A stretch of DNA of 64,000 nt, taken from sequence record OK040170.1. One strand, written 5' to 3'. The notes below the pieces were generated by a model. That model was not told the DNA's origin. It was given only the letters and a program-made list of their open reading frames with translations, and did no database searches. Below are positions 1-64,000 of this stretch, one piece after another; position 1 is the stretch's first letter, and each line of letters begins with the position of its first letter. The position numbers and the translations under genes were made by a program.

Positions 1-44
1 TTACATCCATCCTGAAATAACTATGACCAACTGAGGAGAACATT

Positions 45-1037
45 ATGTCTGTTATGAACTTTGAGAAATTTGTTACCCGTGAAAAGAATCGTTATTCTGT
101 TTACAAGCTTCATGAAATGTACGTCATGAAAGATAACGATGAAATTATCTCGGTGCTACGTAAAGATCGCCCTCTGGATTCAGAAACAGAGATCGTCGTT
201 ATTACTGAGCGCGGTGAGTCGGGTATCTGGTATCTGGGCTTGCAGTCCGGCAACATGAATAACCGTAAGGAGATTAAACGTCTCCTGAAAAGAAATGCAC
301 CTAAGGGCGTTAAGTTTGAGTTCTTCGAAAAGATCCGCTTCAAAATCGACGGCAATCAACGCTTCCTGACATCTGCGGGCAATCGTATCGCAGAAGGGGC
401 AATGAACGAAGACTTCAACAACTGGCGTGGGCCGTTCAGTGGTCGTCAGTGGAAAGAAGATCTGGGTGGTAAATTCAAAGACTACCTGAAAGAACAGTTC
501 GACTTACAATGGGCTCACAAAGCCATTTGTCAGCGTCGTGGTGAATATCAATATCTACCCGATGTTGCGCTGTTCTTCGACACCACTAAAGATCTGGTAC
601 TGAAGTTGATTAAGCGTCCCAATGACAAGGATAGCTGCGAAGGCTTCTACGTCGGCACGCTCTACGGTAAACCATTCGGTTACCACATAGACGGCAATCA
701 ACCTAAGATCACTCAGATCGATGACTACGTCCGTCGTTCGGTTGCTGACATCACGCAGACTCCAATCGAATCCGTCGAACTCGAAGGCGAACGCTTCGCT
801 ACGGATGTTAACTACGATCGCGTTGCTGACCGTTGGATCCTCAACTCTACGATCGGCGAGATTGGTCACTTGGTCAAAGGGGTTCGTCCTGATAACACTT
901 GTGATATTCGCAAGCACGTTAAATGGACATACCGCGTTAACGGATTTGCTCTCAACGAAATTCCATTGTTGGAACCGTTGTTGGTAGAAAGTTTCCTTCG
1001 TGGTTACCATCGCCTTATTCAGCACACCACCGTCTAA
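45..1037 (+). CDS. hypothetical protein (330 aa)
   Basis: Long ORF with GAGGAG Shine-Dalgarno upstream and phage-like codon usage; no motif recognised. Confidence 0.8.
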   Translation: MSVMNFEKFVTREKNRYSVYKLHEMYVMKDNDEIISVLRKDRPLDSETEIVVITERGESGIWYLGLQSGNMNNRKEIKRLLKRNAPKGVKFEFFEKIRFKIDGNQRFLTSAGNRIAEGAMNEDFNNWRGPFSGRQWKEDLGGKFKDYLKEQFDLQWAHKAICQRRGEYQYLPDVALFFDTTKDLVLKLIKRPNDKDSCEGFYVGTLYGKPFGYHIDGNQPKITQIDDYVRRSVADITQTPIESVELEGERFATDVNYDRVADRWILNSTIGEIGHLVKGVRPDNTCDIRKHVKWTYRVNGFALNEIPLLEPLLVESFLRGYHRLIQHTTV

Positions 1038-1045
1038 GTGGCATA

Positions 1046-1077
1046 AAAGAAAGGGCATTGCGCCCTTTCTTTTTTTT
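1046..1077. terminator. bidirectional intrinsic terminator
   Basis: AAAGAAAGGGC-attgc-GCCCTTTCTTT plus T-run, between convergent genes. Confidence 0.8.
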
Positions 1078-1084
1078 GTGTTTT

Positions 1085-2338
1085 TTAAGAGGGACGAACA
1101 CCAGTACGAGAATGAGAACTACCGCCAGCTTGATAATACTTCATCGTAACAGTACGCAGAACGATGTAGAGAATAACACCGGTACGTTCTGAACTTACTG
1201 GGGTAGGCGGATTACGACCCGTGGCTTTACGAACGAGATCGTCGCCGTTGGTACGCAGGAACATGACATCCGGCTCTTTGTTACGCGAGGCGTTGATAAC
1301 ACCTTTCAACCCAGAGATTAACTCTGCCAGGTTTTGAGGGTTAATGCCGCGAGCATGGATAAAGTCGAAAGTATATTCCAACGTTCTCTCAACAAAACTT
1401 TTCACCTTCTTGCCTTGTGGCTTAGAGTACATCGTAGAGATGAACGTAAGCGTCTCTGTTAAGAGTTTAGGCTGAAGGCTAGGGTTTGTCTTACTAATCA
1501 GATCAACGAGCTCCGGTTTGACGAAGGAGCTTGTATCAGTGATAGTTTCGTTGAGGTAACGACGGTACATCGGGAACAGACGTTTAACGTCGCGTACTTC
1601 TAACGAGCCATCTACTTCAACCATAGTCGATGTAGCAATCACGCGGTCGCCAGCTTCTTTGACTTGATAGTACAGCGCAGTCAGCGTCTTGATCACTACG
1701 CGGATACGGGTCTGTATATCTGACAGGATGTATTTCACATCGTCGTCGTCATTGAAGCGAATAAAGGATTCGTAGTGAATCCCGTTAGTAGCGATGATTG
1801 ACTTGGCACGTTCCTCGATTAACTTAGCCCAGGTCTTGTATTGCTTAAGGTCGTACTTGTAGGACATTGCCTCGTAAGTACGCAGGGCGATCTGGGGATC
1901 GGTACCGTACGGGAAGTACTGCGTTAAAATACCACAGATGAACTTAAAGTGCAGGACACGAATAATGTCGATTGCGCAGTTCGTCTTTTGAGTCGGGTTC
2001 AACTTATCGCTAGTCAATACCCGGTGAACGAAGTAAATCGTGGTCAGGTTGAAAGCGTCAGTTGTAACGATGTGGTTAGGATCGATGTTGTCCAGGTTAT
2101 CGATGTTGATCTTTAACGTGTCCATATCGGTCACTGCGATATTGTCGAACCATTCTTTCAGTTCGGTCATCGTCCAACGAACCTTGTGCGCTGCCAATAG
2201 CCCTGAACCAAAGAAGGCTGAGTGCTCGCCTTTGTTCATGAATACACGGACAAAGGTATTTATTTTTTTGGCTAAGCTAGGGTCAAAGGAGATGTGCGAA
2301 TAGGTGCTGTCGAAAAGCTGTTTGATTTCCACGGACAA
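1085..2338 (-). CDS. conserved phiKZ-family protein, probably virion structural (gp32-like)
   Basis: 417-aa ORF opposite to the accessory genes; TATG upstream on its strand; family assignment from recalled similarity only. Confidence 0.55.
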   Translation of the reverse strand: MSVEIKQLFDSTYSHISFDPSLAKKINTFVRVFMNKGEHSAFFGSGLLAAHKVRWTMTELKEWFDNIAVTDMDTLKINIDNLDNIDPNHIVTTDAFNLTTIYFVHRVLTSDKLNPTQKTNCAIDIIRVLHFKFICGILTQYFPYGTDPQIALRTYEAMSYKYDLKQYKTWAKLIEERAKSIIATNGIHYESFIRFNDDDDVKYILSDIQTRIRVVIKTLTALYYQVKEAGDRVIATSTMVEVDGSLEVRDVKRLFPMYRRYLNETITDTSSFVKPELVDLISKTNPSLQPKLLTETLTFISTMYSKPQGKKVKSFVERTLEYTFDFIHARGINPQNLAELISGLKGVINASRNKEPDVMFLRTNGDDLVRKATGRNPPTPVSSERTGVILYIVLRTVTMKYYQAGGSSHSRTGVRPS

Positions 2339-2465
2339 GGTCCTTTGGTCAGTTATTCAAAAAGTTACATACCAACCGATTTCAAACAATTTTCAAGTCT
2401 ATATAACCGTGGCGAATATCCAGAAGTAATGGGTAAAGTTTAATAATCGAATAGGGTAATTCTTA

Positions 2466-2798
2466 ATGGCTATCAATACTATCCTAGATGCAAAGGTTCG
2501 TCTCGAAGAACTTCGTAAAGTGGTAGGTTCCGTTTCTCTCAATAATGACGAATCGCGTAAGCACGCTTTTTTAACGGTGCGTACAATTACAGTAGGTATT
2601 GCTGACGTCATCATGCATGACTTCGGTAACGATTACGCTCGGCTCTTACTCAGCGCCGATCATTATCAGCTTTATAGCTGGGCAACCGCTACAGCGTTCT
2701 ACTGCAGTAAGATGTTAACGGAAGATAACTCTTCTAAGTTAATTCGTGCAATCCATTTCCTCGACGATCAGATTGAAGATCAGCTCGAAAAACTGTAA
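2466..2798 (+). CDS. hypothetical protein (110 aa)
   Basis: ORF with ATG and upstream AGGG; fits the + strand cluster. Confidence 0.7.
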   Translation: MAINTILDAKVRLEELRKVVGSVSLNNDESRKHAFLTVRTITVGIADVIMHDFGNDYARLLLSADHYQLYSWATATAFYCSKMLTEDNSSKLIRAIHFLDDQIEDQLEKL

Positions 2799-2838
2799 TT
2801 CCATTTAATCCATTTTCACTAATAAAGAGGTATTTATC

Positions 2839-3273
2839 ATGGCTATCAACTTCACCGAAAAACAAACTCGTTCTATCACTGCTGCGCGTATCGCTGGTCT
2901 GGTTCAGGCATTGGCTCATGAAGTCGCAATGTTCGGTCGTGATCCACAAACTCTGCTGGAAACTGAATACCTGCCACTGTACTCTCAACTGCAGGATCTG
3001 GGCTTCAATGCCAAAGGCGACATCAAATGGATGCTGCTGCAGGATCTGGAGCGCAGCCATGGTATCGCGTTCCACAAAACCGATCTGGGTTTCGGCTTCC
3101 AGTTCAAAGGCCTGACTCTGGAAGTAGCTTCTAAAATCGAAGCGCAAAACTCAACCGGCGGTAAGGACTTTCCTTCCGTCATCCGTAACCGCGAAGCCAA
3201 ATACAAAGGCTACGAAGTCGTTTACGCTGTTGCAACTAAAACTGGTAGCGACCACGCGATCGTACGCGCTTAA
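2839..3273 (+). CDS. hypothetical protein (144 aa), strongly codon-biased
   Basis: GAGGT SD; CTG/CGT/AAC-rich codons typical of highly expressed genes. Confidence 0.8.
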   Translation: MAINFTEKQTRSITAARIAGLVQALAHEVAMFGRDPQTLLETEYLPLYSQLQDLGFNAKGDIKWMLLQDLERSHGIAFHKTDLGFGFQFKGLTLEVASKIEAQNSTGGKDFPSVIRNREAKYKGYEVVYAVATKTGSDHAIVRA

Positions 3274-3308
3274 AATCATCGCTGTTTTTCGATAAGTAAG
3301 GAAACAAA

Positions 3309-4073
3309 ATGACCATTAACAAATTCCCTCATGAAGTCTCTGAGAAATTGGGCTGGTACGTTTATACTCTCACTAATCCTCTGAATAATGACGAGGTGTT
3401 CTACGTTGGTAAGGGTTGTGGTAATCGCATCTTCGCTCATGTTAATGATCAACTCAAAACCAAGGATGCGAGTAACCTTTCACTTAAACTGGGAACGATT
3501 AAAGAGATTCATGAATCCGGTCTGGAAGTAGGTCACAACATCGTGGCCTACAACTTAAGGGATGAGACAGAAGCCTTTGCCGTAGAATCTGCTTTGATTA
3601 ACGTCTACCCTAACTTGACAAATGAAGTCAAAGGACACGGTAATAAATTCGGCGTACTTACTGTCGAAGAAGCCATTGTCCAATACGGGGCTGAGGAAGC
3701 TGTTCTGGAAGATGACGTCTTGATCATTAAGATCAATGACAGTTACGATAAGATGAGTACTTACGACGCAGTACGTTTCTCCTGGCCAGTAGTCGTTAGT
3801 CGCGCTAGTAGAGCTAAAGCTGTGCTGGCTGTTGCTAACGGTATCGTACGTGGCGTTTTTGAAGTAGACAGTTGGAAACCTGCTACTCCAGAAAACTTCC
3901 CTGAGATGTATCGTTTAAGAACCATCGAAGATGTTGCTAAAGAAAGCAAAAGAAAAGCTTTCTCAGGAAGGGTGGCTTCAGAGCCACTCTATTCCCGTTA
4001 CATTAACAAAAAGCTCCCTGCTGAATATTCCTTAAAAGGTTCTCAGCAATCAATCCGTTACAATTTCAAATAA
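3309..4073 (+). CDS. LEM-3-like GIY-YIG domain nuclease
   Basis: YVYTLTNP...FYVGKGCGNRIFAH and EAFAVESALI match the GIY-YIG core (two Tyr motifs, Arg, His, catalytic Glu). Confidence 0.8.
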   Translation: MTINKFPHEVSEKLGWYVYTLTNPLNNDEVFYVGKGCGNRIFAHVNDQLKTKDASNLSLKLGTIKEIHESGLEVGHNIVAYNLRDETEAFAVESALINVYPNLTNEVKGHGNKFGVLTVEEAIVQYGAEEAVLEDDVLIIKINDSYDKMSTYDAVRFSWPVVVSRASRAKAVLAVANGIVRGVFEVDSWKPATPENFPEMYRLRTIEDVAKESKRKAFSGRVASEPLYSRYINKKLPAEYSLKGSQQSIRYNFK

Positions 4074-4083
4074 GGAAATCATC

Positions 4084-4434
4084 ATGCATACTGTAAACGC
4101 CATTATCCGTACTATCGAAACTAACCCAGAGTTTGACAAAATCGCAGCTCCGTTCAACCGTACCTTGGTTCTGGCTCGTAAAGGTAAAGTCAAAAAGATG
4201 ATCAAAATGATCGAGTCTTTGGCTAACGAGCCTACTGAGCTGTATGTCATCAGAATCGAAACTGGCGATAGCTGGTTCAAAACTCCGGTCGGTGGTGATC
4301 ACTGGATCCTTAGCCGGACTGAAATCTCTCGCCTGCGTGCCGCACTTTATCGTGCGATCGAAAAGGACAGCTATCCGGTCAAGTTGAGTCGTACCATCGT
4401 TCAGTATCAGCCGATCGTAAACTTCGTAAAATAA
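4084..4434 (+). CDS. hypothetical protein (116 aa)
   Basis: AAGGA SD; C-terminus resembles the next gene. Confidence 0.75.
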   Translation: MHTVNAIIRTIETNPEFDKIAAPFNRTLVLARKGKVKKMIKMIESLANEPTELYVIRIETGDSWFKTPVGGDHWILSRTEISRLRAALYRAIEKDSYPVKLSRTIVQYQPIVNFVK

Positions 4435-4455
4435 TTAACCTCGAGGCCAGAACAA

Positions 4456-4833
4456 ATGAGCACCATGGAAATTCTGTTATCTCACGTCGAATCTAAAGTT
4501 TGGCGCAAGACTATCGATATTAGCTATCGTGAAATGAAACGCGCTGTATCGGCTTTAGAAGAGTTGTTGGATGAACCTGTACAGTTTGTCAACTTTGAAG
4601 ATGGCGCGATGTGTGATCGGATTAGCGACTCTGTGAATGAGGTTTTGGAGTTGTCCACCGCTAAGTTCTGGCCTGGTTGGAAATTCATCTACAAAACCGA
4701 AATCGTTTATACCCTCAGTCGACTGGATGCGATCCGTTTAGTCGGTGAACTGAAGCGTCGTCTGGAAACCGGTAATACTGCGCCTGTAAGCTTCACTATC
4801 GAACGCATTCGCAGACTGCCTATCATTCGTTAA
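4456..4833 (+). CDS. hypothetical protein (125 aa)
   Basis: GAGG SD; followed by a hairpin. Confidence 0.75.
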   Translation: MSTMEILLSHVESKVWRKTIDISYREMKRAVSALEELLDEPVQFVNFEDGAMCDRISDSVNEVLELSTAKFWPGWKFIYKTEIVYTLSRLDAIRLVGELKRRLETGNTAPVSFTIERIRRLPIIR

Positions 4834-4898
4834 TAAAACTATAGGAGAGGGCTACGGCTCTCTCCGCTTATTTTCTCTATTTTAAAAAGGATACTATC

Positions 4899-5219
4899 AT
4901 GGAACAGTGCATCTTCGATTCAGTTTTGGTTGCAGACTACAAAAAGACTATCATCCGTACTTTAGATCGTAAAACTGTAGTTATTCCGCTTGACCAAATT
5001 CAAAAGGTCGCTTCTTTCGTTTCGATCACTAAAGATGAAGCTACTGGCTTTGTTCGTTTCTCTTTCTTTGGTGAGCGTAAAGATCTTTTTGTTCAAGTGG
5101 ACTTCGGTAAGATGGACGAAGACACTCTGCAATACCCTGGACTGATCCGTGAAGGTATTCAAACTGTTCTGGATCGTATCATCGGCTGCTACAACGTCGA
5201 CGCTATTGTTAATAAGTAA
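4899..5219 (+). CDS. hypothetical protein (106 aa)
   Basis: AAGGA SD, clean ORF. Confidence 0.75.
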   Translation: MEQCIFDSVLVADYKKTIIRTLDRKTVVIPLDQIQKVASFVSITKDEATGFVRFSFFGERKDLFVQVDFGKMDEDTLQYPGLIREGIQTVLDRIIGCYNVDAIVNK

Positions 5220-5229
5220 GGAGTCAGTA

Positions 5230-5640
5230 ATGAGTAAGAACGAAGAACATCACAATGCGGAAGCGCGCTTAACTGTACAATCTTTCTTCGAGGCCTTGGG
5301 TCTGCGTACTCAACCTAAGTTGCCGGAAGGGATTATTGGTTACAACGGCCAAGTAAACATTTCGTTGCTCCGTGGGATTATTAACGCGCATCCTCTGCGT
5401 CAGTTGATCCAGGTTTCTAAAGCCAAGTCTGACTTCACTAGTTTGCCTATGGCCGTGCAGGATATCGTCAAGGCACTGTCTCGTTATGAAGATAGCGAGT
5501 GGGTACTCACTAAGTTTGGGGTATTCAAGTTTAAGGTGAAGAAGCCTCAGGAAGAGATTCAAACCGTGATTGAAAAATACCGGAACGAGATTCCTAACCA
5601 CGTTTACGACAAACTGAAAAACGCATTGAAGTCGTGGTAA
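5230..5640 (+). CDS. hypothetical protein (136 aa)
   Basis: Start moved to ATG 5230 (MSKNEE) behind AGGAG; the longer track ORF overlaps the previous gene. Confidence 0.75.
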   Translation: MSKNEEHHNAEARLTVQSFFEALGLRTQPKLPEGIIGYNGQVNISLLRGIINAHPLRQLIQVSKAKSDFTSLPMAVQDIVKALSRYEDSEWVLTKFGVFKFKVKKPQEEIQTVIEKYRNEIPNHVYDKLKNALKSW

Positions 5641-5645
5641 ACCAC

Positions 5646-5786
5646 TCTCTTTAATTCATTTTTTACGTCGTGTCTTATAGTGTGCTAAAAGCACACAAGA
5701 CATCTCGCAAGAGGGGTCACGGCGGAGCCTGTGACTATTAGGGGTTAGAATGACTGAGGAATGTAATGACGAAAGGAATTCCCTAA
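5646..5786 (+). repeat. dispersed structured module, copy 1 of 3
   Basis: ATTTTTTACGT, then GGTCAC-GGC-gga-GCC-T-GTGACT (5715-5736), ATTA, then TAGGG...CCCTA enclosing GACTGAGGAATGTAATGACGAAAGGA (5752-5777). Confidence 0.85.
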
Positions 5787-5853
5787 GAGTACGGCTAGCT
5801 AAATACCCTAGATGAATTAGTGTGATTATAACTCAATAATCCACGTCTAAGAG

Positions 5854-6213
5854 ATGGAAAATACGATGAGAAGAAACCAAGCAGTAATCGATAAATCAAT
5901 CGAAGAACTGAACGATCTGTGCATTGGTGGCCCAGAGACTAAAGAGAAAACTCTGGCAATCAGCTCTGCTATGATGCAGATCTTTACCAACGGCTTAGGC
6001 TTGATGGTAAGTTCCTCTGAGGAAGGGAAGTATCCTCTGGGCAAATACGATTCATTCGCTGAAGTAAGTTTAGCGTCTAGTCGTATCTACGGTCAGATCG
6101 TAGTCTTCCGTGTACGCATTGGTTGGCAGGACACGACGTTCACTCGATTCGTGTTCCTGGATGAAGCAGGTGCTCCAGCCGCAGCCGTTGATGATATCGG
6201 TACTCCGTACTAA
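5854..6213 (+). CDS. hypothetical protein (119 aa)
   Basis: First ORF after module copy 1; followed by a terminator hairpin. Confidence 0.7.
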   Translation: MENTMRRNQAVIDKSIEELNDLCIGGPETKEKTLAISSAMMQIFTNGLGLMVSSSEEGKYPLGKYDSFAEVSLASSRIYGQIVVFRVRIGWQDTTFTRFVFLDEAGAPAAAVDDIGTPY

Positions 6214-6340
6214 GTAAAAATGATCCAGCTCATTCCTCTAACCGGGAGTGGGTTGGGTTATTCCTTTTATTTTTTGACGCTATGTATCCATGGTATAGCG
6301 ATTATGCTAGTTTAACTATTGAAAACAAGGGAAGAGAAAC

Positions 6341-6988
6341 ATGTCTGATACTCGTAAGCCGACTAAGATCCTGAGCATGGGTAAGCTCGTAGTAGAAGAG
6401 CAAATGGTTCGTGTGGTCGATATTAATCTTCTGGATCAAAACGGTGCACAACGCCCGGATATGGAAGCATTCAATCCAGCCTTCGGCTTCACTAAAGATC
6501 CGGTAGTATTCCAGAACCCAATGGCAATGTTCGGTTGCGCCAGCTCTATCGAAGAGCTGAACGAGGCGATTAAACCTCACTACGAAAACCTGCCGTGGGA
6601 ACTGTTCGAACTGATCGCTACCTTCAGCGAGACGTTCCGTATCTCCATCATGGTGAGCGCTAACAAAACGATCACCGCGCTGCTGGAAAGCAACGAAAGT
6701 ACCACGCTGGCCTGGTGGGTACCTAACCAGGGCGTGATCTATACTTCCTCTACCGATCGGGTACAGGCGATTCAACGTCGTCCACTCAACCCATCTGAAG
6801 TTCTGTATGCATTCAGCATTGCGTTGGCACAGCTCGGTATCGGCGCGCCGGCGGTAAGCATCTCTCGCACCGAAGACAACGAAGGCGTAGCGGTTACTTA
6901 TATCGACCAGGAAATGGCGATGAGCAACCCAGGTGCGTGTCGTATCTCTTTCGTGTTCCCATCCATGGCCACGGAAGTAAAACACTAA
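6341..6988 (+). CDS. hypothetical protein (215 aa)
   Basis: Strong codon bias and purine-rich SD. Confidence 0.8.
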   Translation: MSDTRKPTKILSMGKLVVEEQMVRVVDINLLDQNGAQRPDMEAFNPAFGFTKDPVVFQNPMAMFGCASSIEELNEAIKPHYENLPWELFELIATFSETFRISIMVSANKTITALLESNESTTLAWWVPNQGVIYTSSTDRVQAIQRRPLNPSEVLYAFSIALAQLGIGAPAVSISRTEDNEGVAVTYIDQEMAMSNPGACRISFVFPSMATEVKH

Positions 6989-7108
6989 TTCATTCGACAT
7001 GAGGGAGTTCGCTCCCTCTTTTTGTACAGGAGGATATAAACGCGAAGTGGTAACACTCTCCTCTCGCCAAGGTACTCGTTAAACACGACTACTTGAGGAA
7101 AAAAGAAC

Positions 7109-7777
7109 ATGCGCATGGTATTCTGGACTCTTGTCCTTTGCTTGGTAACATTCAGTTTCCCAGCAACCGCATCTGTATCCGTGAACCAGGCCGGTTGGAA
7201 TAAACACAAAACCGTCTTGCTTTCTACGTCCAAACGTACGGACGTAAACATGATGGATCTAGTCATTTTGGCTAGCATCGAATCAACTATGGGTCAAAAT
7301 CGTCATAACCGTTCCAGCTCCGCCGCAGGTCTGTTTGGGTTCACCGACAGTACGTGGCGTGTAATGGTTAAGCGTTACGGTAAACAGTACGGCATTCGAC
7401 CTGGTACAAGTAAACAAAACCCGCGAGCCAACGCTTTGATGGCTGCGGAATACATCAAGGAAAATCAACGATATCTTGAGAAGCAACTTCACCGTAAAGT
7501 CGGTATCGAAGAAATCTACATGGCTCACTTGCTCGGGCCTGGAGACGCTGTCAAGATCCTCAAAGCGCGTAACAACCGTTACGCTTCTTCCGTAACGCCT
7601 AGTGCTGCTCGGGGCAATAAAGCGTTCTTCTACGATAAAGGACGTGCCCGTACTGTAGCAGGATTTAAGCAATACGTTCATTCGAAAGTTAACAGCCACC
7701 GCAAAGCTTATAAAAGCGAAGTGGTTCTCTTAGCTTACAAACATCAACTCCCCCTAACTTTAGCTGACGCAACTTAA
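7109..7777 (+). CDS. lytic transglycosylase (SLT/GH23-like) with N-terminal signal peptide
   Basis: ASIES (catalytic Glu), SAAGLFGFTDSTW, NALMAAEY and YMAHLLGPG motifs; hydrophobic N-terminus ending in PATA. Confidence 0.8.
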   Translation: MRMVFWTLVLCLVTFSFPATASVSVNQAGWNKHKTVLLSTSKRTDVNMMDLVILASIESTMGQNRHNRSSSAAGLFGFTDSTWRVMVKRYGKQYGIRPGTSKQNPRANALMAAEYIKENQRYLEKQLHRKVGIEEIYMAHLLGPGDAVKILKARNNRYASSVTPSAARGNKAFFYDKGRARTVAGFKQYVHSKVNSHRKAYKSEVVLLAYKHQLPLTLADAT

Positions 7778-7886
7778 GCGTTCCGGGAATAACGAAGTGA
7801 CCATGGCGAGAGTAACTCATCCTTTCCTCTAGTTAATTCTAGAGGAAAGGGATCTATTCACTATTTTGTTAAAACAAGGAAACAAA

Positions 7887-8411
7887 ATGATTCACTATTC
7901 TCTGACTTTTCCATGTGGTTTGATCGAACGTGTCTCTAAGAAAGGAGATGCAACTATCGTCACTGCTAATATCGCCAAGGGGAATTTCCACTTTAACGTA
8001 CGCGGTGTTCGGGTCTACGATTCTTCCGTAGATAAGAAGCTCCCTAAGGAACATAAGGCTGCTATCGAGAAGTGTGAGCTCTACGGAGTTTGGCTGCATG
8101 TTCAGAAACACGGCGTCCCACCGAAGGTTCAGTTCTTCTCAGACCTGCCGTATTACTTAGACGACTCGAAAGAGTTCCCTAAGTTCGTTCAGAGTTTCTG
8201 TGGTAAAGATGCCTCTGTGGTCGAGCTCTATTTCAAGCCAGGTTATGACGATGACCTTTTCAAGTCTATCGTAGAGGCCGCAGGTCGACCGGTACCTTAC
8301 CTCAACCCGATTAACCGACCTACGCTTTATGATGCGTTGACTTTCGACGTATTCGCGTCAGCGTTCAACCCTCGTGAACTTAAACAAAACATGTCTCGTG
8401 CAAAAGGATAA
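7887..8411 (+). CDS. hypothetical protein
   Basis: ATG 7887 behind AAGGA preferred over the TTG at 7866. Confidence 0.7.
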   Translation: MIHYSLTFPCGLIERVSKKGDATIVTANIAKGNFHFNVRGVRVYDSSVDKKLPKEHKAAIEKCELYGVWLHVQKHGVPPKVQFFSDLPYYLDDSKEFPKFVQSFCGKDASVVELYFKPGYDDDLFKSIVEAAGRPVPYLNPINRPTLYDALTFDVFASAFNPRELKQNMSRAKG

Positions 8412-8417
8412 CTGAAA

Positions 8418-9026
8418 ATGAAAACTGATTATATCCAGGTCTTTAACTCCGGCTCAGTAAACGTTGAATCTCGCAGAGTAGACAACGACAAACTCCATTA
8501 TGTCATTCGCATTGATGGTGGCGTTCAAGTTACATTCACCTCCGTAAAACTTCCACTGACCTTCGTACTCGAGCGAGCTTATATCCTGCACTACTACGAA
8601 AACTATGGTGGTTCTAACTATTGGAAGAAAGCGGTCCCTTCTGCTATCGCGGAAGCCCTTCGTACCATCAGCACTACTCATCTGGTCGGGGAAGTTTATC
8701 TCGATACTTTCAAGCGTCTGATCGTTTCCGGCCAGGGTCGTTTGAACATTCCCCACATGGTGAGGGAAGTTGCTAAGTTGATCGATATGGGTACCGAAGA
8801 TTTTACTGTTAGGGTACAACGTTTCGAACTGAGTACCGACAGCAAGTTCCAGGTAATTCAAACTCTGTCAGCGGTATTCGATTTCGGCGAAGATCATTTC
8901 CGCCCGACCAAAACGGTCACCTTCACCCGCGTCGTTCCACAAGGCGCCTATCCGTTTAATTACCAAGAATTGGCTCAAGCTATGCGCGCTGAAGTCAATT
9001 TAGTTATCCGTGACATCAACGGCTAA
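8418..9026 (+). CDS. hypothetical protein (202 aa)
   Basis: Operon-like spacing after the previous gene. Confidence 0.75.
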   Translation: MKTDYIQVFNSGSVNVESRRVDNDKLHYVIRIDGGVQVTFTSVKLPLTFVLERAYILHYYENYGGSNYWKKAVPSAIAEALRTISTTHLVGEVYLDTFKRLIVSGQGRLNIPHMVREVAKLIDMGTEDFTVRVQRFELSTDSKFQVIQTLSAVFDFGEDHFRPTKTVTFTRVVPQGAYPFNYQELAQAMRAEVNLVIRDING

Positions 9027-9086
9027 ATAACAACATACTCGCCTAGGGAATTCCCTAGGCGTTTTATACCGTATATCGGAGTAGTC

Positions 9087-9665
9087 ATGAAAGATTCAAT
9101 TAAACACGCGTTTCGTACCGTACTTGAAACATACCGTACTGAGATAGAGCCATCACGAGTCATTAGCGACCATGGTGGTATTGCCTTATTCCACCAATTT
9201 GAAACTGATTTACCAGAAGAACACATCCATACGGCTGCATTGATTAACATTACAGATCACGTAGATCTCTTCGACATTGATCCTCTACGTGGTATCTGCC
9301 TACCCTGTGCATTATTTGTTACTGCCTATATGCAGGATGTTTACGGGTATGACGTAGTTAGGCAGGATCTTAAAGTACCGAATGAAGACTTCAGTGATTC
9401 GGTATTCCTTCATACTTTCATCTTGGAAGACGGTCTGCACTTCGATACATGTTACGTCGAAGGTCTGCGCTATATCCACGATCATCCTTTACTGCGCCAA
9501 TTCGATGAAGACGAAGATTGGTGGTTATCATTCTCGGATACTAAAGAAGATTACGGTATTATCCATAAGGGTACGGAACTTAGTGACTTCTTCGTTAAAT
9601 GCGCTGATTTGATCTACCCCGCTGCGTGCTCCCGTACGGAATTCAAAAAGATATTCCTTAACTAA
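9087..9665 (+). CDS. hypothetical protein (192 aa)
   Basis: GGAG SD. Confidence 0.75.
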   Translation: MKDSIKHAFRTVLETYRTEIEPSRVISDHGGIALFHQFETDLPEEHIHTAALINITDHVDLFDIDPLRGICLPCALFVTAYMQDVYGYDVVRQDLKVPNEDFSDSVFLHTFILEDGLHFDTCYVEGLRYIHDHPLLRQFDEDEDWWLSFSDTKEDYGIIHKGTELSDFFVKCADLIYPAACSRTEFKKIFLN

Positions 9666-9754
9666 GTTACGTAAAAAATAAACTCATCATCGTAGTCTAT
9701 GTACGGGATTCTCTTTAGAGTATCCTTTAGTTCATTAACGAAGAGAGATTTCTC

Positions 9755-10354
9755 ATGGCTAAAAGTAATGAGAATGAAGTAGCGTTCTTCTTCCAGATTA
9801 CGCCCGAAACACGGCAGACTCTGTTGGAGACACCAGACTACCTCATCATCACTCAGTCGGAAATCCAAACCGTAGCCGACAACGGCCTGCGGTTAACTAA
9901 CCGTGTTCGTCGTACCGAAGCTGTTCAGGCTAAGACCTCAGTTGGGGTTGTGTTTGAGTGCGCGACTAAATATCGGTTCCCTGGTAAACCCGGCGATATG
10001 ACTTCTCGTTGTCTGGAACGTGAATTCCAAGTTAGCGAAGAAGAATACGAACTTGCGTTGCCTTTTGGTGAGCGAGTTTACCACAAGCGTCGTTTCTCAT
10101 TCAACTTAGCTGGATTTGAAGCAGACCTTGACTGGTTCGTCGAGAAAGAGTCTAACGACTTCGGCGAATGGGTTAAACTGGATATCAATGTTCCTGAGGA
10201 AGGCATCACTGACAGTAAGCTCTATCAGTTACTGACTAAGTTGCCGCAATCAGGCATCACTATTGCAAACCTGATTAACCCACCTGGTATTTACAACGAA
10301 CGTATCAAATCCACTATTAGTGACCTGATGCAGAATACCTGGAACCTGGCATAA
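9755..10354 (+). CDS. putative CYTH-like (triphosphate tunnel) protein
   Basis: N-terminal ENE, RVRR, ERE..VS, KRRF, DLDWF and VKLDI follow the CYTH motif order; the ExExK Lys is missing. Confidence 0.45.
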   Translation: MAKSNENEVAFFFQITPETRQTLLETPDYLIITQSEIQTVADNGLRLTNRVRRTEAVQAKTSVGVVFECATKYRFPGKPGDMTSRCLEREFQVSEEEYELALPFGERVYHKRRFSFNLAGFEADLDWFVEKESNDFGEWVKLDINVPEEGITDSKLYQLLTKLPQSGITIANLINPPGIYNERIKSTISDLMQNTWNLA

Positions 10355-10424
10355 AGCCAACCGTACGGCGTAGGGGAATTCCTCTACGCCAAAACACCCA
10401 TTTATTTTTGAGGAGTATATCTCC

Positions 10425-10865
10425 ATGCGCAAACAATGTATTATTTGTAACGTAACCTTCGATCTTTCCCAATTCATGCGTGACGGTAAAGAACATGCCG
10501 ATTGCAATGGTTGCAACTGCTTCCAAAAAGCGAAGCCTGCTGCCAAAGTATTTGAACGTGTTACTGAGGTAAAAGATACCTGCAAGTGCCCGACGTGTTT
10601 AGAAGAGAAATCGATTAAAGAGTTCACAAAGGACTACAAGGTATATCGTTATTGCAATACCTGTCGTACCGAAGCACTCGAAAAACGAAGTGCAAAAAAC
10701 AAAGAACTCTTGGGTGCATTCGCGCCCAAATCTCAAACGCTTTGCCGCTGTTATCGTTGCGGTCGCATTAGTGCCACAACGAGTGGGGATTTTAAAATAT
10801 CAACAACCTCCGAAACAGGGTATAGCTTTTACTGTTATACGGTTTGTAAAGGGAGACGTGGATGA
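10425..10865 (+). CDS. Cys-rich multi zinc-ribbon protein
   Basis: Repeated CxxC pairs (CIIC, CNGC, CPTC, CNTC, CYRC). Confidence 0.7.
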   Translation: MRKQCIICNVTFDLSQFMRDGKEHADCNGCNCFQKAKPAAKVFERVTEVKDTCKCPTCLEEKSIKEFTKDYKVYRYCNTCRTEALEKRSAKNKELLGAFAPKSQTLCRCYRCGRISATTSGDFKISTTSETGYSFYCYTVCKGRRG

Positions 10866-11323
10866 AAGTCACCGTTAAACTTTCTGAAGGTATTGTTCAG
10901 AACGTTTCAGTGATCGATGATAGTAACGACGTAGTGCTGAACATCGCCCGTCGTTCCTCGGTAGCCAGACATTGTTTAATCGTTGGTACCAAAGACGGTT
11001 TACAAGTTTACCGCATTACTCGTACGCAGGCTGGTCGTAAGTTACCGATCCGCCCACTACTTAATCTCATCGAAGAAGATCTGAAAAGCCACTATAACTT
11101 AATGTTCCGTGGCGTATGCTGGGGTAAGCCGTCCTACTCTGTTTACAATGGCGTTAACCACTTCGTACTCAATACCTGTTTTATTAGTACCTGGGAAGGC
11201 GAAATCACCGAAGTCTTTAAAGAGACTCTGGAAAAGGCTGGGCTAGACACAGTTCCCAAAGCTGGACTTGTCGAGTTCATCAAGTACTTTACCTTCCAAA
11301 CACCTGAGCCAGAAGAAGAATAG
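10862..11323 (+). CDS. hypothetical protein (153 aa)
   Basis: ATGA overlap with the previous stop. Confidence 0.75.
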   Translation: MKVTVKLSEGIVQNVSVIDDSNDVVLNIARRSSVARHCLIVGTKDGLQVYRITRTQAGRKLPIRPLLNLIEEDLKSHYNLMFRGVCWGKPSYSVYNGVNHFVLNTCFISTWEGEITEVFKETLEKAGLDTVPKAGLVEFIKYFTFQTPEPEEE

Positions 11324-11398
11324 AGAGAGCCTCTGCACACTTTGTGTGCAGAGGTTTTTCTTTCTGTTACCCTCTTTTCTTTTTTGTTAGGAGTGCCC

Positions 11399-12205
11399 AT
11401 GGAACAAGTCACCTCAGCTATACCTGAGTCTACTGTAGATGAAAACAAGTATGCCATGACCTTCATGCTTTCTTTCAAACCAGAGAATGTAACACCTGGG
11501 TCATTGATTATCGACTTGTATGCCAATGGGGAAACTTACCCCGTACTGCTCTCTGTACCGCTGGGCTATGAAGTTCCATTTGAGAACACCGGGGACGTTA
11601 AGAAGATTATTGAAACCCTGATGAAAGGGGGTGCTAAGTTCACGGATGATTGGAGGATTGTTTCTACTTTCCTGGTCCACAAGGTCAGCCTCATCGACGA
11701 TATGTATCGCTTTGAGTTTGGTGAAGTCGTTTGCGTTCCACACGTAGACGAAGATGGGTTCGTTAGCGACTATCAGGTTTTGGCTGACGATACTGAACTC
11801 GATATGTCTGTTCACCGCATTGATCGCCATCTCATTGTTGTTCACGATAAAGTCAGCAATGAAGATATTACCGTCCACATGGTGACTGAAGATCAACCGG
11901 TTAAAACTGGGGACTGCATCGCCACAATCTTCGATATCGATACCAAGGAGAACTTCATCTACAACCTTTACAACTACAAACGTAAAGACGATGAAGAAAA
12001 GACCAACTACATCTGCGCCATGGTTTGGTTGACTCAAACTCAATCACTTGGTCAGTTTAGTTTCATGACAGGTGACTTCAGTTTGGCTAAGAGCGACTTA
12101 GGTGATATTGACCCAGGTTACCTTGCAGCGACAGTAACAGAACCAGACGGAACTGAGTACGATTTCGAAATTCCTAAAGAGCACTATATCGCCTCACTTC
12201 ACTAA
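11399..12205 (+). CDS. hypothetical acidic protein
   Basis: ATG 11399 (MEQVTS) behind AGGAG. Confidence 0.75.
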   Translation: MEQVTSAIPESTVDENKYAMTFMLSFKPENVTPGSLIIDLYANGETYPVLLSVPLGYEVPFENTGDVKKIIETLMKGGAKFTDDWRIVSTFLVHKVSLIDDMYRFEFGEVVCVPHVDEDGFVSDYQVLADDTELDMSVHRIDRHLIVVHDKVSNEDITVHMVTEDQPVKTGDCIATIFDIDTKENFIYNLYNYKRKDDEEKTNYICAMVWLTQTQSLGQFSFMTGDFSLAKSDLGDIDPGYLAATVTEPDGTEYDFEIPKEHYIASLH

Positions 12206-12214
12206 AACAAAATA

Positions 12215-12237
12215 GGTAGGAGGGTTTCCCTCCTACT
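12215..12237. terminator. bidirectional terminator hairpin
   Basis: GTAGGAGGG-ttt-CCCTCCTAC between convergent genes. Confidence 0.7.
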
Positions 12238-12244
12238 TGTGACC

Positions 12245-13078
12245 TTACATGAATCCGCCGATAAGGTTTCGGTAATAGTTCCCAGCTGCACTGGCATCCG
12301 AAAGGAAGTTGACAGCTTGCCATTCTTCCCTGAAGTATTCTTTATAGAGCTCTGCTGCATCCGAGTATCCGTCGACGAACTCTTGGATGACTGGCATTTC
12401 ACTACCACCTTCCAAGTAGCCCTGATTAAGACTTACCTTCAGATTATTATAGATCCATGCTTTCGTTGCATAGACGCACAGCTGAACAAATTGTGGAACA
12501 GCCCTAGGTGGCAGGGTATTCATATCAGCGTCATGGGAAACACGGCAGGTAATAGAGCCTTGTTTAACAGAACCCATGTAGTCCGTGATGAGAATCGTAT
12601 TCTCACCAATCAGACGGACAGCTGCTGAACCCGTAAGACCACCTGGGGCGGCGGAGGTGAGGATTTTAGATGCGTAGTTCATCAACTGGGAGTTACCACA
12701 GTTGTTCATCGAGTAGTCGTTGTTCAACGTACCACCGATCATGGTTTGTGCACCCAGGTTATACGTATAGTTGAAGTACAACGTTTCAACAATAGTACGA
12801 CCCTGAGTTAAACGTTTAGGGATACGTACCACGGTACGATAGTCACCAGTTGGATCAGGGATTACTTCCGCTTGAGCTAATGGGATGTTAATCTCAAGAG
12901 CACCGAGAAGGTTACAATCTGCCCTGACTTTCGCATCGATAACTTTGTTACGGATCTCCCAGTCCAATGACCCCGGAGAGATTCGTTCCCTTCCTCGTTT
13001 ACCGAGAAATGCTATTTCAAGGACATCGGTTGGAATTTCAAACCGAATATCCGAGATAACTTTATGAAGGACTGACAT
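12245..13078 (-). CDS. conserved phiKZ-family hypothetical (probably structural) protein
   Basis: 277 aa with AGGAGG SD; divergent from PhuZ. Confidence 0.7.
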   Translation of the reverse strand: MSVLHKVISDIRFEIPTDVLEIAFLGKRGRERISPGSLDWEIRNKVIDAKVRADCNLLGALEINIPLAQAEVIPDPTGDYRTVVRIPKRLTQGRTIVETLYFNYTYNLGAQTMIGGTLNNDYSMNNCGNSQLMNYASKILTSAAPGGLTGSAAVRLIGENTILITDYMGSVKQGSITCRVSHDADMNTLPPRAVPQFVQLCVYATKAWIYNNLKVSLNQGYLEGGSEMPVIQEFVDGYSDAAELYKEYFREEWQAVNFLSDASAAGNYYRNLIGGFM

Positions 13079-13184
13079 GGGCTACCTCCTAGTAGGATCC
13101 GTCAGGTTATTTTTTACATCTCTTCTGAAGATGTGTAGCAATTACACAGATAAAGTAGTTTTTTCTTATCAGTAGTGAGGAAAT

Positions 13185-14147
13185 ATGCAAACTCGTAATA
13201 GCGTCTCTATCTATGGTTGTGGCGGTGCCGGTATCGACCTGGTAAACCGTCTGCTCGATCAAGACCTCAGTGGTCTGGCTTATGTCAACGCTGCCTTCGT
13301 AGACAGCAGCAAATCCAACTTCAACGGCCGCTACGATCCTAAGACGTGTTACGTCCTGGAAGGCGTAGATGGCTCCGGTAAAGAGCGTTCGATCAACTAC
13401 CCTCTGATCGCTCGTGCAGTAGACGATGTTCTGCTGTCACACAAACCATCCGACCTGAACATCCTGGTCTTCTCTGCATCCGGCGGTACTGGTTCAGTAT
13501 TCTCACTGAAAATCGCCGAAGCGCTGTGGGAACAAAACAAAGCCGTTCTGCTGTTCGTCGTCGGTTCGACCGAAAGCGGTAAAACCACCGGTAACGTTCT
13601 GGATACTCTGTATTCGATCGATACCATGGCTCGGAAGAAAAACGTCTCTGCGGTTGTCTACTACGACACCAATGGCAGCAACGTCCGTAACTCTGAAGTC
13701 GACATCAACATGCTGACCGGTATGCGTTGGATCCTGGATCTCTACGCAGGTACTCACCACGGCCTTGATAGCGCCGATGTTCTCAACTGGGCTCGTCCTA
13801 CTAGCGGCGCCAAAGTAACACCTCAGCTCTGCCTGCTGGACATCACCGAAGATCGCAACGAAGCGATCGAAATCGAAGCACCAATCTCTGTTGCTGAACT
13901 GCACGGTGACGACTATCGTGGTGAAGGTACTATCGCCGCTGACTACAGCGCGTATGGTAACCGTCGCGAAAGTGGTAAAGGTTCTCTGTACTTCAGCATC
14001 TACACCCATGGCCTGGGTTCGCTGATGGATGAACTGAAAACCATCAAGGACGATTACGAGCGTCGTAAGGCCTCTCGTGAGAAACTGACTTCTTCTGTAA
14101 TGAAGAACTCTGGGCCGTCCGAAGACGACGGGATGTTTTTCTCCTAA
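13185..14147 (+). CDS. phuZ: phage tubulin PhuZ
   Basis: IYGCGGAG N-terminal motif, SASGGTGS tubulin signature, DSADVLN region, acidic-hydrophobic C-tail (DDGMFFS). Confidence 0.93.
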   Translation: MQTRNSVSIYGCGGAGIDLVNRLLDQDLSGLAYVNAAFVDSSKSNFNGRYDPKTCYVLEGVDGSGKERSINYPLIARAVDDVLLSHKPSDLNILVFSASGGTGSVFSLKIAEALWEQNKAVLLFVVGSTESGKTTGNVLDTLYSIDTMARKKNVSAVVYYDTNGSNVRNSEVDINMLTGMRWILDLYAGTHHGLDSADVLNWARPTSGAKVTPQLCLLDITEDRNEAIEIEAPISVAELHGDDYRGEGTIAADYSAYGNRRESGKGSLYFSIYTHGLGSLMDELKTIKDDYERRKASREKLTSSVMKNSGPSEDDGMFFS

Positions 14148-14149
14148 TA

Positions 14150-14470
14150 GTATGTAGAAAACATTCTTCGTGTTTCAAAGTAGTTCAATCTTGATCTTCG
14201 GCAGTTAACGCTGCGCTTGGATTCGGATAAAACTCTGGGCGGGGTTAACCTCCCGCTCCGTTTAACAATTTGGAAAAGGTCTGAAGAAGACCAACCTCTC
14301 GCGGATTAAGTTCCGTACATTAGCCGACTAAATCGTATTCGGCTCTAAACAAGATATACCGCACTATAGATCTGCAAACAAACGTTGAACGATTGAACGC
14401 TGTAGCGTCTTCCTTCCGTAGCTATCTCCCTCGGCGACCTTAACCGGTCGTCGGGGAGAGATATGCTATT
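14150..14470 (+). other. highly structured intergenic region (candidate ncRNA)
   Basis: About 320 nt with no ORF and at least six consecutive hairpins, ending in TATCTCCC-TCGGCGACC/GGTCGTCGG-GGAGAGATA. Confidence 0.35.
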
Positions 14471-14500
14471 ATGACTTTTTGCTCGAAATGATTTCAGAAC

Positions 14501-14508
14501 TATATTAC
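14501..14508 (+). promoter_or_regulatory. TATATTAC phiKZ-type early promoter motif
   Basis: TATATTACTACAATGA upstream of the 14634-18974 operon; the motif recurs 7 times in intergenic DNA. Confidence 0.7.
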
Positions 14509-14633
14509 TACAATGATAGGAGTTTTATACTCTAGAACTTACTGTATCAAATTGTACGTAGCTTTCACTTATAATGAGGGTAGTTGCTGCACATTTGGTA
14601 TTAAATTGAATCTGGTGGATTACAGGGACAATT

Positions 14634-15026
14634 ATGATTGGGCAAACTACAGTAGTAGGTAACGTACCATTGCTGTTACGTTCTATCACGAAACCTTATC
14701 CTTACTTAGTCCATGAGAACACGATCTTCCAATTGATGTTATTCACTTGGTGGAGTGTAGGTGACCTCGGCTGGGCAGAGCAGTTGTATACCTGGGTAAT
14801 CAGGACTGGTAAGGATGAGCTTCCTCGAGCAGCCATGCTACTACCGGGAAGGAACCCGGTCGATTACGATAGGATGTTATTCGAGATATTTGATAACGTC
14901 TGTAATCACGAAGACATCCTCACTGACTACATGATCTCGAGCTTCGACCATTATCGACATCTGTACATTGAGGAAATCTATTTTAGGAAAAGGGAATTCA
15001 CACTGAAACTAGCGGTGAGAAAATGA
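14634..15026 (+). CDS. hypothetical protein (130 aa)
   Basis: First gene of an overlapping operon. Confidence 0.7.
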   Translation: MIGQTTVVGNVPLLLRSITKPYPYLVHENTIFQLMLFTWWSVGDLGWAEQLYTWVIRTGKDELPRAAMLLPGRNPVDYDRMLFEIFDNVCNHEDILTDYMISSFDHYRHLYIEEIYFRKREFTLKLAVRK

Positions 15027-15388
15027 TTATACTTTACGACATCAACACGATGATCAGTATAGCGAGAAAGATAGACCCAGAACTGAGCCAAGGAGACTTG
15101 CTTGAAATATTCATATTTTGCATTACGAAAGACAATGATCTAAATTTGGTACATCCGACTTATATTGACGGATCAAACAGAAGAGTAGCTGAGACAGTCA
15201 GGAGATTATGGCGGTTCATGCCAGGTTATAATTTCTTGGATATAGAGGATGTTCAACTCGCTCCATTCGGCCGTGTAGCAATACACGTAGATGAAGAGGA
15301 GTTCTACGACAGAAACCCTAATGCAATCCCTAGGAGTAAGTCATGGAGAGAATATACCGTCTCGACTACCCAATGTCTGTTCAAGTAA
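15023..15388 (+). CDS. hypothetical protein (121 aa)
   Basis: ATGA overlap. Confidence 0.7.
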   Translation: MIILYDINTMISIARKIDPELSQGDLLEIFIFCITKDNDLNLVHPTYIDGSNRRVAETVRRLWRFMPGYNFLDIEDVQLAPFGRVAIHVDEEEFYDRNPNAIPRSKSWREYTVSTTQCLFK

Positions 15389-15759
15389 TCCTGAATAAGC
15401 TGGATGGTTTGGAAGCTAAATACCGATTCCTTTATTCGTTAGTGAACACCGCTATATGGACAGGGATCTACGAAGGGGAATCGGATAAAACCCTTCCCTT
15501 CAACGAACATTATTACAACGATCACATCGAGTACGTATACGACGACGAAGAGATGTCTGAAGAAACTCTACAGGCTAGGATGAAGGAGTTGGATTTCTTA
15601 TCTGACTTATTCACTCGACCTGAGGGAATCAATCTCTTCGAGAACAGCCTGGCTACAATGGGTCGTTCTTTGTCAGATATCGTAGACGGTTTAGCCGATC
15701 CAGTTCTGGCTGTAGAAACCGCCTTGATTAGTCACTACGATGTTTCAGTTATGGATTAG
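15343..15759 (+). CDS. hypothetical acidic protein
   Basis: Operon member; true start may be ATG 15373. Confidence 0.65.
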   Translation: MERIYRLDYPMSVQVILNKLDGLEAKYRFLYSLVNTAIWTGIYEGESDKTLPFNEHYYNDHIEYVYDDEEMSEETLQARMKELDFLSDLFTRPEGINLFENSLATMGRSLSDIVDGLADPVLAVETALISHYDVSVMD

Positions 15760-15768
15760 AGGATTGCA

Positions 15769-16248
15769 ATGGGCAAGTTAGTTGTCGTAGATAGTTATTC
15801 GTTAACCGGGTTCTTGCTCAGTACAATACGACAGTTTATCCGTCGGTATCCTGAGTACCGTGAACGAATCGATCCGAACATTTCGATAAACAATTTGCAA
15901 GAAACTACCGAGCGCATCATCTGGAATATCATTCAGAAGGACAAGCGTTTCGGTTCCCCGGAGTATTGGGATGAGGTTCAGGAAATCGGGAAGTGGTTCA
16001 AGGGCTACGATCCCGAAGGCGTCTATATAGACGACCGTGGTGAAGAGCAAAATAGCGATGAGATGTCAGGTGAATTCTTCCGTGAAGTTATCGACATGTA
16101 CGAAGTTCGTATCCGGTCAGTATTGGGATCGATCGGCGTAGATCTCAGCTGGGAATATTTGGAGTACGAGAAATCTACACCAACCGCTCTTCTATTACGG
16201 AGTCACGGTGACTATCGTATTTACGATTATCACAAACGTAATGGGTGA
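15769..16248 (+). CDS. hypothetical acidic protein (159 aa)
   Basis: GAGGA SD. Confidence 0.75.
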   Translation: MGKLVVVDSYSLTGFLLSTIRQFIRRYPEYRERIDPNISINNLQETTERIIWNIIQKDKRFGSPEYWDEVQEIGKWFKGYDPEGVYIDDRGEEQNSDEMSGEFFREVIDMYEVRIRSVLGSIGVDLSWEYLEYEKSTPTALLLRSHGDYRIYDYHKRNG

Positions 16249-16251
16249 GTT

Positions 16252-16599
16252 ATGAGGACATGGTTGATTCCAGTAGAAACGCTACGGGCAAGATACACGA
16301 GGTTACTCGATAATGTAGATCGGGATGCGAAGAACTCAGTTAACGTTGAGGTGCATCTGAAATACTTGTTGGCTAACCTTATGGAACCCGATCTCTTCTC
16401 CTACCGTGTTGATGAGATAGCGAACGACTTGAGTATGTTTGGTTTCGACCATATTGTCTTTGATTGTTTGGTCTTGGAGGTTAGTGATTTCTTCAAGAAA
16501 CAAATCGTCTATCACACCGGCTTACCCCCGCATCTTTTCGAAGGAAACTGGCACCTTGACTTCCCAACAAGAACGTTATCGGTCAGTGCATATTGTTGA
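16252..16599 (+). CDS. hypothetical protein (115 aa)
   Basis: Operon member. Confidence 0.65.
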   Translation: MRTWLIPVETLRARYTRLLDNVDRDAKNSVNVEVHLKYLLANLMEPDLFSYRVDEIANDLSMFGFDHIVFDCLVLEVSDFFKKQIVYHTGLPPHLFEGNWHLDFPTRTLSVSAYC

Positions 16600-17059
16600 T
16601 ATCTCGAACCTACTCAGTCTATTTAAAGTCATGGTGAGTCCGTATGGGCTCTCCGTGGCTGATTGTGTTCGGGTAGCATTCCTTTATGCCATGACCTATT
16701 CAGTAAACAGTGATGGATCCTCTGTCTTTGACATGAGGTTACGTTATCGTATCGTTAATGAGATGGAGGTACTGGTCGAGAAATCGTTGATCAAACATCC
16801 ACTTAATAACGAAGAGGAGTATGAATTACATCGGACTAATATCTACCTGATGATTCAGAAAATGTCTCGTAATCTAGGGCCGCAATCCTCAGGGTACTTC
16901 GGCGTTATTGATTCTATAGAGGATATAATGTTCGATTTTGATCTCACCTTAGGAACGCTCTATGTTAGATTTAAGAAGCCCGCCTGGGAGGCATTCAAAG
17001 AGAATAGTTCTATATCTCGACTACAAAGAGGAAATCCACGATCTCTATCTCAGCCTTAG
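16586..17059 (+). CDS. hypothetical protein
   Basis: Track ORF 16439-17059; GTG 16586 chosen to reduce overlap, start uncertain. Confidence 0.55.
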   Translation: MHIVDISNLLSLFKVMVSPYGLSVADCVRVAFLYAMTYSVNSDGSSVFDMRLRYRIVNEMEVLVEKSLIKHPLNNEEEYELHRTNIYLMIQKMSRNLGPQSSGYFGVIDSIEDIMFDFDLTLGTLYVRFKKPAWEAFKENSSISRLQRGNPRSLSQP

Positions 17060-17369
17060 TAAAGACTGGGGGATCATTGGAGCACCTCGATTGTTGATCG
17101 AAGGGGCTATCAACTCTATTACGGCCTCTACGCCTCCTAAGGTAATACTTAAGGAACTCTCCGAAATCATCATGTTAGTTCGTAATCCGTTCTTCCAGAA
17201 AGAGAATTGGGACATGAACAACTGGATGTCTGACGCGCTCGTTTTTTACGGCATGTTTCAAAAGTTCTATGCGCATGTTCTACTTGCCAGGAACTTAACC
17301 GGAGAGTACTCCGTATCATCTATCGACTTCAGTCAATCTTCAATAAGGTTGATGTTGGAGAAACCATGA
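16962..17369 (+). CDS. hypothetical protein (135 aa)
   Basis: Operon member; start uncertain. Confidence 0.6.
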   Translation: MLDLRSPPGRHSKRIVLYLDYKEEIHDLYLSLSKDWGIIGAPRLLIEGAINSITASTPPKVILKELSEIIMLVRNPFFQKENWDMNNWMSDALVFYGMFQKFYAHVLLARNLTGEYSVSSIDFSQSSIRLMLEKP

Positions 17370-17806
17370 TTAACCGTAACTTCACTTCCACGGCATTATT
17401 CGAGATTCGTGGATGGAATGCAGGTGTTCTAGATGCATTCGTAAAGAGGCACGCTCCGGATCTAACTGGCCCGGAGTTACTTAAGTATGCTGCTCAGTTG
17501 TCTTTGGATTACTACATCCATCCCAATGGAGAAGCGTTTGATAATCTCCAGGATAATCTTGAAGAACAGTTTGGTTATAACGAGTTGACGGAAGATAGCC
17601 CGGATTACGTTTATGAGCAAATTGAACGTGAAGTGCAAGTATATGTGGAAATCGTATCTGACTTCGCAAGGTATCTTGATAAAGAAATCGAACGCATCGC
17701 CAGCCGTATCGACATCCCGTTGAGCCGAGTCAGTATTGATCGTGCATTCGTACGCGGGCACACATTCGGTTTACAGTTAGTCGATTATGACCGGGAGGTT
17801 TGGTGA
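17366..17806 (+). CDS. hypothetical acidic protein (146 aa)
   Basis: GGAG SD, ATGA overlap. Confidence 0.75.
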   Translation: MINRNFTSTALFEIRGWNAGVLDAFVKRHAPDLTGPELLKYAAQLSLDYYIHPNGEAFDNLQDNLEEQFGYNELTEDSPDYVYEQIEREVQVYVEIVSDFARYLDKEIERIASRIDIPLSRVSIDRAFVRGHTFGLQLVDYDREVW

Positions 17807-18258
17807 GCACCGTAGCTAAAGTAATTGTCTTTGAAGCACTTGAGTATTTAAGGCTGTTGGAAAACCTGTGTTCTGTAGTAGAAGCCTCTGACGAAATGGT
17901 ATATGTCAGCCGTGAAGGTATTACCCATTGTATTCTGGATGATATCATGAGCGGCGGCACATTCGAGGGCTCTATGCGGGGCTATGTGTTTGCCGATAGT
18001 AAATGTAAAATGGATGTTGCTCTTGAAATAATCGAAGAGCAGCGTGAGTTATTAAGGAATGAATTGACTCAGGTAATGATGCGTCAGTGCATGGGTGTAA
18101 TCAAAGATGCCTCTTTCATTGATAACTTCACCATACTCGGGTTAACTAAATCCATTGCGATGAGATACCTGACAAATGATTCTGAAATGTTACCACAGCA
18201 GCGTATATCTCCCCGTCGTAATTGGGGAATACGTAGACGCGATAACCGGGCGTATTAA
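17800..18258 (+). CDS. hypothetical protein (152 aa)
   Basis: GGAGG SD in the previous gene's tail. Confidence 0.7.
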   Translation: MVSTVAKVIVFEALEYLRLLENLCSVVEASDEMVYVSREGITHCILDDIMSGGTFEGSMRGYVFADSKCKMDVALEIIEEQRELLRNELTQVMMRQCMGVIKDASFIDNFTILGLTKSIAMRYLTNDSEMLPQQRISPRRNWGIRRRDNRAY

Positions 18259-18556
18259 GAAAGAGGCTAGCGAGTCTGGGGAAGATCTGGAGATCGACCC
18301 CGTCTTCGTCATGGAAGAAGCCGTTAAAGAGATTGAATGGTGTTTCATTGAACTGTTGTCTCTCGAGGAAGGAACACCGCCTACTTTCGATTGGTTAATT
18401 AACTCGAGTTTACCTGCAATCAACTTCTATCGTTCTTTGATGGATACCGATGTCTTCACCCATCTACACAATGAGGAGTTCGACTTCGTAAGTCTGGATG
18501 TTATGAATTCTTGCGAAATCTTAGTAACTCTGAAATGGAGAAGTAAAAATGGCTGA
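18176..18556 (+). CDS. hypothetical acidic protein (126 aa)
   Basis: Operon member. Confidence 0.65.
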   Translation: MILKCYHSSVYLPVVIGEYVDAITGRIKKEASESGEDLEIDPVFVMEEAVKEIEWCFIELLSLEEGTPPTFDWLINSSLPAINFYRSLMDTDVFTHLHNEEFDFVSLDVMNSCEILVTLKWRSKNG

Positions 18557-18974
18557 AGCAGGTAACAAGATCCTAGGTAAGTTTAACCTGGGTGATCGGG
18601 TTACGTTCCAGATTTACCCGGTGACACTTTACGGTGACATTTTCCGTAACTGCGTCCCTACTGACCTTATCTCGTTCAAGTCAACGCCTCGCTTTAATGT
18701 CGATGCTGCCGCTGAACACGCTAAGGTCTACAACTTACTTCCACCTGGCCAAGCGCCAAATGACCCTGCGGGTTATAAGTGGTTAGTAGTTACTCTGGAG
18801 AACGGCGATGAGCGCGTAATCGGGTTACCTTGGATTAAGGTTGATACAATCCAGGTAATCCAGGTGGTTAACACCTACGTGACTATCCCGAACACTGCCC
18901 CAGAAGATCAAGAGAAGATTCGACTGGCACTCTCTGCCGCAGGTTTCAACGACGTCGAAATCAATCAGCGATAA
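18549..18974 (+). CDS. conserved phiKZ-family protein upstream of DNA polymerase (gp49-like)
   Basis: GGAG SD; followed by a strong hairpin; family call from synteny. Confidence 0.6.
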   Translation: MAEAGNKILGKFNLGDRVTFQIYPVTLYGDIFRNCVPTDLISFKSTPRFNVDAAAEHAKVYNLLPPGQAPNDPAGYKWLVVTLENGDERVIGLPWIKVDTIQVIQVVNTYVTIPNTAPEDQEKIRLALSAAGFNDVEINQR

Positions 18975-19091
18975 CATACTCCTCCCTCTGCCTAATGGCA
19001 GAGGGAGGGCTATTTATTCTCTTTCTTTTTTCTTTTACGTCATGGGCTGATGGTATAGATGAAAGTTTAAGATTAGAAAAAAGGGATTAAC

Positions 19092-21320
19092 ATGTCCGCT
19101 AATATTCAGAACCCATTTAATCGTCCTGCGTCACACTACACGCGTAACATCGATGTCATTACGGGTTACATCGAACAGAATACTTTACTCCTCCATAAGT
19201 CAACCGGACTTCCGATGGATGAGTGTGAAGCTTTCGTAAGAGAAGAACTCTTCGAAGGCCCGAATAAAATGAAGGATCCTGAGTTCCTGTTATTGGAAAG
19301 GGACGACGAGCTCGATCAGCATCCTAAAGCTGTGAAGTTTACTCAGTACATCAGTACAGTGACTTCAAACGGCTGGTTACTGGCACCTACCTTCACTACG
19401 GTACTGCCACCGCACATCAAACAGTCTCTGCTTTCTGAATACATCAAAGGAAACTTGAGCAAACGTTCCGCTGAGAAGCACTTGATGTTTGAAGCCGAGC
19501 GTAAAGGTAATGGTTTTAAAGCTACGTTCCACAAGAACAACCAGAACAACAAAAAGATCCTGAACAACGCCATCTCTGGTAACCACCGTTCTGAGCACAG
19601 CCCGTTACATGACCGTAGTACTCACCCAGTGTTGACTTCGTGCTGTCGTATTGCTAACGGTAGTGCTAACTCCAACGATGATCGGTTGTTGTCCGGTAAC
19701 CGTCACTATTGGAAGCCTGAAGTTGTACTGAACAATATCAGTAGTATCCTCAGCCTGAGCAATTGGGACGAAGTGGAAGAAGCGGTAGTGAAACATAACC
19801 TCCATATCCCGACAGTGGATGAAGTTATGGAAGTTATCCGTTGGGGTAGTGACCTTTATTGGGGTCGCGGTAACCCTGACTCACCGGCTCACCGTACAAT
19901 CCGTAAGTACGTAGAAGGTTGCACGGATATCGAGCGTGCAGGTATTGTTTATACCGGCGACCTTTACCACTTACGTAAATACAACGAACCGTTAGTACGT
20001 GACTTCATCTCTGGTTTGGTTACTCCAGCTACTGAGATTGATCCTGATCATGAAGCGTGGCTGAAACACGTAGATGATGACACCATCGCACAGATGAAAG
20101 TTATGTTCCCACACATTCTCTTGGAAGAGGATCTTTGGGATGACTACGAGGAAGTGAGTCAACGTGAAGGCTTTGGTCTGATGGGCACAACGTGCAAACA
20201 GATCTACCAGAAGCTGGACAAGTATAAGGAGATCATCAACGTCTTCTTCATGTCTAAGAACATCCCGTTCCTGACTTGTGACTTCCCTCACTCCATCCGT
20301 CGTAGTGGTGTAGGTTCAGATACAGACTCCGCAATCTTTACGGTGCAGGATTGGGTACAATGGTACTCTGGTCACAACCGAGTGAACCATGAGAACATCA
20401 TCATAGCCGAATCTATGGGCTTCATTGTATCTCAAACCACAACACACAACCTGGCTAGCTTGGCGGGTAACATGGGTGTTGTAGAACCTAAAGAAGTATT
20501 CCGTCTCTCAATGAAGAACGAATACCTGTTCCCTATCTTTACTCTTACGTCTCGTGCTAAGCACTACTTTGCTAACATGGCGGTACAAGAGGGGGTAATC
20601 TTTAAGAAGTATAAACGTGAGAAGAAAGGTGTGGAGTTAATCGCATCTAACTCACCGGCCGGGGTACGCGCTGACCTTGATAGAATCATCGAGGAAATCA
20701 CTGACCTGGCTACGGAAGATAAAAAGATTAACCTCGCTCGTTACTTACGCTGGGTAGCTCGCTGGGAATACACCATTTACGATTCTATTCGTAACGGTGA
20801 AGTAACTTACCTGAAAGCTGCTCGTGTAAAAGAGGAAGATGGTTACGAAGGTGAAAACACCCCTTACCTGAACTATGAGTTGTGGCAGGAAGTGTTCGCA
20901 CCTAAGTATGGCTTGATCGAACCACCTCCGTACTCTGCCTTGGCGTTTAGCATTATTCATGACACCAAGAAGAAAACGGATAACTGGTTGAATACGTGGG
21001 AAGATCAGGAGATGGCTGGGCGCTTCCGTAAATGGTTAGCGTCTAAAGGGAAGAGTTACGTTGGTCGTATGTTGCTGCCTGAGAGTATCATTATCTCCAT
21101 GGGTATTCCATCAGAGATTCTGGATGCAATCGACGTTCGCAAGATTATCGGTTCAGCAATGAGCCCGATGTACCTGGTCTTAGAGAGCCTGGACTACTAT
21201 CTGTTTGACAGTAACCAGACTCGTCTTATCTTTGACCACATCGACCGTGACGTAGCCTTTATGGACGTAGACCAAGTGGACTCAGCACTTCGGACTCAAG
21301 TAGCTGAAGAGTTCGATTAA
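19092..21320 (+). CDS. family B DNA polymerase, polymerase-domain subunit (phiKZ gp50-like)
   Basis: Motif B variant QNNKKILNNAISG and motif C variant GSDTDSAIF; no exonuclease motifs recognised, consistent with a split polymerase. Confidence 0.82.
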   Translation: MSANIQNPFNRPASHYTRNIDVITGYIEQNTLLLHKSTGLPMDECEAFVREELFEGPNKMKDPEFLLLERDDELDQHPKAVKFTQYISTVTSNGWLLAPTFTTVLPPHIKQSLLSEYIKGNLSKRSAEKHLMFEAERKGNGFKATFHKNNQNNKKILNNAISGNHRSEHSPLHDRSTHPVLTSCCRIANGSANSNDDRLLSGNRHYWKPEVVLNNISSILSLSNWDEVEEAVVKHNLHIPTVDEVMEVIRWGSDLYWGRGNPDSPAHRTIRKYVEGCTDIERAGIVYTGDLYHLRKYNEPLVRDFISGLVTPATEIDPDHEAWLKHVDDDTIAQMKVMFPHILLEEDLWDDYEEVSQREGFGLMGTTCKQIYQKLDKYKEIINVFFMSKNIPFLTCDFPHSIRRSGVGSDTDSAIFTVQDWVQWYSGHNRVNHENIIIAESMGFIVSQTTTHNLASLAGNMGVVEPKEVFRLSMKNEYLFPIFTLTSRAKHYFANMAVQEGVIFKKYKREKKGVELIASNSPAGVRADLDRIIEEITDLATEDKKINLARYLRWVARWEYTIYDSIRNGEVTYLKAARVKEEDGYEGENTPYLNYELWQEVFAPKYGLIEPPPYSALAFSIIHDTKKKTDNWLNTWEDQEMAGRFRKWLASKGKSYVGRMLLPESIIISMGIPSEILDAIDVRKIIGSAMSPMYLVLESLDYYLFDSNQTRLIFDHIDRDVAFMDVDQVDSALRTQVAEEFD

Positions 21321-22356
21321 CGTCTACTCCGGTAATCCCATTGAAGTAGTTACCGTTCTTTAACCGATTGAAATAGCGATCAAGGTATTGAGCAACGCGG
21401 GTATTGTTCTGCGTCTTAGTCTCTTTACCTGCCCAGGCAAGGAATGCCAGGTATCGCATATAAGCCAAGGTATAAATACCTAGGTTCTGTCGGTTGAAGA
21501 ACGTATCCGGGATTCGCAGTTTATCTGCGAGGTTATCCAGGAAGATCAGAGGGATCTGAGCTGGCAAAGTAAGGAAGTCTTTGTTGGCTGTACGTAACCG
21601 ATTGATCAAGTCGGCAATAACTGAATCTGCAGGTGTGTTTAAATCCACGGAGGCCAGCCCAATTCGTTTGGGTTGGCTTACCATGGGTTTATGCTCCCAT
21701 CTCGCTGCCAGACGGTTAAAGAAGCAGGTATCGATATCGCTACTGATCATGTTCACCAATGGATATTGATAAACGAACTGAGTAACTAGCGGTTTGACTT
21801 CGCTATATGCCTGGACATTAGCTTTCCATTTAACGAACTGGAGAGCAAGTAAACCGATGTCCAATTCTAGGAAAGCACCAGCCTTACCGATCGGATAATC
21901 TTCTCCGTTACGAGTCTGCATGGTCAAGTCAGTAAATGGATGAGATATTACCTTAATAGGTTCCAAGTCCATCCAGATGTCTGTCACGTCCAAATTGGTT
22001 GGGTAGCGACGCTTGACGCAGATAATGAATTCGCGAACGCTTTTAGGGAAGAAAGAGTTCTTACTCAGCGCACCGGACAGTTGAACCTCATTGTTCAGCC
22101 CAAGTGCACGGATGATCTTATCAGCCTGGGTGTTAACACGGTAATAAAAGTCTTCATCATTACCTAGGTACTGGACGGCTACGTGCTGAAGAACCTGAAC
22201 CAGGATATGGTCTGACTCCACCGCGTGTACAGATTTACGGTACCAGTATTTGGTACGAACCAAATTCGATTGAGCATTGTTCCTGAGGAGATTCATGGCG
22301 CCAGGTGTATAATCTCTGACGTTATCTGTCCTTAGGTCTTTGAATATTTCGATCAT
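21259..22356 (-). CDS. conserved phiKZ-family protein (gp52-like, probably virion)
   Basis: 365 aa, GAGGT SD and TATG upstream; lies between the polymerase and chimallin genes. Confidence 0.6.
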   Translation of the reverse strand: MIEIFKDLRTDNVRDYTPGAMNLLRNNAQSNLVRTKYWYRKSVHAVESDHILVQVLQHVAVQYLGNDEDFYYRVNTQADKIIRALGLNNEVQLSGALSKNSFFPKSVREFIICVKRRYPTNLDVTDIWMDLEPIKVISHPFTDLTMQTRNGEDYPIGKAGAFLELDIGLLALQFVKWKANVQAYSEVKPLVTQFVYQYPLVNMISSDIDTCFFNRLAARWEHKPMVSQPKRIGLASVDLNTPADSVIADLINRLRTANKDFLTLPAQIPLIFLDNLADKLRIPDTFFNRQNLGIYTLAYMRYLAFLAWAGKETKTQNNTRVAQYLDRYFNRLKNGNYFNGITGVDVNRTLQLLESEVLSPLGLRP

Positions 22357-22388
22357 CGTTTACCTCATGGGTAAAGGGTTAGGTAATT

Positions 22389-22413
22389 TTTTACATACGA
22401 TCCATTAGATATG
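22389..22413. promoter_or_regulatory. TTTTAC-N15-TATG promoter-like element, possibly bidirectional
   Basis: On + it points to chimallin; on - it reads TATGTAAAAA toward the 22356 gene. Confidence 0.5.
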
Positions 22414-22540
22414 TAAAAGTAACTATTCCGATTGGAATTGTTGCTAGGTACGTATAATCTATTATATGTACAAACTATTCTTGGGTGCCTCGGGGTGCTC
22501 AGGTCGTACTATAGGCTATATAGCCGAAATGAAACTTTTT

Positions 22541-22563
22541 TCACGTCTATATTCCTACTATGA
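22541..22563 (+). promoter_or_regulatory. early-type promoter variant (TCACGTCTATATTCC) of chimallin
   Basis: Matches the TCACGTATATATTAC consensus with two changes. Confidence 0.6.
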
Positions 22564-22644
22564 AGATAAACAAAGATGTTTGTTCTTCAACTAATTACTT
22601 TCATTGCAATGAAACAATAAACAATGCTTTTAAGGAGCAAAACA

Positions 22645-24477
22645 ATGAGTCTGTCTGACCAAAACGTTAACGAAGCTAAAAACACCCAACGCGCTGCAGC
22701 TGCACAGGGTCAACAACCTCGCGAACAAGCAGGCCGTCGTCTGAACACCAACATCTTCGAAAGCGGCCAACTGGTACAAGCCGGCGTTTCCGGTAACGAA
22801 CTGACCACTTTCATCGAGCGCTTCAACGCTTATCACGACGCAAACAAAGCTGCTCTGTCTGCCGGCGGTCAACTGACCTGGGCCGTAATCCCAGCATCTT
22901 CTGGCGAAACCAAAATGAAGCTGGATGCAGCTGTCGTTGTCGGTAAAGCCACTACCTCCGAAGGCGTGATCACCACTGCACTGACTCTGCTGTTCACCGG
23001 CGGCCAGCCTCTGCCGAAGCAAGTCGTAGAGATCAGCAACCGTAACGAGCGTCAGTACTCTGCCGTCGCGAACGATCAGTTCACCGAAGCGTATCAGAAA
23101 AAGCTGACCGAAATCATCAACCGCAAAGCGCCTTACATGGGCGAAGCTGAAAACATCGTTCTGATGGGCGCCGTGGCAGTAACCAACGCGCAACTGAGCG
23201 AAGCGAAGTGTGAAGACCTGATCATCTCCGCGGTGAACTCCGTCTTCGGTTACCTGGGCAACATGCTGCGTACCGAACACTTCTCTCTGACCGATGCGAT
23301 CGACTCTCAGCGCAGCGAGTTCGTTTCTCGCGTGATCTACAATCAGGGCGATGCCCATGACGAAATCACCGAGCGTCCTCGTCGTCGCGATCTGGCCGTC
23401 GAAGTATCTCTGGCAACCAAAGGTCAGCGTAACCGTGTGTCTAACGCACTGGAAAACGCTGAAGGCGCAATGGACATCGCAACCATCGAAGGTTACGTTG
23501 ATCTGCTGTTCCTGGGTCGTCCGGATGGTCAGCAACGTCGTTCTCGCTACCGTTCTCAGCGTGAAGAAGACGCAGCGCGTCAGATCTACGGTAAAAACCT
23601 GGTCATCACCCACATGAAGCACGAAGCTTCTCCTGAGCACCTGTGCCTGGCACTGGCCCAGATCCCTGTACTGATCAACGAAAACGTTCTGACCACTGGC
23701 CTGAAGCCAGCCGGCGACAACGCGAAACTGCGTACTCCGGTTGCTCTGACCTACGAGCTGGACGAAGAGTTCGAAGCAGTGCCGGACGTTCTGGACGATG
23801 CAGAGTGGGCTGACCTGACCGACGTAGTGATCCAACCGGATCAGAACTTCGTAACCGTACTGATCGACGAAACCGGCATCACCACCCAACAGCAGAAACT
23901 GCTGCTGCAAGCGACCGACCGCATGAACCCGAACCGTGACCTGTTCGCAGACATGCTGGTACAAGCGGCTGATAACCTGACCAAAGGCGCCTTCATGGAA
24001 AGCCTGGGCGCAGCGCGTATCAACCCGCTGGATATCGGCGAACGTCAAGACCGTATCGTCCTGCTGGGCGAATGGACTGACGACCGTGGCCAAATCCGTT
24101 CTCTGACCGAAATCGACTACTACGCGATCCTGACTGCCTTCGGCCAGAAAGATCGTCGCATCGTAGAAGACTGGGATCGTTGCCAGAACGATGTAAGCCT
24201 GCCGATCGAAATCCGTCTGGCGAAAATGGAAGAGATCATCGACCAATTCACCGGCGGTTCCTACCGCATCACCGGTCACGGTGTTCCAGTACTGGTTAAC
24301 ACCCAGTGGCTGTTCACTCTGACCAACGCCGCAGAGCGCGCTGGTATGGTTACTCAGGCTGACGGTATCTATCAGGATACTCGTTTCCGTCGTGGTTTCC
24401 AATCTCAGTACGCTACTTCCGGTTACGCCGGCAAAGCGTTCCGTATGCGTGGTACTGGTCGCAACGATTACTTCTAA
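22645..24477 (+). CDS. chmA: chimallin, phage nuclear shell protein
   Basis: About 610 aa with extreme codon bias, AAGGAG SD before ATG 22645, low-complexity N-terminal arm; sits immediately upstream of the nvRNAP beta' N-terminal gene, the conserved chimallin position. Confidence 0.8.
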   Translation: MSLSDQNVNEAKNTQRAAAAQGQQPREQAGRRLNTNIFESGQLVQAGVSGNELTTFIERFNAYHDANKAALSAGGQLTWAVIPASSGETKMKLDAAVVVGKATTSEGVITTALTLLFTGGQPLPKQVVEISNRNERQYSAVANDQFTEAYQKKLTEIINRKAPYMGEAENIVLMGAVAVTNAQLSEAKCEDLIISAVNSVFGYLGNMLRTEHFSLTDAIDSQRSEFVSRVIYNQGDAHDEITERPRRRDLAVEVSLATKGQRNRVSNALENAEGAMDIATIEGYVDLLFLGRPDGQQRRSRYRSQREEDAARQIYGKNLVITHMKHEASPEHLCLALAQIPVLINENVLTTGLKPAGDNAKLRTPVALTYELDEEFEAVPDVLDDAEWADLTDVVIQPDQNFVTVLIDETGITTQQQKLLLQATDRMNPNRDLFADMLVQAADNLTKGAFMESLGAARINPLDIGERQDRIVLLGEWTDDRGQIRSLTEIDYYAILTAFGQKDRRIVEDWDRCQNDVSLPIEIRLAKMEEIIDQFTGGSYRITGHGVPVLVNTQWLFTLTNAAERAGMVTQADGIYQDTRFRRGFQSQYATSGYAGKAFRMRGTGRNDYF

Positions 24478-24517
24478 GTAATAGTTCGGAAGTAATTGAA
24501 GTACTCCCGTAAGGGTG

Positions 24518-24549
24518 AGAAAGGGGGCGTTTGCCTCCTTTCTTTTTTT
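24518..24549 (+). terminator. intrinsic terminator
   Basis: AGAAAGGGGGC-gttt-GCCTCCTTTCT plus T-run. Confidence 0.8.
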
Positions 24550-24578
24550 CTATCTTTTCAGAAAAGAGGGGAAAGTAA

Positions 24579-25856
24579 TTGGGTGTTTATCTGTTAAATC
24601 CGGACTATGACAGGGATATCGCAGCTCTGCCTCGTCCTCCAATTATCCTCAATGATATCGACCCGGCGCATTATGAAGGTACTGATCCAGTCAAAGAACT
24701 GACCATGACCGAATATAGCGACGACTTCATTGAGACATTACCGGCGTGTGAGTGTGGCCACACCCATGGTCGGTATAATTCATCGAACGACCCAAGTATC
24801 CCTAACACGGTATGTCCGAAATGTCAGACTGAAGTGATGAGCCCAATCGATCGAGGGTTTAAATCTTCTGTGTGGCTGAGAGCACCTAACGGTGTTCGTG
24901 CGTTCATCCGTATCAATGCGTTGGTCATGTTGCTGAAGAACTTCACCCAGGAGAACTTCTCGGCAATTGAATGGCTCTGTAACACCAAATATAAGCCAAC
25001 CAACGATACCAGTGCCACGTTCCGTCGGTTCAAAGAACTGAACATCCCTCGTGGTTATAATCACTTTATCGAGAACTTCGATGACATCCTGGGCGCGATG
25101 GTAGATAGTAAGATATTCAAGCCATCTGCTAACCGTAACGATGCGTTGGTGTATTTTGATAAGTTCAGGGATCTCCTGTTCCCAACCGTCCTCCCGCTGC
25201 CATCTCGCCGGTCTATCATCACGGAGCTTAGTAACAAAACTCGCTTCTGTGCTGAAGGCTATGCAGATGTCGTCGATGCTGCACGAGCTATTTATAGCTT
25301 GGTCGGTAAAGATGAACCGCGTTATCAAGTGACTAAGGAATATCACGTATTCCGAGCACTGATGATGTTGGTGAAGTATCGGGAATATATCGACAAGAAC
25401 ATCCTGGGTAAGAAAGAAGGCTGGTTCCGTAAACAGATCTATGGATCTCGTACCGGGCCAACTTATCGTGGCGTAGTAACGTCTATCGCGGGATCTCACG
25501 ACTATGAAGAAATGCATATGCCGTGGGGGATTGCGTTAGGGGTTTATCACACCCACTTGATCGGAAAGTTAGTTCGTCGCGGATTCACCATCCAAGACTC
25601 TGAGGATCTACTGATCTCTTCAGTAGGGCGTTATAATCCGCTGATCTCCACTCTGCTGGATGAGCTGATTGACGAATCTCCGTTTACGACAATTAGTGGT
25701 AAACGTGGACTGCCTCAGTTGCTGGGTCGAAATCCAACGTTGAACTTACGTTCGATTCAGAACCTGTTTGTCACCAAAATCAAAAGGGACGTGCACGACA
25801 ATACTATCGGCCTATCGCTGCTAGTGCTGAAGGCTCCGAACTGTGACTTCGACGGT
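24579..25856 (+). CDS. non-virion RNA polymerase beta' N-terminal subunit (phiKZ gp55-like), exon 1
   Basis: Zn-binding CECG...CPKC, RKQIYGSR, GRNPTL and NCDFDG; the catalytic motif is cut after Gly. Confidence 0.88.
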
Positions 25857-26152
25857 AGAAGTAACCCAACTAAGTTGCCGTCTTAAAACTCCTTTAACTG
25901 CTGGGAACTCTTGCTAGGTAGATTGGCTACAACGTAACTGGAAACGGTAAGCGTGAATGCTTGAAAACAATCTAATAGAGACAATCAGCATCCAAGCTCC
26001 TGTAAAATGGAGAAGGTTCAACGACTATCGAAAGCACGTAACACGGATGTGGTAAACGTAGTGAGTAGAGTAGGGGAAACCCGAAACGGGGAGCACTTGA
26101 ACGATTCAAGTGAAGATATAGTCTGTTAAGTACTCGGTGCATTTAGCCGAGG
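25857..26152 (+). mobile_element. group I intron (phage IA2-like), 296 nt, no endonuclease ORF
   Basis: P AACTGCTGGGAA (25896), Q AATCAGCA (25983), R TTCAACGACTAT (26017), S AAGATATAGTCT (26113); P1 GACGGT/GCCGTC with U-G at the 5' site; P9 CTCGG/CCGAG then terminal G26152. Confidence 0.9.
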
Positions 26153-26326
26153 GACATGTTGGGCGGGATGCCTATCCTGAGTAAGGCGGATTATCATCGT
26201 GTGCGCAAATTAGCTCCTCACACGGGTACATTCGATCTGAACAAACCGCACGCCTTGAACAACAATATGGCGTTGGGTGCTCCGGTAAGGGCTACGATAA
26301 ACAACTACCTTCACAGGAGGAAGTAA
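26153..26326 (+). CDS. nvRNAP beta' N-terminal subunit, exon 2 (57 aa, gp56.1-like)
   Basis: DMLGGMPILSKADYHRVRKLAPH...NNYLHRRK*; splicing restores NCDFDGD and gives a 483-aa protein. Not in the ORF track. Confidence 0.85.
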   Translation, partial: DMLGGMPILSKADYHRVRKLAPHTGTFDLNKPHALNNNMALGAPVRATINNYLHRRK

Positions 26327-26947
26327 TTGAAAATTTCTATAGTTAGCGGAGACGAGCGATCGTTCCGAGCGGCTGCGTTCGGGATGCCTGATCGTGACTC
26401 CGTAGAGCGGACATATTCTCGTCTGGAAGAATTCAGTCGTGGGTTGTCTTCTCGGGCAAGGGAAGGTCTGGAACGTACTCGTGGGTTGATTGAATCCATG
26501 TATGATGATACGGTGCGTAACTCGCTGCGTATTCTGGGCCGGGTTAAACGCGGGCTGTTCCGTGATGACGTTATCCAGTTCTTGGATGATCAGACGGAAA
26601 TTGCCACAGCACCGATGACCATGCGTCGTTGGATTCTGGCGCACCCATTCATCCGTAGTCGTTATGATACCCAATCCATTGATGCTTGGGGTAGTAAACC
26701 CGGTCAGTGGGATCTGGAAGGTAAAGGCTATGAAGATCTCTTCTATCGTGCAGCGACCAATGGTCTGGCAACGAAGAACGAGAAAGGTGAATGGTGGAGC
26801 GAATATACGTTTGGCGGTTGTTCTGTTCCTGGTGCGGGTACTATCTCTCTGGAAGAGCAGATGGATATCCTGGCTACCTGGGATATTATTGACGACTGCA
26901 TCGCAGACGGAATCGATCCGACTTCAGTAATGAAAGAGCGTCTTTAA
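26327..26947 (+). CDS. conserved hypothetical protein (206 aa)
   Basis: TTG start right after exon 2, AGGAGG SD. Confidence 0.75.
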   Translation: MKISIVSGDERSFRAAAFGMPDRDSVERTYSRLEEFSRGLSSRAREGLERTRGLIESMYDDTVRNSLRILGRVKRGLFRDDVIQFLDDQTEIATAPMTMRRWILAHPFIRSRYDTQSIDAWGSKPGQWDLEGKGYEDLFYRAATNGLATKNEKGEWWSEYTFGGCSVPGAGTISLEEQMDILATWDIIDDCIADGIDPTSVMKERL

Positions 26948-27029
26948 TAGACGAAGAAGAGGGGCGTTTGCTCCTCTTCTTTTTTTGTTCGAATTCTATG
27001 GACAAGTAATCATTCATTAGGAGTTCTAG

Positions 27030-27425
27030 ATGGCAACTGTACATGCCTCTTTAAACGGGTACGGTTACACCAAAGACCCAACTATCATTGCCGATGAGTT
27101 ATTCGGCGAGAGCATCTATAGCAGGCGCTCTCAGACCGAGATCTACTTCGGGAAGATTGTCTCCTTGGACGACATAATTCGACAATTCAGCGATCGACCT
27201 ACTGAGCTTTGTAAGGAGTTGGAAGATCAATACACCGAGTTGTTTGGTCGTCACTTTGTAGACGTACGGGTTCAGGCTACTTCTGAGGAGCCTGAAGGTA
27301 AAGACACTTTCAACGTAGTGTTAAAAATTAGATATCTGCGAGATGGTATACGGTACGACTTCGCGCGTGTCATCGAGCACTACGATGGCGTCGTTAAAGA
27401 GATTACAAGGATACTTGACAAATGA
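27030..27425 (+). CDS. conserved hypothetical protein (131 aa)
   Basis: AGGAG SD; core block position. Confidence 0.75.
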   Translation: MATVHASLNGYGYTKDPTIIADELFGESIYSRRSQTEIYFGKIVSLDDIIRQFSDRPTELCKELEDQYTELFGRHFVDVRVQATSEEPEGKDTFNVVLKIRYLRDGIRYDFARVIEHYDGVVKEITRILDK

Positions 27426-27985
27426 CCGATCTCACCCCTCCAATTCCTCAGGAAGATACCAGCTTCCTGGATGCGATCTTAGACTGGAGCGAAGCCTCCA
27501 TCGGATCCATCGATAAAGAAACCTTTGCCCGTACCTGGCTACCTGCCTTGACCAGCGAAGATAAAGTTATTCGTGAAAACGCCTGGCGTGCCTGGGAAGC
27601 TGACGTTGCTAAAAGCTTCTCCTTGCCGGTCTATGTTACCGAGGATGGCGAACGTAAGTGGTTAGTTCCCCCTGTCATTGGTACCATTAACTCGGGTTAC
27701 ACTGCCAACCCGATGTCAGTAAATACTCAGAACCAGATGGTAGCAACTATGCGTAACCGTCTACTCGCCAACGGCGACATTGCCCAGGACAAAATGTTCG
27801 AGGGTATCGCCAATGCAGATGGCACTGCCGCAGATATCAATAAGTTCTATCAGCTGAACTGGTTTGTTATTCTCCGTGACTTCGGTCACCTGAAAGATGA
27901 ATCTGGAAAGGCGGTTGCTGCTACTAATGTAGACGCGGCTAATGGTAGTGATGATGTCTACGAAGAAGGCGAGTATGATTTCTGA
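27422..27985 (+). CDS. conserved hypothetical protein (187 aa)
   Basis: ATGA overlap; acidic tail. Confidence 0.75.
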   Translation: MTDLTPPIPQEDTSFLDAILDWSEASIGSIDKETFARTWLPALTSEDKVIRENAWRAWEADVAKSFSLPVYVTEDGERKWLVPPVIGTINSGYTANPMSVNTQNQMVATMRNRLLANGDIAQDKMFEGIANADGTAADINKFYQLNWFVILRDFGHLKDESGKAVAATNVDAANGSDDVYEEGEYDF

Positions 27986-29099
27986 CGAAAAAGGCCTGCG
28001 TATTGGGCTCGTCAGTGATGTTCACTTTTTCCATAAACGGACTCGGTCGCCACGTATGTTGGCGGCCATCCGTCGTCTATTTCCGGATAATGACGAAACG
28101 GGAGAATTAGACATCATTGCGATTACCGGTGACTGGACAGATCACCTGGTATCGTTAGATGATCCCGATGTATATTTCGCCCAGGAAGCGGCGATTTACT
28201 TGATGCGCCTCTGCGCCAAACGGGACATTGATCTTATCGTCCTGGAAGGTACCAAATCTCATGACCGAAACCAAAACATCATGTTCGACAAATTGAACAA
28301 GATACTGGAATTAGGTTGTAACGTTATCTACCGAGACACGCTGTGTATTGAGTATCTGGAAAAGCACGGGATTAACATTCTGTTCTTACCTGATGAATGG
28401 TCGCCTAATGCTGAGGTTACTCTGCAACAGGCCAAAGACTTGATTCACTCTCGTGGCTTGGCAAAAGTTGACTTTGTCTTTATGCATGGCGGATTCACTT
28501 ACCAATTACCCGGCATCCCATCTCCAGCGTTGCACGACGCAGTAGCATGGAGTGAGTTAGTTGAGTATGCGGTATTTAGTGGGCACATCCACACTCACTC
28601 TCGTTATCTTAACGTCATGTCTGTAGGCTCTCTGGAGCGCCTTGGGCACGGCGAAGAAGAAAGCAAGGGCGTAGTCTACATGACCTATGCAAATGGGCGT
28701 GAGGCTGACTATGTGCGTAAATTCAACCATGATGCTAGGATTTACCGTACTCTTGATGTTCAGGGTATGGAGATCAATGACGTCTTACAGATTATCGATT
28801 CAGAGGGGCCGTGGGAACCCGGTTCTGCGATTCGTCTTCTGTTCGATCCTGAAGATCCTAAGATGGCTATAATGGAGGCGGTAAAAGCAATATACGGAGA
28901 TATTGAGTTTACTGAGAAAGTCAACGGTAAGAAGTTAAAAACAATGCATCGTGGTACTGCGTTTGTCCAGCAGAAATACGTAGCTACGCCGATTACTCGT
29001 GCAAACGTATCTTCTCTTTTAGAGAAACGTTGGTCTGATCGCGGTACTGATTCAGCAACCATCGAAGAACATCTTGATTTGGTAAGGGGACTTTTGTGA
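27975..29099 (+). CDS. SbcD/Mre11-like metallophosphoesterase nuclease
   Basis: SDVH, GDWTD, GTKSHD, MHG and GHIH calcineurin-like motifs; start set at ATG 27975. Confidence 0.85.
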   Translation: MISDEKGLRIGLVSDVHFFHKRTRSPRMLAAIRRLFPDNDETGELDIIAITGDWTDHLVSLDDPDVYFAQEAAIYLMRLCAKRDIDLIVLEGTKSHDRNQNIMFDKLNKILELGCNVIYRDTLCIEYLEKHGINILFLPDEWSPNAEVTLQQAKDLIHSRGLAKVDFVFMHGGFTYQLPGIPSPALHDAVAWSELVEYAVFSGHIHTHSRYLNVMSVGSLERLGHGEEESKGVVYMTYANGREADYVRKFNHDARIYRTLDVQGMEINDVLQIIDSEGPWEPGSAIRLLFDPEDPKMAIMEAVKAIYGDIEFTEKVNGKKLKTMHRGTAFVQQKYVATPITRANVSSLLEKRWSDRGTDSATIEEHLDLVRGLL

Positions 29100-29500
29100 A
29101 GGCAATTGTTAGAAACTCAATGGAGGTCACCGTAGACAATACGGTGCCTTATATCCTACTTTTGGTTTTGTCGCCTGTATTGGGACTTATCGCTAAGGTA
29201 ACGTTCTGGTCGTTTTACGGCGGCTCCAGTATTTTGATCTTCGGGGCAGGTGTTGGGTTAATCGTTCACTGGTGTTCGTGGGTGATGACTAACACTACTG
29301 AGAACGATGGTATCCCTGGCTGGTTAGCTGGGGTAATGTCTTACCTGGCTGTCAGTATCGGTTTTGTTCTGATCAACTGGGGACTCCACCTTATCGACTA
29401 CAGAGTACGAGTTGATACAGCTAACGCATCTATCGTCTGTCTGTTAGCGGCATCTGCCGTACCGTTGATTCGCTTATGGTTCGATAAACGAAAAGGGTAA
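29096..29500 (+). CDS. membrane protein (about 4 TM segments)
   Basis: Four hydrophobic stretches; GTG start overlapping the previous stop. Confidence 0.7.
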   Translation: MKAIVRNSMEVTVDNTVPYILLLVLSPVLGLIAKVTFWSFYGGSSILIFGAGVGLIVHWCSWVMTNTTENDGIPGWLAGVMSYLAVSIGFVLINWGLHLIDYRVRVDTANASIVCLLAASAVPLIRLWFDKRKG

Positions 29501-29503
29501 GTT

Positions 29504-30328
29504 ATGAACGCATACGACGTCCTTTCTCAGCGGGCTGTCGGCGAACTTCCGATTTCTATAGGCACGGCTCTAGCTCTTGAGGGGCTAGAGAAAAACATTA
29601 GCGCTGGTGATTCTGGTAATCAGCGCTATGGTGCTTTGTGGATTAACATTCGCACGCTGTACCGTAACATCTACGAATCGGTGGAGAATATCCGCCGACC
29701 TTTATTAACGCCAAAAGCAATTGCGGATACATTGATCGAAGAAGTTCAGTATATTCGTCGTTTTGCTAGCGGTAAGATTGACCACGTTCAGTTGTACCAC
29801 CGTGAGTACGCAGATCTACTTCGTCGGTTCCCGAAAGCGTACATTAAGGTTCCTAATACCCCGTTGCAAAAACAATACGATGCGTTCATGAACAAGACAC
29901 TGGACATTGTCATTGCTCGTGATGTCGACCAAAGTATTGAATGGGATAAGGGATCGATATTGCGCGGTGAGCCTACCAAAGCGTTGATCATTACTCACTA
30001 CCCGGTTGACTTACTTTCTCGTACCAAGTTCACTCAGCTACGTTTGCTGGAGTCGTACACGGCTGCGATTAAGTCTAAGTCGCAATGGAACACGAAGTTG
30101 ACGGAAGGTAAGAACCTCAAGAACATGCCTTTCAACGATTTCACTATTCAGGTGTTTGGCGATGGCCCGACGCAGTTCTTGCGTATGCCAATTGCAATTC
30201 GCCGAGCGGTTATCGATTGTGCAATTAAGTACAAATGGACACCGATGACCACCGCTGAAAAGATCCGTCAGAACATCCAATGGATACCTGACAAATCGAT
30301 CGTGGAGCTACTCAGAGAGGCTCTCTAG
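29504..30328 (+). CDS. conserved phiKZ-family protein, possibly PIN/5'-nuclease-like
   Basis: 274 aa in the core block; nuclease fold is a weak inference from ITHYPVDLL and QVFGD. Confidence 0.5.
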   Translation: MNAYDVLSQRAVGELPISIGTALALEGLEKNISAGDSGNQRYGALWINIRTLYRNIYESVENIRRPLLTPKAIADTLIEEVQYIRRFASGKIDHVQLYHREYADLLRRFPKAYIKVPNTPLQKQYDAFMNKTLDIVIARDVDQSIEWDKGSILRGEPTKALIITHYPVDLLSRTKFTQLRLLESYTAAIKSKSQWNTKLTEGKNLKNMPFNDFTIQVFGDGPTQFLRMPIAIRRAVIDCAIKYKWTPMTTAEKIRQNIQWIPDKSIVELLREAL

Positions 30329-30405
30329 TAGTATTTTACGCCGGCTCTAGTGATATGAGCCAACTTACAAATTTATCTTCAAACCGAATATTAAGGGTTT
30401 ACCAA

Positions 30406-31191
30406 ATGGCAGAACAAAAGTCTTATAGCCTGGGTCGTCGAGAACGTGCACTCGATGATTGGGCATGTCGCCTGTTTGCTCCGGCTACTCAAAACAGCGA
30501 TGGTAAAGAACCATTCCTGTTTATTGATTTCCGCTACAATCATCAGGATAAAGTTCGCGATATCCAGATGGGTGTAAACCTGCGCAAAGGCGGTAAAGAC
30601 GGTAAGATCGACTTCTTCCCTAACCTGGTTCAGTTCAACGCGCTGTGCGAAGCTATCCGCATGGTAGCTAACGACCAGATCCCTGACGGTATGGTCAAAA
30701 TGGAAGTCATGACCACGTTCATGTTCGGTAAGAAACTGGATCGTCCAGAAACCGAATTCATGATCGTGGTCGGGAAAGACCAGGAAGGCGTATTCATCGG
30801 GATCACTCAGAAAGGCCGCGATAACGTGAAGTTCTACTTCACCGGTCCGCGCATGACCGTTCTGCGCAACCGTGCAGGTGAAGTGTTCGATAACTCGGTC
30901 ACCAGCAAAATCTTCGCGATCGCTCGTGCGAACATGTGGGAAAGCCACATCAACTATCTGATGCAAAGCGCATACCTGGACGCTCCTGAACTGGAGCAAG
31001 CAAAGGAAGCGAAGAAACGCGCCAACCAAGCACGCTTCAGCCAGAACCAAGGTCGCCAGGGCGGCGGCGGAAATTCATGGGGCGGAAATGGTGGTGGTAA
31101 CGGCGGCGGCAATAGCTGGGGCGGCGGTCAGCAACAGCAACAATCTGCTCCTCCAGCCGATGGCGGCTTCGATAACGACATTCCGTGGTAA
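30406..31191 (+). CDS. putative ssDNA-binding protein with SSB-like tail
   Basis: Gly/Gln/Asn-rich linker ending GGFDNDIPW, like bacterial SSB DFDDDIPF; start ATG 30406. Confidence 0.55.
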   Translation: MAEQKSYSLGRRERALDDWACRLFAPATQNSDGKEPFLFIDFRYNHQDKVRDIQMGVNLRKGGKDGKIDFFPNLVQFNALCEAIRMVANDQIPDGMVKMEVMTTFMFGKKLDRPETEFMIVVGKDQEGVFIGITQKGRDNVKFYFTGPRMTVLRNRAGEVFDNSVTSKIFAIARANMWESHINYLMQSAYLDAPELEQAKEAKKRANQARFSQNQGRQGGGGNSWGGNGGGNGGGNSWGGGQQQQQSAPPADGGFDNDIPW

Positions 31192-31201
31192 TACGGTAAA
31201 G

Positions 31202-31228
31202 CTGCTGAGGGCAAGTAGCCCTCAGCAG
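31202..31228 (+). terminator. terminator hairpin
   Basis: CTGCTGAGGGC-aagta-GCCCTCAGCAG. Confidence 0.65.
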
Positions 31229-31242
31229 TCTCTACTATTTTT

Positions 31243-31264
31243 CACGTATATATTACCTAATTGA
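31243..31264 (+). promoter_or_regulatory. TATATTAC early promoter
   Basis: CACGTATATATTACCTAATTGA. Confidence 0.75.
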
Positions 31265-31294
31265 TAACAAACCAAATGGTCTACAGGAGACTTC

Positions 31295-32812
31295 ATGGAA
31301 ATCTATTTTGATCCGGAAATCGACGAGAAACAAAAGCTCGTTTTGATGGGACATCCCGGAGAAGAGCCGTTGGTCTGGGACATGCGTTATTACAAGAAGG
31401 TAAACGCGGAAATGTTTCGGGACATCAACGATTTCTGGCGGTGGCGTCCAGAAGAAGAGCAGGCTGCGATCTTCCAGGCGTTCAGGAATATCCGCGATGT
31501 GCTCGGTGTAGTATTCGATCCAAACGTCCTGTTCAGTATCATCAACAAGGAAGTCATTAAGATCGCGAAGTATCATCCGATCGACCTGGTTGATCACTGG
31601 GTAAGAACGCGTTCTCAGATTCGTTTTCCAGATAACCTGAAAGACGAAATGGATGAGCGTGACCGACCTGAGCAAACGTATCTGCGTGACGACTATCGTC
31701 AGCTGACGTCTCTGTCGGTAATCCTGAAGTTCATGTTGCCGATCTGGTCTGAGTATACCATGCTCAAACTGGGGTTGCGTGAGAACCAGCAGGAAGTAGT
31801 ATCCATGGCGTTGCTGCAACGTAGTGGTATTGAAGAGAGTGCTCCATTCCAGCGGTTCCGCGTATTCGTGGATTATATCGCATCGGATAACGATCCGGGT
31901 ATGAGAAACATTCTCGAAGGTATCGGGACGTTGGACATGCCAGAGTGGATCTTCAGTCTGATGATGGTAGAACGACTGGCGGCTGCGGTAGTGTCTCACA
32001 ACGACGATGCGAACAAAGAGCAAACAGTTAACCTGATCTCTACGCTCTGGGCACAAACTCGGGCTAAACTGAGCCCTGACCAGAACCGTAAGAAAGGAGA
32101 TGTTCGTCCTAAGACGTTTACGTCGGCGAACGGTAGCGAAGAAGACAACTCGTCTACAGCGGAAAGTTATAAGCCCAAGGAACGTATCAGTGATGGTACT
32201 CGAATTGAGTTCGACTATTCTGCAGCAGATGCGGCGTTGATGGGTCGTCGGTTGATGAACGATATCGATCTGGATCTGTTGAAACGACTGGTTCGTCGTA
32301 ACTCGCTGCGTAAGTATTTCAACCCGACCGAAGAGCAAGTTAAGTTAACGGCACTGACGTTAGCGAAAATTAACCCGACTCGTGCAATGCCTCACACCGA
32401 TCGTACCGGTGCGATTAACATGTTGTCGGTAGCTCAGACCTATCTGCATCAGAAAGGGTTCTCTACTCTGGCTGATCTGTTAGGTGCAAGTCGTGGCGAA
32501 CCATGTAACACGATCTCTGGTAGCGAGCAGATCAAAGATCACCACAAAACTATACTGGCAACCATCTATCCATATCGTCGCCAAGTAAAAGCGGGTACTG
32601 GCTCTAAAACGGTATTGAAAGATCCGGGTACAATTGCCATTGAAACATTAACAAGTAAATTCGCAGGCTATTATTGGTATCGTGATACCGATGACGTCAT
32701 TGCGGAAAGCTCCAAGATGGTTATTCGGGAAGGCGGTATGGTTATCCCTAGTGATATCCGACTGATCCTGGCTGACTTCATCATTGCATTAAACGGCCCA
32801 ACTGGCCTGTAA
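31295..32812 (+). CDS. nvRNAP promoter-specificity subunit (phiKZ gp68-like)
   Basis: 505 aa; position in the block before the gp69/70/71-like genes; mainly synteny. Confidence 0.65.
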   Translation: MEIYFDPEIDEKQKLVLMGHPGEEPLVWDMRYYKKVNAEMFRDINDFWRWRPEEEQAAIFQAFRNIRDVLGVVFDPNVLFSIINKEVIKIAKYHPIDLVDHWVRTRSQIRFPDNLKDEMDERDRPEQTYLRDDYRQLTSLSVILKFMLPIWSEYTMLKLGLRENQQEVVSMALLQRSGIEESAPFQRFRVFVDYIASDNDPGMRNILEGIGTLDMPEWIFSLMMVERLAAAVVSHNDDANKEQTVNLISTLWAQTRAKLSPDQNRKKGDVRPKTFTSANGSEEDNSSTAESYKPKERISDGTRIEFDYSAADAALMGRRLMNDIDLDLLKRLVRRNSLRKYFNPTEEQVKLTALTLAKINPTRAMPHTDRTGAINMLSVAQTYLHQKGFSTLADLLGASRGEPCNTISGSEQIKDHHKTILATIYPYRRQVKAGTGSKTVLKDPGTIAIETLTSKFAGYYWYRDTDDVIAESSKMVIREGGMVIPSDIRLILADFIIALNGPTGL

Positions 32813-32844
32813 AATAAATCGACTAAGAAAAGGAAAGACAATAA

Positions 32845-34338
32845 ATGAAACCTCAAGTTATCGACGCAATCTTCTTCGAATCTTCTAACTACGATGATCA
32901 GTTCTCTCGTTCTTTCGATACTCACTTCGACGGAGATGTATCGAATGACCTGTTGCGTAACACCAACAACGGTCGTAACTTGTCACCGACTGCATTGTCC
33001 CGTTCTGTGGGTTCTGCGATCACGATGCAATCTCGTCACCGTGGCGAAATCGTAATCCCAGGCGGCTGGGGCGAAAAACGTCTCAGTTTCATCATCACTG
33101 TACTGATCGACGATTATAATGGTCGTAGTCGTCGTCAGGTATTGACTGGCTATACTGACTATAACGGCGTGTCTCGTGTAAGTGGTTCTCTGGATGATGA
33201 GATGTTGCTGTATGTCAACAACTCCACCACTATCGCAGATACCGTGTTCAGCACCGGTCGTGGTAATACTCGTCGTTCTCGTATTGAGAGCAACGATTAC
33301 ATCATCCGACCAAACGCGCTGCGTAACGACCGTACTCGTCGTCTGGGCTTTGACGAACCTGAACGTCTGCTTCGTCCAAACGATATCTTCAATAACCGTT
33401 CTATTGCAGAACAAACTCGCTTCCTGGGCGGTAGTGACGAAATCATCGATACTCGTGGCGATCTCGGTAACGAAATCAAACTGGGTCGTCGTACTGATAA
33501 CAATGCGTCCAACTATCTGTCTCGCGTTCTTCGTGCAGGGATCATGGCTGAAACTAACACTCAGCCGGAGTTCAATGTCGAATCTCGTTTTGCGGCAGAA
33601 GAGCTGACTCCAGCAGAACATGCAGCAGCGGCAACTATGCCGAACGATATCGGTTCAAACACACTGTTCATGGAATTCCTGGCCAGCTGTGATTTCGGCG
33701 TAAGTGGTTCCATCACTCTGCGTGAGTTTGCAGACTGCACCGATTGGGATGAGCGTGCAACGCGCTTCATCGATGCCGGCGAAGTGGGTAAACGTGGCTA
33801 TACTGGTTACGAACGTGGTCGTGGTAGCGACTGGAAAGGCTCTGACCGTAAGACCATCGCAGCATCTATCATCGCGCAATCTGTTCCGGCGTTGATGATG
33901 CAACACTTCATCTCCGATGCTATCATTAAGATCACTAATGATACATTGACTGGTGAAATGAAAGCGCTGGTAGAAGGTCCTCGTGCAATGATCCCAGGTA
34001 TGGACGTAACTCCATATCTGACTCCGCTGGAAGACCTGCTGGTTCTGCAAGTCGGCGAAGTGGTATCGCACAACAACCAAATGTTGATCGATGTTCAGAT
34101 CGACTGTTCTGTCATTACCGATATCAAAATCACCATCAGCATTGAAGGTGATGAGGACGAAGAGTTCGTAGCTCCGTGCTTCTGTGATGGCCTGACTTCT
34201 CCGATGAAAACTCCTGACTACGATCAGGCAGCTAAGATCGGTAACGACCTGAGCGCAATCATCGACGACGTCGTAGACCAAATGCGTGCTGAGACCGATG
34301 AGCCAACTCGCGACTACTTCGACCGCGACGGTTATTAA
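32845..34338 (+). CDS. probable nuclear import factor PicA/Imp1 (phiKZ gp69-like)
   Basis: 497 aa directly after the gp68-like gene; synteny-based. Confidence 0.55.
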   Translation: MKPQVIDAIFFESSNYDDQFSRSFDTHFDGDVSNDLLRNTNNGRNLSPTALSRSVGSAITMQSRHRGEIVIPGGWGEKRLSFIITVLIDDYNGRSRRQVLTGYTDYNGVSRVSGSLDDEMLLYVNNSTTIADTVFSTGRGNTRRSRIESNDYIIRPNALRNDRTRRLGFDEPERLLRPNDIFNNRSIAEQTRFLGGSDEIIDTRGDLGNEIKLGRRTDNNASNYLSRVLRAGIMAETNTQPEFNVESRFAAEELTPAEHAAAATMPNDIGSNTLFMEFLASCDFGVSGSITLREFADCTDWDERATRFIDAGEVGKRGYTGYERGRGSDWKGSDRKTIAASIIAQSVPALMMQHFISDAIIKITNDTLTGEMKALVEGPRAMIPGMDVTPYLTPLEDLLVLQVGEVVSHNNQMLIDVQIDCSVITDIKITISIEGDEDEEFVAPCFCDGLTSPMKTPDYDQAAKIGNDLSAIIDDVVDQMRAETDEPTRDYFDRDGY

Positions 34339-34370
34339 TCCAACCCAATTTTAAAAGAGAGTAAAGTATA

Positions 34371-35696
34371 ATGAGCGCAGAGAACAAAAAGAAACTGACT
34401 ACGATCTATAAAGAGATCATGATCGCATTAGGTTTCGAAGTTGATTCCAAGATGCACGTACTGCTGAACGAGGCCGGGGTGAAAACCCCGTTCACGATCA
34501 AAGGTAAGCAACTGATCATCCCGACCGATGAGTGGTTGAAGAATCCGGACTACGATAACCAGATCCCGTTCCATCCTCTGTCTGAGAACGTACGTCGTAA
34601 GAAATCGGAAGTCCAGGAACGTCTGGCGCTGGCGGTTTCTAATCGGGTATATCGCGTAACCTGCACTCTGCTGAACTTCATCTTCACGCTGGCGCTGGAT
34701 ACCGACAAACACCCGCAGTTGACTCCGGAACAACGTGAGTATCTGCGCGACGTGCCGGACGTGACCAAGAAGACGCTGACTGCGGTGCAGAAACTGATCC
34801 AGGAGAAAGTAGACTTCAAAGGTCAGTATGCCCTGGTCAACATGTTCGTGAAACGTAGCGGCCTGTGGAAGGGTGAGGAATATCCTCGTGTCTGTACGAC
34901 CACCTTCCCGATCATGGACGAAGAGCATTCTCCGGAAAAGAAAATCTTCGACGTACCGTTCCTGGTTCGCGATCGCAGTACCTTCTTCAAAGTGATGCGT
35001 CGGATCTTCCCGAACATCGATACTTCCATGGACGACTATTCTTACGGTAGCCGTTCTCAGGTAGCGCCAAACTTCCACAGTCTGATGATGGCGTTCTCTC
35101 TGCTGGCCAATGACCTGAACAAGGTCACCAAAGTATTCTGCGAAGACTTCGCGGAGCTGGAAGGTTGCATCATCCAGACTAACTGGGTGAAAAACATGGC
35201 CGACCTGAACGACTACAAAAACGATATCCCGCCACTGGACGGTAATATCGGTGAAGCGAATGAAGATGAACTCGCTGAGATGAAGTCTCGTCAGGAAGAG
35301 AAAGTGAAACGTGAAGAGCGTCGTACTCTGCGTCGTGAAGTGTCTGCAGGTCGCCAGAGCATCCTGCGTCCTCGCGACGAAGGTAACCGCTTCGTGCGTC
35401 AGGAAGAAAGTCGTGAAGATGAAAGAACTGTTAGCTGGCGTGGTCGCGCTGGTCGGGACGACGATCGCGGATATGGTCGTGAAGATCGTTATCGCAGCCG
35501 TCGTGATGATCGCTACGACGATCGTGATCGTGGCCGGGATAGCCGTTATCGTGATGAACGTGATGACCGCGGATTCGGTCGTCGAGACGACCGGTATAGC
35601 CGTGAAGACCGGTTCAGTCGCGATGATCGCCGAGATACTCGCGGCGGTAATGACGATTCCTGGTTCGACAACGTAAGTACTCGTCGCCGTTGGTAA
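34371..35696 (+). CDS. conserved core protein (gp70-like) with Arg/Asp-rich C-terminal tail
   Basis: 441 aa; roughly the last 130 aa are R/D/E low complexity (RDDRY-type repeats). Confidence 0.7.
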   Translation: MSAENKKKLTTIYKEIMIALGFEVDSKMHVLLNEAGVKTPFTIKGKQLIIPTDEWLKNPDYDNQIPFHPLSENVRRKKSEVQERLALAVSNRVYRVTCTLLNFIFTLALDTDKHPQLTPEQREYLRDVPDVTKKTLTAVQKLIQEKVDFKGQYALVNMFVKRSGLWKGEEYPRVCTTTFPIMDEEHSPEKKIFDVPFLVRDRSTFFKVMRRIFPNIDTSMDDYSYGSRSQVAPNFHSLMMAFSLLANDLNKVTKVFCEDFAELEGCIIQTNWVKNMADLNDYKNDIPPLDGNIGEANEDELAEMKSRQEEKVKREERRTLRREVSAGRQSILRPRDEGNRFVRQEESREDERTVSWRGRAGRDDDRGYGREDRYRSRRDDRYDDRDRGRDSRYRDERDDRGFGRRDDRYSREDRFSRDDRRDTRGGNDDSWFDNVSTRRRW

Positions 35697-35749
35697 GTTA
35701 AGCATAGAGGAGGGGTAAAACCCTCCTCCCTATTTTGTTCGAGGAAACT

Positions 35750-35959
35750 ATGTCTGGATGTAAAGAAGTTAGCGGTATTGTGAAAGAAGCTGTTCTGTTA
35801 TACGGGGAAGTTCTTGAGCTATCTCTGTGGCGCCAGGTTCAGGTTGCAAAAGAGAAATCGATTGACGATGAAACTATCGCAGCCGTATTGGATATCTCGG
35901 TTGAAGAAGTCCAACAGTATTCCAACTCCACCGAAGCAGAAGTCGTTCGTTGGTTCTGA
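35750..35959 (+). CDS. small protein, possible helix-turn-helix
   Basis: GAGGA SD; IAAVLDISVEEVQQY resembles an HTH. Confidence 0.6.
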   Translation: MSGCKEVSGIVKEAVLLYGEVLELSLWRQVQVAKEKSIDDETIAAVLDISVEEVQQYSNSTEAEVVRWF

Positions 35960-36060
35960 CATAACCCTCTCTACCTATTAAGGTAGAGAGGGGATATATG
36001 TTTAGTCGATTTATTTTTTACGTAAATAGGTCGCAATTTACGCCGGCTACACTTGATTTG

Positions 36061-36408
36061 TTAACTGGCTTTAAAGGCCAAATACTTTTCCATCAGGGTT
36101 TCAATCTTACCATCTTTAGGGATGAGTATCTCATGCCAATTCTCATCGAACTGAATCGGTGAGGTCATGTTATTAACTCTGAGGATCGTGTAGTAGTACT
36201 CCGGTTTATTGGCGTTCACTACATCGCGAAGGAATGCATAAAAGCGGCCGTAATAGCGGTGAGCTTCCATCCCGCTGACTTTGTGAAGATTAGAGTTTGC
36301 CGGATCTTGGAGCCACTGCAGATGATCTTCTACGATATTGTAGAACCCGCGTTCGTAGTAGATAGCTGGCCCAGGATTATTCATTGCGTCGATTAAGTTA
36401 GTCGCCAT
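36061..36408 (-). CDS. conserved small protein, LysM-like baseplate wedge type (T4 gp53/P2 X-like)
   Basis: AHRYYG...YYYTILRVNNMTSP pattern; AGGA SD. Confidence 0.5.
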   Translation of the reverse strand: MATNLIDAMNNPGPAIYYERGFYNIVEDHLQWLQDPANSNLHKVSGMEAHRYYGRFYAFLRDVVNANKPEYYYTILRVNNMTSPIQFDENWHEILIPKDGKIETLMEKYLAFKAS

Positions 36409-36429
36409 GATGATTTCCTAAAATGATTT

Positions 36430-36451
36430 CATGTATATATTACCTAAATGA
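36430..36451 (+). promoter_or_regulatory. TATATTAC early promoter
   Basis: CATGTATATATTACCTAAATGA upstream of the nvRNAP beta gene. Confidence 0.75.
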
Positions 36452-38778
36452 TAGGTAAATCAAAACAAAAGAAAGGTGTTGGTTTAAAAGCCAACACCAG
36501 TATTATTCACTATTCCATCGAGGAGCGTATGACTGAATATCAGATGTCGGAACTAGAGCAAGGACAAGTGGACGTAAGGGTAGCAGGAACAGCGACCAAC
36601 TTGGCACCGTATGCTCCGTGTACATCTCCAAGTCGTCTGGTGATGTTAGGTTCTCAGATTCAGCAGAAGCTGTTGACCAAAGGACTGAAGCGTCAACGAT
36701 TCTTCACCGGTGTTGAACACGAATATGCCAAGTATACTTTTGGCGTTAAAGTGGACGAGCCGGTAGAGATCATCGCAGCAATCGATAAATATAACGTCGG
36801 GTTCGGTGAGCGTAGTTTCAAATATAACCCAACTCGGTATCTGTTCGTCTTCAACGTGAAGAAGCAAGAATATGACTTGATGGAAGTCACTAAGTATTGC
36901 TCTCATCACAATAACTTTGGTTTTGAGTTCGACATCAATGAAGAAGCGATGTTCCGTACTCAAGCGGGTAACGTACTTCAAGCAAATACCTGGTTGACAA
37001 AAAGTCCTGGTGTTATGCCTGAGGGTGATTATATCTTCGGTACCCCAACCAAAACGGCGTTCATGTCGTCGCACTATGTTACCGAGGATGGTTTCATGGT
37101 GTCTCAGGAGTGGTGTGAGGAAAACACTACGACTGGCTATGGCGAGATTGTCATCAACGTACCTAAGGGTAAGTATCTGACTAACAGCTATGGGTCGAAA
37201 GGGTCGTATATTCCGTTCCCAGGTCCGGGTGATAAAATCCGTCCAGATGGACTGATTGCATCTCTTCGGGATTATGATGATATCCTGGGTGCGGTAGAGA
37301 TGACCGAAGACGCCATGGGTACAGTGGATCACTTCTTCGATGAGCGTTATTACATCGAGGCGGGTTCTCTGAATGCCCGTGTACTGGATGTCGATATCTG
37401 GTGTACTGACGGCGACGGCGTTGATAAGATGCCGACGTTTGAAGCCACTGGTCCGAATGAGTCTGACTATATCGACAAGTTCTGGAAAGCTAAGCAGAAG
37501 TTCCACAAGCAAGTAGATGCTGCCTATACGCTGATCAAGAACCGTAGCCGTGGGAAACCTCGTCTGAGCCGTGCACTTCATCGGTTCATTACAGACTCCC
37601 GTGACTTCATGCTGACCAAACCAGGGAAGCGTCGTTATCGTTACAAGAACACTCCGATCCCAACGGTGCGTATTGCGATTCGTTTCATGTACGATATCGT
37701 GCCGACGATCGGTTTCAAATTAACCAATATGTACGGTGGCAAGGGCGTAATCTGTCGCATTAAACCGCGTTCGGAGATGCCAACTTATCCTGATGGTACA
37801 GTTGCCGATTTCATCGGCGATGGCTTAAGTACTATCAACCGTATGAACCCGTCGGTCTTGTTCGAGCATTACATGAACTATAAGGCCGAAGAGGTTGAGA
37901 AGAAAGTCCGGGACTTCGTTGATCAGGATCGTTGGGAGGATGCCTTCGATATTCTGATGGCGTATTATCGGGCAGGTGTTCCGCTGTATTACAACAAGAT
38001 CGTTTCTCAGAACTGGTCGGAGAAGCGTCGTCGTGAGCATGTGAAAGCTGTCTATGACGATAAGATCTTTGCGTATATGCCGCCGAATACCCCTGGGTTA
38101 GGTATTGAGCAAATTGGTCGGGTTGAAGATGCGTTACCTTCTAAGGTAGAGCATGTAACCTGGATCGGTGATTTGGGTCGTGAAGAACGTAGTGTTGATC
38201 CGGTAATGATCGGCGACATGTATATCATGGTGCTCGAGAAAACTGGTCACGACTGGTCTGCGGTCGATGTACCGAAACGTCAGGTACACGGCGTTCCAAC
38301 TAAGGTGAGTGCTCGCGATAAGCACAACTTACCGTATCGTCAGTCTCCGCTCCGATTCTTCGGTGAAGCAGAGATCCGTAACTATTCAGGTATCCTGGGT
38401 GGTGACTGGGCTGCCGATATGTTGGATCGTGCAAACAATCCGAAAGCTCAAGAAGCAATCTGGAAACAGGTTATCGAGAATGAACGTCCAACCGATCTGG
38501 ACATCACTATCGATCGTAATCAGATCCCAGTCGGCAACTCGTTGTCTCTGAGTTATCTGAACAATGCGATGTATTGTAACGGCGCTCAGTTCGCATATGC
38601 TGAAGTCGATACTGCATCGGATCTGGAAATCGAGATGCTTCGTAAATACCCTGATCCAATCAACCGCCCACGGGTAAGTTCATTGGCTAAGTCCTTGGAA
38701 GAAGTCGTCGAGGATGAGGACGAAGAAGGGTACATTGAACCTGAAGCTGACTACGACGATGAAGGTGAAGAAGAGTGA
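36448..38778 (+). CDS. nvRNAP beta subunit (phiKZ gp71-73-like), uninterrupted
   Basis: SPSRLVM, GFKLTNMYGGKGVI, TINRMN and RFFGEAEIR beta motifs; real start may be a downstream ATG (MTEY). Confidence 0.88.
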   Translation: MIGKSKQKKGVGLKANTSIIHYSIEERMTEYQMSELEQGQVDVRVAGTATNLAPYAPCTSPSRLVMLGSQIQQKLLTKGLKRQRFFTGVEHEYAKYTFGVKVDEPVEIIAAIDKYNVGFGERSFKYNPTRYLFVFNVKKQEYDLMEVTKYCSHHNNFGFEFDINEEAMFRTQAGNVLQANTWLTKSPGVMPEGDYIFGTPTKTAFMSSHYVTEDGFMVSQEWCEENTTTGYGEIVINVPKGKYLTNSYGSKGSYIPFPGPGDKIRPDGLIASLRDYDDILGAVEMTEDAMGTVDHFFDERYYIEAGSLNARVLDVDIWCTDGDGVDKMPTFEATGPNESDYIDKFWKAKQKFHKQVDAAYTLIKNRSRGKPRLSRALHRFITDSRDFMLTKPGKRRYRYKNTPIPTVRIAIRFMYDIVPTIGFKLTNMYGGKGVICRIKPRSEMPTYPDGTVADFIGDGLSTINRMNPSVLFEHYMNYKAEEVEKKVRDFVDQDRWEDAFDILMAYYRAGVPLYYNKIVSQNWSEKRRREHVKAVYDDKIFAYMPPNTPGLGIEQIGRVEDALPSKVEHVTWIGDLGREERSVDPVMIGDMYIMVLEKTGHDWSAVDVPKRQVHGVPTKVSARDKHNLPYRQSPLRFFGEAEIRNYSGILGGDWAADMLDRANNPKAQEAIWKQVIENERPTDLDITIDRNQIPVGNSLSLSYLNNAMYCNGAQFAYAEVDTASDLEIEMLRKYPDPINRPRVSSLAKSLEEVVEDEDEEGYIEPEADYDDEGEEE

Positions 38779-40766
38779 AAACCCGTTACGCTCGTGAATT
38801 AGTTAACTGGCAAGAACGTGAGATCTGGGCACACGCAGAAGACCCAGAGGAATTCATTATCGTCTTTGATGATGGTGAGTTACCAACTCATTGGGAACAG
38901 GTTTTAGTATCCTGGTATTTCTGGCAGTATCATCGGGAATATCCGAACGTACCATTGGAACTGAAACACTTCCTTTGGGACGATCGTCTGGAACCTGGCA
39001 TGGAAGACAAGCTCCGTAACCGCGGCATGAACTCTGTTCTAGCGGTGCATCCGGAAACCGATCGTGAAGATCTGCAAGCGACTGCATATCGGTTGTCTAA
39101 CATGCTTCACAACGCATTCTCGTCTGAAGGGGAAAGTTATCAGGCTTCTGTAGATGCACTGGCGTTGTTGCAAATCCACAGAGATCCGGATATCTCTAAA
39201 GCGTTGAACGAAACCCGCCACACCAAGGCGGGGATTAACGAACTGTACTCTCGTATCAATAAGGTCTTGATGGATAAACCGAGTCTTCGGTTCAATCCGA
39301 TGGTTGCAGCTAACCGCAACAAACAAATCAAGATCGCTCAGTTTGACCAGGTAGTCGGTGCCAGGGGATTCTGTTCTGAGATCGATCAGACCATTTTCCC
39401 AACCATGGTATCGTCTGGGTTCTCTCGCGGTCTACATCGGCTGTCTCATTATCTGATGTGTAGTCGAGATGCGTCTAAAGCGATGCAAGCAACCGATGAC
39501 CCGGTAAAACAAACCGAGTATTATAACCGAGAGCTGCAACTCTTTACGTTCGTCGTGAAAAGTATCTGGGTTGGCGACTGTGGTTCCACCGAGACAGTTC
39601 CGTGGTTAGTGGAAGCTGATGAGCTGGATACAATCCTGCCAGGGAAACGATATGTAGCAGAAGACGGCACGTTGAAGATGATCAAGCCGAGCGATCGTCA
39701 TCTCCGTGGTAAAGTCATTCAGCTGCGTAACGTAGCCAGCTGTTGGCATCCGGACGATGGGGTAATCTGTAGCACCTGTATGGGTGATATCGGTGAGTCC
39801 ATCCAGCGCGGTACCAACCTCGGCCATGCCTGTACTGTAACTCAGAACGAACGTGTATCTCAGGACGTAATCTCAACGAAGCACTTATTGATCTCAGCGA
39901 CCAGTGAAGGCTTTGAAGTAGATCCGTTCTATTCGGAGTATCTGGTTAACGCCGGTGACATCTCCGAGATCATGTTCTCCACGGGTGTTTGGGATAAACG
40001 CGTAGAGATCGAAATTGATCTGGCCGATATCCCTCGTCTGTCTGACATCACTGTAATGAAGAACCTGAGTAACGCAGAGCTGGCGCGCTTCTCTGTTATT
40101 CGTAGTTTGACATTGCTGATCCATAACGACGATGAAGATAAGTCTATCACGACAGTCATCGTACCTACATCCCATGGCTCCTATCGTCCGTTCCTGACGG
40201 AAGTGATGGTTAAGCACATGTTGGATTATGGTTATGAAACGTTGGGGAAGAAGATTAAGATCGACATGACTAACTGGGATAACACAGAGTCCATCCTGCG
40301 ATTCCCAGAACGTCACCAATCTACCCTGGAGCTGATGGCTGAACTGAAGTCTGCATTGTTCATGTCTACCAAAGAATCGAAAGCTAAGCTGCGCTATGAC
40401 CTGACTGACCCGGACATTCTGTCCATGGCCATGAAGGACATGTGTGAGATGACTAACCGTAAGTTCTCGGTTAACTTGGCAATCGTCGAAATGGTACTCT
40501 ATGCGATGATGTCTCGTGATCCTGCCAACGGCGATTATCGTCTGCCGAAGAAAGGAACTGGGCGTTGGTTTGATTCTAAATCCAACATTATGAACGGGCG
40601 CTCCTTGTCCGTTAAGTCCAGTTACGAGCAGCAGTATGAAATGCTTCAGTCTGCGAGCAGTTACACGAACCCAGTTAGACCTTCGCATCCATTTGATTAT
40701 CTACTTGTGGATGTAGAGGGTTGGCGTCGTAAGCATCGCCGTAACGGTACTGAGATAAAGGCGTAA
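38775..40766 (+). CDS. nvRNAP beta' C-terminal subunit (phiKZ gp74-like)
   Basis: GDCGS and CWHPDDGVICSTCMG Zn site, QDVISTKH; GTG start overlapping the previous stop. Confidence 0.85.
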   Translation: MKTRYARELVNWQEREIWAHAEDPEEFIIVFDDGELPTHWEQVLVSWYFWQYHREYPNVPLELKHFLWDDRLEPGMEDKLRNRGMNSVLAVHPETDREDLQATAYRLSNMLHNAFSSEGESYQASVDALALLQIHRDPDISKALNETRHTKAGINELYSRINKVLMDKPSLRFNPMVAANRNKQIKIAQFDQVVGARGFCSEIDQTIFPTMVSSGFSRGLHRLSHYLMCSRDASKAMQATDDPVKQTEYYNRELQLFTFVVKSIWVGDCGSTETVPWLVEADELDTILPGKRYVAEDGTLKMIKPSDRHLRGKVIQLRNVASCWHPDDGVICSTCMGDIGESIQRGTNLGHACTVTQNERVSQDVISTKHLLISATSEGFEVDPFYSEYLVNAGDISEIMFSTGVWDKRVEIEIDLADIPRLSDITVMKNLSNAELARFSVIRSLTLLIHNDDEDKSITTVIVPTSHGSYRPFLTEVMVKHMLDYGYETLGKKIKIDMTNWDNTESILRFPERHQSTLELMAELKSALFMSTKESKAKLRYDLTDPDILSMAMKDMCEMTNRKFSVNLAIVEMVLYAMMSRDPANGDYRLPKKGTGRWFDSKSNIMNGRSLSVKSSYEQQYEMLQSASSYTNPVRPSHPFDYLLVDVEGWRRKHRRNGTEIKA

Positions 40767-40775
40767 TAACGTCAT

Positions 40776-40806
40776 AAGGGGAGCTTCGGCTCCCTTTCTT
40801 TTTTTG
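40776..40806 (+). terminator. intrinsic terminator
   Basis: AAGGGGAGC-ttcg-GCTCCCTTT plus T-run. Confidence 0.85.
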
Positions 40807-40883
40807 TTTTCACCATGAGGGAGGGCGTAAGAAAGCACGTATCCGCTTCTAGTTATGGAGCGATATTTTCTACGAGGACTGTT

Positions 40884-43445
40884 ATGGTAGAGTTTAAGAT
40901 CACTCGATACAGTCACTATTTCTCAGTGGCGGCGATAACTGCCAAGGCTCGCGGATTCCGTAGGTCTATAGCAGAGACGCTTATCGAGAGTAACCTAACC
41001 AAGAAACGTGGACGCTTTGTCCAAGAGCAAAAAAGGATCTATGCTCGTCGTGACTTGGAAAGAGAAGAAATCTGTTTCCATGATAACCTCTGGGAAGAGT
41101 TCTATCAAAAGGCGATGTATGAGGGATTCAATGAAGACTCTTTTGAGATTGACGTTGTCCCGATGTACGAGCCTGTTAAGTTTGAGATGTCAATAGATGC
41201 AACGCCATGGCCAGAGCAATTGCCTGTAATTGATTTCTGTCTTGCAGAAGGGAAACAGAAAGTCGTAACCGCCCAGCCTGGGTTCGGTAAAGCTCAATCC
41301 TTAGATGCGTCTATCAAAGTCCCTGGCGGTTGGAAACGAATGGGTGACATTTCAATTGGGGACAGAGTTATTAGTCGCGACGGTACTGAATGTAACGTCA
41401 CAGGTGTATTCCCGCAAGGGGTAACTGAATTATGGAGGGTACATTTTGCAGATGGCCGGTTCACAGACGTTAACCCGGATCACCTGTGGGAAATACGGAT
41501 GCGGTCAAATGAAGGTTCTCAGGTAATAGATACTCGGGAAATAAAACGTCGTTTAGATCTTAACAATGATAGGTCTAAACGGATAACTGTTCCGCTATGT
41601 GTTGCCGAGGAGGGCGTGGCTAAAGACTTCCTTATTGACCCTTATGTTCTAGGGGTTGCATTGGGTGACGGAAATATAACTGAGCGGGGAGTTTCGATAT
41701 CTAAACCAGATAAGTTTATCCGTGAAAGGATTTCTGGTTTGTTACCTGAAGATCTGCGAGTATCTGAGATCAAGTCGACTGAGGGTATGACATTCTCTAT
41801 CGTTAGATCTAGTACATCCGGTCCGAATAACTCCATTGTTTCCGCTTTTAATCAGCTTGGTTTGGCTGGGAAGCGGTCTTGGGAGAAATTCATCCCGGAA
41901 GAATATCTGCACGGTTCAGCTGAACAAAGAAGGGAGTTACTTCGTGGGTTAATGGACACGGACGGGACGGTTGATGGTAAAACCACCGCTACTTTTTCGA
42001 GTACGTCCTACGAATTAGCAAAAGGAGTTCAGTACCTAGTTCGCAGTCTAGGGGGAATCGCCAGTCTTTCCAGTAGGATTCCAAAGTTCACTTACAAAGG
42101 GGAAGTAAAGGAAGGTCGTAAGGACTATCGTCTGATTATACGGACTAAGACCCCGACTGACCTATTTGCGTTACCTCGTAAACTGAATCAGACCTGTGGC
42201 GAGAACCAATATCGTGAGCACTTAAGGTTGGGTATTACTGCAATTGAAGTTTTGCCCGATGCTCCTACTCAGTGCATCATGGTAGATCATCCGGAACACT
42301 TGTACGTTACTGATGATTTTATCGTGACTCACAATACGATGATCTCCCTTTACGTTGCCGCCCAGATGGGTGTACGGTTCGCCGTCGTTACATTAGGTGG
42401 CTACGAAGACCGATGGGTTCCTGAGATGTATCGTCTCTTAGGATTTGAGCCTAGCGAAGTTCGGTCTTGTTGCGGTTGTACTAAACTCTATAAGCTTCTA
42501 CGTGAAGTTAAAGAGACTGGGATTCCTGATGTTAAAGCAATCTTCCTCTCCACTGCAACGTTGCGTGATTTCTTCAAGAATTACAAAAACGGTAAGGTGG
42601 TAGGTACGGGTTGCGAAGATATTGATCCCCGTGACATTTGGGAAGTACTGGGCGTTGGTCTAAGGATCACTGACGAAGCTCACAAAGACTTCCATGCAAA
42701 CTTTATAGCTGATCTCTTTAGTCATGTTCCTAGGACTATTTATCTGACCGCTACGTTGTTCTCTAATCAGGACTTCATGAAGCGAATGTACGAGATTTTA
42801 CTACCTCGTAAGTTCCGGAAAGAAGGCGGTAAGTTGAATGTCTACGTTGAGACTGTTCGTGTTCTGTATCGTCTCAAAGACCCTAGTAAGGTTAGGTTCA
42901 ATGGCGGACAAGGGAGTTATTCCCACACGGCTTATGAAGCGTGGATAATGAAAGATGCCGAAAGAGAAAAGAACTACATCGAAGCTATCTATAAGTACGC
43001 TTTGAATCAATGGGTTCTGAGTAAACTGGACGGCCACAAACTACTGATCTTTGCTGCTACGATAGAGCTTTGTCAGAAAATCAGGGACTTGTTACAACAA
43101 CGACTACCTGACCTGATTATCAATAGTTATACGGCTGGGGATGATTATCAGATTCTTCTGGATTCTGACATCATCGTTTCTACAATCGGTAAATCCGGTA
43201 CTGCAGTAGATATTCCTGACTTGACTCAGGCTATCATGACCGTAGCTATCGATTCACCGAATGCTAACGTTCAGGCGTTGGGTCGTTTACGTGAACTGAA
43301 GGGTGACAAGAAGTTCCCTCAGATCTTCCATTACTTTGTCTGTATGGATATTCAGAAACAGATCGACTATGCCAAGAGTAAGGAACGGCTGTTCAGCAAT
43401 CGTGTAACGAAGGTTAGGACAGAACACTTACCTGGTGTCATTTGA
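40884..43445 (+). CDS. SF2 helicase (phiKZ gp75-like) containing an intein
   Basis: Walker A AQPGFGK/T, DEAH, YLTAT, QALGRLR; start ATG 40884 behind GAGGA. Confidence 0.88.
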   Translation: MVEFKITRYSHYFSVAAITAKARGFRRSIAETLIESNLTKKRGRFVQEQKRIYARRDLEREEICFHDNLWEEFYQKAMYEGFNEDSFEIDVVPMYEPVKFEMSIDATPWPEQLPVIDFCLAEGKQKVVTAQPGFGKAQSLDASIKVPGGWKRMGDISIGDRVISRDGTECNVTGVFPQGVTELWRVHFADGRFTDVNPDHLWEIRMRSNEGSQVIDTREIKRRLDLNNDRSKRITVPLCVAEEGVAKDFLIDPYVLGVALGDGNITERGVSISKPDKFIRERISGLLPEDLRVSEIKSTEGMTFSIVRSSTSGPNNSIVSAFNQLGLAGKRSWEKFIPEEYLHGSAEQRRELLRGLMDTDGTVDGKTTATFSSTSYELAKGVQYLVRSLGGIASLSSRIPKFTYKGEVKEGRKDYRLIIRTKTPTDLFALPRKLNQTCGENQYREHLRLGITAIEVLPDAPTQCIMVDHPEHLYVTDDFIVTHNTMISLYVAAQMGVRFAVVTLGGYEDRWVPEMYRLLGFEPSEVRSCCGCTKLYKLLREVKETGIPDVKAIFLSTATLRDFFKNYKNGKVVGTGCEDIDPRDIWEVLGVGLRITDEAHKDFHANFIADLFSHVPRTIYLTATLFSNQDFMKRMYEILLPRKFRKEGGKLNVYVETVRVLYRLKDPSKVRFNGGQGSYSHTAYEAWIMKDAEREKNYIEAIYKYALNQWVLSKLDGHKLLIFAATIELCQKIRDLLQQRLPDLIINSYTAGDDYQILLDSDIIVSTIGKSGTAVDIPDLTQAIMTVAIDSPNANVQALGRLRELKGDKKFPQIFHYFVCMDIQKQIDYAKSKERLFSNRVTKVRTEHLPGVI
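41292..42335 (+). mobile_element. class 3 intein with LAGLIDADG (DOD) endonuclease, 348 aa
   Basis: Ala1 start, NPDHLW block B, LGVALGDG and LRGLMDTDG, TQCIMV block F Cys, VTHN end, Thr +1. Confidence 0.92.
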
Positions 43446-43497
43446 ATCATAGGCGGAGGGGAAACCCTCCGATCTATTTTGTTTTAGGAGAAATAAC

Positions 43498-43929
43498 ATG
43501 ATCGATCGTATCAAACTTAAAATATTGGGTAGAGTGGGTTCTGGTAAGACTTCCGTATTGCAATTTATTAAGCATAAGCACGGACTGGTCTCTAATGATC
43601 CTAATGTTAACGCTATTTCACTGGAGCGGGCATTGGGCGTTATGGATGAGATTAAACGAGGTTTGCTCAAAGAGATTAATGTTAAGATCGTGAGCAAGTC
43701 AGAACCTGTGTCCGGATTAAAGAATGGAGATATGGTATTGGTTATTGAAGGTAATTTGTCCCGTGCCATTAAATGCCAATTCATGCTGGATGTAATTATC
43801 CCAGCATTAACTAGTCAGGGAATTAAATTCTCCATTGCTAGCGATCTTTCTGCTCACGTAGATAATCCTGCTGTCTTCCCTCTCGATAAAATCGATGTCT
43901 CCTACGAAGAATTATACCCAAGGAACTAA
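43498..43929 (+). CDS. small P-loop-containing protein
   Basis: GRVGSGKTS Walker A; no clear Walker B. Confidence 0.55.
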   Translation: MIDRIKLKILGRVGSGKTSVLQFIKHKHGLVSNDPNVNAISLERALGVMDEIKRGLLKEINVKIVSKSEPVSGLKNGDMVLVIEGNLSRAIKCQFMLDVIIPALTSQGIKFSIASDLSAHVDNPAVFPLDKIDVSYEELYPRN

Positions 43930-43930
43930 C

Positions 43931-44422
43931 ATGTTCGATTATGTTGAATGCAATGATGCTAACCAATTCTTTATTCTGGCTTCGGAAAACAGCTTACATC
44001 TCCCTCGTGGGATTATGATGCGTACCATCAGAAGTGCTGCCGATGAGCCTGATTATAGTTTCAAAGGTGTCTTAGTTTACGCTAATGGTAAATGTTGTGC
44101 GCTCGGTTGTATTACCAGGAAGAAGCCAGAGGCTGCGTACAGTCTTATGCTTTACGTAAAGACCTGGTTACGCGGCATGGGTATCGGTTACGAATTAGTC
44201 CGGCAGTTAATCAAAGCGGCAGAAGGTCGTCGTGTATTCTGTTTTCCTTGGGATAGCAGAAGCGTTATCTTCTATCGTAAATGCGTCGATAAAGAAATCG
44301 TTACGTTAGATAACTTCCATGCGTATGAACGAAGATTAGTTAGCGATGAAAGTCTTCAATGGACTTTAGGCTCGGGGGATAATAATGGCAATCGTAAGGG
44401 TGTTGAAGTCCAACGTATTTGA
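43931..44422 (+). CDS. GNAT acetyltransferase-like protein
   Basis: [16 protein letters not shown] (motif A) and SVIFYRK; start ATG 43931. Confidence 0.7.
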
Positions 44423-44840
44423 AAGTGATCGGGAGATCATCGGAGTTACAGTTAACTGCGTCGGTGTTGCCGGGGCGGGGAATGCTAAAGAATGGAAGGA
44501 GCGCTATCCTGAGCAATATGCCAGGTACAATGCGCTATGTCGTAAAGGTAAGTTTTTCCCTGGTAGTCTCTTGTTGATGCCAACTAACGACGGGTCTGGT
44601 AAAAAGATCCTCCTGATGGCGACCAAGAAACACTGGAAAGATAAATCTGAAATGGAGTGGGTGGCTCGTATATTCTCGGCGCTAGCGGCACGATGTGAGG
44701 AGTTTAACATCGACGAGCTGGCTATACCCTATCCCGGCTGCGGTCATGGTGGATTGAAACGTAGTGAGGTCTTCGATGTCATTCACAAGGCTATGGAAGA
44801 TACGCTCGTAGAAATCGATCTGCACGACTATCGTTCTTAA
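44385..44840 (+). CDS. macrodomain protein (DarG/Appr-1-p-like)
   Basis: [21 protein letters not shown] and [13 protein letters not shown]. Confidence 0.85.
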
Positions 44841-44901
44841 ACAACAAACGAGTAGGGCAAACGCCCTACTCTATTCACAATCGCTTATAGGGCGTCTAAT
44901 C

Positions 44902-45960
44902 ATGGGTTATTACTCAGTCCTTATCTTCTTTCCTGGTTTATTAATTATTCTGGGATCTAAGTATTTCTTTCCTCGTCAAATTACCAGGAAGGAGTTCATG
45001 GTTCAGCTGGGGTGCCTTGTTGTCTCGACTGCTATAGCGACTGCAGCATTGTCTGCCGGTCAGTTATACAAGACATCTGATTTCAATATCCTAAACGGCG
45101 TAGTTACTGATAAGAAGCGGGTAGAAGTTTCATGCGAACATCAGTACCAGTGCGACGAAATATGCTCAGGTACCGGTAAAAATCGAAGCTGTACTCCAGT
45201 CTATTGCGATGAGCACGATAACGACTGGGATTACAACGTTTACACTACCGTCGGTAAGTTTGAAATAAAGCGACTGGATGATCAGGGGGCTCGTACACCG
45301 CCTCGTTGGTTAGCGGCTAAGATTGGCGAGCCTGCTGCCAAAGTAGAATCGGTCACCAACTATACGTTAATCGATGATGAGCGTTATAAGGCTGAGGAAG
45401 CGAGTGAACTTAAGTACAAGGGTAAGTTACCTGATTATCCTAAGACTGAGGATTACTATCGCTATAATCGTATCGTAAATACCACCCCGTTCTCGTTCGG
45501 TTATTTGAACAACTACCTCAATCGAATGCTGATTGAATACGGTGCGAAGAAACAACTGAACGTTATCCTGGTTATTACCGAAAATGATCCTGACTACTGG
45601 AAGGCACTTCGTAGCCACTGGAAAGGGGTTCGGAAAAACGATGTTGTATTAGTTTACGGTATCGGGGATAATAATGAGATCAAATGGTTCGAAGCAGAGA
45701 CATTCGCTGACGGGGAAGGTAATCGTAGATTGATTATTGATCTGGAAGGGATGGCGCGGAACAATCGTTTGGGTTACGATCTTGTACATCATCAGTTTGA
45801 ACATATCGTTACCGAGTATGTCCGTAAACCGAACGCTGAGTTCGCGTATATGGCCAGTAATTACTCTCCGCCTATTTGGTGGATTGTTCTAATCATTTTC
45901 ATCAACATGCTCGTCACTGGTGGCGTGGCTATATACTTCAAAGACAACAGAGTCTTTTAA
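44902..45960 (+). CDS. membrane protein with TPM(DUF477)-like C-terminal region
   Basis: Two N-terminal and one C-terminal TM segments, CEH..C..C Cys cluster, NVILVI...HWKGVRKNDVVLV. Confidence 0.55.
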   Translation: MGYYSVLIFFPGLLIILGSKYFFPRQITRKEFMVQLGCLVVSTAIATAALSAGQLYKTSDFNILNGVVTDKKRVEVSCEHQYQCDEICSGTGKNRSCTPVYCDEHDNDWDYNVYTTVGKFEIKRLDDQGARTPPRWLAAKIGEPAAKVESVTNYTLIDDERYKAEEASELKYKGKLPDYPKTEDYYRYNRIVNTTPFSFGYLNNYLNRMLIEYGAKKQLNVILVITENDPDYWKALRSHWKGVRKNDVVLVYGIGDNNEIKWFEAETFADGEGNRRLIIDLEGMARNNRLGYDLVHHQFEHIVTEYVRKPNAEFAYMASNYSPPIWWIVLIIFINMLVTGGVAIYFKDNRVF

Positions 45961-45977
45961 TTAAGGAATAAAATACC

Positions 45978-46559
45978 ATGGGCGTTTCTGCAGATAAAAC
46001 CGCTTTCTCTTTCGCTAAAGCTTTAGTAGTAGCGATGTTACTTTCCGGTGCTGTGATTGTAGGGGTTACAGTCGCGTACGTATCCGCTTACAACGAAGGT
46101 AATAAGAGCGAAGAACAGATCAAGTATCTGAATACTGAATCAGAGAACCGTCTGAGCTCCTACACGAACTCTGTGCTGGAGCAAGCACAAATTCCAGAGA
46201 AGTACAAGGACAACTTGAAAGACGTCCTTAAAACGGCTCTGGAAGCTCGTTATGGCGATACCGGTAATAAGTCTACTATCTCCTTTATCCAGGAGCACGC
46301 AGTTAACTTCGACAGCAAGATGTACGAAAACATTCAGGCGACTATCAAGTCTGGCCGTGAGGAGTTCCGTATCTCTCAAACTCGTAAGATTGAAACCTGC
46401 CGTAACTACCGGACTTCCCTGGGTTACTTCTGGAAAGGGACTTTCTTGAAGTTTGCCGGTTATCCGAAAGTTAACCTGGACGATGTCTGCGCCCTGGTGA
46501 GCGATGAGCGCTCCATGGAAGCATTCAAAACCAAAAAGACATCACCAATCAAACTGTAA
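45978..46559 (+). CDS. LemA-like membrane-anchored protein
   Basis: N-terminal TM then YN, helical body, C-terminal RNY...FW..FLKFAGY. Confidence 0.6.
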   Translation: MGVSADKTAFSFAKALVVAMLLSGAVIVGVTVAYVSAYNEGNKSEEQIKYLNTESENRLSSYTNSVLEQAQIPEKYKDNLKDVLKTALEARYGDTGNKSTISFIQEHAVNFDSKMYENIQATIKSGREEFRISQTRKIETCRNYRTSLGYFWKGTFLKFAGYPKVNLDDVCALVSDERSMEAFKTKKTSPIKL

Positions 46560-46625
46560 TAATAAAACCCTCAGAGAGCCGCTTACGCTCTCTGAGGGCC
46601 TATAACGTTTAATAGAGGAAGTGTA

Positions 46626-47183
46626 ATGGAAACTCGTATGGTCTTTAGTAACCTTCGTCGTACTGCGGGTAAGTTGTTCCGCAATGTAGGCTTTCGTGAG
46701 GAGGGTGCACAAACTAACCTCAACTCACTGAATACGGCTCAGTACGAAGTAGTGACTTTCTTGAATCAGTCACTTAATGCTGGCGTTAACAATATTATCA
46801 AAAGTATTGCCAGTGAGTCCACTGTAGAGGAAATGGCGCATTTATTCCGTCATGCCCATACGTTGGGTTTCCTCAAGTGTGACGTCGCCGTCCTGACCTG
46901 TAAGCGAGGTTTTCAGAAGGGGTCGTTCTACGTCTACCTTCATGAAGAAAGCCTGAGTAAGAAAGTTTACCTGGAATGGGTAATTCACCAGGTAGGGCTG
47001 ATGTGGGGAGTTAACCTTCCGATTAAGGTTGTAACCGATTGTCAGTACGTTAGTGACACTCGAGTTAACCCTAATGAACTAAACGATCTTGATCACTTGA
47101 GTTTGTACTATCAACTCATCTCGTTCGGGGTAGATGTTTATCCTGGTAATGCGGGTAAAGAATCGGCATTTCTGATTAAGTAA
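46626..47183 (+). CDS. hypothetical protein (185 aa)
   Basis: GAGGA SD. Confidence 0.75.
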   Translation: METRMVFSNLRRTAGKLFRNVGFREEGAQTNLNSLNTAQYEVVTFLNQSLNAGVNNIIKSIASESTVEEMAHLFRHAHTLGFLKCDVAVLTCKRGFQKGSFYVYLHEESLSKKVYLEWVIHQVGLMWGVNLPIKVVTDCQYVSDTRVNPNELNDLDHLSLYYQLISFGVDVYPGNAGKESAFLIK

Positions 47184-47191
47184 TTAGTTAG

Positions 47192-47316
47192 CTCTCATTT
47201 TTTACGTACGTTTCAATTATGTGTCAGAACTTGGTCACGGCCCGGAGGGTCTGTGACTATTAGGGGTTTTAGAGTGAACTAGGATGACCAAAGGGAAGAC
47301 GAAGTGAGCTCCCTAA
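47192..47316 (+). repeat. dispersed structured module, copy 2 of 3
   Basis: CTCTCATTTTTTACGT, GGTCAC-GGCCC-gga-GGGTC-T-GTGACT (47233-47258), ATTA, TAGGG(47261)...CCCTA(47315) enclosing a GA-rich hairpin. Confidence 0.85.
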
Positions 47317-47435
47317 ACGCGTGGATAATTAACCCCATTTAAACTAAATTGATATTCACTGGTAGATTAAGTTCTACTGGTGATTATTGATCTATTTTGT
47401 AAAATTACCAATATACCTCCATTGGATCTTAGGTA

Positions 47436-47443
47436 TATATTAC
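47436..47443 (+). promoter_or_regulatory. TATATTAC early promoter
   Basis: GGTATATATTACCAGATTGA. Confidence 0.7.
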
Positions 47444-47463
47444 CAGATTGAATAGATTACTAC

Positions 47464-48027
47464 TTGGATAACAGGAGAAGTAAATTGAAACACTTATCAA
47501 TTACCGCTGGTTGGGGTAGCGTTAAGAACACTACGATCATCAGCTACGAAGATAACGATACTTTATCTCGTGGATTACTCCATACGTTCATTAACGAAGC
47601 AAGTGGAAGTTTCTGCCTGGATCATCTGGAAGCTATCGCTAAAGTGGTACGCGGTATTGTTAGCGGTGAACTGCGCACAGATGAGGACATCGTTGTAGTC
47701 CCTTCTTATCTCACTGTTTCATACAGCCAAGAACGTTCAGTTTGGACCAGGGCCCGTTACCAGATTTTCTCAGGTGGCGAGTTAATCTGGAAAGGGATTT
47801 TCGCATTAGATAGTAATGGCGACTTCGATACTGCATGGATGGTGCGCGCTTGGGTATCGAAAGCACTTATTCGCGTCGACCATAATTTGATAGGCTATGC
47901 TGCTGACATCATGGAACGTGTCCGGAGTAGCGATAACCTCAAGAAAGAATTGGTAATAGAGCGCTTTGTCTTTGAAGGCAAAGAGATTATTGTCAACGTG
48001 TCTAAAAGCTACCAAGGAGCTAAGTAA
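47464..48027 (+). CDS. hypothetical protein
   Basis: TTG start; an alternative TTG behind AGGAG at about 47485. Confidence 0.7.
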   Translation: MDNRRSKLKHLSITAGWGSVKNTTIISYEDNDTLSRGLLHTFINEASGSFCLDHLEAIAKVVRGIVSGELRTDEDIVVVPSYLTVSYSQERSVWTRARYQIFSGGELIWKGIFALDSNGDFDTAWMVRAWVSKALIRVDHNLIGYAADIMERVRSSDNLKKELVIERFVFEGKEIIVNVSKSYQGAK

Positions 48028-48287
48028 TGTCCAGAGAAAGTATCGTTAGTGTTACACTGAAATCCGAATACTGCGATGTTAGTGAGAAAGAGTTTTCTTA
48101 CTACTGCGGCGAAGAGCGTTCTCTCATGTGCGTTGCTGATGAGATTGCTGAATGGATCGAAGAGTGTAGCGTAATGCTCTGCCCTGAGCCAGACGACATC
48201 CAAGAGGCGTTGGAAAACCTTTATCTCAACGGCTCGTCTAAAATGGATACACTGGATGAAACGGAAGTCTTGTTCCGGAAAGTTTAA
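48027..48287 (+). CDS. hypothetical acidic protein (86 aa)
   Basis: AGGAG SD, TAATG junction. Confidence 0.75.
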   Translation: MSRESIVSVTLKSEYCDVSEKEFSYYCGEERSLMCVADEIAEWIEECSVMLCPEPDDIQEALENLYLNGSSKMDTLDETEVLFRKV

Positions 48288-48298
48288 AGGGGCCTGTT

Positions 48299-48871
48299 GT
48301 GGAAAACAAAGAATACATTTTAACGGTTAAAGAAAACGTTATCCGTGTTAAGTTACCGGGCGAGACTACGAAAGAAGAGTTCGTTCGCAAAGTCTCCAAA
48401 GAAATCCGTAAACAACTCAGCCGCGTGGCAAGTAAAGTCATCGTGGAAGGGTTGACGTCCCAATTACCGGAATACCTGGGTAAGTATTATCAGGAAACCG
48501 AGCAGTACAATTACGCGATGCTCTCAGCGGCTTATAACCTGTCGCTGTACGTTATCCCTATCGATGATACTCAGGTAGAATTAAAACCGGTTATACGTTC
48601 TCTGGGAGCGTGTCGTGGGCACATTACGTACAAAGGTCAGAAGAGTCCGTTCATTCTCATGGAAGGAGATACTCTAGAAGAGGCGGTAACAAAAGTCCAT
48701 CGTCGCTTGGCTACTAAAATCAAGGAAACTAATTTCCCTGAAGACCTGGAGTTAATCGAGTCAGGTCTAGCTAAAGATTCCATTACGGAAATCCTGGGCT
48801 ACTTTGCAAATGATGGTGAGCGCGGGTCAACTATCGAACATCCGTGTGGCATCGTTCTCTTTATCGAATAA
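48299..48871 (+). CDS. hypothetical protein (190 aa)
   Basis: GTG start, AGGGG SD. Confidence 0.75.
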   Translation: MENKEYILTVKENVIRVKLPGETTKEEFVRKVSKEIRKQLSRVASKVIVEGLTSQLPEYLGKYYQETEQYNYAMLSAAYNLSLYVIPIDDTQVELKPVIRSLGACRGHITYKGQKSPFILMEGDTLEEAVTKVHRRLATKIKETNFPEDLELIESGLAKDSITEILGYFANDGERGSTIEHPCGIVLFIE

Positions 48872-48883
48872 TTACCTGGAGCA

Positions 48884-50038
48884 TTGAAAGTGAAAAAAGA
48901 AAAGATGGTTAAAGTAGAAATCGTAGTTAATGGTCAACATCGCCTTACTCGTATTTTTGACGTCGATAACCTTAACGCTGTGTCGGATGCCATTGCGGAA
49001 AACAAAGAAGTATTCTCCGGTGACGAATTCAAACAATTAACCGATAACTACATGGAAAGCGTCAAGTGGCGTATTCGCGATGGCTTTATCGGTGTAATTG
49101 GACTCGGTACTTCACTGAACATTTCCGCCTGCGTATCCAAACCTACCGATCTGGAACTACAGCGCGTTAGCGTTTCTCTCCGAGCCCCTGGGAATCTATC
49201 GACTCGATTGATCCGCACGATCTGCTATCGTGGTGAGATCAACGATATGTTCTCGCTGTTTAAAGTTAACTTACTTCGTAGACTGTCTTTGACGGCCAGG
49301 GCGTTTTTGAGCTCACTTAAGTACGAAGACTGGAGCAAACTACGTTCTGGGGATAATGAGTTAGCCCTCATGGGGAGTGACTACACGCTGGTAGTTACAC
49401 CGGTAGGCCAACCTGCTGAGAAAATCGTTCAGATCTTCACGCCTGTGGAAATCAGAGAAATCATCGAGAGCCCGCAGGCAATTAAGAAGGATACTATCGA
49501 TTTGCCTCCGGAATTACTTGAGGCGATCGGTACGGTTTCTGAGTTACATCGCCGTAAAGCTCAGAACGGTGGTCGTTGGGAACTTCGGGAATTAGCTAAC
49601 CCTGAATTACAATTGAAGGTATGTTCGGCCGCTGTTTCGCCAATCACGGATTGGGCCAGTAATACACTGCAATATCTCGTGTCCCCACGTCGGGTTGGTA
49701 AACATTCGGTGGAAGAGGTATTCAAAAAGCTATCGGCTCGGCACGAGGAACTTCAGGCACTATGTAAACGCGGCGAAGACATGAGTAAGGTCATCGTCTA
49801 TCGTGGCTCCGCCGAGGCCAATGGTAAGAAGACCAACTTCGTTTTGACCTACGATATGGTCTACGGTAAACAAGAGGGGTTTAGCTGGGTCATCGACCGC
49901 GTAGCTCGCCAGATTAAACGTAACTTGGGCGAAAACATTTCTCCGCCTATCCTCTATCATGCGTTCCATATCACTAACTTGGGGCACTGGGTAGAATTAG
50001 TCCCTGGACTTAATATCCGCATTGAAGCTGTACTTTAA
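48884..50038 (+). CDS. hypothetical protein (384 aa)
   Basis: TTG start behind GGAG. Confidence 0.75.
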   Translation: MKVKKEKMVKVEIVVNGQHRLTRIFDVDNLNAVSDAIAENKEVFSGDEFKQLTDNYMESVKWRIRDGFIGVIGLGTSLNISACVSKPTDLELQRVSVSLRAPGNLSTRLIRTICYRGEINDMFSLFKVNLLRRLSLTARAFLSSLKYEDWSKLRSGDNELALMGSDYTLVVTPVGQPAEKIVQIFTPVEIREIIESPQAIKKDTIDLPPELLEAIGTVSELHRRKAQNGGRWELRELANPELQLKVCSAAVSPITDWASNTLQYLVSPRRVGKHSVEEVFKKLSARHEELQALCKRGEDMSKVIVYRGSAEANGKKTNFVLTYDMVYGKQEGFSWVIDRVARQIKRNLGENISPPILYHAFHITNLGHWVELVPGLNIRIEAVL

Positions 50039-50102
50039 ACCCGTCATAGGCCCGTAGGATTAACCTACGGGCTACTATAATCTTTTTTAGAAGGAAAATA
50101 AA

Positions 50103-50696
50103 ATGAACTATCGTGGCAAAGTAAATGGCGATGAATACCTGGCATCTGTAGTTAAGTCTGTTCTGTTCTCTGGCTCGGTACCCGATGCAGATTCCCGCAG
50201 TGAACTCCATTGCGTTTCAGTTGCAATCCCTAAGTTCGATGTCATCAAAGAAGTTAAGTTCAACTTCGCTGGCGGGGCATCTTGCTTGGATGAATATCAA
50301 TACCCCGTACGTGAGGTCTGTGAGACGCTACAGGCCATGGGTGTTAAAGGTGTCACTCTGGTAACCCAGAGACTTGTTCGTGCCTTAGAGGCCCGTCTGA
50401 CGACGATTGTCCCAAACATGGATGACTTCTCCGTCAACCAGTATTGCGAATGGTTGAAAGTTACCATCCGTGAAAAGATTGCATTATGCTATCCGGATAT
50501 GTTAGCCGTGTATGTCGAACCTAACTCTGATCTGTTCGTGGTAGATGAGTTAGAACAACCTTGTCCTACTGGTTCAGTCAATGTGGTTATGGCTGATATG
50601 GTTGGTTCAGTATTCGGTTGTGAATTGTATTCGTGTACTTACTTCACGGATGATGGTGTTATCAATCCGATATTCAAGTTTGTACTTAAACAGTAA
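50103..50696 (+). CDS. hypothetical protein (197 aa)
   Basis: AAGGA SD. Confidence 0.75.
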   Translation: MNYRGKVNGDEYLASVVKSVLFSGSVPDADSRSELHCVSVAIPKFDVIKEVKFNFAGGASCLDEYQYPVREVCETLQAMGVKGVTLVTQRLVRALEARLTTIVPNMDDFSVNQYCEWLKVTIREKIALCYPDMLAVYVEPNSDLFVVDELEQPCPTGSVNVVMADMVGSVFGCELYSCTYFTDDGVINPIFKFVLKQ

Positions 50697-50700
50697 TAAT

Positions 50701-50830
50701 CTCTCATTTTTTACGTCACTTCTCTTTAGTTTGTCAAAACAATACCACTCAGGTCACGGCCGTAGGCCTGTGACTAATAAGTACCCGTATGACTGAAGAA
50801 CGTAGTGATGAAAGGAATACATCTTGGGTA
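50701..50830 (+). repeat. dispersed structured module, copy 3 of 3
   Basis: CTCTCATTTTTTACGTC, GGTCAC-GGCC-gta-GGCC-T-GTGACT (50752-50775), AATA, TACCC(50782)...GGGTA(50830) enclosing GACTGAAGAACGTAGTGATGAAAGGA (50791-50816). Confidence 0.85.
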
Positions 50831-50882
50831 AAAAGAGAGTTAAGTAAGGTTAAATTAACTCTATTGATAAAGAGTAATAATC

Positions 50883-51437
50883 ATGAATAATACTCATTTA
50901 GTAATAACTGTAACTAATGGAATGAACAGTTTAACAGATACATTACGAGTAGAGCTGGATAACTTTCCGGTAGCTCGTATCAAGGGATGGGTAAAGAGCA
51001 TCAGTGAACGATATGGATTAGCTACTCTACCTACGCTGTACTACATGGACTGGGGGAAAGTGGTTGATGACATTAACGAAAACCCTCATACCGTTCTCAA
51101 TGTAGGAGGAGACAGCAGTATTACCTGGGAAGCGGGTAATACATGGCCAAAGGGTGTAAACTCTGATGGTACGTTATCGGCTGGACGTAACATTAAGTTC
51201 CATCCAACCACCTGGTCAGAAATCATGTTTGCTACCCATGATAACTTTTTAGAAGTAGAAGGTTTCATTCTGGTAGATAAAACCGGGGCTGTTTATGAGT
51301 ACGGTATCTTAAAGGAACGTAATTTCATTAACCTGGGTGGATTTGATTTCCTCTCTAGCGATTACAAAGCGTTTGCTTACCATCGTAGAGAAGGCGTAGT
51401 CACCCTGATCGAACGCCATAGTCCACCAACCGCTTAA
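50883..51437 (+). CDS. hypothetical protein (184 aa)
   Basis: First ORF after module copy 3. Confidence 0.7.
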   Translation: MNNTHLVITVTNGMNSLTDTLRVELDNFPVARIKGWVKSISERYGLATLPTLYYMDWGKVVDDINENPHTVLNVGGDSSITWEAGNTWPKGVNSDGTLSAGRNIKFHPTTWSEIMFATHDNFLEVEGFILVDKTGAVYEYGILKERNFINLGGFDFLSSDYKAFAYHRREGVVTLIERHSPPTA

Positions 51438-51454
51438 TTAATTAGGAGCACGAC

Positions 51455-51745
51455 ATGATCGAAGTAACTTGTGATTCAGTAGCAGATAACTTATTCTCCG
51501 TAACGTTGAGTAAGCCATCTGAGGGCAGGTTTAATTCTAACTACTCTCGTAAAGTTTCTTTCCGTATCGATACGAAAGTATACTCCATTCGCTTAGCGAG
51601 CATCTCTGCGGTTCACCAGGCTGCACGCAACGGCGGTGAAGGGGTGATTACTATCATCACCCAATCGGCGAAGTACACGTTCAACTACCGTAAGGGCGGC
51701 CAGGAAGCAATCAATGAGTTCTTGGCTGCATGGGAACAGATCTGA
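51455..51745 (+). CDS. hypothetical protein (96 aa)
   Basis: AGGAG SD. Confidence 0.75.
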   Translation: MIEVTCDSVADNLFSVTLSKPSEGRFNSNYSRKVSFRIDTKVYSIRLASISAVHQAARNGGEGVITIITQSAKYTFNYRKGGQEAINEFLAAWEQI

Positions 51746-51999
51746 TGGAATACTCCATTATCAACCCTAATGGGAAACTCCCTGTACTACGTATCAAGGT
51801 CAGTGGTGTTTTGAGTCATTACTCGATTATGGGCATTACGGGTATCAGCTACGCCAAAATGGCCATGCCGTTAGGTACTGTACAAGTGACGATTGACCGG
51901 GAAGGAACAAGTAATATCTTCCAGGTTCCGGTAAAAGATGTCCCATTAGTAGATGAGATCGTTACTCTCTGGGTAAATATCATCAACGGTATCAAGTAA
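51745..51999 (+). CDS. hypothetical protein (84 aa)
   Basis: TGATG junction favours ATG 51745. Confidence 0.7.
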   Translation: MEYSIINPNGKLPVLRIKVSGVLSHYSIMGITGISYAKMAMPLGTVQVTIDREGTSNIFQVPVKDVPLVDEIVTLWVNIINGIK

Positions 52000-52122
52000 G
52001 TAATTTGTCATAAACCCACCTACCCTAACCGGTAGGTGGGAGTTGTATTATCCTAAATCTTTTTCTTTTGTCATTACGTTAAAATGTACGCATGTTTGAC
52101 TTAATGTAGACATTAGGGAATT

Positions 52123-53037
52123 ATGAGGGAGTTTCGGAAAATGGCCGGGACAAAGAAATTAATCATTACACCAACCTTCAAACTAAAAAAGTTATTGAAG
52201 GATATGGTAGGCTCAGAGCCAGGTTTTAATCTAGTCTGGCAAATGGCCGTAGACTACATGGTGAAATGCATCTTGTCTGGTGCCCGTAAAGAAACGCTTC
52301 CCGAATTCATGCAGGAAGCATACGGCGAACTAGATGGTTCCACGAGTTATTACTTCGCAGATCTGTTGGGGTTCAAATTAGTTGAGTCCTCGTACAGAAA
52401 AGATTCATTTACATTCTCCTTGGCATTATCTGGGGAATCTAAAAACGTCCCTGATCTTTCTAATGTTACGAAGATCTCTCGTACACCTTACGATAACGGA
52501 TGGATGAATGGCGTAGTTTGGTTCCGGCCTGTACACTGCGCATTTTACTACGTTAAAGCAACCCGTAACCCATTAGCTGACTTTGTACAGGAAAGTGCAT
52601 ATCTGGTCGGCAAACACCACAAGGTGAATATCTACCAAAAGGTATTTGATGCGGGTGATGATAAACGTATTAAAGGGATTTACTTTGAAGTAGCCGATCG
52701 GAAGGAATCCGAAGATGTAGGTAGTCAGATGTCTAACTACGTCAGAAACAATAGAGGGATCTACGAAGAGGGAGAAAGACGTGTCGGGGAATTATTACCT
52801 GACCGTAAAGATCAACCCAATACCCAACACCAGGGGAATGGGAAGAAGCCTGACTTTGGTATCGGGAGAAATCAGGTATGTGTAAAAGGTAAGGAATACC
52901 GTAATGTAGTTTCGTACCACAAAGAGACTCGTTTACCGATGCCGCAGATCTACCGTCGATTGAATTCCCGTCATCCTGAATGGATTGATTGGTTCTTCAT
53001 CGGCTCTCCTAAAGATACCAGAAGGAAGTCAGTGTGA
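52123..53037 (+). CDS. hypothetical protein with C-terminal HTH/NUMOD-like DNA-binding segment
   Basis: VKGKEYRNVVSY...IYRRLNSRHPEWIDWFF resembles homing-endonuclease DNA-binding tails; no nuclease motif recognised. Confidence 0.55.
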   Translation: MREFRKMAGTKKLIITPTFKLKKLLKDMVGSEPGFNLVWQMAVDYMVKCILSGARKETLPEFMQEAYGELDGSTSYYFADLLGFKLVESSYRKDSFTFSLALSGESKNVPDLSNVTKISRTPYDNGWMNGVVWFRPVHCAFYYVKATRNPLADFVQESAYLVGKHHKVNIYQKVFDAGDDKRIKGIYFEVADRKESEDVGSQMSNYVRNNRGIYEEGERRVGELLPDRKDQPNTQHQGNGKKPDFGIGRNQVCVKGKEYRNVVSYHKETRLPMPQIYRRLNSRHPEWIDWFFIGSPKDTRRKSV

Positions 53038-53288
53038 AAGTATTGGAAAGTAAAGAAGGACACGGTGTTTTCCTTATCCAAACGTACAAGTGCGTTTTCG
53101 ATGCAATCAAGTGGTTCGCAGACCAACTAGGTTCAGAAGACCTAGATGAAAGCATCTTAGAGAAATCACTGACCGGGATCGCTATAGAGACAGGGGTAAG
53201 CTTGTTTCCTGCGATCTTAGAAGTCATGGAGACGGACAAGGTAATGTCCTACCGAGTCATTAATCTCGATGGTCTTAAACTTAGCTAG
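53034..53288 (+). CDS. hypothetical protein (84 aa)
   Basis: GTG start overlapping the previous stop. Confidence 0.6.
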   Translation: MKVLESKEGHGVFLIQTYKCVFDAIKWFADQLGSEDLDESILEKSLTGIAIETGVSLFPAILEVMETDKVMSYRVINLDGLKLS

Positions 53289-53356
53289 TCCATAAACCGG
53301 CTGGGGAAACCTGGCCGGTCTATGTTGTTTATGTACAATTAAGAGGAAACACCACC

Positions 53357-53515
53357 ATGCCTAGTACCAGTAAGAAACAAGAGCAATTCATGGCAGTCGC
53401 TGCCCACGACAAAGAGTTCGCTGAAGAAGCAGGCATTCCCCAGAAGGTTGCTAAAGAATTCCATAACGCCGATAAGCGTAAGAAGAACAAGAAAGCGATC
53501 TTGGCAAAACGTTGA
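53357..53515 (+). CDS. small phage protein (52 aa)
   Basis: GAGGA SD; MPSTSKKQEQFMAVAAHDKEFAEEAGIPQKVAKEFHNADKRKKNKKAILAKR*. Not in the ORF track. Confidence 0.75.
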   Translation: MPSTSKKQEQFMAVAAHDKEFAEEAGIPQKVAKEFHNADKRKKNKKAILAKR

Positions 53516-53526
53516 TTTAGATCTTT

Positions 53527-53550
53527 TTTTACGCAACAAGTTTAAGTATG
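53527..53550 (+). promoter_or_regulatory. TTTTAC-N14-TATG promoter-like element ahead of the RNA array
   Basis: TTTTACGCAACAAGTTTAAGTATG; same spacing as at 5661, 13112, 30334 and 47200. Confidence 0.6.
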
Positions 53551-53661
53551 TAGAAGCTGCATCAAGTAATCATTTAGTTCAATTAACTCCAGGGTCGATT
53601 GTCGGTAACTAAGTGAGATTCAGCTACAAGCGGGGATGGATCCCCACTAAGTATTGGAGAG

Positions 53662-53758
53662 CTTTAAGGGTACGATCTCAATCGTCCGGGTTGTGGAACA
53701 ACTTCCGCACACTAGTGCGTTGGTTTAGGGTTCGACTCCCTACCGGAATGCCTTAAAG
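53662..53758 (+). ncRNA. tRNA-like cloverleaf on an extended stem
   Basis: T-arm TAGGG-TTCGACT-CCCTA, D-like GTTG/CAAC, CGCAC-acta-GTGCG, TCCGG/CCGGA, outer CTTTAAGG/CCTTAAAG; no CCA. Confidence 0.55.
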
Positions 53759-53830
53759 GTAGCGCATGATAAATGCGAGCAACTAACACGAGGCGACATT
53801 ACGCGCCTACTCCAATCAAGACGAATTCCT

Positions 53831-53915
53831 GGTAGGTTACTCAAGCGGCAACGAGAACAGACTGTAAATCTGTTGCCTTCGGGCTTCGATGGTTCGAGTC
53901 CATCACCTACCACCA
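53831..53915 (+). tRNA. tRNA-Tyr(GTA)
   Basis: GGTAGGT/ACCTACC acceptor, ACAGA-ctGTAaa-TCTGT, long variable arm, GATGG-TTCGAGT-CCATC, encoded CCA. Confidence 0.95.
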
Positions 53916-53922
53916 AAACAAT

Positions 53923-54001
53923 GAACCGAGTAGCTCAACTGAATAGAGCACCGTCCCGCTAAGACGGAGGTTAGAGGTTTAAGTCCTTTCTCTGGTTCCC
54001 A
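53923..54001 (+). tRNA. atypical tRNA (GCT anticodon in a short-variable-arm body)
   Basis: TAGCTC...GAGC D arm, CCGTC-ccGCTaa-GACGG, AGAGG-TTTAAGT-CCTTT, bulged acceptor, CCA. Confidence 0.65.
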
Positions 54002-54007
54002 AACAAC

Positions 54008-54171
54008 GACACTGATCTCAAGAAGATCGGCAGCCTTACCCAACCGTGTCGCGGCGATCGCCAGCAATCGGTATTTAGTGCACGGTACGTAGACAAGCCT
54101 TTGAGCGAAGTTCCGCGTCCCGAGCCGTCGGCAGCCCATAAGCCTCAGTGAAATTCTGAGGGGTGTCACCA
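54008..54171 (+). ncRNA. 164-nt tRNA-like RNA with large central insertion and CCA end
   Basis: GACACT/GGTGTC-A-CCA, GATCT-caaga-AGATC, CCTCAG-tgaaatt-CTGAGG. Confidence 0.6.
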
Positions 54172-54175
54172 AAGA

Positions 54176-54241
54176 TGTCCTCATTGCAGAGGGAGGTTGA
54201 TTGTAGTCAGCCTGTTGTGAAACGAATCTGCAGTGGGGACG
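54176..54241 (+). ncRNA. three-way-junction structured RNA
   Basis: 14-bp GTCCTCATTGCAGA/TCTGCAGTGGGGAC enclosing AGGTTGA/TCAGCCT and a small hairpin. Confidence 0.5.
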
Positions 54242-54261
54242 CCTTCCCTTTCTAAAGTTTT

Positions 54262-54350
54262 ATCGAGATAGTCTACTTAAACCTAGTGAGGAATTCGACG
54301 GCGGATACGTCCGTAAGACTGCGTAGGTTCGATCCCTACTCTCGATCCGA
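54262..54350 (+). ncRNA. tRNA-like-domain RNA (acceptor plus T arm, no canonical D arm)
   Basis: ATCGAGA/TCTCGAT, AGTCT/AGACT helix, GTAGG-TTCGATC-CCTAC. Confidence 0.6.
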
Positions 54351-54363
54351 TTTAAAAGAACAA

Positions 54364-54490
54364 TGACGCCTGCACGTAAAAAGCAAACTGCGCCAGCTGG
54401 GCGCGGTGGGGGCTAAGTGCCATGAACCATGCGGCGAGATCGCGGCGAAGGTATAAGATAGCCAGGTGCGATTCCTGGGGGCGTCACCCA
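54364..54490 (+). ncRNA. 127-nt tRNA-like RNA with expanded variable region and CCA end
   Basis: TGACGCCT/GGGCGTCA-C-CCA, ACTGCGCC-agctg-GGCGCGGT, CCAGG-tgcgatt-CCTGG. Confidence 0.6.
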
Positions 54491-54492
54491 AT

Positions 54493-54590
54493 TAGGTACG
54501 TAAGTCTCAAGTGGCCGCATTCATCTGCCCGCATTCATCTGCCCGCTGCCTAAAGACTTTGTGGAATGGATTCCGCGTACCTAAAAACCA
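54493..54590 (+). ncRNA. tRNA-like-domain RNA carrying a 14-nt tandem repeat
   Basis: TAGGTAC/GTACCTA, AAGTCT/AGACTT, GTGGA-atggat-TCCGC; CCGCATTCATCTGC x2 at 54515-54542. Confidence 0.55.
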
Positions 54591-54619
54591 GTAAGTTAAA
54601 CTAATAGGACGATTCTACG

Positions 54620-55129
54620 ATGACTATCCTTAATCGCGATATGATCATGCAAGAACTCTTAAACTCAATAGATCCTGATGCAGGCCCATGTCTTGGGCTT
54701 AGCAGGGAAAAAGAGTTAGCCGAAATTTATACGCTAGGATTCAAGGCACCTCGCCAAACGGGGTCTACGTATTGGCTTATCGAAAAACTCATTGAGGATC
54801 GTAACTCAATTGTAATTTTGATTAATAGCGACTTTAAAGAACACTTCCTAGCGGATGTTGAGAAATACCCTAAAGTCATTTTCGACAAATGTGTTCAATA
54901 TGGACCATCTGTTGAACGAGGTATTCTTAATGGCGATAAAGACAATATAGTCGATCGCTGTTTCACTGCCAGGGAATTCCTAAACGCCGACCTAGAACGT
55001 CACCGCTACGCCACATCGGTCTTCTTTGATGGCGCGTCGACGATTGCTAGTAAGATTAATCTTAATGCGTATTACCGAAAGTTGGCCAAAGAAGTAAAAG
55101 GTTATCCGGTTACTTGGCTGATTAACTAA
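54620..55129 (+). CDS. hypothetical protein with degenerate P-loop-like motif
   Basis: APRQTGST resembles a terminase-type Walker A; only 169 aa. Confidence 0.55.
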   Translation: MTILNRDMIMQELLNSIDPDAGPCLGLSREKELAEIYTLGFKAPRQTGSTYWLIEKLIEDRNSIVILINSDFKEHFLADVEKYPKVIFDKCVQYGPSVERGILNGDKDNIVDRCFTAREFLNADLERHRYATSVFFDGASTIASKINLNAYYRKLAKEVKGYPVTWLIN

Positions 55130-55138
55130 AGAACACTT

Positions 55139-55446
55139 GATGTGCTGGTAAAGGTTTAGTCGCCTTTTTTAAGATCGTCCGCTAACGATTGATACTAGCG
55201 CATCTTTTTTATTGAAGAATCCCGCCGATCGGGTAGCGTACGTCTGGCGTAGTCATTACTCTAATTGAGTGGGGATACGAGGGGTTTACCAGTCGATCGG
55301 TGGTACCAAACTCCGAGCAGGTTGCAGCCGGCTGGAGTAAATAGGGGACTGCGAGTCCCCAGGTGCATAAAGGCCCAGAAATGGCGCCCGGCACAAGACG
55401 CAGCGCGTCGGTATCGAGAGGGGCTTCGGCCCCTCTCTTTATTTTC
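55139..55446 (+). other. GC-rich structured intergenic region (candidate ncRNA) ending in a terminator
   Basis: GATGTGCTGGT/ACTAGCGCATC junction, CCGATC/GATCGG domain, GGGGACT/AGTCCCC, then GAGAGGGGC-ttcg-GCCCCTCTC plus T-run. Confidence 0.45.
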
Positions 55447-55463
55447 TTCAACGGGAAACTGTT

Positions 55464-55940
55464 ATGAAATTCATACTGGCATTGAATCCTAAAGATCCGG
55501 CAATTAAAGGTTACGAATCAGATCTTCTTAAGATGATCCAGATTATGGATAAACGAGAAGCTACTTACTGGAAAGAGTCAGCTAACTTAGATATCCTTAG
55601 TCGTGAGATGGAGTGTAAAACCTTAGAGGAACGTTGGGTAGACGATACTCAAATACTAATGCTCCTTGTGAGGGGTAATCCTGTAGGTTTCGTTGAGTAC
55701 ACGACCGCAGTAGTTAACGCTAGTTCTAAGTGGCTTTCTATATGTTATCTGTACGTACAACGAGAGTACAGAGGGTTTGGATATGGATCTGCACTAGTTG
55801 ATCAAGTAAGGAACTTTGCCAAGATCCAACAAGTAGATCAGTTATCACTTTCAGTCAAGTCAAGAAATAAACGAGCCATTAAGTTTTACAAGAGATACGG
55901 TTTCTCGGAACAGACTAAGTACTTCTGTATGAAACCTTAA
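55464..55940 (+). CDS. GNAT family N-acetyltransferase
   Basis: LYVQREYRGFGYGSALV and NKRAIKFYKRYGF. Confidence 0.88.
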   Translation: MKFILALNPKDPAIKGYESDLLKMIQIMDKREATYWKESANLDILSREMECKTLEERWVDDTQILMLLVRGNPVGFVEYTTAVVNASSKWLSICYLYVQREYRGFGYGSALVDQVRNFAKIQQVDQLSLSVKSRNKRAIKFYKRYGFSEQTKYFCMKP

Positions 55941-55954
55941 TTAGGAGAGTAACG

Positions 55955-56155
55955 ATGATTATCTTCCCTGGGATTACTGCGGTAGAGAAAAGTCAACTGA
56001 GCGTCGGTACGCTCATTAATTATACCGGGCTAGGACTCAAGTTTAAATGTGATGTCTGCGAAGAGAAGTTAACCGTAAGCTATTACAAAGACAGTAAACC
56101 CGAAGATCGGATTATCTGTTCAAAGTGCAGCGGTTCTTCTTTCAGCACCTACTAA
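55955..56155 (+). CDS. small zinc-ribbon protein (66 aa)
   Basis: CDVC...CSKC; AGGAG SD. Confidence 0.7.
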   Translation: MIIFPGITAVEKSQLSVGTLINYTGLGLKFKCDVCEEKLTVSYYKDSKPEDRIICSKCSGSSFSTY

Positions 56156-56196
56156 GCAAACATAGGGAGAGGGAAAACCCTCTCCCTCTATAATGT

Positions 56197-59166
56197 TTAA
56201 ACGCCGTCAGGAATATTGAGCATGGAGTTAACCTGATCCGTAGACCACTCGAGAATATCGAATGTACGGGAGTTAATGTTCTCCTGGTCACCGGTATCTA
56301 AGACGAACTCAAATACGAACGTAGGAGCGTCCTGATCAATCCTGTCAATACGACCTATCGCTTGTTCCATGTTGTAGCTACGGAACGGCACGTTCAATGC
56401 CAGGATGGTATTTGCCATTGTCATCGGTACGGCACTGGAAAGAGATTGGAATGTAGTAACCATCGCCCGCTCTTTACCCGTTTCGAACTTCTTGACTTCA
56501 CTATCAGCAGTACCTTCAGAACTACCGTGAACTACCAGTGGTTGAATGCCTTTACCTTTAAGATATTTGGCACACTCATCAACTACCTTAACGTACGAAG
56601 TAAAGACGACAGTTTTCTTCTCAGCCTCCTCGATATACTTCTCGATTTTAGCATGACGCATAACTGCCTCAACTGCTTCCTCACGCCGTTTGGATACAAG
56701 TGACCCAAGACACTCCCCTCTGACTTTCAATTCAACATACTTGATTACAGAGAGATAGGATCGCAGTTTCTTCCTACGTTCATTATCCAAAGCAGGTAAA
56801 AGAACATTCTTCTCGTACTTATTAACAAATACGATAGTGTCCCGGATTTTAGGATAATCAGTAGTCTTAACTATCACGTTGAACATCTTACGATAAAGCG
56901 CGAACTGTTGCTTCTGCTGAGGACTCTTCAACGCCTTCTCAAAGATGGCAAGGGACTCGTTGTAATACTTCAGAGCATTACCTCGCTGACCTTCCCAGTA
57001 CTTCAAACGATCCTTGATAAACTTCTCCATATCTTTCTTGAGAGTAGTCAACAAGAAAGGAGTTGGGTCGGGTATCTTAACAGGGACACGTTCGATCTTA
57101 GGTTCGGTTTTAACAACCTCAGCTTTGAAGACGATATTACCCAGACGATGACTAATGATGTCGAATACCTTATTACTGGACTTACCGTATAACTTACGGA
57201 AAGCCTCTGCAACATCGTCGTTCATGAGCGGATCGATTGTCCTTAGCATCGTGATCGCTTCAGTACCGTATGCTTTAAGCGGGGTTGCCGATGCCCAAAT
57301 AGTCGACATGGGTTCGATGATCTTCCATGCTTCGTACATGATGTTATTTCGACCACTCGTCTCTTCGTTCAACGTGTGGGATTCGTCGAGTATTAACGTG
57401 ACTTTCTTACCACGGAACTTACTCGCAATCTCTTTGAAATAACGTAGGTCTTCTACGTGGAAGATCAGGAAAGGAGGAGGATTTCCTTTTAACTCTTTGT
57501 CCCGATCGTAGATCCAGTACTTAGGAGGATTACGAAAATCTTCCTTCATCGACTTTTCCCAAACACGATAGACCGCACGTTTGAGCGTTATGATAATCGT
57601 GAAGTCTGACCCTAACATCTGGGACAGAGCCAACGAGGTATAGGTGTTGTGAGTCACGATAAAATCATCAGTAACGTACAATCTCCTAGGGTGACTAATC
57701 GAAATACATTGGGTTTCCTCCATCCCTATTTCGATTATCTTTTCAACCCGTAAAGAAAGATGCTCGCTGTACTGATTACTTAGCTCGGCCCGCTGAAGCT
57801 TCCTAGGTAAAGTGAAAAGTTCCGATGCCTTTTTAATCCGAATATTAACTCGGTAGTGTAAAGCTCCGGTTTTCTTTTCTCCCTTGTAAACATAAGTTGG
57901 AACCTTAGTAGATATTCTGGCAATACCGCCAAGGCTACGAACAAGGTACTGCACGGATTTTGCTAAGTTCTCCGAAGAAGATGAGTAACTAACGCACGGA
58001 CTATTTAAATCAACCGTCCCATCAGTGTCCATCAATCCCTGAAGTAGCTCAAGTCTTTGCTTTATAGATCCATTTAGATAGATCTCAGGTACGAATTTAT
58101 CGACAGCATTTTTACCAGCAAGACCTAAATCTCGTAACCTCCACATCAATGAATTTTCATTCACCCCATCTTTGCAGATTATGGAGAACGTAAGACCCCG
58201 ACTTGAAGGTAATTCCGAAATAACTAAGTCGTTAGGTAGTCTGGATGATACTTTATCCCAGATGAACTTATCGTATTTAGAAACCGTCACAGCCTTTTCG
58301 CCGATATGACCATCCCCAAGAATAACGCCCAAGATATATGGGTCGATCGGGAGATCGATATCCGGAGAATCTTCCGGAATAGCTAAAGGAACCGCCATTC
58401 TTCTAGATATACTGGTGCCACGCTCCAATCTTTCCTTTATTTCTTCGGTGGTAAGTAAAAGGGATCCCTTGTCCGCACGGTAACGAATTTCCCAAAGGTG
58501 TTCTGGGTTAACGTCAGTGTACCGACCATCAGCAAAAATAACACGATAAACCCTAGTTACGCCTTGAGGGTGAACCCCAGTTACATTTGTAACTGTGCCA
58601 TCCTGAGCTATTACGGGATCGCCGACTTTGATATCCCCCATGCGCTTCCAGCCACCGGGCACTTTAATCAACGACGACAGAACCTGAGCTTTACCAGTAC
58701 CAGTTCCCATAGCCAACGTATAGCCACGAAGACGGAATCTTGGTACTACGTTATCGTATTTATCAAAGAACTCATCCTGGTGTTCCTTAGGCGTGAATTT
58801 GAACAATGATAACTTAGAACGATTAAGGATTGGATCGTGTTCTTCTTGAGTACTCTTCAGCCAGGTATTTTCTAACATGGCGTTTTTAACGGACACCAGA
58901 GATCGTTTGGAGGTCTTGTTTAACTTAGGGAACTCCAATAACTTGTCGACAATGTAAACGAACTCTACTGCGAAGAAACTATAAAACTCAATCTCGTAGG
59001 GAGAGACTTTAATGAACATCGATTTGGCGATCCTGTTTGTCCGCCACAGAGAATAGATGTCCGCAAACATGTTCTTGGTTTTCAAAGCCGAAACAGTAAT
59101 CTTCCCATTACTCTCCACGACCTTAACCGAACCAATTAAAGAACGAATTGGGTTAAGAATGCCCAT
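56197..59166 (-). CDS. SF2/SNF2-like helicase (phiKZ gp203-like) containing an intein
   Basis: Walker A MGTGTGK/T, LDESH, SATP, EQAIGRIDR; TATG upstream on its strand. Confidence 0.85.
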   Translation of the reverse strand: MGILNPIRSLIGSVKVVESNGKITVSALKTKNMFADIYSLWRTNRIAKSMFIKVSPYEIEFYSFFAVEFVYIVDKLLEFPKLNKTSKRSLVSVKNAMLENTWLKSTQEEHDPILNRSKLSLFKFTPKEHQDEFFDKYDNVVPRFRLRGYTLAMGTGTGKAQVLSSLIKVPGGWKRMGDIKVGDPVIAQDGTVTNVTGVHPQGVTRVYRVIFADGRYTDVNPEHLWEIRYRADKGSLLLTTEEIKERLERGTSISRRMAVPLAIPEDSPDIDLPIDPYILGVILGDGHIGEKAVTVSKYDKFIWDKVSSRLPNDLVISELPSSRGLTFSIICKDGVNENSLMWRLRDLGLAGKNAVDKFVPEIYLNGSIKQRLELLQGLMDTDGTVDLNSPCVSYSSSSENLAKSVQYLVRSLGGIARISTKVPTYVYKGEKKTGALHYRVNIRIKKASELFTLPRKLQRAELSNQYSEHLSLRVEKIIEIGMEETQCISISHPRRLYVTDDFIVTHNTYTSLALSQMLGSDFTIIITLKRAVYRVWEKSMKEDFRNPPKYWIYDRDKELKGNPPPFLIFHVEDLRYFKEIASKFRGKKVTLILDESHTLNEETSGRNNIMYEAWKIIEPMSTIWASATPLKAYGTEAITMLRTIDPLMNDDVAEAFRKLYGKSSNKVFDIISHRLGNIVFKAEVVKTEPKIERVPVKIPDPTPFLLTTLKKDMEKFIKDRLKYWEGQRGNALKYYNESLAIFEKALKSPQQKQQFALYRKMFNVIVKTTDYPKIRDTIVFVNKYEKNVLLPALDNERRKKLRSYLSVIKYVELKVRGECLGSLVSKRREEAVEAVMRHAKIEKYIEEAEKKTVVFTSYVKVVDECAKYLKGKGIQPLVVHGSSEGTADSEVKKFETGKERAMVTTFQSLSSAVPMTMANTILALNVPFRSYNMEQAIGRIDRIDQDAPTFVFEFVLDTGDQENINSRTFDILEWSTDQVNSMLNIPDGV
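57646..58689 (-). mobile_element. class 3 intein with LAGLIDADG (DOD) endonuclease, 348 aa
   Basis: Ala1 start, NPEHLW, LGVILGDG and LQGLMDTDG, TQCISI, VTHN end, Thr +1. Confidence 0.92.
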
Positions 59167-59220
59167 TACAGTTTACCCGATAGTTGATTAGCCTAGACAT
59201 AGAAAATCTCGAAAAGTATT

Positions 59221-59242
59221 CACGTATATATTACTACCATGA
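59221..59242 (+). promoter_or_regulatory. TATATTAC early promoter
   Basis: CACGTATATATTACTACCATGA. Confidence 0.75.
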
Positions 59243-59268
59243 TAGAGGTCATTAGTAGGTAATGTCAG

Positions 59269-59937
59269 ATGGGCAATCTAATAGTTAAGTTCGATTACCC
59301 AGCGGGTATACGGGCTAAGATAAAAGAATGGGTTAAGAATAATCCGTTCTTCGAAGCATTGATCTTTTCGATGGTAATCGAATCTAAGATCGATACCATG
59401 TTCGCTTGTCCTGAAATAGAAGGGCTCGCAGATAAGTTTAAAGGTAACTACGAATCCCTAGAGGATCACCTTGACGGTAAAGAATTCAGTCATGCTAAAC
59501 CGACTGAGTTAGGATTGGACGTAATAGCTAACAAGGATAAAGATAAACTCCTTGACTATTCTCCGATGAGGTCGATAAACGATATCCGTTTCTTCAAAGA
59601 CCAAGAAGAGATGAAGAAGTGGTTTAAAGGCCCAGGTAAACACTGCTCCAGATTTATCCTGATTTGTTCAACTGTGGTATTAAAGGAATATGGGGTAGTA
59701 AACTCCAATCAAGGAAACGACCTGGAAGAGTGTTTAAAGATCAACGGCAAGATGTTTGATTACATCACAGCCAAGAAAGCGCAGTGGGCAGTATTGAACT
59801 TTAACGTGAATGGAAATGAGGGAGCGATCAATAATTCGTCTAGAGTTATCGAACGTTTAATCACCTTAACCATGAACGCTAAGAGAAAAGCACGCGGCAG
59901 AGACGCCGGTAAATTAATCGCACCAATCGAAAACTAA
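59269..59937 (+). CDS. hypothetical protein (222 aa)
   Basis: Follows the early promoter. Confidence 0.7.
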   Translation: MGNLIVKFDYPAGIRAKIKEWVKNNPFFEALIFSMVIESKIDTMFACPEIEGLADKFKGNYESLEDHLDGKEFSHAKPTELGLDVIANKDKDKLLDYSPMRSINDIRFFKDQEEMKKWFKGPGKHCSRFILICSTVVLKEYGVVNSNQGNDLEECLKINGKMFDYITAKKAQWAVLNFNVNGNEGAINNSSRVIERLITLTMNAKRKARGRDAGKLIAPIEN

Positions 59938-59947
59938 GGAAATACAA

Positions 59948-60355
59948 ATGAAAAACATCACCAAAACTATCGCAGCTATCGCATTCACAACCGGCGCAAT
60001 GTTCGCAGCCAATAACGTATATGCCGCAGACGGCTACAAATCTCCAGATGTGAAATACGCTAAACCATGCGTAGCCGACGCTCGCCAGAAGGCGAAGCTC
60101 ATGGCTAACACCTACCAGGAAATGAACCAGCTGGATTACGAAGCTGAACTGAAACTGGTCGACCCTACCTTCCCGGCGGCGTTCCGCAATCCGGTACGCA
60201 AAGAGCAGTTCGTTCACCCGATCGAATTCAAAGTGCTGTTCGTCCGTGGTTTCGAAACACGTATCCGCGTGATGTACTCCAACTCCTCAGCCACTGATCC
60301 TAACATGTGTGTATTCCAGGGCATCGAATTCCTCGACCTGACCGACGCAAACTAA
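59948..60355 (+). CDS. exported protein with signal peptide (135 aa)
   Basis: MKNITK plus hydrophobic core plus VYA cleavage-like site. Confidence 0.75.
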   Translation: MKNITKTIAAIAFTTGAMFAANNVYAADGYKSPDVKYAKPCVADARQKAKLMANTYQEMNQLDYEAELKLVDPTFPAAFRNPVRKEQFVHPIEFKVLFVRGFETRIRVMYSNSSATDPNMCVFQGIEFLDLTDAN

Positions 60356-60382
60356 TTCTACCAATCCGAAATAGCGGTCTTA

Positions 60383-60925
60383 ATGGCCGCTAATAAATTT
60401 AAGGAGCTTAACGTGACTAAACGATTTATTCTGCTGAAGGACATTTTTGGAGAAAACTGGAAACGAGGTGGCGTAGTAGACTTAGCCGAAGTGGTCATGA
60501 TTGCACCGGCTAATATCGCGGTACCGCGTACACTCGATGATATCCGCATCATCACTCGTGGCGGCGCAGAAACTCGCATCATCGTTGAAGATTTAAATCA
60601 GTCCTCTATCGTAGCCGCTAACGATAAGTTGGTACAAGCCTTCATGGATTATGTTACCGCTCAAGCAGAGGGGCCGGAACTTCCCCCGGAACAAATTAAA
60701 CCAACACGGGAAGAAAAGCTGGCTCGGTTCAATAAAGGAGTTGCTGCTGAAATAACAAGGTCAGATAGCTATGGTCATATAGCCGCCTTTTACCTGAGCA
60801 TTACCGAATCGACGGAATGGGATACGAAAACACTCAGTGGTCTCGACGAAATCCTTAAGTACCCAAAAGGGACCTGGCAAGACACCTACCGTAAAATAAT
60901 GGAGTGCGAAGATGTTGTTCTCTAA
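60383..60925 (+). CDS. hypothetical protein (180 aa)
   Basis: Operon member. Confidence 0.7.
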   Translation: MAANKFKELNVTKRFILLKDIFGENWKRGGVVDLAEVVMIAPANIAVPRTLDDIRIITRGGAETRIIVEDLNQSSIVAANDKLVQAFMDYVTAQAEGPELPPEQIKPTREEKLARFNKGVAAEITRSDSYGHIAAFYLSITESTEWDTKTLSGLDEILKYPKGTWQDTYRKIMECEDVVL

Positions 60926-61214
60926 CTACAAGGCAGTCACGATCCAACGTTCAGACGTACCTGATCTGAAATCACTGTACATCATGGTACTGCTCAACTC
61001 TCACGCTGTCGACCATCTGGCTGAATACGCTATGGTGCGCGATGAGACAACCGTCGGCGTATTCGCTGTTAAACCAACTGGCGAGACTGTAGAAGACTCG
61101 CTCACCATTATTCGTTTAACCGGCGGGGCTGTTAAGTTCATCCTTTCCGAATCCATGATTGAGTTTACCGTCGATCAATCCTTCCTCAAACGTTTTATCT
61201 CAGGAATTCAATAA
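60912..61214 (+). CDS. hypothetical protein (100 aa)
   Basis: GGAG SD. Confidence 0.7.
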   Translation: MLFSNYKAVTIQRSDVPDLKSLYIMVLLNSHAVDHLAEYAMVRDETTVGVFAVKPTGETVEDSLTIIRLTGGAVKFILSESMIEFTVDQSFLKRFISGIQ

Positions 61215-61690
61215 TGGCCAGAAAAGTAGAAGTTACTTCCCTTACCGATGATGCCGGTGAACTAGCCTTAACGCTGACCTACGAACGCCACTCGGAAACT
61301 GCGCGCTTTACCACCGAAGAGTTGAAACCTCTCGATGGATTAAAGTACGCGCTCTGCCTTTTATTTGCAGACGATTGGAAAGAAGAAGGTTTCATTCGCC
61401 GTATGTCATCTGATGAAATTAAAATCAAGTATGACATCACGATCTCAAAAGAAGCCGATTTGGCGGCAACTCAGTTGAACAACGGGTTCAAAGACCTGTT
61501 CCGTGAATTCCCTGGTACCTCCACCACCAAGGAAGACCGCATCACGGCATTAGTCCAATCATTGCTGTCCGATATCAACACCCGTGCGCTGCACAAACAC
61601 CAAAACGGCGATAGCTGGACATTGGAAGATTGTAAGAAAGGAGCCGACCTAGGTCGTAGCGTAATCAACCAGTTAAAAGAGTTATTGTAA
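61214..61690 (+). CDS. hypothetical protein (158 aa)
   Basis: TAATG junction, AGGA SD. Confidence 0.75.
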   Translation: MARKVEVTSLTDDAGELALTLTYERHSETARFTTEELKPLDGLKYALCLLFADDWKEEGFIRRMSSDEIKIKYDITISKEADLAATQLNNGFKDLFREFPGTSTTKEDRITALVQSLLSDINTRALHKHQNGDSWTLEDCKKGADLGRSVINQLKELL

Positions 61691-61760
61691 CATAATCGCA
61701 GAGTACCCTTCGGGGTACTCTGCTTAATCTAAAGTAACTATTTCTTTTTTGGAGAATTCA

Positions 61761-62405
61761 ATGAAAACTAAAGTCGAACGTATAAAGGCTGTGTGCGATA
61801 AACTGAATCCCGAAAAAGAATACTTCTTTACTGGGATCGGTTCAACTGAAGTAACCGAAGACGAGTTCTCTTTAATGAAAATGCTCGCCTCAGTAATCTC
61901 AGTTACTTTCAGAATCGGAGTTCGTTCAGGTCGTGCTCCTGGATCTGACCAAGCCTTCCAAGCTGGCGTGGAGTATTCCAACCATAAATGCAGTTTGAAC
62001 AATCTCCCCTTAGCGCCATTGGAGATTTACTTACCCTGGAGAAAGTTTGAGATCGATAACCCGAATACCTCTAAGGATAATTCAATTTGGGAAATGGATC
62101 ACTACGACAAAGCCTCAGAGATCTGCTCAACAATCCACCCTATCTTCGACAGACTAACGGATGCTCAACGTAAGTTCCACGTACGTAACGTTTATCAGAC
62201 CTTAGGTAAAGATCTAAACTCTCCGTCCCTCTTTGTGCTCTATTGCGCAGATGAGGATAAACACGGATTACCTAAGGGAGGAACTCGCACGGCTACTAAG
62301 TTAGCAGTAGATAGAAATATCCCTGTTTTGAACATCCGTGGTAAAACACTAACGTTTGTAATGGACTGGGTTCTAGAGATACTAGAGAGCCGGTTGTTAT
62401 GTTAA
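61761..62405 (+). CDS. SLOG-superfamily (DprA/Smf-like) nucleotide-binding protein
   Basis: FTGIGST, RSGRAPGSDQAF, YLPW, RNVYQ and GGTRTA motifs; start ATG 61761. Confidence 0.75.
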   Translation: MKTKVERIKAVCDKLNPEKEYFFTGIGSTEVTEDEFSLMKMLASVISVTFRIGVRSGRAPGSDQAFQAGVEYSNHKCSLNNLPLAPLEIYLPWRKFEIDNPNTSKDNSIWEMDHYDKASEICSTIHPIFDRLTDAQRKFHVRNVYQTLGKDLNSPSLFVLYCADEDKHGLPKGGTRTATKLAVDRNIPVLNIRGKTLTFVMDWVLEILESRLLC

Positions 62406-62436
62406 TTCGACAACCATGTGAAAAGGAATAACCAAA

Positions 62437-63306
62437 ATGTTAAGATCAAAAATCTTAGCGCGCTCCGCAGTCAGCAACGAAAGTTTCCTCGACTCCTTGA
62501 GAGCCAAAAAAGAACCAGAAACTAAAACGTTGCTGACGATCCCAGAGAAGACGATCGAAGCTACCGGGTATCTGGAAAAACACAAGAACGATGTCGAGAA
62601 TAAACTCGGCTCCGCTGAGTGGGTAGCTGAGCATTCCGATATCTCAACGATCAATCCGCTTTGGAGCCTGGTTCTCCTTAATGGGGAACTCCCAGAGAAC
62701 ATCGGTAAAGCGCTGACCGATAACTTCAAAGAAGCCATCGACTACGCCAAAGAAGGCGCGAAGGTACTCGAAGCTCGCAGTAAAGAGATCCGTGGTATCG
62801 AGAAGAAACTGGACGAAGACTACCAGGCCGATAAAATCGAGAACGCTTCTGCCGCTATCCAAAGCGCCTACTCGGACATCAAATGTCCACTGGAAGACCT
62901 TAAGTTCGACAAACCGATGCTCGGCGGTTTCGAAGTAGAGATGGACGGCACCAAACGCAAATACAAATTCCATGACGGTAAAGTCACCCTGGAAGAACTG
63001 CCTGCTGCCCAAGATATCGCCAAAGCGGTTAAAGTTGCTTTCGGTATCGTAGAAGAGGGTATGAAGTTCCTGAACGAATGGGACGACTACAAACTCTTCG
63101 ACGTTCCCGGTATCGATACTTCCGAAGGTATCTGGCGCGACCAATCCGTCAAGCACAACAACAAAAAGACCCGCGAGATCTCCGACTTCATCGATAGTGA
63201 GGGTCATGTAGAAGTCGCTGAGCTGTTCTACGTATCTCCTCTGCGTGCTGCGATTGATTCTGCGGTTGCCTTTATCCGCCTGGTCAACGACTCGAGCAAG
63301 AAGTAA
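62437..63306 (+). CDS. putative virion head protein with prohead-protease-type site
   Basis: N-terminal AVSNE/SFLDSL fits the S/A/G-x-E cleavage motif of phiKZ-like head proteins; strong codon bias. Confidence 0.55.
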   Translation: MLRSKILARSAVSNESFLDSLRAKKEPETKTLLTIPEKTIEATGYLEKHKNDVENKLGSAEWVAEHSDISTINPLWSLVLLNGELPENIGKALTDNFKEAIDYAKEGAKVLEARSKEIRGIEKKLDEDYQADKIENASAAIQSAYSDIKCPLEDLKFDKPMLGGFEVEMDGTKRKYKFHDGKVTLEELPAAQDIAKAVKVAFGIVEEGMKFLNEWDDYKLFDVPGIDTSEGIWRDQSVKHNNKKTREISDFIDSEGHVEVAELFYVSPLRAAIDSAVAFIRLVNDSSKK

Positions 63307-63332
63307 ACCCTAATTACGGGTGGAATCCAAGT

Positions 63333-63354
63333 CACGTATATATTACTCTAATGT
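63333..63354 (+). promoter_or_regulatory. TATATTAC early promoter
   Basis: CACGTATATATTACTCTAATGT. Confidence 0.75.
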
Positions 63355-63425
63355 AGGGGATTAGCTACCCTCTATTAAAAATCTTAACCTTGGCTTTCTT
63401 AGCCTCCTTTGCAAAGGATTTTTAA

Positions 63426-64000
63426 ATGAGTAAAGTAATACTGGCGGAAGATTCCACCTTAATCAATAAAAGTAGTTTACTCCTGGGCCAACCCGGCCCA
63501 GGGGTTTATGACCTTCTGATGACGATTGCGATCAACGCACTTCGTAAGCCTGAGGTCTTATTACCTGGCGCCCTGAAGGACGTCACCGAGCTTTTCAATA
63601 CCGAGCGATGGGGTAAGGAGGGATCTATTCCTCTTGCCTCCCTGCCGCCTTCTATAACGTCTGTATCGGGAGCGGAATTCTCAATCAACACCAAAGAAAC
63701 GATTTTCGAGGATGGCGATTACGAGAAGATCGTGGATATAATTCCGATTGACGACTTGATGGGTGATTTCGGATTCAACCGATCTGAGGGCGCTTTCGCT
63801 GGCGTCTATATCCTGACGTTCTCGAATAAACCGATCTCCTATATTGGATCGAGTGTAAACGTATTCAAACGTCTAAGGGAACATCGTAATAACCTGGCTG
63901 GCGATAGGCACTACAACAAGCGACTTCAGACCTTCTATAACCTGCACAAAGATGACCCTGTAGTTAGGATCAAAGTACAGGTTATTCGTACCGCTGAAAC
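63426..64000 (+). CDS. GIY-YIG endonuclease-domain protein (runs off window end)
   Basis: Open from ATG 63426 to the end; AGVYILTFSNKPISYIGSSVNVFKRLREH starts near 63798, after about 125 aa of N-terminal extension. Confidence 0.8.
   Translation, partial: MSKVILAEDSTLINKSSLLLGQPGPGVYDLLMTIAINALRKPEVLLPGALKDVTELFNTERWGKEGSIPLASLPPSITSVSGAEFSINTKETIFEDGDYEKIVDIIPIDDLMGDFGFNRSEGAFAGVYILTFSNKPISYIGSSVNVFKRLREHRNNLAGDRHYNKRLQTFYNLHKDDPVVRIKVQVIRTAE

Follow-up and report, generated by a model that had tools for sequence, protein, structure and literature searches.

A three-copy non-coding module with two predicted folded domains in the jumbo phage BUCT660

The closest described systems

The put RNAs of phage HK022 are cis-acting antitermination RNAs that act on the host RNA polymerase. 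They form two adjacent stem-loops just past a phage promoter and occur in several copies ahead of terminator-containing operons, an arrangement that, by description, resembles the three-copy module analysed here. However, they share no sequence similarity with this module, for which a function is proposed below, and phage BUCT660 transcribes with its own enzymes.

The PeSL (promoter-early stem-loop) elements of T4-type phages associate a strong sigma-70 consensus promoter, preceded by AT-rich sequence, with a stem-loop that terminates upstream transcription and is located before or over this promoter. They densely occupy hyperplastic regions, where they flank ORFans and where indels and replacements are joined inside the element (PMC2839356, PMC4122927). 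Our module is likewise a composite of promoter-like sequence and stem-loops repeated between ORFans in a plastic early region, and some indel or replacement junctions abut it. In contrast to PeSLs, it is present in three copies, has no sigma-70 match, carries its hairpins past the box without a U-tract and includes a covarying second domain rich in G-A pairs. In the hairpin promoters of phage N4, the hairpin is on the template strand and the centre of its loop lies at −11, where a G is needed (PMC4496689). These promoters share with the module a short GC-rich stem, a G-N-A loop closed by C-G and a number of three copies per genome, but BUCT660 lacks the N4 enzyme, and the module loop is on the wrong strand for the downstream genes, with a central T in copy 3. 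The module also has a longer, bulged stem, and its copies are not grouped at one genome end.

Compared by description, the module also recalls helices with tandem sheared G-A pairs (kink-turn, box C/D, loop E), since it contains three invariant 5′-GA/3′-AG steps, and copy 3 reads CUGA ... GUGAUGA, as in box D′/C′. A kink-turn was nevertheless rejected: the tandem G-A pairs directly abut Watson-Crick pairs, and the sole bulge is one A instead of the 3 nt expected beside a G-A step. The module differs from box C/D RNAs in that neither this nor any other Rfam model comes near threshold at its three copies. We know of no L7Ae-type protein in phage BUCT660. Both C-GNA-G triloops and tandem G-A pairs are stable in single-stranded DNA too.

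Three copies in the ten Moabitevirus genomes

The window analysed corresponds to bases 1-64000 of Serratia phage BUCT660 (OK040170.1), whose whole genome is 272,720 bp. This member of the genus Moabitevirus is a nucleus-forming jumbo phage that can be recognized as phiKZ-like from its genes for a nuclear shell protein (E=2e-55), for split RNA polymerase subunits and for the tubulin PhuZ. Among its 316 annotated features are the genes of a multisubunit virion polymerase (156483-163085) and those of the non-virion subunits; the longest gene, of 6.6 kb, encodes a tail lysozyme. The earlier note had described three copies of one unit, composed of a common sequence, hairpin 1, a linker and hairpin 2, and all three are present:

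5646-5786, + strand, copy 1
47192-47316, + strand, copy 2
50701-50830, + strand, copy 3

Direct reading verified the common layout in all of them, with a linker read as TATTA or TAATAAG, and CATTTTTTACGT is identical in the three copies. All are intergenic and on the + strand of the 272 kb genome. The pattern GGTCACGGC-N3-12-CTGTGACTA has three matches in the window and none in 100 dinucleotide shuffles. A regex scan and the covariance-model scan that the note had proposed detected no fourth copy in the whole 272,720-bp genome; the covariance model retrieved the three known copies with 78-90 bits, the next match scoring 13.5 bits. The three modules are present in all ten Moabitevirus genomes and were found nowhere else.

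The genes flanking the copies are mutually unrelated ORFans. No paralogy was found among them, and the repeated unit is therefore the non-coding module itself. The proposal that the modules head accessory clusters holds in that ORFans follow copy 1 (5866-6988) and copy 3 (50883-53515), but copy 2 is separated from the next gene (47485) by two elements:

47356-47395 (hairpin 47356-47383), + strand, terminator-like hairpin with a U-rich tail, closing the copy 2 unit
47436-47456, + strand, early-type promoter-like site TATATTAC..TTGAATAG, putatively serving gene 47485

They lie in this order ahead of the gene. The hairpin is annotated as 'terminator' in Moabite, where the G-T wobbles of BUCT660 are replaced by Watson-Crick pairs. 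The genome has about 20 such early-type sites, each of them located between genes and on the + strand. For copies 1 and 3, no U-tract terminator was found ahead of the next gene.

The module matches no known RNA family. A scan of the 64-kb window at Rfam 15 gathering scores yielded a group I intron, two tRNAs and nothing else. At the three modules, scans at E<=10 yielded no score above 16 bits and no CRISPR-DR match on the hairpin; gathering thresholds were not reached by any Rfam 15 family, be it riboswitch, ribozyme, sRNA, CRISPR repeat or box C/D. A hammerhead ribozyme was also considered in view of CUGAGGA...GAAA (copy 1) and CUGAAGA...GAAA (copy 3), but the intervening 10 nt, where a hammerhead has its paired stem II, are unpaired, the core is missing from copy 2 and Rfam gives no match.

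A promoter-like box precedes the hairpins

In each copy, CTCTC is followed by TTTTTTACGT and, 16 nt further on, by a T-R-T-G motif:

5645-5684, + strand, copy 1 promoter-like box: CTCTC, TTTTTTACGT (5659-5668) and TAGTGTG ending at G5684 (putative start site)
47192-47223, + strand, copy 2 promoter-like box: CTCTC, TTTTTTACGT (47198-47207) and TTATGTG ending at G47223
50701-50733, + strand, copy 3 promoter-like box: CTCTC, TTTTTTACGT (50707-50716) and TTTAGTTTG ending at G50733

The box is also present, without the hairpins, upstream of the genes encoding PhuZ, chimallin and tRNAs; it precedes PhuZ (13110) and the tRNAs (53525) with the identical 16-nt spacing to T-R-T-G. The motif TTTTTTACR-N10-13-TRTG was observed four times in the window versus 0.03 expected from shuffles; every site, among them those of PhuZ and the tRNA cluster, lies between genes on the + strand. 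Being common to these genes that lack hairpins, the box is probably a phage "middle-type" promoter.

Middle promoters of the phiKZ type belong to jumbo phages with multisubunit RNA polymerases of their own and are used by the non-virion polymerase. In phiKZ, the middle motif is TACT centred at −22, and gp054 has an early primary start site and a middle secondary one (PMC8244752). The BUCT660 sites are similar in having, about 20 nt before the putative start, a TAC at the end of an A/T-rich run, a T-A/G-T-G start motif, and a shell-protein gene with both an early-type site and a site of the second type: the chimallin gene combines a distal box with a proximal TATATTCC early-type site, a layout that mirrors the gp054 pair. 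The motif with its fixed spacing is enriched and co-oriented with genes. The BUCT660 sites differ in that the box (TTTTTTACGT) is specific to the genus and the start sites are predicted from sequence. Furthermore, the three copies studied add two conserved, predicted RNA domains that are absent from other sites of the class. A T-run followed by ACG is also found after several terminator hairpins of the BUCT660 genome; part of the box signal could therefore correspond to terminator tails.

An invariant hairpin and a covarying irregular helix

The first domain is a bulged hairpin:

5715-5736, + strand, copy 1 hairpin 1: GGTCAC/GTGACT lower stem, bulged T, GGC/GCC upper stem, GGA triloop
47233-47258, + strand, copy 2 hairpin 1: 5-bp upper stem including one G-U pair, GGA triloop
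50752-50775, + strand, copy 3 hairpin 1: 4-bp upper stem, GTA triloop

The GTCAC/GTGAC stem with a bulged T noticed previously was verified by direct reading as a GGTCAC/GTGAC(T) lower stem, and so was the variable upper stem, of 3 bp with a C-GGA-G cap in copy 1, 5 bp with C-GGA-G in copy 2 and 4 bp with C-GTA-G in copy 3. As a sign of selection, hairpin 1 of BUCT660 has 100% identity to its counterpart in Totoro, against 41.6% for the protein encoded after copy 3. Hairpin 1 has no covariation evidence because it never varies between orthologues. No U-tract follows it in the three copies, the next sequence being TATTAGGGG. Copy 1 alone contains an additional strong hairpin predicted by RNAfold, whose upper part, GTGTGCT-AAA-AGCACAC, is retained in Totoro:

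5670-5703, + strand, extra hairpin of copy 1, overlapping the putative start site

The second domain is a longer, irregular helix:

5738-5786, + strand, copy 1 hairpin 2: closing stem TTAGG/CCTAA; inner helix 5748-5781
47260-47316, + strand, copy 2 hairpin 2: inner helix 47272-47311 with GAGU/GCUC, tandem G-A pairs and a 13-nt loop
50782-50830, + strand, copy 3 hairpin 2: closing stem TACCC/GGGTA; inner helix 50787-50820

The inner helix of copy 1 reads GAAU-GA-CU-GA-G-GA, a 7-nt loop and GA-C-GA-A-AG-GA-AUUC; that of copy 3 has GUAU/AUAC, three tandem G-A pairs and a 7-nt loop. The base of hairpin 2 flips as had been reported, from TAGGG/CCCTA in copies 1 and 2 to TACCC/GGGTA in copy 3. Changes on both sides affect five of the seven Watson-Crick pairs of the inner helix, whereas the columns of the three tandem G-A/A-G pairs are invariant in all eight distinct sequences. 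Between BUCT660 and Totoro, copy 1 exhibits compensatory changes (U-A to C-G and G-C to A-U), and a U-G pair of copy 2 becomes U-A in the Yaphecito/Haymo variant. Totoro copy 2 has a regular helix in place of one tandem G-A segment. The proposed two-domain structure has standard pairs in 99.3% of cells, and RNAalifold independently predicts the same pairs. None of 500 shuffles reached the observed covariation score, which is drawn from two lineages (the BUCT660 group and Totoro) and three paralogues, with an effective sequence number of 1.8; sliding the partner strands reduces pairing to 33-40%. As judged by comparison of these sequences, the compensatory changes, together with the invariance of the G-A pairs, show that a fold is under selection.

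The folded-DNA element postulated in the earlier note thus stands as a folded single-stranded nucleic acid, in view of spacers that vary yet remain self-complementary and of the compensatory changes of hairpin 2, but DNA fits less well than RNA. The module is most likely a folded RNA (leader or small RNA) rather than a DNA hairpin promoter. RNA is favoured because of G-U pairs, at (1,26), (8,18) and (43,76), one of which is A-U in Yaphecito; of the purine asymmetry, the G-A motifs of hairpin 2 reading as C-T mismatches on the opposite strand; of the co-orientation of all three copies with the genes and their transcription; and of the terminator-like hairpin and early-type promoter-like site after copy 2.

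Alternative explanations

A folded-DNA element, either an N4-type promoter, whose hairpin is extruded by supercoiling and stabilised by SSB, a priming site or the site of a hairpin recombinase (attC, Y1/HUH), appears very improbable to us. Each copy does carry a C-GNA-G triloop, hairpin 1 can be folded on either strand with DNA parameters, and the loop of N4 promoters is of the GGA type and contains a sheared G:A pair (PMC4496689). However, the polymerases of BUCT660 are multisubunit, and the 316 annotated features include neither an N4-type single-subunit virion RNA polymerase (a gene for about 3500 aa) nor a tyrosine recombinase, integrase or HUH transposase. For the rightward genes, the + strand that bears the GNA loop is the coding, non-template one, and the template strand reads TCC or TAC; there are no leftward genes there. 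In addition, the central loop base of copy 3 is T where N4 requires −11G, the bulged stem has 9-11 bp versus 5-7 bp in N4, hairpin 2 is weak as DNA with G-A motifs specific to one strand, a linear promoter-like box already lies upstream of the hairpins, and the conserved attC core site GTTRRRY is absent from the module borders by direct reading. The hairpin promoter and the integrase or HUH substrate proposed earlier are not supported by these annotations and sequence features. Still more improbable, and scarcely credible, are a duplex-DNA operator for a dimeric repressor such as an HTH_3 protein, or a tiny protein gene (MTEE...). GTCAC/GTGAC is an inverted repeat, and an HTH_3 gene lies beside or after copy 2 in Moabite and Totoro, but this gene is missing in BUCT660, 2050HW, Yaphecito and Haymo, which all retain the three modules. 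The unit is not a duplex operator because the spacer between half-sites varies (10, 14 and 12 nt in copies 1-3), which ill suits a fixed dimer, but is always self-complementary. As for a protein, ATG-led frames of copies 1 and 3 share MTEE-x-x-DERN; that of Totoro copy 1 ends after four codons, however, copy 2 has no ATG at the corresponding position and a GTG-led frame ending after two codons, and the differences between copies 1 and 3 amount to one compensatory pair and loop positions.

Two further explanations concern RNA acting in trans and recombination. That the modules form a family of trans-acting small RNAs, as decoy/sponge or guide for a host or phage factor, seems unlikely, even if copy 2 has the sequence features of a small RNA gene (promoter-like box, two domains and terminator, the next gene having its own promoter) and all copies share hairpin 1 and an invariant purine-rich surface despite unrelated downstream genes. 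Copies 1 and 3 lack a U-tract terminator before the next gene, neither a target by complementarity nor a partner was found, and a sensitive Rfam search of the modules revealed no sRNA family. We regard as quite unlikely that the module is mainly a recombination anchor, i.e., about 130 bp of common sequence at which related phages, or copies inside one genome, would recombine and swap the flanked ORFan cassettes in a T4-type PeSL-like manner. Identity between BUCT660 and Totoro drops sharply at the right edge of copy 3: it is 93-100% over the module and the gene upstream of it but 35-60% from 50831, and the divergent protein mentioned above (41.6%) follows. An extra gene of Yaphecito, Haymo and Totoro ends 10 nt or less from the left edge of copy 2, and several indels lie within 44-54 kb. 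Yet the copy 1 region is fully colinear in ten of ten genomes; CAGGAGAA Shine-Dalgarno repeats, and not the module, delimit the HTH gene indel beside copy 2, and two further 44-54 kb indels do not adjoin any module. Two junctions abut module edges and the others fall at Shine-Dalgarno repeats or non-module sites. Junctions would in any case be expected beside any selected element. Moreover, a pure homology anchor needs no fold, contrary to the compensatory changes and invariant G-A pairs, and three copies contrast with the PeSL series that densely fill hyperplastic regions. Defining features of PeSLs are missing as well: a sigma-70 scan gives no site at the box (TTTACG and TATAGT of copy 1 are only 8 nt apart), and both hairpins are located 35-120 nt past it. 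What survives of the cassette-shuffling claim is that some mosaic junctions abut modules; the PeSL analogy is limited to 'could work like'. The module may have a secondary role as a recombination anchor, a possibility retained because its edges coincide with mosaic junctions.

A proposed transcription-linked RNA module

We give about an even chance to the three-copy unit being a small transcription-linked RNA module that acts on ORFan clusters. The phage-specific promoter box, i.e., a T-run and ACGT about 18-25 nt before a T-R-T-G start, resembling the phiKZ 'middle' type, would start an RNA about 10-30 nt ahead of hairpin 1; alternatively, transcription could read through into the module from the upstream gene. 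The first domain of this RNA would be the invariant hairpin, with its bulge and GNA triloop, and the second the long irregular helix, with covarying Watson-Crick pairs, fixed tandem sheared G-A/A-G pairs and purine-rich strands. A trans-acting factor would probably make its contacts with the invariant parts; it could be an RNA-binding protein of the phage or the host, or else the RNA polymerase of the phage itself. A candidate for such a binding protein did not emerge, and the neighbouring genes are all ORFans. Through this contact, the RNA bearing the downstream ORFans would be controlled in its stability, its read-through or its translation, and copy 2, ended by its own terminator, would be freed as a small RNA of about 170 nt. 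We infer the function of the module in these terms, together with the start position, the box as promoter, factor binding and the regulatory outcome.

Phage identity and transcription background

The window corresponds without difference to bases 1-64000 of the 272,720-bp genome of Serratia phage BUCT660 (OK040170.1; genus Moabitevirus). The BUCT660 record annotates a tubulin-like protein and two sets, virion and non-virion, of split RNA polymerase beta/beta′ subunits, and lists no regulators of host type; the ORF at 22645-24477 matches the PHROG family of the nuclear shell protein (E=2e-55). The tubulin-like protein, the split polymerase subunits and the shell protein match indicate that BUCT660 is a phiKZ-like, nucleus-forming jumbo phage, predicted to transcribe with its own multisubunit polymerases as phages of this type do (PMC7598289). 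The gene of the non-virion RNA polymerase subunit 'RpoBC' is interrupted by a group I intron (25833-26142; Rfam RF00028, 58 bits) and is annotated as two CDS (24579-25886 and 26168-26326). To our knowledge, gene regulation in jumbo phages with a nucleus is known solely as promoter motifs. Our literature searches turned up no description of a conserved regulatory RNA element in such phages; the single sRNA predicted in a dRNA-seq study of phiKZ failed confirmation (PMC8244752).

The module is restricted to Moabitevirus

A non-coding module, composed of a promoter-like box and two hairpins, is present in three copies where the earlier note had placed them:

5646-5786, + strand, module copy 1; first gene after it at 5866
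47192-47316, + strand, module copy 2; first gene after it at 47485
50701-50830, + strand, module copy 3; first gene after it at 50883

Direct reading agrees with the description of hairpin 1 (triloops GGA, GGA and GTA closed by C-G, a bulged T, and an upper stem of 3, 5 and 4 bp) and with the flip of the hairpin 2 base from TAGGG/CCCTA to TACCC/GGGTA. The hairpin 1 pattern was matched three times, against no match in 100 shuffles, and the proposed covariance-model scan, run on the whole genome, recovered exactly three copies, as did a regex scan. All copies are intergenic and on the + strand, and the genes flanking them are mutually unrelated and without Pfam or PHROG family. Tandem gene duplication was rejected, since an all-against-all BLASTP of 23 neighbouring ORFs revealed no paralogy.

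All three copies are present in each of the 10 Moabitevirus records. Outside the genus, no module was detected in 50,697 phage records (blastn, E<=10), and the sole match to the module patterns in IMG/VR, JGI metagenomes and 185,579 bacterial genomes was a contig of 2050HW, another Moabitevirus; this contig was also the one real case among the 118 matches, mostly due to chance, that a loose hairpin pattern produced in viral contigs. The flanking proteins had no relatives outside the genus when searched against viral contigs, metagenomes and 5.8 billion proteins, and the string TATATTAC gave nothing but noise in the literature. Because all searches beyond the genus were negative, the check on further copies foreseen in the earlier note covered only Totoro, the most distant relative, and the paralogues.

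In 2050HW (L128, around position 5790), the match to the gene that follows copy 3 begins only at residue 6 because of one extra T in CATTTTAG, which is either a frameshift or a sequencing error. The tblastn coverage of the same gene in Kodama likewise begins at residue 6; the break at which the Kodama record was linearised falls exactly between this gene and copy 3.

A conserved fold supported by covariation

Hairpin 1 is invariant between BUCT660 and Totoro, and its paralogues differ solely in the length of the upper stem, every version being self-complementary. Hairpin 2 was compared across eight distinct sequences (three copies each from the BUCT660 group and Totoro, plus two close variants). 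Its inner helix is composed of 4 bp, a G-A/A-G step, 2 bp, a bulged A, a second G-A/A-G step, 1 bp, a third G-A/A-G step and a loop, 7 nt long except in copy 2, where it has 13 nt. Of the seven Watson-Crick pairs of this helix, five are altered on both sides (A-U/U-A, A-U/G-C, C-G/A-U, C-G/U-A and G-C/A-U), and the G-A columns are constant in all sequences compared. In the proposed structure, 99.3% of cells are paired, a figure that falls to 33-40% when partners are slid by 1-3 columns; no shuffle matched the observed covariation score, and RNAalifold recovered the same pairs unaided. In the closing stem of copy 3, three G-C pairs are replaced by C-G pairs, and in copies 1 and 2 of Totoro the 3′ strand of this stem is shifted further downstream, the stem itself being retained.

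The module appears to be a new structured-RNA motif, of a general kind already known, confined to one small genus and backed by covariation in a small number of sequences. No Rfam family matches it. A weak alignment of copy 3 (50746-50876) to the Enterococcus-1 RNA (12.5 bits, E=3.7, threshold 71) is probably due to chance; the alignment pairs the hairpin and the purine-rich GAAGAACGUAGUGAUGAAAGGAA with similar consensus features. A hammerhead, a k-turn or box C/D motif and a CsrA sponge were rejected (the loop of copy 3 is GUA, not GGA), as was a micro-ORF (MTEE...). Copy 3 presumably resembles a type I-F CRISPR repeat; a CRISPR-repeat mimic was rejected, no CRISPR-DR model matching the hairpin.

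Two promoter-like motifs

The box of the module reads TTTTTTAC(G/A)N, and T-R-T-G comes 16 nt after it. The same combination is found upstream of the PhuZ gene (13110) and of the tRNA cluster (53525). Two sites, near 210 and 225 kb, and one distal to the chimallin gene (22387) carry variants in which the spacing differs slightly. Every site of this type is intergenic, and only one, near 225 kb, lies on the - strand; the box pattern has 4 matches in the window for 0.03 expected. A commoner promoter-like consensus, long and conserved, (ATTTCAcGTa)TATAT(T/C)AC(tnna)TGATAgg, hereafter early-type, is present at about 20 other intergenic sites and annotated in no record:

14501, 31249, 36436, 47436, 59227 and 63339, + strand, early-type sites, always intergenic
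about 15 more in L002-L006 (sequence stretches other than the window), + strand, early-type sites, always intergenic

As a sequence motif, the early-type consensus agrees with what has been published on early promoters of jumbo phages, which have an AT-rich extended -10 and a T-rich part upstream of -19 (PMC7598289; PMC8244752). The chimallin gene (22645-24477) is preceded by a distal TTTTTTAC box (22387) and a proximal early-type site (22537), a layout that mirrors phiKZ gp054, with its early primary and middle secondary starts (PMC8244752). This likeness, together with the TACT motif centred at -22 of phiKZ middle promoters (PMC8244752), leads us to read the TTTTTTAC box as a putative middle-type promoter. 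T-run plus ACG sequences also follow several terminator hairpins, which calls for caution in taking the box as a promoter. The common terminators of BUCT660 are GAGAGGG..CCCTCTC-type hairpins (4844-4865, 7001-7018 and many sites in L002-L006), often trailed by TATTTTAC(G), which overlaps the T-run plus ACG box and thus complicates promoter calls based on motifs. Scans rejected a sigma-70 promoter or an intrinsic terminator at the box or hairpin 1. Copy 1 alone carries an additional strong hairpin (GTGTCTT..GTGTGCT-AAA-AGCACAC..AAGACAT, 5670-5703) over the putative start site (about 5684); the upper part of this hairpin is retained in Totoro.

The tRNA region (53516-54619) contains long non-coding stretches around the genes for tRNA-Tyr (53831-53912) and tRNA-Ser (53925-53997), the latter overlooked by ARAGORN. 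A tRNA-like match at 53683-53750 (mascRNA model, 30 bits, E=8e-4) is under threshold, and the 622-nt gap at 53998-54619 contains T-arm-like GGTTCGATCCC sequences, possibly from decayed tRNAs.

RNA or DNA element

Several features favour a module acting as RNA. It contains G-U pairs, one of which becomes A-U in Yaphecito and Haymo; read on the opposite strand, its G-A steps become C-T mismatches; and its orientation is that of all neighbouring genes. Furthermore, copy 2 is followed by a terminator-like hairpin (47356-47383) in which G-T wobbles of BUCT660 are Watson-Crick pairs in Moabite, where the record labels it as a terminator; a separate early-type site lies downstream. Hairpin 1 alone folds well with DNA parameters. 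C-GNA-G loops and tandem G-A pairs are also stable in DNA, and a role of hairpin 1 as single-stranded DNA is conceivable. A fixed duplex operator is ruled out because the spacing of the GTCAC/GTGAC half-sites varies (10, 14 and 12 nt); the HTH gene beside copy 2 is missing from four genomes that retain all modules. The hairpin promoter of phage N4, to which the earlier note had likened the module, is a tempting but unsupported reading that we correct here: no N4-type enzyme is annotated, the GNA loop is on the wrong strand, and the central loop base of copy 3 and the stem geometry differ.

Possible functions

In the module, the lower stem with its bulged U, the GNA cap and the purine-rich G-A steps are fixed and would provide a putative recognition surface, the covarying pairs serving as scaffolding. 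The module thus looks like an RNA bound by a protein or a polymerase, for which a fixed surface on a covarying scaffold is the usual signature; no partner protein was found. We give an even chance to a cis-encoded regulatory RNA controlling read-through, stability or translation of the downstream ORFan units. Copies 1 and 3 do stand directly before ORFan operons, both containing several terminators, as expected from the proposed position at the head of gene clusters, but copy 2 is followed by the terminator-like hairpin and a separate promoter-like site, and appears to be released as an RNA of about 170 nt. The closest rival, a family of trans-acting small RNAs, overlaps with the cis-regulatory reading and appears rather unlikely.

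Recombination between accessory genes, proposed by analogy with PeSL elements, is retained as a possible secondary property, though an improbable one. Junctions do lie at module edges, in line with the analogy: between BUCT660 and Totoro, the gene before copy 3 and the module are 93-100% identical, identity drops to 35-60% from the first base past the closing stem, and the following protein is only 41.6% identical; the left edge of copy 2 lies no more than 10 nt from the end of a gene that Yaphecito, Haymo and Totoro have in addition. However, any selected element would be expected at such edges, copy 1 lies in a colinear region, two other indels of the region adjoin no module, and Shine-Dalgarno repeats (CAGGAGAA) border the HTH indel. 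The sigma-70 promoter, terminator stem-loop and dense repetition across hyperplastic regions that define PeSLs are also lacking. In Moabite and Totoro (L009, 2374-3160), the HTH_3 gene after copy 2 lies between two CAGGAGAA ribosome-binding-site repeats, and BUCT660 has a single one (47470-47490), so that the gene was cleanly gained or lost between Shine-Dalgarno sequences.

More speculatively, and with a still lower probability, the two-domain RNA might, by analogy, modify the multisubunit polymerase of the phage or tag transcripts of the phage nucleus. In the former case, it would act in cis, like HK022 put RNA or as a nut-like site where a phage factor is loaded, so that transcription of the three ORFan operons would withstand the genome's many terminators; in the latter, equally unexcluded, a phage protein would recognise the RNA and sort or export transcripts from the nucleus.

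The analysis yields, as a by-product, two promoter-like consensus motifs for the genus Moabitevirus. The module itself offers a compact candidate with covariation behind it: its bulged hairpin is invariant, its three G-A steps are fixed, and one of its copies naturally stands alone, closed by a terminator. Any factor that binds the module would be a novel regulator, acting on transcription of the phage or on the fate of RNA. Should the module modify the polymerase or tag transcripts, no earlier control element based on RNA would be known from the transcription system of chimalliviruses.

Follow-up and report, generated by a model that had tools for sequence, protein, structure and literature searches.

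We identified two functional-looking, full-length class 3 inteins in Serratia phage BUCT660 (OK040170.1), each located in the P-loop of a different helicase. The reading that we favor, with a probability of about 0.8 given the sequence comparisons, is that the two arrived separately by allelic homing and later exchanged a short patch at their 3′ ends. BUCT660 is a jumbo, nucleus-forming phage of the genus Moabitevirus (Chimalliviridae), which bears out the chimallivirus origin proposed in a first-pass annotation of the window (the whole 64,000-nucleotide stretch analysed here).

Host genes and intein features

Helicase A matches DEAD and phrog_16, and split RNA polymerase beta genes lie immediately upstream of its gene. 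Its orthologue in phage Moabite is intein-less, 505 aa long and annotated as UvsW-like. Helicase B matches Helicase_C, ResIII and phrog_62, and its link to phiKZ gp203 comes from an annotation note in Moabite. GenBank labels both genes as plain helicases and names no intein. The host proteins had been described as only distantly related, and this holds: although both are SF2 helicases, a pairwise BLASTP of their exteins gives no significant match (E 1.3). Of the 22 nt lying ±11 around the junction, 13 are common to the two empty target sites. The genes and their inteins are:

40884-43445, plus strand: helicase A precursor gene (annotated CDS in OK040170.1), UvsW-like SF2 helicase
40884-41291 and 42336-43445, plus strand: N-extein and C-extein of helicase A
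41292-42335, plus strand: intein 1, 348 aa, class 3 type with LAGLIDADG endonuclease, inside helicase A
41481-41489, plus strand: Trp66 codon region of intein 1
41649-41672 and 41946-41972, plus strand: LAGLIDADG motifs of intein 1
42267-42275, plus strand: Cys328 of intein 1
42327-42335, plus strand: THN of intein 1
56197-59166, minus strand: helicase B precursor gene (annotated CDS), SNF2-like SF2 helicase, orthologue of phiKZ gp203
58690-59166 and 56197-57645, minus strand: N-extein and C-extein of helicase B
57646-58689, minus strand: intein 2, 348 aa, class 3 type with LAGLIDADG endonuclease, inside helicase B
58492-58500, minus strand: Trp66 region of intein 2
58309-58332 and 58012-58038, minus strand: LAGLIDADG motifs of intein 2
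57706-57714, minus strand: Cys328 of intein 2
57646-57654, minus strand: THN of intein 2

Both inteins translate without stops over 348 residues, in frame within the longer helicase ORFs. Each lies directly after G-x-G-K and before Thr, confirming the Walker A position first reported for them. The two stretches are inserts, because near-identical phages carry the same genes minus 1044 nt, with a precise join at the Lys-Thr codon boundary. Both begin with Ala-Gln and end with LYVTDDFIVTHN.

Class 3 inteins lack an N-terminal nucleophile and carry a WCT triplet (PMC3196547, PMC5050341). The signature claimed for both BUCT660 inteins (Ala1, Trp66, Cys328, Thr346-His347-Asn348 and a +1 Thr) is present in each. 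Position 1 is Ala, rather than a Cys, Ser or Thr nucleophile; block B contains His64-Leu65-Trp66 (Trp at B:12), block F contains Thr-Gln-Cys328 (Cys at F:4), and block G ends in Thr346-His347-Asn348, followed by the +1 Thr. Cys328, Thr346, His347, Asn348 and the Asp of the second LAGLIDADG motif are invariant across 15 relatives, of which at least 90% retain Trp66 and the Asp of the first motif. In alignment with the M. chimaera DnaB-1 class 3 intein, Cys328 falls on the block F Cys. Among PDB sequences, gp41-1 matches best, followed by the class 3 DnaB inteins 6RIX and 6BS8.

The proposed architecture is a Hint splicing domain combined with a LAGLIDADG homing endonuclease. A horseshoe-like Hint fold, built from the N- and C-terminal segments, is supported for intein 2 by an AlphaFold2 model (pLDDT 91.9) that matches PI-SceI, TliVMA, PI-PfuI and the mini-inteins 6RIY and 6BS8 with a Foldseek probability of 1.00, and that also matches the I-DmoI fold. 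The DOD endonuclease suggested earlier is confirmed in both inteins by two intact motifs each (LGVALGDG and GLMDTDGTV in intein 1, LGVILGDG and GLMDTDGTV in intein 2) and by Pfam LAGLIDADG_3 matches (E 3e-11 and 4e-11). If the class 3 mechanism applies, Cys328 would attack the Lys-Ala1 bond, the branch would be transferred to the +1 Thr, and cyclisation of Asn348 would release an intact helicase. Splicing and homing activity are inferred from the motifs and from the population pattern described below.

Inteins of this kind are known from the P-loop of DnaB (the DnaB-b site), for example in mycobacteriophage Bethlehem DnaB, M. smegmatis DnaBi1 (6BS8) and M. chimaera DnaB-1 (6RIX). These share with the BUCT660 pair the absence of an N-terminal nucleophile, the WCT triplet, the THN end and the location in a helicase ATP-binding loop. 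Unlike them, the BUCT660 inteins reside in SF2 helicases of a nucleus-forming jumbo phage. The solved DnaB inteins are mini-inteins, whereas those of BUCT660 keep the full LAGLIDADG endonuclease; the likeness is confined to the Hint lobes. The class 3 intein in Snf2 of Deinococcus radiodurans, for which splicing via the block F branched intermediate has been shown (work cited in PMC3196547), has a SNF2-family helicase host like that of intein 2, but a bacterial one.

Distribution among relatives and homing

Intein 1 was found in three of eight distinct Moabitevirus phages matching helicase A; besides BUCT660, it is present in 2050HW and Haymo. The site is precisely empty in Moabite, ParM-25, Yaphecito and Kodama. 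Totoro also lacks the intein, judged from coverage (58% of the query, in two pieces) and not from an aligned junction. Intein 2 occurs in only one of seven distinct Moabitevirus phages matching helicase B, and BUCT660 is its sole carrier among the nine GenBank records that match this gene. The eight near-identical relatives, including the closest one, 2050HW, have a precise empty site. Intein presence thus varies among phages that are >99% identical, in a genus whose members differ by ~1%.

Intein 2 was recovered in two other studies with at most one difference over 1038 nt, whereas the adjacent N-extein has 8 differences in ~320 nt. A near-identical intein in differing flanks points to recent spread by homing. 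Sporadic presence, exact empty sites and greater conservation of intein 2 than of its flanks are all traits of homing elements. We conclude from this pattern that the two inteins entered BUCT660 separately and through ordinary allelic homing, which for intein 2 is recent. In a co-infecting relative, the predicted target of each endonuclease is the intein-less allele of its own helicase, and repair of the cut would then copy the intein in.

Homing may also have marked the C-extein next to intein 2, where BUCT660 carries a cluster of synonymous differences:

57217-57586, minus strand: SNP cluster (8 synonymous changes) of the C-extein flanking intein 2, possible co-conversion tract
58690, minus strand: third base of the Lys codon, added to the cluster

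None of the eight complete intein-less alleles has the BUCT660 base at 8 of these 9 positions, and at 57586 Kodama has it too. Near-private changes, which set BUCT660 apart from five or all six of six intein-less alleles, are concentrated here, with 9 of 10 falling within 430 of the 2526 aligned nt (binomial P about 1e-6). The cluster is possibly a co-conversion tract. This reading is weakened by the other carriers of the identical intein 2, in which 57478 and 57586, the two sites closest to the intein, show the common alleles; for that reason we dropped the idea of a clean tract from the donor.

The first-pass annotation also proposed that the two endonucleases have diverged in specificity and possibly interfere with co-infecting relatives, both of which are plausible. 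[quoted passage not shown] In that case the mobile-element endonuclease of one chimallivirus acts on the homologous essential gene of a co-infecting relative, and intein 2 is placed to do likewise in intein-less Moabiteviruses. The BUCT660 elements differ in that they are intein-borne LAGLIDADG enzymes in helicase genes.

A wide family of P-loop inteins

We place both inteins in one very large family, inserted between the Walker A Lys and Thr or Ser of many P-loop NTPases. It includes 19,398 cluster representatives matched at E<1e-3; 257 inteins were extracted. Most of the extracted members follow GK (221/257) and start with Ala (184/257), and all end in THN (257/257); at +1, Thr occurs in 220 and Ser in 35. 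Among the hosts are helicase-A orthologues (113) and helicase-B orthologues (36), besides PhoH-like proteins and others. Most of the ancient relatives are fragments from metagenomes.

Inteins of phage terminases and various other ATPases are described as having a 'classic' P-loop site, where the insertion separates the invariant Lys of Walker A from the nucleophilic Thr (Kelley et al., 2016; PMC5050341). The junction is as in BUCT660, and related class 3 inteins likewise occupy different ATPases; the host proteins and the phage group are different. In actinobacteriophages, a phylogeny and an AU test are reported to show class 3 inteins switching exteins between terminase and Cas4, and one of these jumps is proposed to have been enabled by likeness at a nucleotide-binding site that the two genes share (bioRxiv 10.1101/2025.01.02.630785). 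Switches between helicases A and B follow the same logic, but involve two chimallivirus SF2 helicases and have recurred many times.

Our phylogenetic claims rest on a careful tree of 32 rows; a quick tree served for orientation only. The starred branches of the careful tree force at least five host changes. For example, a helicase-B intein (P0064) and a helicase-A intein (P0109) from one run are 74% identical and are sisters with 100/100 support. The extein switching between P-loops that had been suggested earlier is therefore real within the family and recurrent between these two helicases.

The two BUCT660 inteins are about 56% identical as proteins (E 5e-136) and 57% as DNA. The earlier count of 51 identical residues among the first 70 is correct, as is the equal length of 348 aa. 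Equal length was rejected as evidence that the two are twins: the family median is itself 348 aa, 25 of the 257 members have exactly this length, and the pairwise alignment needs 4 compensating gap positions. Synonymous sites are saturated (0.315 observed vs 0.367 expected by chance). Intein 1 is 60-71% identical to inteins of orthologous helicases elsewhere; the value is 71% for the intein of a syntenic orthologous helicase A (P0015), vs 57% for intein 2. Intein 1 thus has closer relatives outside this genome; for this intein, that is the outcome which the first-pass annotation had named as counting against its own proposal of a single jump.

Both inteins fall in a well-supported clade of 13 that includes residents of helicase A and of helicase B. 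Within it, intein 1 belongs to a group of 12 (support 96/87) from which intein 2 is excluded, and an AU test rejects their sisterhood (p 0.009). A scan of IMG/VR for close relatives of intein 2 found none above 46% identity. The placement of intein 2 is loose: with several clade members it shares about 57% identity, and constraining it with the clade's other helicase-B intein is only marginally rejected (p 0.038). The old switch can therefore be read in either direction. It would lie deep in the clade of 13, between descendants of a common ancient ancestor, as an event outside the BUCT660 genome. Of the old ectopic jump followed by divergence that had been proposed, homology and ancient divergence stand; that the two are mutual twins from one jump is not supported. 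The contigs carrying P0015 (helicase A) and a helicase-B intein (P0007) are about 66-68% identical to Moabitevirus and Klebsiella jumbo phages, and are compatible with an origin from one phage.

The shared 3′ patch and competing explanations

The two inteins are identical over a short stretch at their 3′ ends, present as an inverted repeat with copies ~15 kb apart:

42300-42334, plus strand: shared 35-nt patch, copy at the 3′ end of intein 1
57647-57681, minus strand: shared 35-nt patch, copy at the 3′ end of intein 2

The patch forms a run of 11 identical codons, equalled in 3 of 20,000 shuffles. It is probably a short gene-conversion patch, exchanged after inteins 1 and 2 had come to reside together. 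An exact scan of IMG/VR for the 35-mer found no copy. Public contigs from two other studies break exactly at the copy in intein 2 and continue into intein 1.

Selection on the nucleotide sequence itself (e.g., a DNA or RNA signal) could instead have preserved the identity. A 17-nt core is identical in several relatives and the encoded peptide is almost invariant, but in relatives that encode these twelve residues, 4-11 of the 36 nt do not match intein 1 (7 in its sister P0015), whereas intein 2 has 1 mismatch. Furthermore, a second helicase-A/helicase-B pair has a different 75-nt 3′ variant in common (one mismatch), and exact runs of 35 and 23 nt are common to the interior of the two inteins that Raoultella phage VB_ZK_P1 carries together. 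We consider selection on the nucleotides unlikely. Patch exchange is not universal, since the sister pair P0064/P0109 has no long identical patch. We offer only tentatively the more general view that co-resident, non-allelic inteins repeatedly swap short patches. If so, patch exchange would keep the splice-junction segments similar and could aid new extein switches. On the same tentative view, finding intein 2 unchanged on diverged helicase-B backgrounds means that homing occurs in nature among nucleus-forming phages, and with it contact between the DNA of genomes that infect together.

It is very unlikely that the inteins are a private pair, formed by an ectopic jump between P-loops within this lineage and diverged in place. 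They are mutual best matches among GenBank phage records (56% vs ~50% for the next record), with equal length, equal termini and a place in one clade, but metagenomic relatives split the pairing, as do the AU test and the closer kin of intein 1 in orthologous helicases. Intein 2 is missing from 2050HW and seven other complete alleles, and saturated synonymous sites contrast with the ~1% divergence within the genus. The very large family and the separate arrivals in BUCT660 argue that no private duplication occurred. The inteins might also have ceased to be selfish and be kept as conditional-splicing switches that regulate both helicases. Conditional splicing is known for a mycobacterial class 3 DnaB intein (PMC6195587), and a P-loop insertion blocks ATP binding before splicing. 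However, variable presence among >99% identical phages, intact endonuclease motifs and an identical intein in differing flanks form the pattern of an actively homing element and not of a fixed regulator, and we regard a regulatory role as highly improbable.

Separate homing followed by patch exchange involves elements of a class that is already well described, and the BUCT660 find by itself is annotation. The small new point is that co-resident copies appear to trade short patches; no description of such identity patches between co-resident inteins was found in the literature searched. More broadly, among jumbo phages P-loop inteins move freely from one of two helicases to the other. The presence or absence of each intein is the only difference between cultured Serratia phages of >99% identity, and these phages thus provide a ready natural system for studying homing, co-conversion and possible endonuclease interference in the phage nucleus.

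Two class 3 inteins and their host helicases

Both helicase genes are 100% identical, at equal coordinates, to those of Serratia phage BUCT660 (OK040170.1; 272,720 bp), a Moabitevirus. The first-pass annotation had assigned the DNA to a chimallivirus, which is right: Moabitevirus falls within Chimalliviridae (2026 NCBI taxonomy). The features considered here are as follows.

Helicase genes of BUCT660 and their inteins
40884-43445, + strand: helicase A, annotated CDS 3' of the split RNA polymerase beta genes; the Moabite orthologue is annotated as UvsW-like
41292-42335, + strand: intein 1, stop-free translation of 348 residues
56197-59166, - strand: helicase B, SNF2-like; tied to phiKZ gp203 in the Moabite record
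57646-58689, - strand: intein 2, stop-free translation of 348 residues

Each intein lies in frame inside a larger ORF, immediately preceded by G-x-G-K and followed by Thr. Both begin with Ala-Gln and end with LYVTDDFIVTHN; in each, residues 64-66 are His-Leu-Trp and residues 326-328 are Thr-Gln-Cys. Translation, motifs and junctions thus confirm the earlier observation of two inteins with class 3 features in the P-loops of two helicases. Judged from sequence, both would be class 3 inteins, as every defining feature is found (N-terminal nucleophile absent, Trp B:12, Cys F:4 and Thr G:5; PMC3196547; PMC5050341). The Lys/Thr position is the "classic" P-loop intein insertion (PMC5050341), and a phage origin has been proposed for class 3 inteins (PMC3196547).

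Pfam LAGLIDADG_3 was matched in both inteins, and the acidic residues of both LAGLIDADG motifs are kept in each. Intein 2 was modelled with AlphaFold2 from 15 relatives (mean pLDDT 91.9), and the model matched the endonuclease-bearing inteins PI-SceI, TliVMA and PI-PfuI, as well as I-DmoI and class 3 DnaB mini-inteins (Foldseek). The closest solved chains by sequence are gp41-1 and the class 3 DnaB inteins 6RIX and 6BS8.

Both helicases match SF2 helicase families; with the inteins removed, BLASTP similarity between them is not significant (E 1.3). Their intein-less target sites have 13 of 22 nt in common around the junction, chiefly GGTAAG/AC. The longest helicase A ORF begins 69 nt 5' of the annotated start at 40884 (40815-40883). 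In relatives the shorter form is annotated and a ribosome-binding site is placed ahead of that start; the choice does not affect the intein coordinates first reported.

An intein family that switches hosts

Of 1.84 billion cluster representatives searched, 19,398 matched intein 2 at E<1e-3; at the stricter E<1e-30, 5,525 did so. From its best matches we extracted 257 full-length inteins. All 257 end in THN, 221 are preceded by GK and 184 begin with Ala; at +1, 220 have Thr and 35 have Ser. Median length is 348, with exactly 348 residues in 25. Helicase A orthologues (113 proteins) and helicase B orthologues (36) are among the hosts, as are PhoH-like, SMC-like and further P-loop proteins. By tblastn, Raoultella phage VB_ZK_P1 has a third family copy, Pseudomonas phage EL has four and Shewanella phage FishSpeaker has three. 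The BUCT660 pair is therefore not very special; its inteins are new members of a well-populated known type. Related inteins in two IMG/VR viral contigs (L014:2501-3583 and L021:810-1898) have one in-frame stop codon apiece, and may be decaying or mis-sequenced.

The first-pass annotation attributed the pair to an old jump between paralogous P-loops. Its count of 51 identities in the 70 N-terminal residues is correct; over their full length the inteins are 56% identical in protein and 57% in DNA. Among GenBank phages they are mutual best hits (56%; next record ~50%). Metagenomic relatives give a different picture. The P0015 intein shares 71% identity with intein 1, and the P0010, P0011 and P0012 inteins share ~60%; the hosts of all four are helicase A orthologues likewise located 3' of RNA polymerase genes. 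For intein 2, identity is ~57% with intein 1 and P0011, and equally with P0007, which resides in a helicase B orthologue. In a careful IQ-TREE tree of 32 inteins, both BUCT660 inteins fall in a clade of 13 (support 100/95) in which intein 2 branches first. The remaining 12 group at 96/87 and include intein 1 with P0015 (100/99) and the helicase B intein P0007. A private twin pair is contradicted by the AU test (p 0.009 for intein 1 plus intein 2) and by the metagenomic relatives nearer to intein 1; intein 2 plus P0007 is marginally rejected (p 0.038).

Homology and old extein switching do stand: within the family at large, inteins have indeed moved between paralogous P-loops. The starred branches of the tree require at least five host-label switches for helicase A and at least five for helicase B, and for many helicase B inteins the closest helicase A intein is no farther than the closest B intein. 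The clearest case is P0064 (helicase B) and P0109 (helicase A), sisters at 100/100 that are 74% identical and come from one sequencing run. Synonymous sites are saturated between inteins 1 and 2 (codon identity at conserved residues 31.5%, against 36.7% by chance computed from phage codon usage). Thus, their common ancestor is far older than the genus Moabitevirus, whose members differ by ~1%. A study of actinobacteriophage terminase and Cas4 used a comparable AU test to argue for extein switching of class 3 inteins, and its authors propose that one intein jumped by way of likeness at a shared nucleotide-binding site (bioRxiv 10.1101/2025.01.02.630785).

Natural empty sites and recent movement of intein 2

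Intein 1 is also carried by the related phages 2050HW and Haymo. In Moabite, ParM-25, Yaphecito and Kodama exactly these 1044 nt are missing; Totoro also lacks the intein, as shown by a corresponding break in BLAST coverage. BUCT660 is the only carrier of intein 2 among GenBank records; the exact empty site occurs in six relatives and two further public contigs, and in sequencing run X8. The Walker Lys codon is AAG in all intein-less Moabitevirus alleles of both genes and AAA before both BUCT660 inteins (41289-41291 and 58690-58692). Before intein 1 it is AAA in 2050HW and AAG in Haymo; AAA also occurs in five metagenomic intein-bearing alleles. The AAA codon could reflect co-conversion from donors or mark a target preference. 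One additional C in the 2050HW intein 1 (L002 ~1256, equivalent to 41770; GAGATC to GAGATCC) interrupts the helicase gene, so that two CDSs are annotated in its place. A genuine insertion would inactivate helicase A, but an error in the sequencing of 2050HW is more likely.

A word search of public runs located the intein 2 region (0.86-0.89 of sampled words matched) in four runs from silage metagenomes, all belonging to one study, and in a single run from another organism. Contigs from these runs differ from BUCT660 at no more than one position over 57652-58689. The adjacent N-extein has eight differences (58727-59047), five of which are Kodama alleles; in the C-extein, positions 57478 and 57586 carry the common alleles. 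One intein in dissimilar flanks is the signature that recent homing of intein 2 would leave. Silage and 'organism B' carriers have Kodama-type alleles at 58727-58807 and BUCT660-type sequence within ~36 nt of intein 2, as expected if intein 2 homed into a Kodama-like helicase B and very little sequence was co-converted on the N side.

Ten BUCT660 changes are near-private, differing from at least five of six intein-less alleles, and nine of these lie at 58690 and 57217-57586 (binomial P ~1e-6). All nine are synonymous. Compared with eight complete intein-less alleles, eight are private to BUCT660 and the ninth, 57586, is common to Kodama. Co-conversion from an unsampled donor is a possible source of this cluster, and is graded so because the two changes nearest intein 2 are absent from its other carriers.

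Identity patches between co-resident inteins

The final 35 nt are identical between the inteins (42300-42334, +; 57647-57681, -), and the longest exact run elsewhere in their DNA alignment is 12 nt. When codon states were shuffled 20,000 times, 11 identical codons in a row were reached in 3 cases. Among relatives encoding these twelve residues, the last 36 nt depart from those of intein 1 at 4-11 positions (7 in its sister P0015); intein 2 differs at 1. An assembly artefact is ruled out by contigs of both other studies. These stop at the 35-mer, and the loose end continues into intein 1 (42270-42299); thus, the phages of both studies carry both inteins and the common stretch.

P0015 (helicase A) and P0007 (helicase B) have another 3' variant in common, with exact runs of 41 and 33 nt; these metagenomic sequences may originate in one phage. 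In phage VB_ZK_P1, two co-resident inteins in different P-loop proteins (L039 and L040; PV662128.1 187508-188608 and 42234-43325) are 62% identical overall (61% in protein), and two interior stretches of their DNA, 35 and 23 nt long, match exactly. No run longer than 21 nt was found in nineteen other pairings among seven clade members. The simplest reading would be short-patch gene conversion between co-resident inteins.

The 35-mers form inverted repeats ~15 kb apart, and k-mer assemblies of related phages break exactly there. Recombination between them would invert the intervening segment and exchange the C-exteins of helicases A and B.

Our literature search found no paper on Moabitevirus inteins, and none on homing endonucleases borne by inteins of nucleus-forming phages; jumbo-phage reviews name inteins in passing only. 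What goes beyond the routine is only the natural set of intein-plus and intein-minus phages, and the patches of identity that co-resident inteins share.

Follow-up and report, generated by a model that had tools for sequence, protein, structure and literature searches.

A structured element with stacked tandem G.A steps in three intergenic regions of a nucleus-forming Serratia jumbo phage

A 26-nt GA-rich hairpin that recurs between the genes of a large phage, in copies that differ only at paired positions, raises the question of whether a larger structure is being maintained, in which nucleic acid it forms, and what it might do there. We addressed this in a window of 64,000 nt (the whole stretch of DNA analysed), which is part of the Serratia jumbo phage BUCT660 (OK040170.1; 272.7 kb; genus Moabitevirus). 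The window encodes the nuclear-shell protein (22624-24477) and several split RNA polymerase β-like subunits, so BUCT660 belongs to the nucleus-forming jumbo phages and encodes multisubunit polymerases itself; nearly all of the window genes lie on the plus strand. Gene regulation after initiation is almost unknown in such phages. The reviews consulted name one mRNA-export factor, leave the non-coding RNAs unspecified and describe no structured leader (PMC13282480, PMC12908238).

The first-pass annotation had reported two 26-nt sequences, at 5752-5777 and 50791-50816, that differ at four positions forming two covarying pairs. Both sequences and all four differences are present, and the pairs are as described (7/19, G-C versus A-T; 11/15, T-A versus C-G). 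The longer variant that it had noticed, with several GA steps, also exists and is the second copy (47272-47311). The hairpin does not stand on its own: the 26-mers are the tip of a longer hairpin (P3) that is itself one domain of a larger element. Aligning the three intergenic regions revealed a shared element of 130-200 nt. All three copies are intergenic, on the gene-sense strand, and their parts follow the same order: an AT-rich box, a TATG-like motif, a first hairpin (P1), a linker, and a second stem (P2) that encloses P3. The features are as follows.

5641-5865: intergenic region of copy 1, assuming a start codon at 5866
5656-5668, plus strand: promoter-like AT-rich box of copy 1, TCATTTTTTACGT, with a TAG-TGTG motif at about 5678-5684
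5716-5735, plus strand: P1 of copy 1, 5 + 3 bp with bulged U5730 and a GGA triloop
5736-5740, plus strand: linker UAUUA of copy 1, directly after P1
5739-5810, plus strand: P2 of copy 1, UAGGG (5739-5743) with CCCUA (5806-5810), enclosing P3
5748-5781, plus strand: P3 of copy 1, containing 5752-5777; based on alignment and pair counts, with the same fold as the RNAfold MFE structure
47184-47484: intergenic region of copy 2; the downstream gene starts at 47485
47195-47207, plus strand: promoter-like box of copy 2, with an ATG-TG motif at about 47219-47223
47234-47257, plus strand: P1 of copy 2, upper stem lengthened to GGCCC/GGGUC with one G.U pair, GGA loop
47260-47336, plus strand: P2 of copy 2, GGGGUU (47263-47268) with AACCCC (47331-47336), based on the MFE fold
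47272-47311, plus strand: P3 of copy 2, longer, with four tandem GA/AG steps and an AAA loop
47356-47383, plus strand: terminator-like hairpin of 11 bp, between copy 2 and the gene starting at 47485
50697-50882: intergenic region of copy 3
50704-50716, plus strand: promoter-like box of copy 3, with a TAG-TTTG motif at about 50727-50733
50753-50774, plus strand: P1 of copy 3, upper stem GGCC/GGCC and GUA loop, followed by the linker UAAUAAG
50782-50830, plus strand: P2 of copy 3, UACCC (50782-50786) with GGGUA (50826-50830), enclosing P3, from the MFE fold
50787-50820, plus strand: P3 of copy 3, GA-rich, containing 50791-50816; based on alignment and pair counts

For the gene downstream of copy 1, the start at 5866 is conserved in Totoro (ON287372), the most diverged Moabitevirus, while the BUCT660 record places the start at 5854. 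The copies stand out clearly from their surroundings. The flanking hairpin pattern GGTCACGGC-loop-CTGTGACTA occurs three times against 0.00 expected, and a covariance model of P1 and P3 scores the three copies at 73-89 bits, whereas elsewhere in the window the score does not exceed 10.7 bits. Applied to four whole Moabitevirus genomes, this model detects three copies, no more and no fewer, in each; Totoro likewise carries three.

P1 follows a general plan of 5 bp, a bulged U, 3-5 bp and a GNA triloop. Across seven sequences it is 100% paired, its inner 6 bp and the bulge are invariant, and its two basal pairs covary (GC/CG and UA/GC/AU). The P2 stem comprises 5-8 bp and reads UAGGG/CCCUA in copies 1 and 2, flipped to UACCC/GGGUA in copy 3. 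Alternative proximal partners are available in copy 1 (CCUAA at 5782-5786) and in copy 2, where UUAGG (47260-47264) can pair with CCUAA (47312-47316); in Totoro copies 1 and 2 the proximal partner is lost and the distal partner alone is kept.

P3 is an irregular hairpin of 34-40 nt, with the 26-mers forming its top. In copies 1 and 3, its lower part consists of 4 bp, a GA/GA step, 2 bp, and a GA opposite GA plus one additional A; above these lie 1 bp, a further GA/GA step, 2 bp and the GUA loop. Copy 1 thus reads GAAU-GA-CU-GA-G-GA-AU-[GUA]-AU-GA-C-GA(A)A-G-GA-AUUC. Copy 2 has one more basal pair than copies 1 and 3, and one more GA/GA step near the tip.

The fold of P3 is under selection. In an alignment of five distinct sequences, pairing is kept in 94% of cells, and both sides have changed in 7 of 17 pairs. 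These double changes fall on seven of the nine Watson-Crick pairs, and all four GA dinucleotides are invariant, which is the pattern of a tandem G.A helix, with a sheared geometry that is predicted. None of 500 shuffles reached the observed pairing or covariation score, and controls in which the alignment was slid were ~30% paired with zero double changes. By our own count the pattern requires at least eight independent double substitutions, from a covariation set that is small (three paralogues in two lineages plus four orthologues). Non-compensatory changes at 7/19 and 11/15 in homologues would speak against the structure, and we looked for them in the diverged Totoro. Its copy 1 carries A-U at 7/19, C-G in place of A-U at 10/16, and C-G in place of U-A two pairs below, so that pairing is kept at each of these. 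A metagenome variant with G-to-A at 47308, in P3 of copy 2, likewise turns a U.G pair into U-A. Two changes are not compensated: a single G.G in Totoro copy 2, and a C-to-A at 47311 in vB_ParM-25, which falls in the basal pair of copy 2. The stretch of copy 3 that runs from P1 through P2 is identical at 79 of 79 nt between BUCT660 and Totoro, against 41.6% identity for the protein encoded downstream. The strand-specific fold, the invariant tandem G.A steps and the compensating pairs together bear out the earlier proposal of a non-Watson-Crick structure under selection. The element is therefore real, selected and structured, and had not been described.

The element model also matched the Klebsiella jumbo phage FBKp24 (E = 8.6e-4), and the same element is present in Centimanus, in KpLz-2_45 and relatives, and in one metagenome contig. 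These Klebsiella-type copies are single and occupy the same gene position as Moabitevirus copy 1: the gene upstream encodes a protein of ~131-136 aa, and a 215-218 aa protein and a transglycosylase are encoded downstream. The two groups are well diverged, with ~30% identity in the syntenic 215-aa protein and ~35% in the nuclear-shell protein. P1 is nevertheless kept exactly in its core, CACGGC-GAA-GCC-U-GUG, with basal pairs CG/CG or CA/UG versus GU/AC in Moabitevirus, and the linker is kept as well. P2 is a plain hairpin with a short loop, built as GGGG/CCCC, GGUGAC/GUCACC, GACC/GGUC or GGGC/GCCC, and the last three forms carry a GUA loop. Two more hairpins follow downstream, and in one of the downstream helices, P4, six of nine pairs show double changes.

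The GA hairpin is absent from the Klebsiella-type copies. Because the core exists there without it, P3 is a Moabitevirus-specific insertion in the P2 loop, and the comparison gives one copy without P3 as the ancestral state. Moabitevirus grew P3 within the P2 loop and carries the putative promoter-leader unit three times, which provides a natural comparison, Moabitevirus against Klebsiella-type, of the element with and without P3.

The distribution is narrow. A core-only model found one copy each in FBKp24 and KpLz-2_45, and none in PhiEaH1, PCH45 or SPLA10. In IMG/VR, a loose P1 pattern returned 117 chance matches and the specific P1 and P3 patterns returned zero, while the core pattern found FBKp24, one chance match and nothing else. 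Pattern scans of JGI metagenomes gave zero matches, then one true orthologue. Nothing in Rfam 15 reached the gathering score for the three copies; at permissive thresholds copies 1 and 2 had no match with E ≤5, and copy 3 and FBKp24 only noise (E ≥0.29, bits far below the cut-offs). GGA motifs, as in CsrA-type sites, are not conserved between the copies, and to interpret the linker through Hfq or RNase E would be speculative. Conserved non-coding RNA motifs are a known kind of phage element, and this one joins them as a probable RNA motif new to description and confined to one small clade.

We then considered which strand and which nucleic acid carry the fold. On the opposite strand the G.U pairs would become C.A, and the G.A steps C.U/U.C mismatches. 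With RNA parameters, minimum-energy folding of P3 reproduces the covariation structure in copies 1 and 2 and in Totoro copy 1, and in copy 3 once its context is included. The annotation had expected ordinary folding programs to miss the hairpin, and in this it was mistaken, given that RNAfold returns it for three of four sequences alone and for copy 3 in context. With DNA parameters no P3 folds (0 kcal/mol), and the minus strand has no fold with either parameter set. Taken alone, P3 is only marginally stable (-2.4 to -8.9 kcal/mol; copy 2, -8.9 kcal/mol by RNAfold with a z-score of -2.5), which suggests that context, Mg2+ or a partner is needed. Single-stranded DNA, the medium that had been suggested, becomes less likely given the promoter-like box upstream, the co-orientation with genes, the sense-strand pairs and the RNA folding, and these models favour RNA.

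The box TCATTTTTTACGT is common to each copy, with a TAG-T(A/G/T)TG motif 12-17 nt on, and P1 begins 12-32 nt past the TATG-like motif in the three copies. In the genome of Moabite the sequence ATTTTTTACR occurs 11 times, against zero for the reversed control, and most of these sites are intergenic with TATG or a one-base variant 12-17 nt downstream. The nuclear-shell gene and the tRNA array have this box upstream as well (at 22384 and 53522, respectively), and in FBKp24 and Centimanus the box and TATGTT lie immediately 5' of P1. A review (PMC7598289) describes an AT-rich motif, ~10 nt in length, ahead of early operons in every polymerase-encoding jumbo phage, as well as the phiKZ promoter, in which an AT-rich element near -24 is paired with a start-site TATG; the shell protein ChmA is produced early (PMC12908238). 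From the ATTTTTTACR enrichment, the TATG spacing, the shell-gene and tRNA sites, the phiKZ match and the early expression of the shell protein, we infer a phage promoter at the box, probably an early one, which would place P1 10-32 nt into the transcript. Sigma-70 promoters were not enriched, and a T3-like promoter annotated in FBKp24 is a software prediction only and is absent from the window.

The neighbouring genes say little about function. Pfam and PHROGs assign none, except for the transglycosylase two genes downstream of copy 1, and there is no paralogy among the genes downstream of the three copies. In Moabite, an HTH-domain gene is inserted directly after copy 2, and a metagenome contig turns to a Totoro-like flank just upstream of the copy 2 box. 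The orthologue of the terminator-like hairpin after copy 2 is annotated as a terminator in Moabite, and the hairpin is kept in Totoro. No convincing terminator precedes the next start codon at copies 1 and 3 or at the Klebsiella-type copies. The ribosome-binding site is not consistently sequestered, and the three downstream regions share no common expression platform.

Our preferred reading, to which we give a probability of roughly 0.5, is that the element is a 5' leader RNA of phage transcripts, in which a protein binds the invariant P1 core and P3 forms a peripheral extension. Transcripts would begin at a promoter of phage type, made up of the AT-rich box and the TATG-like motif 12-17 nt on, and the element would lead three transcription units in Moabitevirus and one in the Klebsiella relatives. 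Within 10-32 nt P1 would fold, then the UAUUA linker would stay single-stranded, and then P2 would form, a stem in which pairing is kept and sequence is free. The P2 loop of Moabitevirus has expanded into a rod-like helix that intersperses invariant G.A steps among covarying Watson-Crick pairs. P1 and the linker would be read sequence-specifically by a factor acting in trans, most likely one of the phage's own proteins, that decides the fate of the downstream message, through read-through of leader hairpins, stability or translation, and the three units would thereby be controlled together. P3 may offer a second contact surface for protein, or act as a brace that stiffens the fold.

Two observations point this way. 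Across genera whose proteins retain ~30% identity, the inner stem, bulge and loop type of P1 are invariant and P2, P3 and P4 keep pairing only, which argues that a conserved partner recognises P1 and the linker by their sequence. The presence of three copies before three unrelated units of genes with no assigned function suggests co-regulation. Fold, strand, copy number, position, orthology and selection are read directly from the genomes; transcription, its start, protein binding and the process controlled are what we infer from them. A protein-recognition role, which had been proposed for the hairpin, is plausible for the element. A small, mutable RNA with a clear fold and a core that is invariant across genera would offer a handle for finding an RNA-binding regulator.

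The nearest working analogy for such a leader would be of the nut/put or operator type. The nut sites of lambda (boxA/boxB) and the put sites of HK022 are short RNA elements that recur two or three times in a phage genome, each a little way past an early promoter; they comprise small hairpins with purine-rich loops and a conserved single strand, and act in cis on their own transcript. The present element resembles them in its repetition, its position after an inferred promoter, its small hairpins with purine-rich loops and its conserved single strand. It differs in having no sequence or Rfam similarity to them, in that the polymerase here would be the split multisubunit enzyme of the phage, in that a terminator-like hairpin follows copy 2 only, and in its GA-rich rod, which has no counterpart in nut or put. 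Stabiliser hairpins of enterobacterial and phage messages, such as that in the ompA leader, lie ~10-30 nt from the mRNA 5' end and are followed by an AU-rich single strand. Here too a stable hairpin near the presumed 5' end is accompanied by an AU-rich single strand; stabilisers, however, need no particular sequence, whereas 6 bp, the bulge and the loop type are invariant across genera here, and the presumed 5' end lies at too variable a distance.

The strongest rival to a cis-acting leader, although we consider it unlikely, is an early small RNA acting in trans, transcribed from a promoter of its own or cut out of a leader, that serves as a decoy or sponge for a host or phage RNA-binding protein with the GA rod as bait. 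It would have its own promoter-like box, and termination at the hairpin between copy 2 and the gene would yield an RNA of ~160 nt; conservation stops with the 3' strand of P2, beyond which BUCT660 and Totoro diverge, and several copies would increase the dose. The report that phiKZ expresses non-coding RNAs (PMC13282480) also counts for it. Yet the lack of a convincing terminator at copies 1, 3 and the Klebsiella-type copies weighs against a discrete product, and public sequencing runs that contain the region yielded low-depth, DNA-like contigs only, with no discrete RNA among them. No host sequence to mimic emerged either: a scan of 185,579 bacterial genomes with the P1 core returned 26 scattered chance matches, without complementary flanks.

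A broader proposal, which we regard as distinctly improbable, is that nucleus-forming jumbo phages have an RNA signal of their own in the P1-P2 core, which was tripled and enlarged in Moabitevirus. It could be an address tag on selected early messages, read by an export or translation factor associated with the shell or vesicle, or else an RNA made early as a decoy, with its stacked tandem-GA rod titrating a host RNA-binding or defence protein.

The position in a 5' leader and the invariant nucleotides in a small core beside covarying stems would also suit a metabolite- or ion-sensing riboswitch, with P1, the linker and P2 as sensor and the downstream hairpins as expression platform. Two partners are open to UUAACUCU of copy 3, an upstream arm and the ribosome-binding region, and GGGUA of Totoro copy 3 has a second possible downstream partner. 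These alternative pairings, however, are not common to the copies or lineages, and the invariant part is a simple hairpin stem and not a multi-helix junction. With no recognisable metabolic theme in the downstream genes, and no Rfam family even at permissive thresholds, a riboswitch seems very doubtful.

Little more can be said for a single-stranded DNA structure on a displaced or lagging strand, acting as a priming, origin, packaging or hairpin-promoter signal, which we place just below the riboswitch. GNA triloops and sheared G.A pairs stabilise DNA mini-hairpins too, covariation is neutral in that it cannot alone separate RNA from DNA, and the low copy number would fit. Against this stand the failure of P3 to fold with DNA parameters and the placement of the copies between promoter-like box and start codon, gene-oriented, in two genera. 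The annotation had also suggested looking for the motif at GC-skew switches, and there is no skew switch at any of the three sites. The single-subunit virion RNA polymerase of the N4 type uses DNA hairpin promoters, short extruded hairpins with a purine loop of three bases, but the window has split multisubunit RNA polymerases and not the N4-type enzyme, and we rejected an N4-type promoter for this reason and for the missing DNA fold.

The recurrence of a promoter with stem-loops at three sites, together with the HTH-gene insertion and the flank switch around copy 2, recalls the PeSLs of T4-type phages, in which a terminator is followed by an early promoter and sequence is kept similar (PMC2839356, PMC4122927). 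As with PeSLs, the unit is repeated in a large lytic phage genome beside small genes with no assigned function and coincides with boundaries of genome mosaicism. Here, by contrast, the stem-loops come after the promoter, are multi-domain, show compensatory evolution and number only three copies. A PeSL-like mobile cassette, retained chiefly as a substrate for recombination and lacking any function as RNA, is very improbable: recombination needs identity, which leaves the compensatory double changes beside invariant GA steps unexplained, as it does the single-copy orthologue with covarying stems kept across genera.

That the conserved 26-mer encodes a small peptide beginning MTEE can be practically dismissed: copies 1 and 3 do open with ATG ACT GAR GAA in the same frame, and two of their four differences (GAG to GAA, GAC to GAT) are silent third-position changes, but in Totoro copy 1 the frame is closed by a stop at codon 5, in copy 2 it gives a different peptide of 7-10 codons, between copies 1 and 3 it differs in length and tail, no ribosome-binding site is conserved, and all of the changes also keep base pairs.

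Finally, we compared the GA-rich helix with known motifs. Like K-turns, loop E and the hammerhead core, P3 presents invariant 5'-GA-3' facing 5'-GA-3' with Watson-Crick flanks, and UGAUGA...CUGA in copy 3 resembles a C'/D' sequence. The register required for a K-turn or box C/D motif (columns 68/47 and 69/46) breaks in copy 1, Totoro copy 1 and copy 2, and the register that covaries instead is 50/68, 47/72 and 46/73; moreover, no strand has a three-base bulge followed by GA. In the hammerhead comparison, Totoro copy 1 has C at the position of U4, C or U stands where A14 is expected, three additional bases lie between stem II and GAAA, and there is no Rfam match. A sarcin-ricin or loop E motif is likewise rejected, as the middle loop sets UGA, CGA or UA against GAAA, GAAG or GAA, and the AGUA strand is absent. 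A helix of three to five stacked G.A steps that is kept by compensatory change is a natural test case for non-Watson-Crick RNA architecture, and a stack of three to five GA steps in a single helix is unusual.

The AT-rich ATTTTTTACR box (T6AC box) that precedes each copy of the structured leader-RNA-like element also occurs at five positions in the window where the element itself is missing:

13107, + strand, T6AC box without structured element
22384, + strand, T6AC box without structured element, nuclear-shell gene ~230 nt downstream
36011, + strand, T6AC box without structured element
53522, + strand, T6AC box without structured element, tRNA array directly after
9669, − strand, T6AC box without structured element

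A TATG-like motif follows 12–17 nt downstream in three of these five, and the T6AC boxes are a candidate phage promoter class. A promoter is also annotated in Klebsiella phage FBKp24 (NC_061421 94603–94625; L145 819–841), with the sequence AATAACCCTCACTAAACAGGAGA, similar to a T3-type promoter; the annotation comes from PhagePromoter software prediction, and the 64-kb BUCT660 window holds no occurrence of it beyond chance.

The copy 2 cassette, comprising box and element, lies at a boundary of genome mosaicism, since Moabite carries an additional HTH-domain gene (MK994515 49112–49988; L001 1854–2730) relative to window ~47384–47484, inserted immediately 3′ of the copy 2 terminator-like hairpin, and the flank of a biofilm-metagenome contig turns Totoro-like at window 47185.

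A loosely conserved (U/G)UGAWWNWNAC-like stretch (for example GUGAUUAUAAC, UUGAUAUUCAC, UUGAUAAAGAG and UUGAAUUUAAC) is present in all copies and orthologues:

5820–5831, stretch of copy 1
47349–47359, stretch of copy 2
50863–50873, stretch of copy 3
L145 about 1400–1420, stretch of FBKp24

Its distance to the downstream start codon is 10–130 nt across copies and orthologues, being ~125 nt in copy 2 and ~10–45 nt in copies 1 and 3. Two in-frame ATG codons (5854 and 5866) are available to the gene that follows copy 1, and its start differs among public records, being placed at 5854 in BUCT660 and Moabite and at the equivalent of 5866 in vB_ParM-25 and Totoro; Totoro keeps only the 5866 ATG. After copy 2, a 180-aa gene (47485–48027) is annotated in BUCT660 and Moabite and lacks annotation in vB_ParM-25, which is 99.9% identical across this region.

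Copy 1 has an additional perfect hairpin at 5670–5700 (GUGUGC-UAAAA-GCACAC), lengthened by GUCUU/AAGAC, within which its presumed transcription start falls; copies 2 and 3 have no hairpin of this type. Elsewhere in the window, a group I intron lies at 25833–26142 (Rfam RF00028, 58 bits), and the final 54 nt of the RNA polymerase beta-like subunit reading frame (24579–25886) contain its start.
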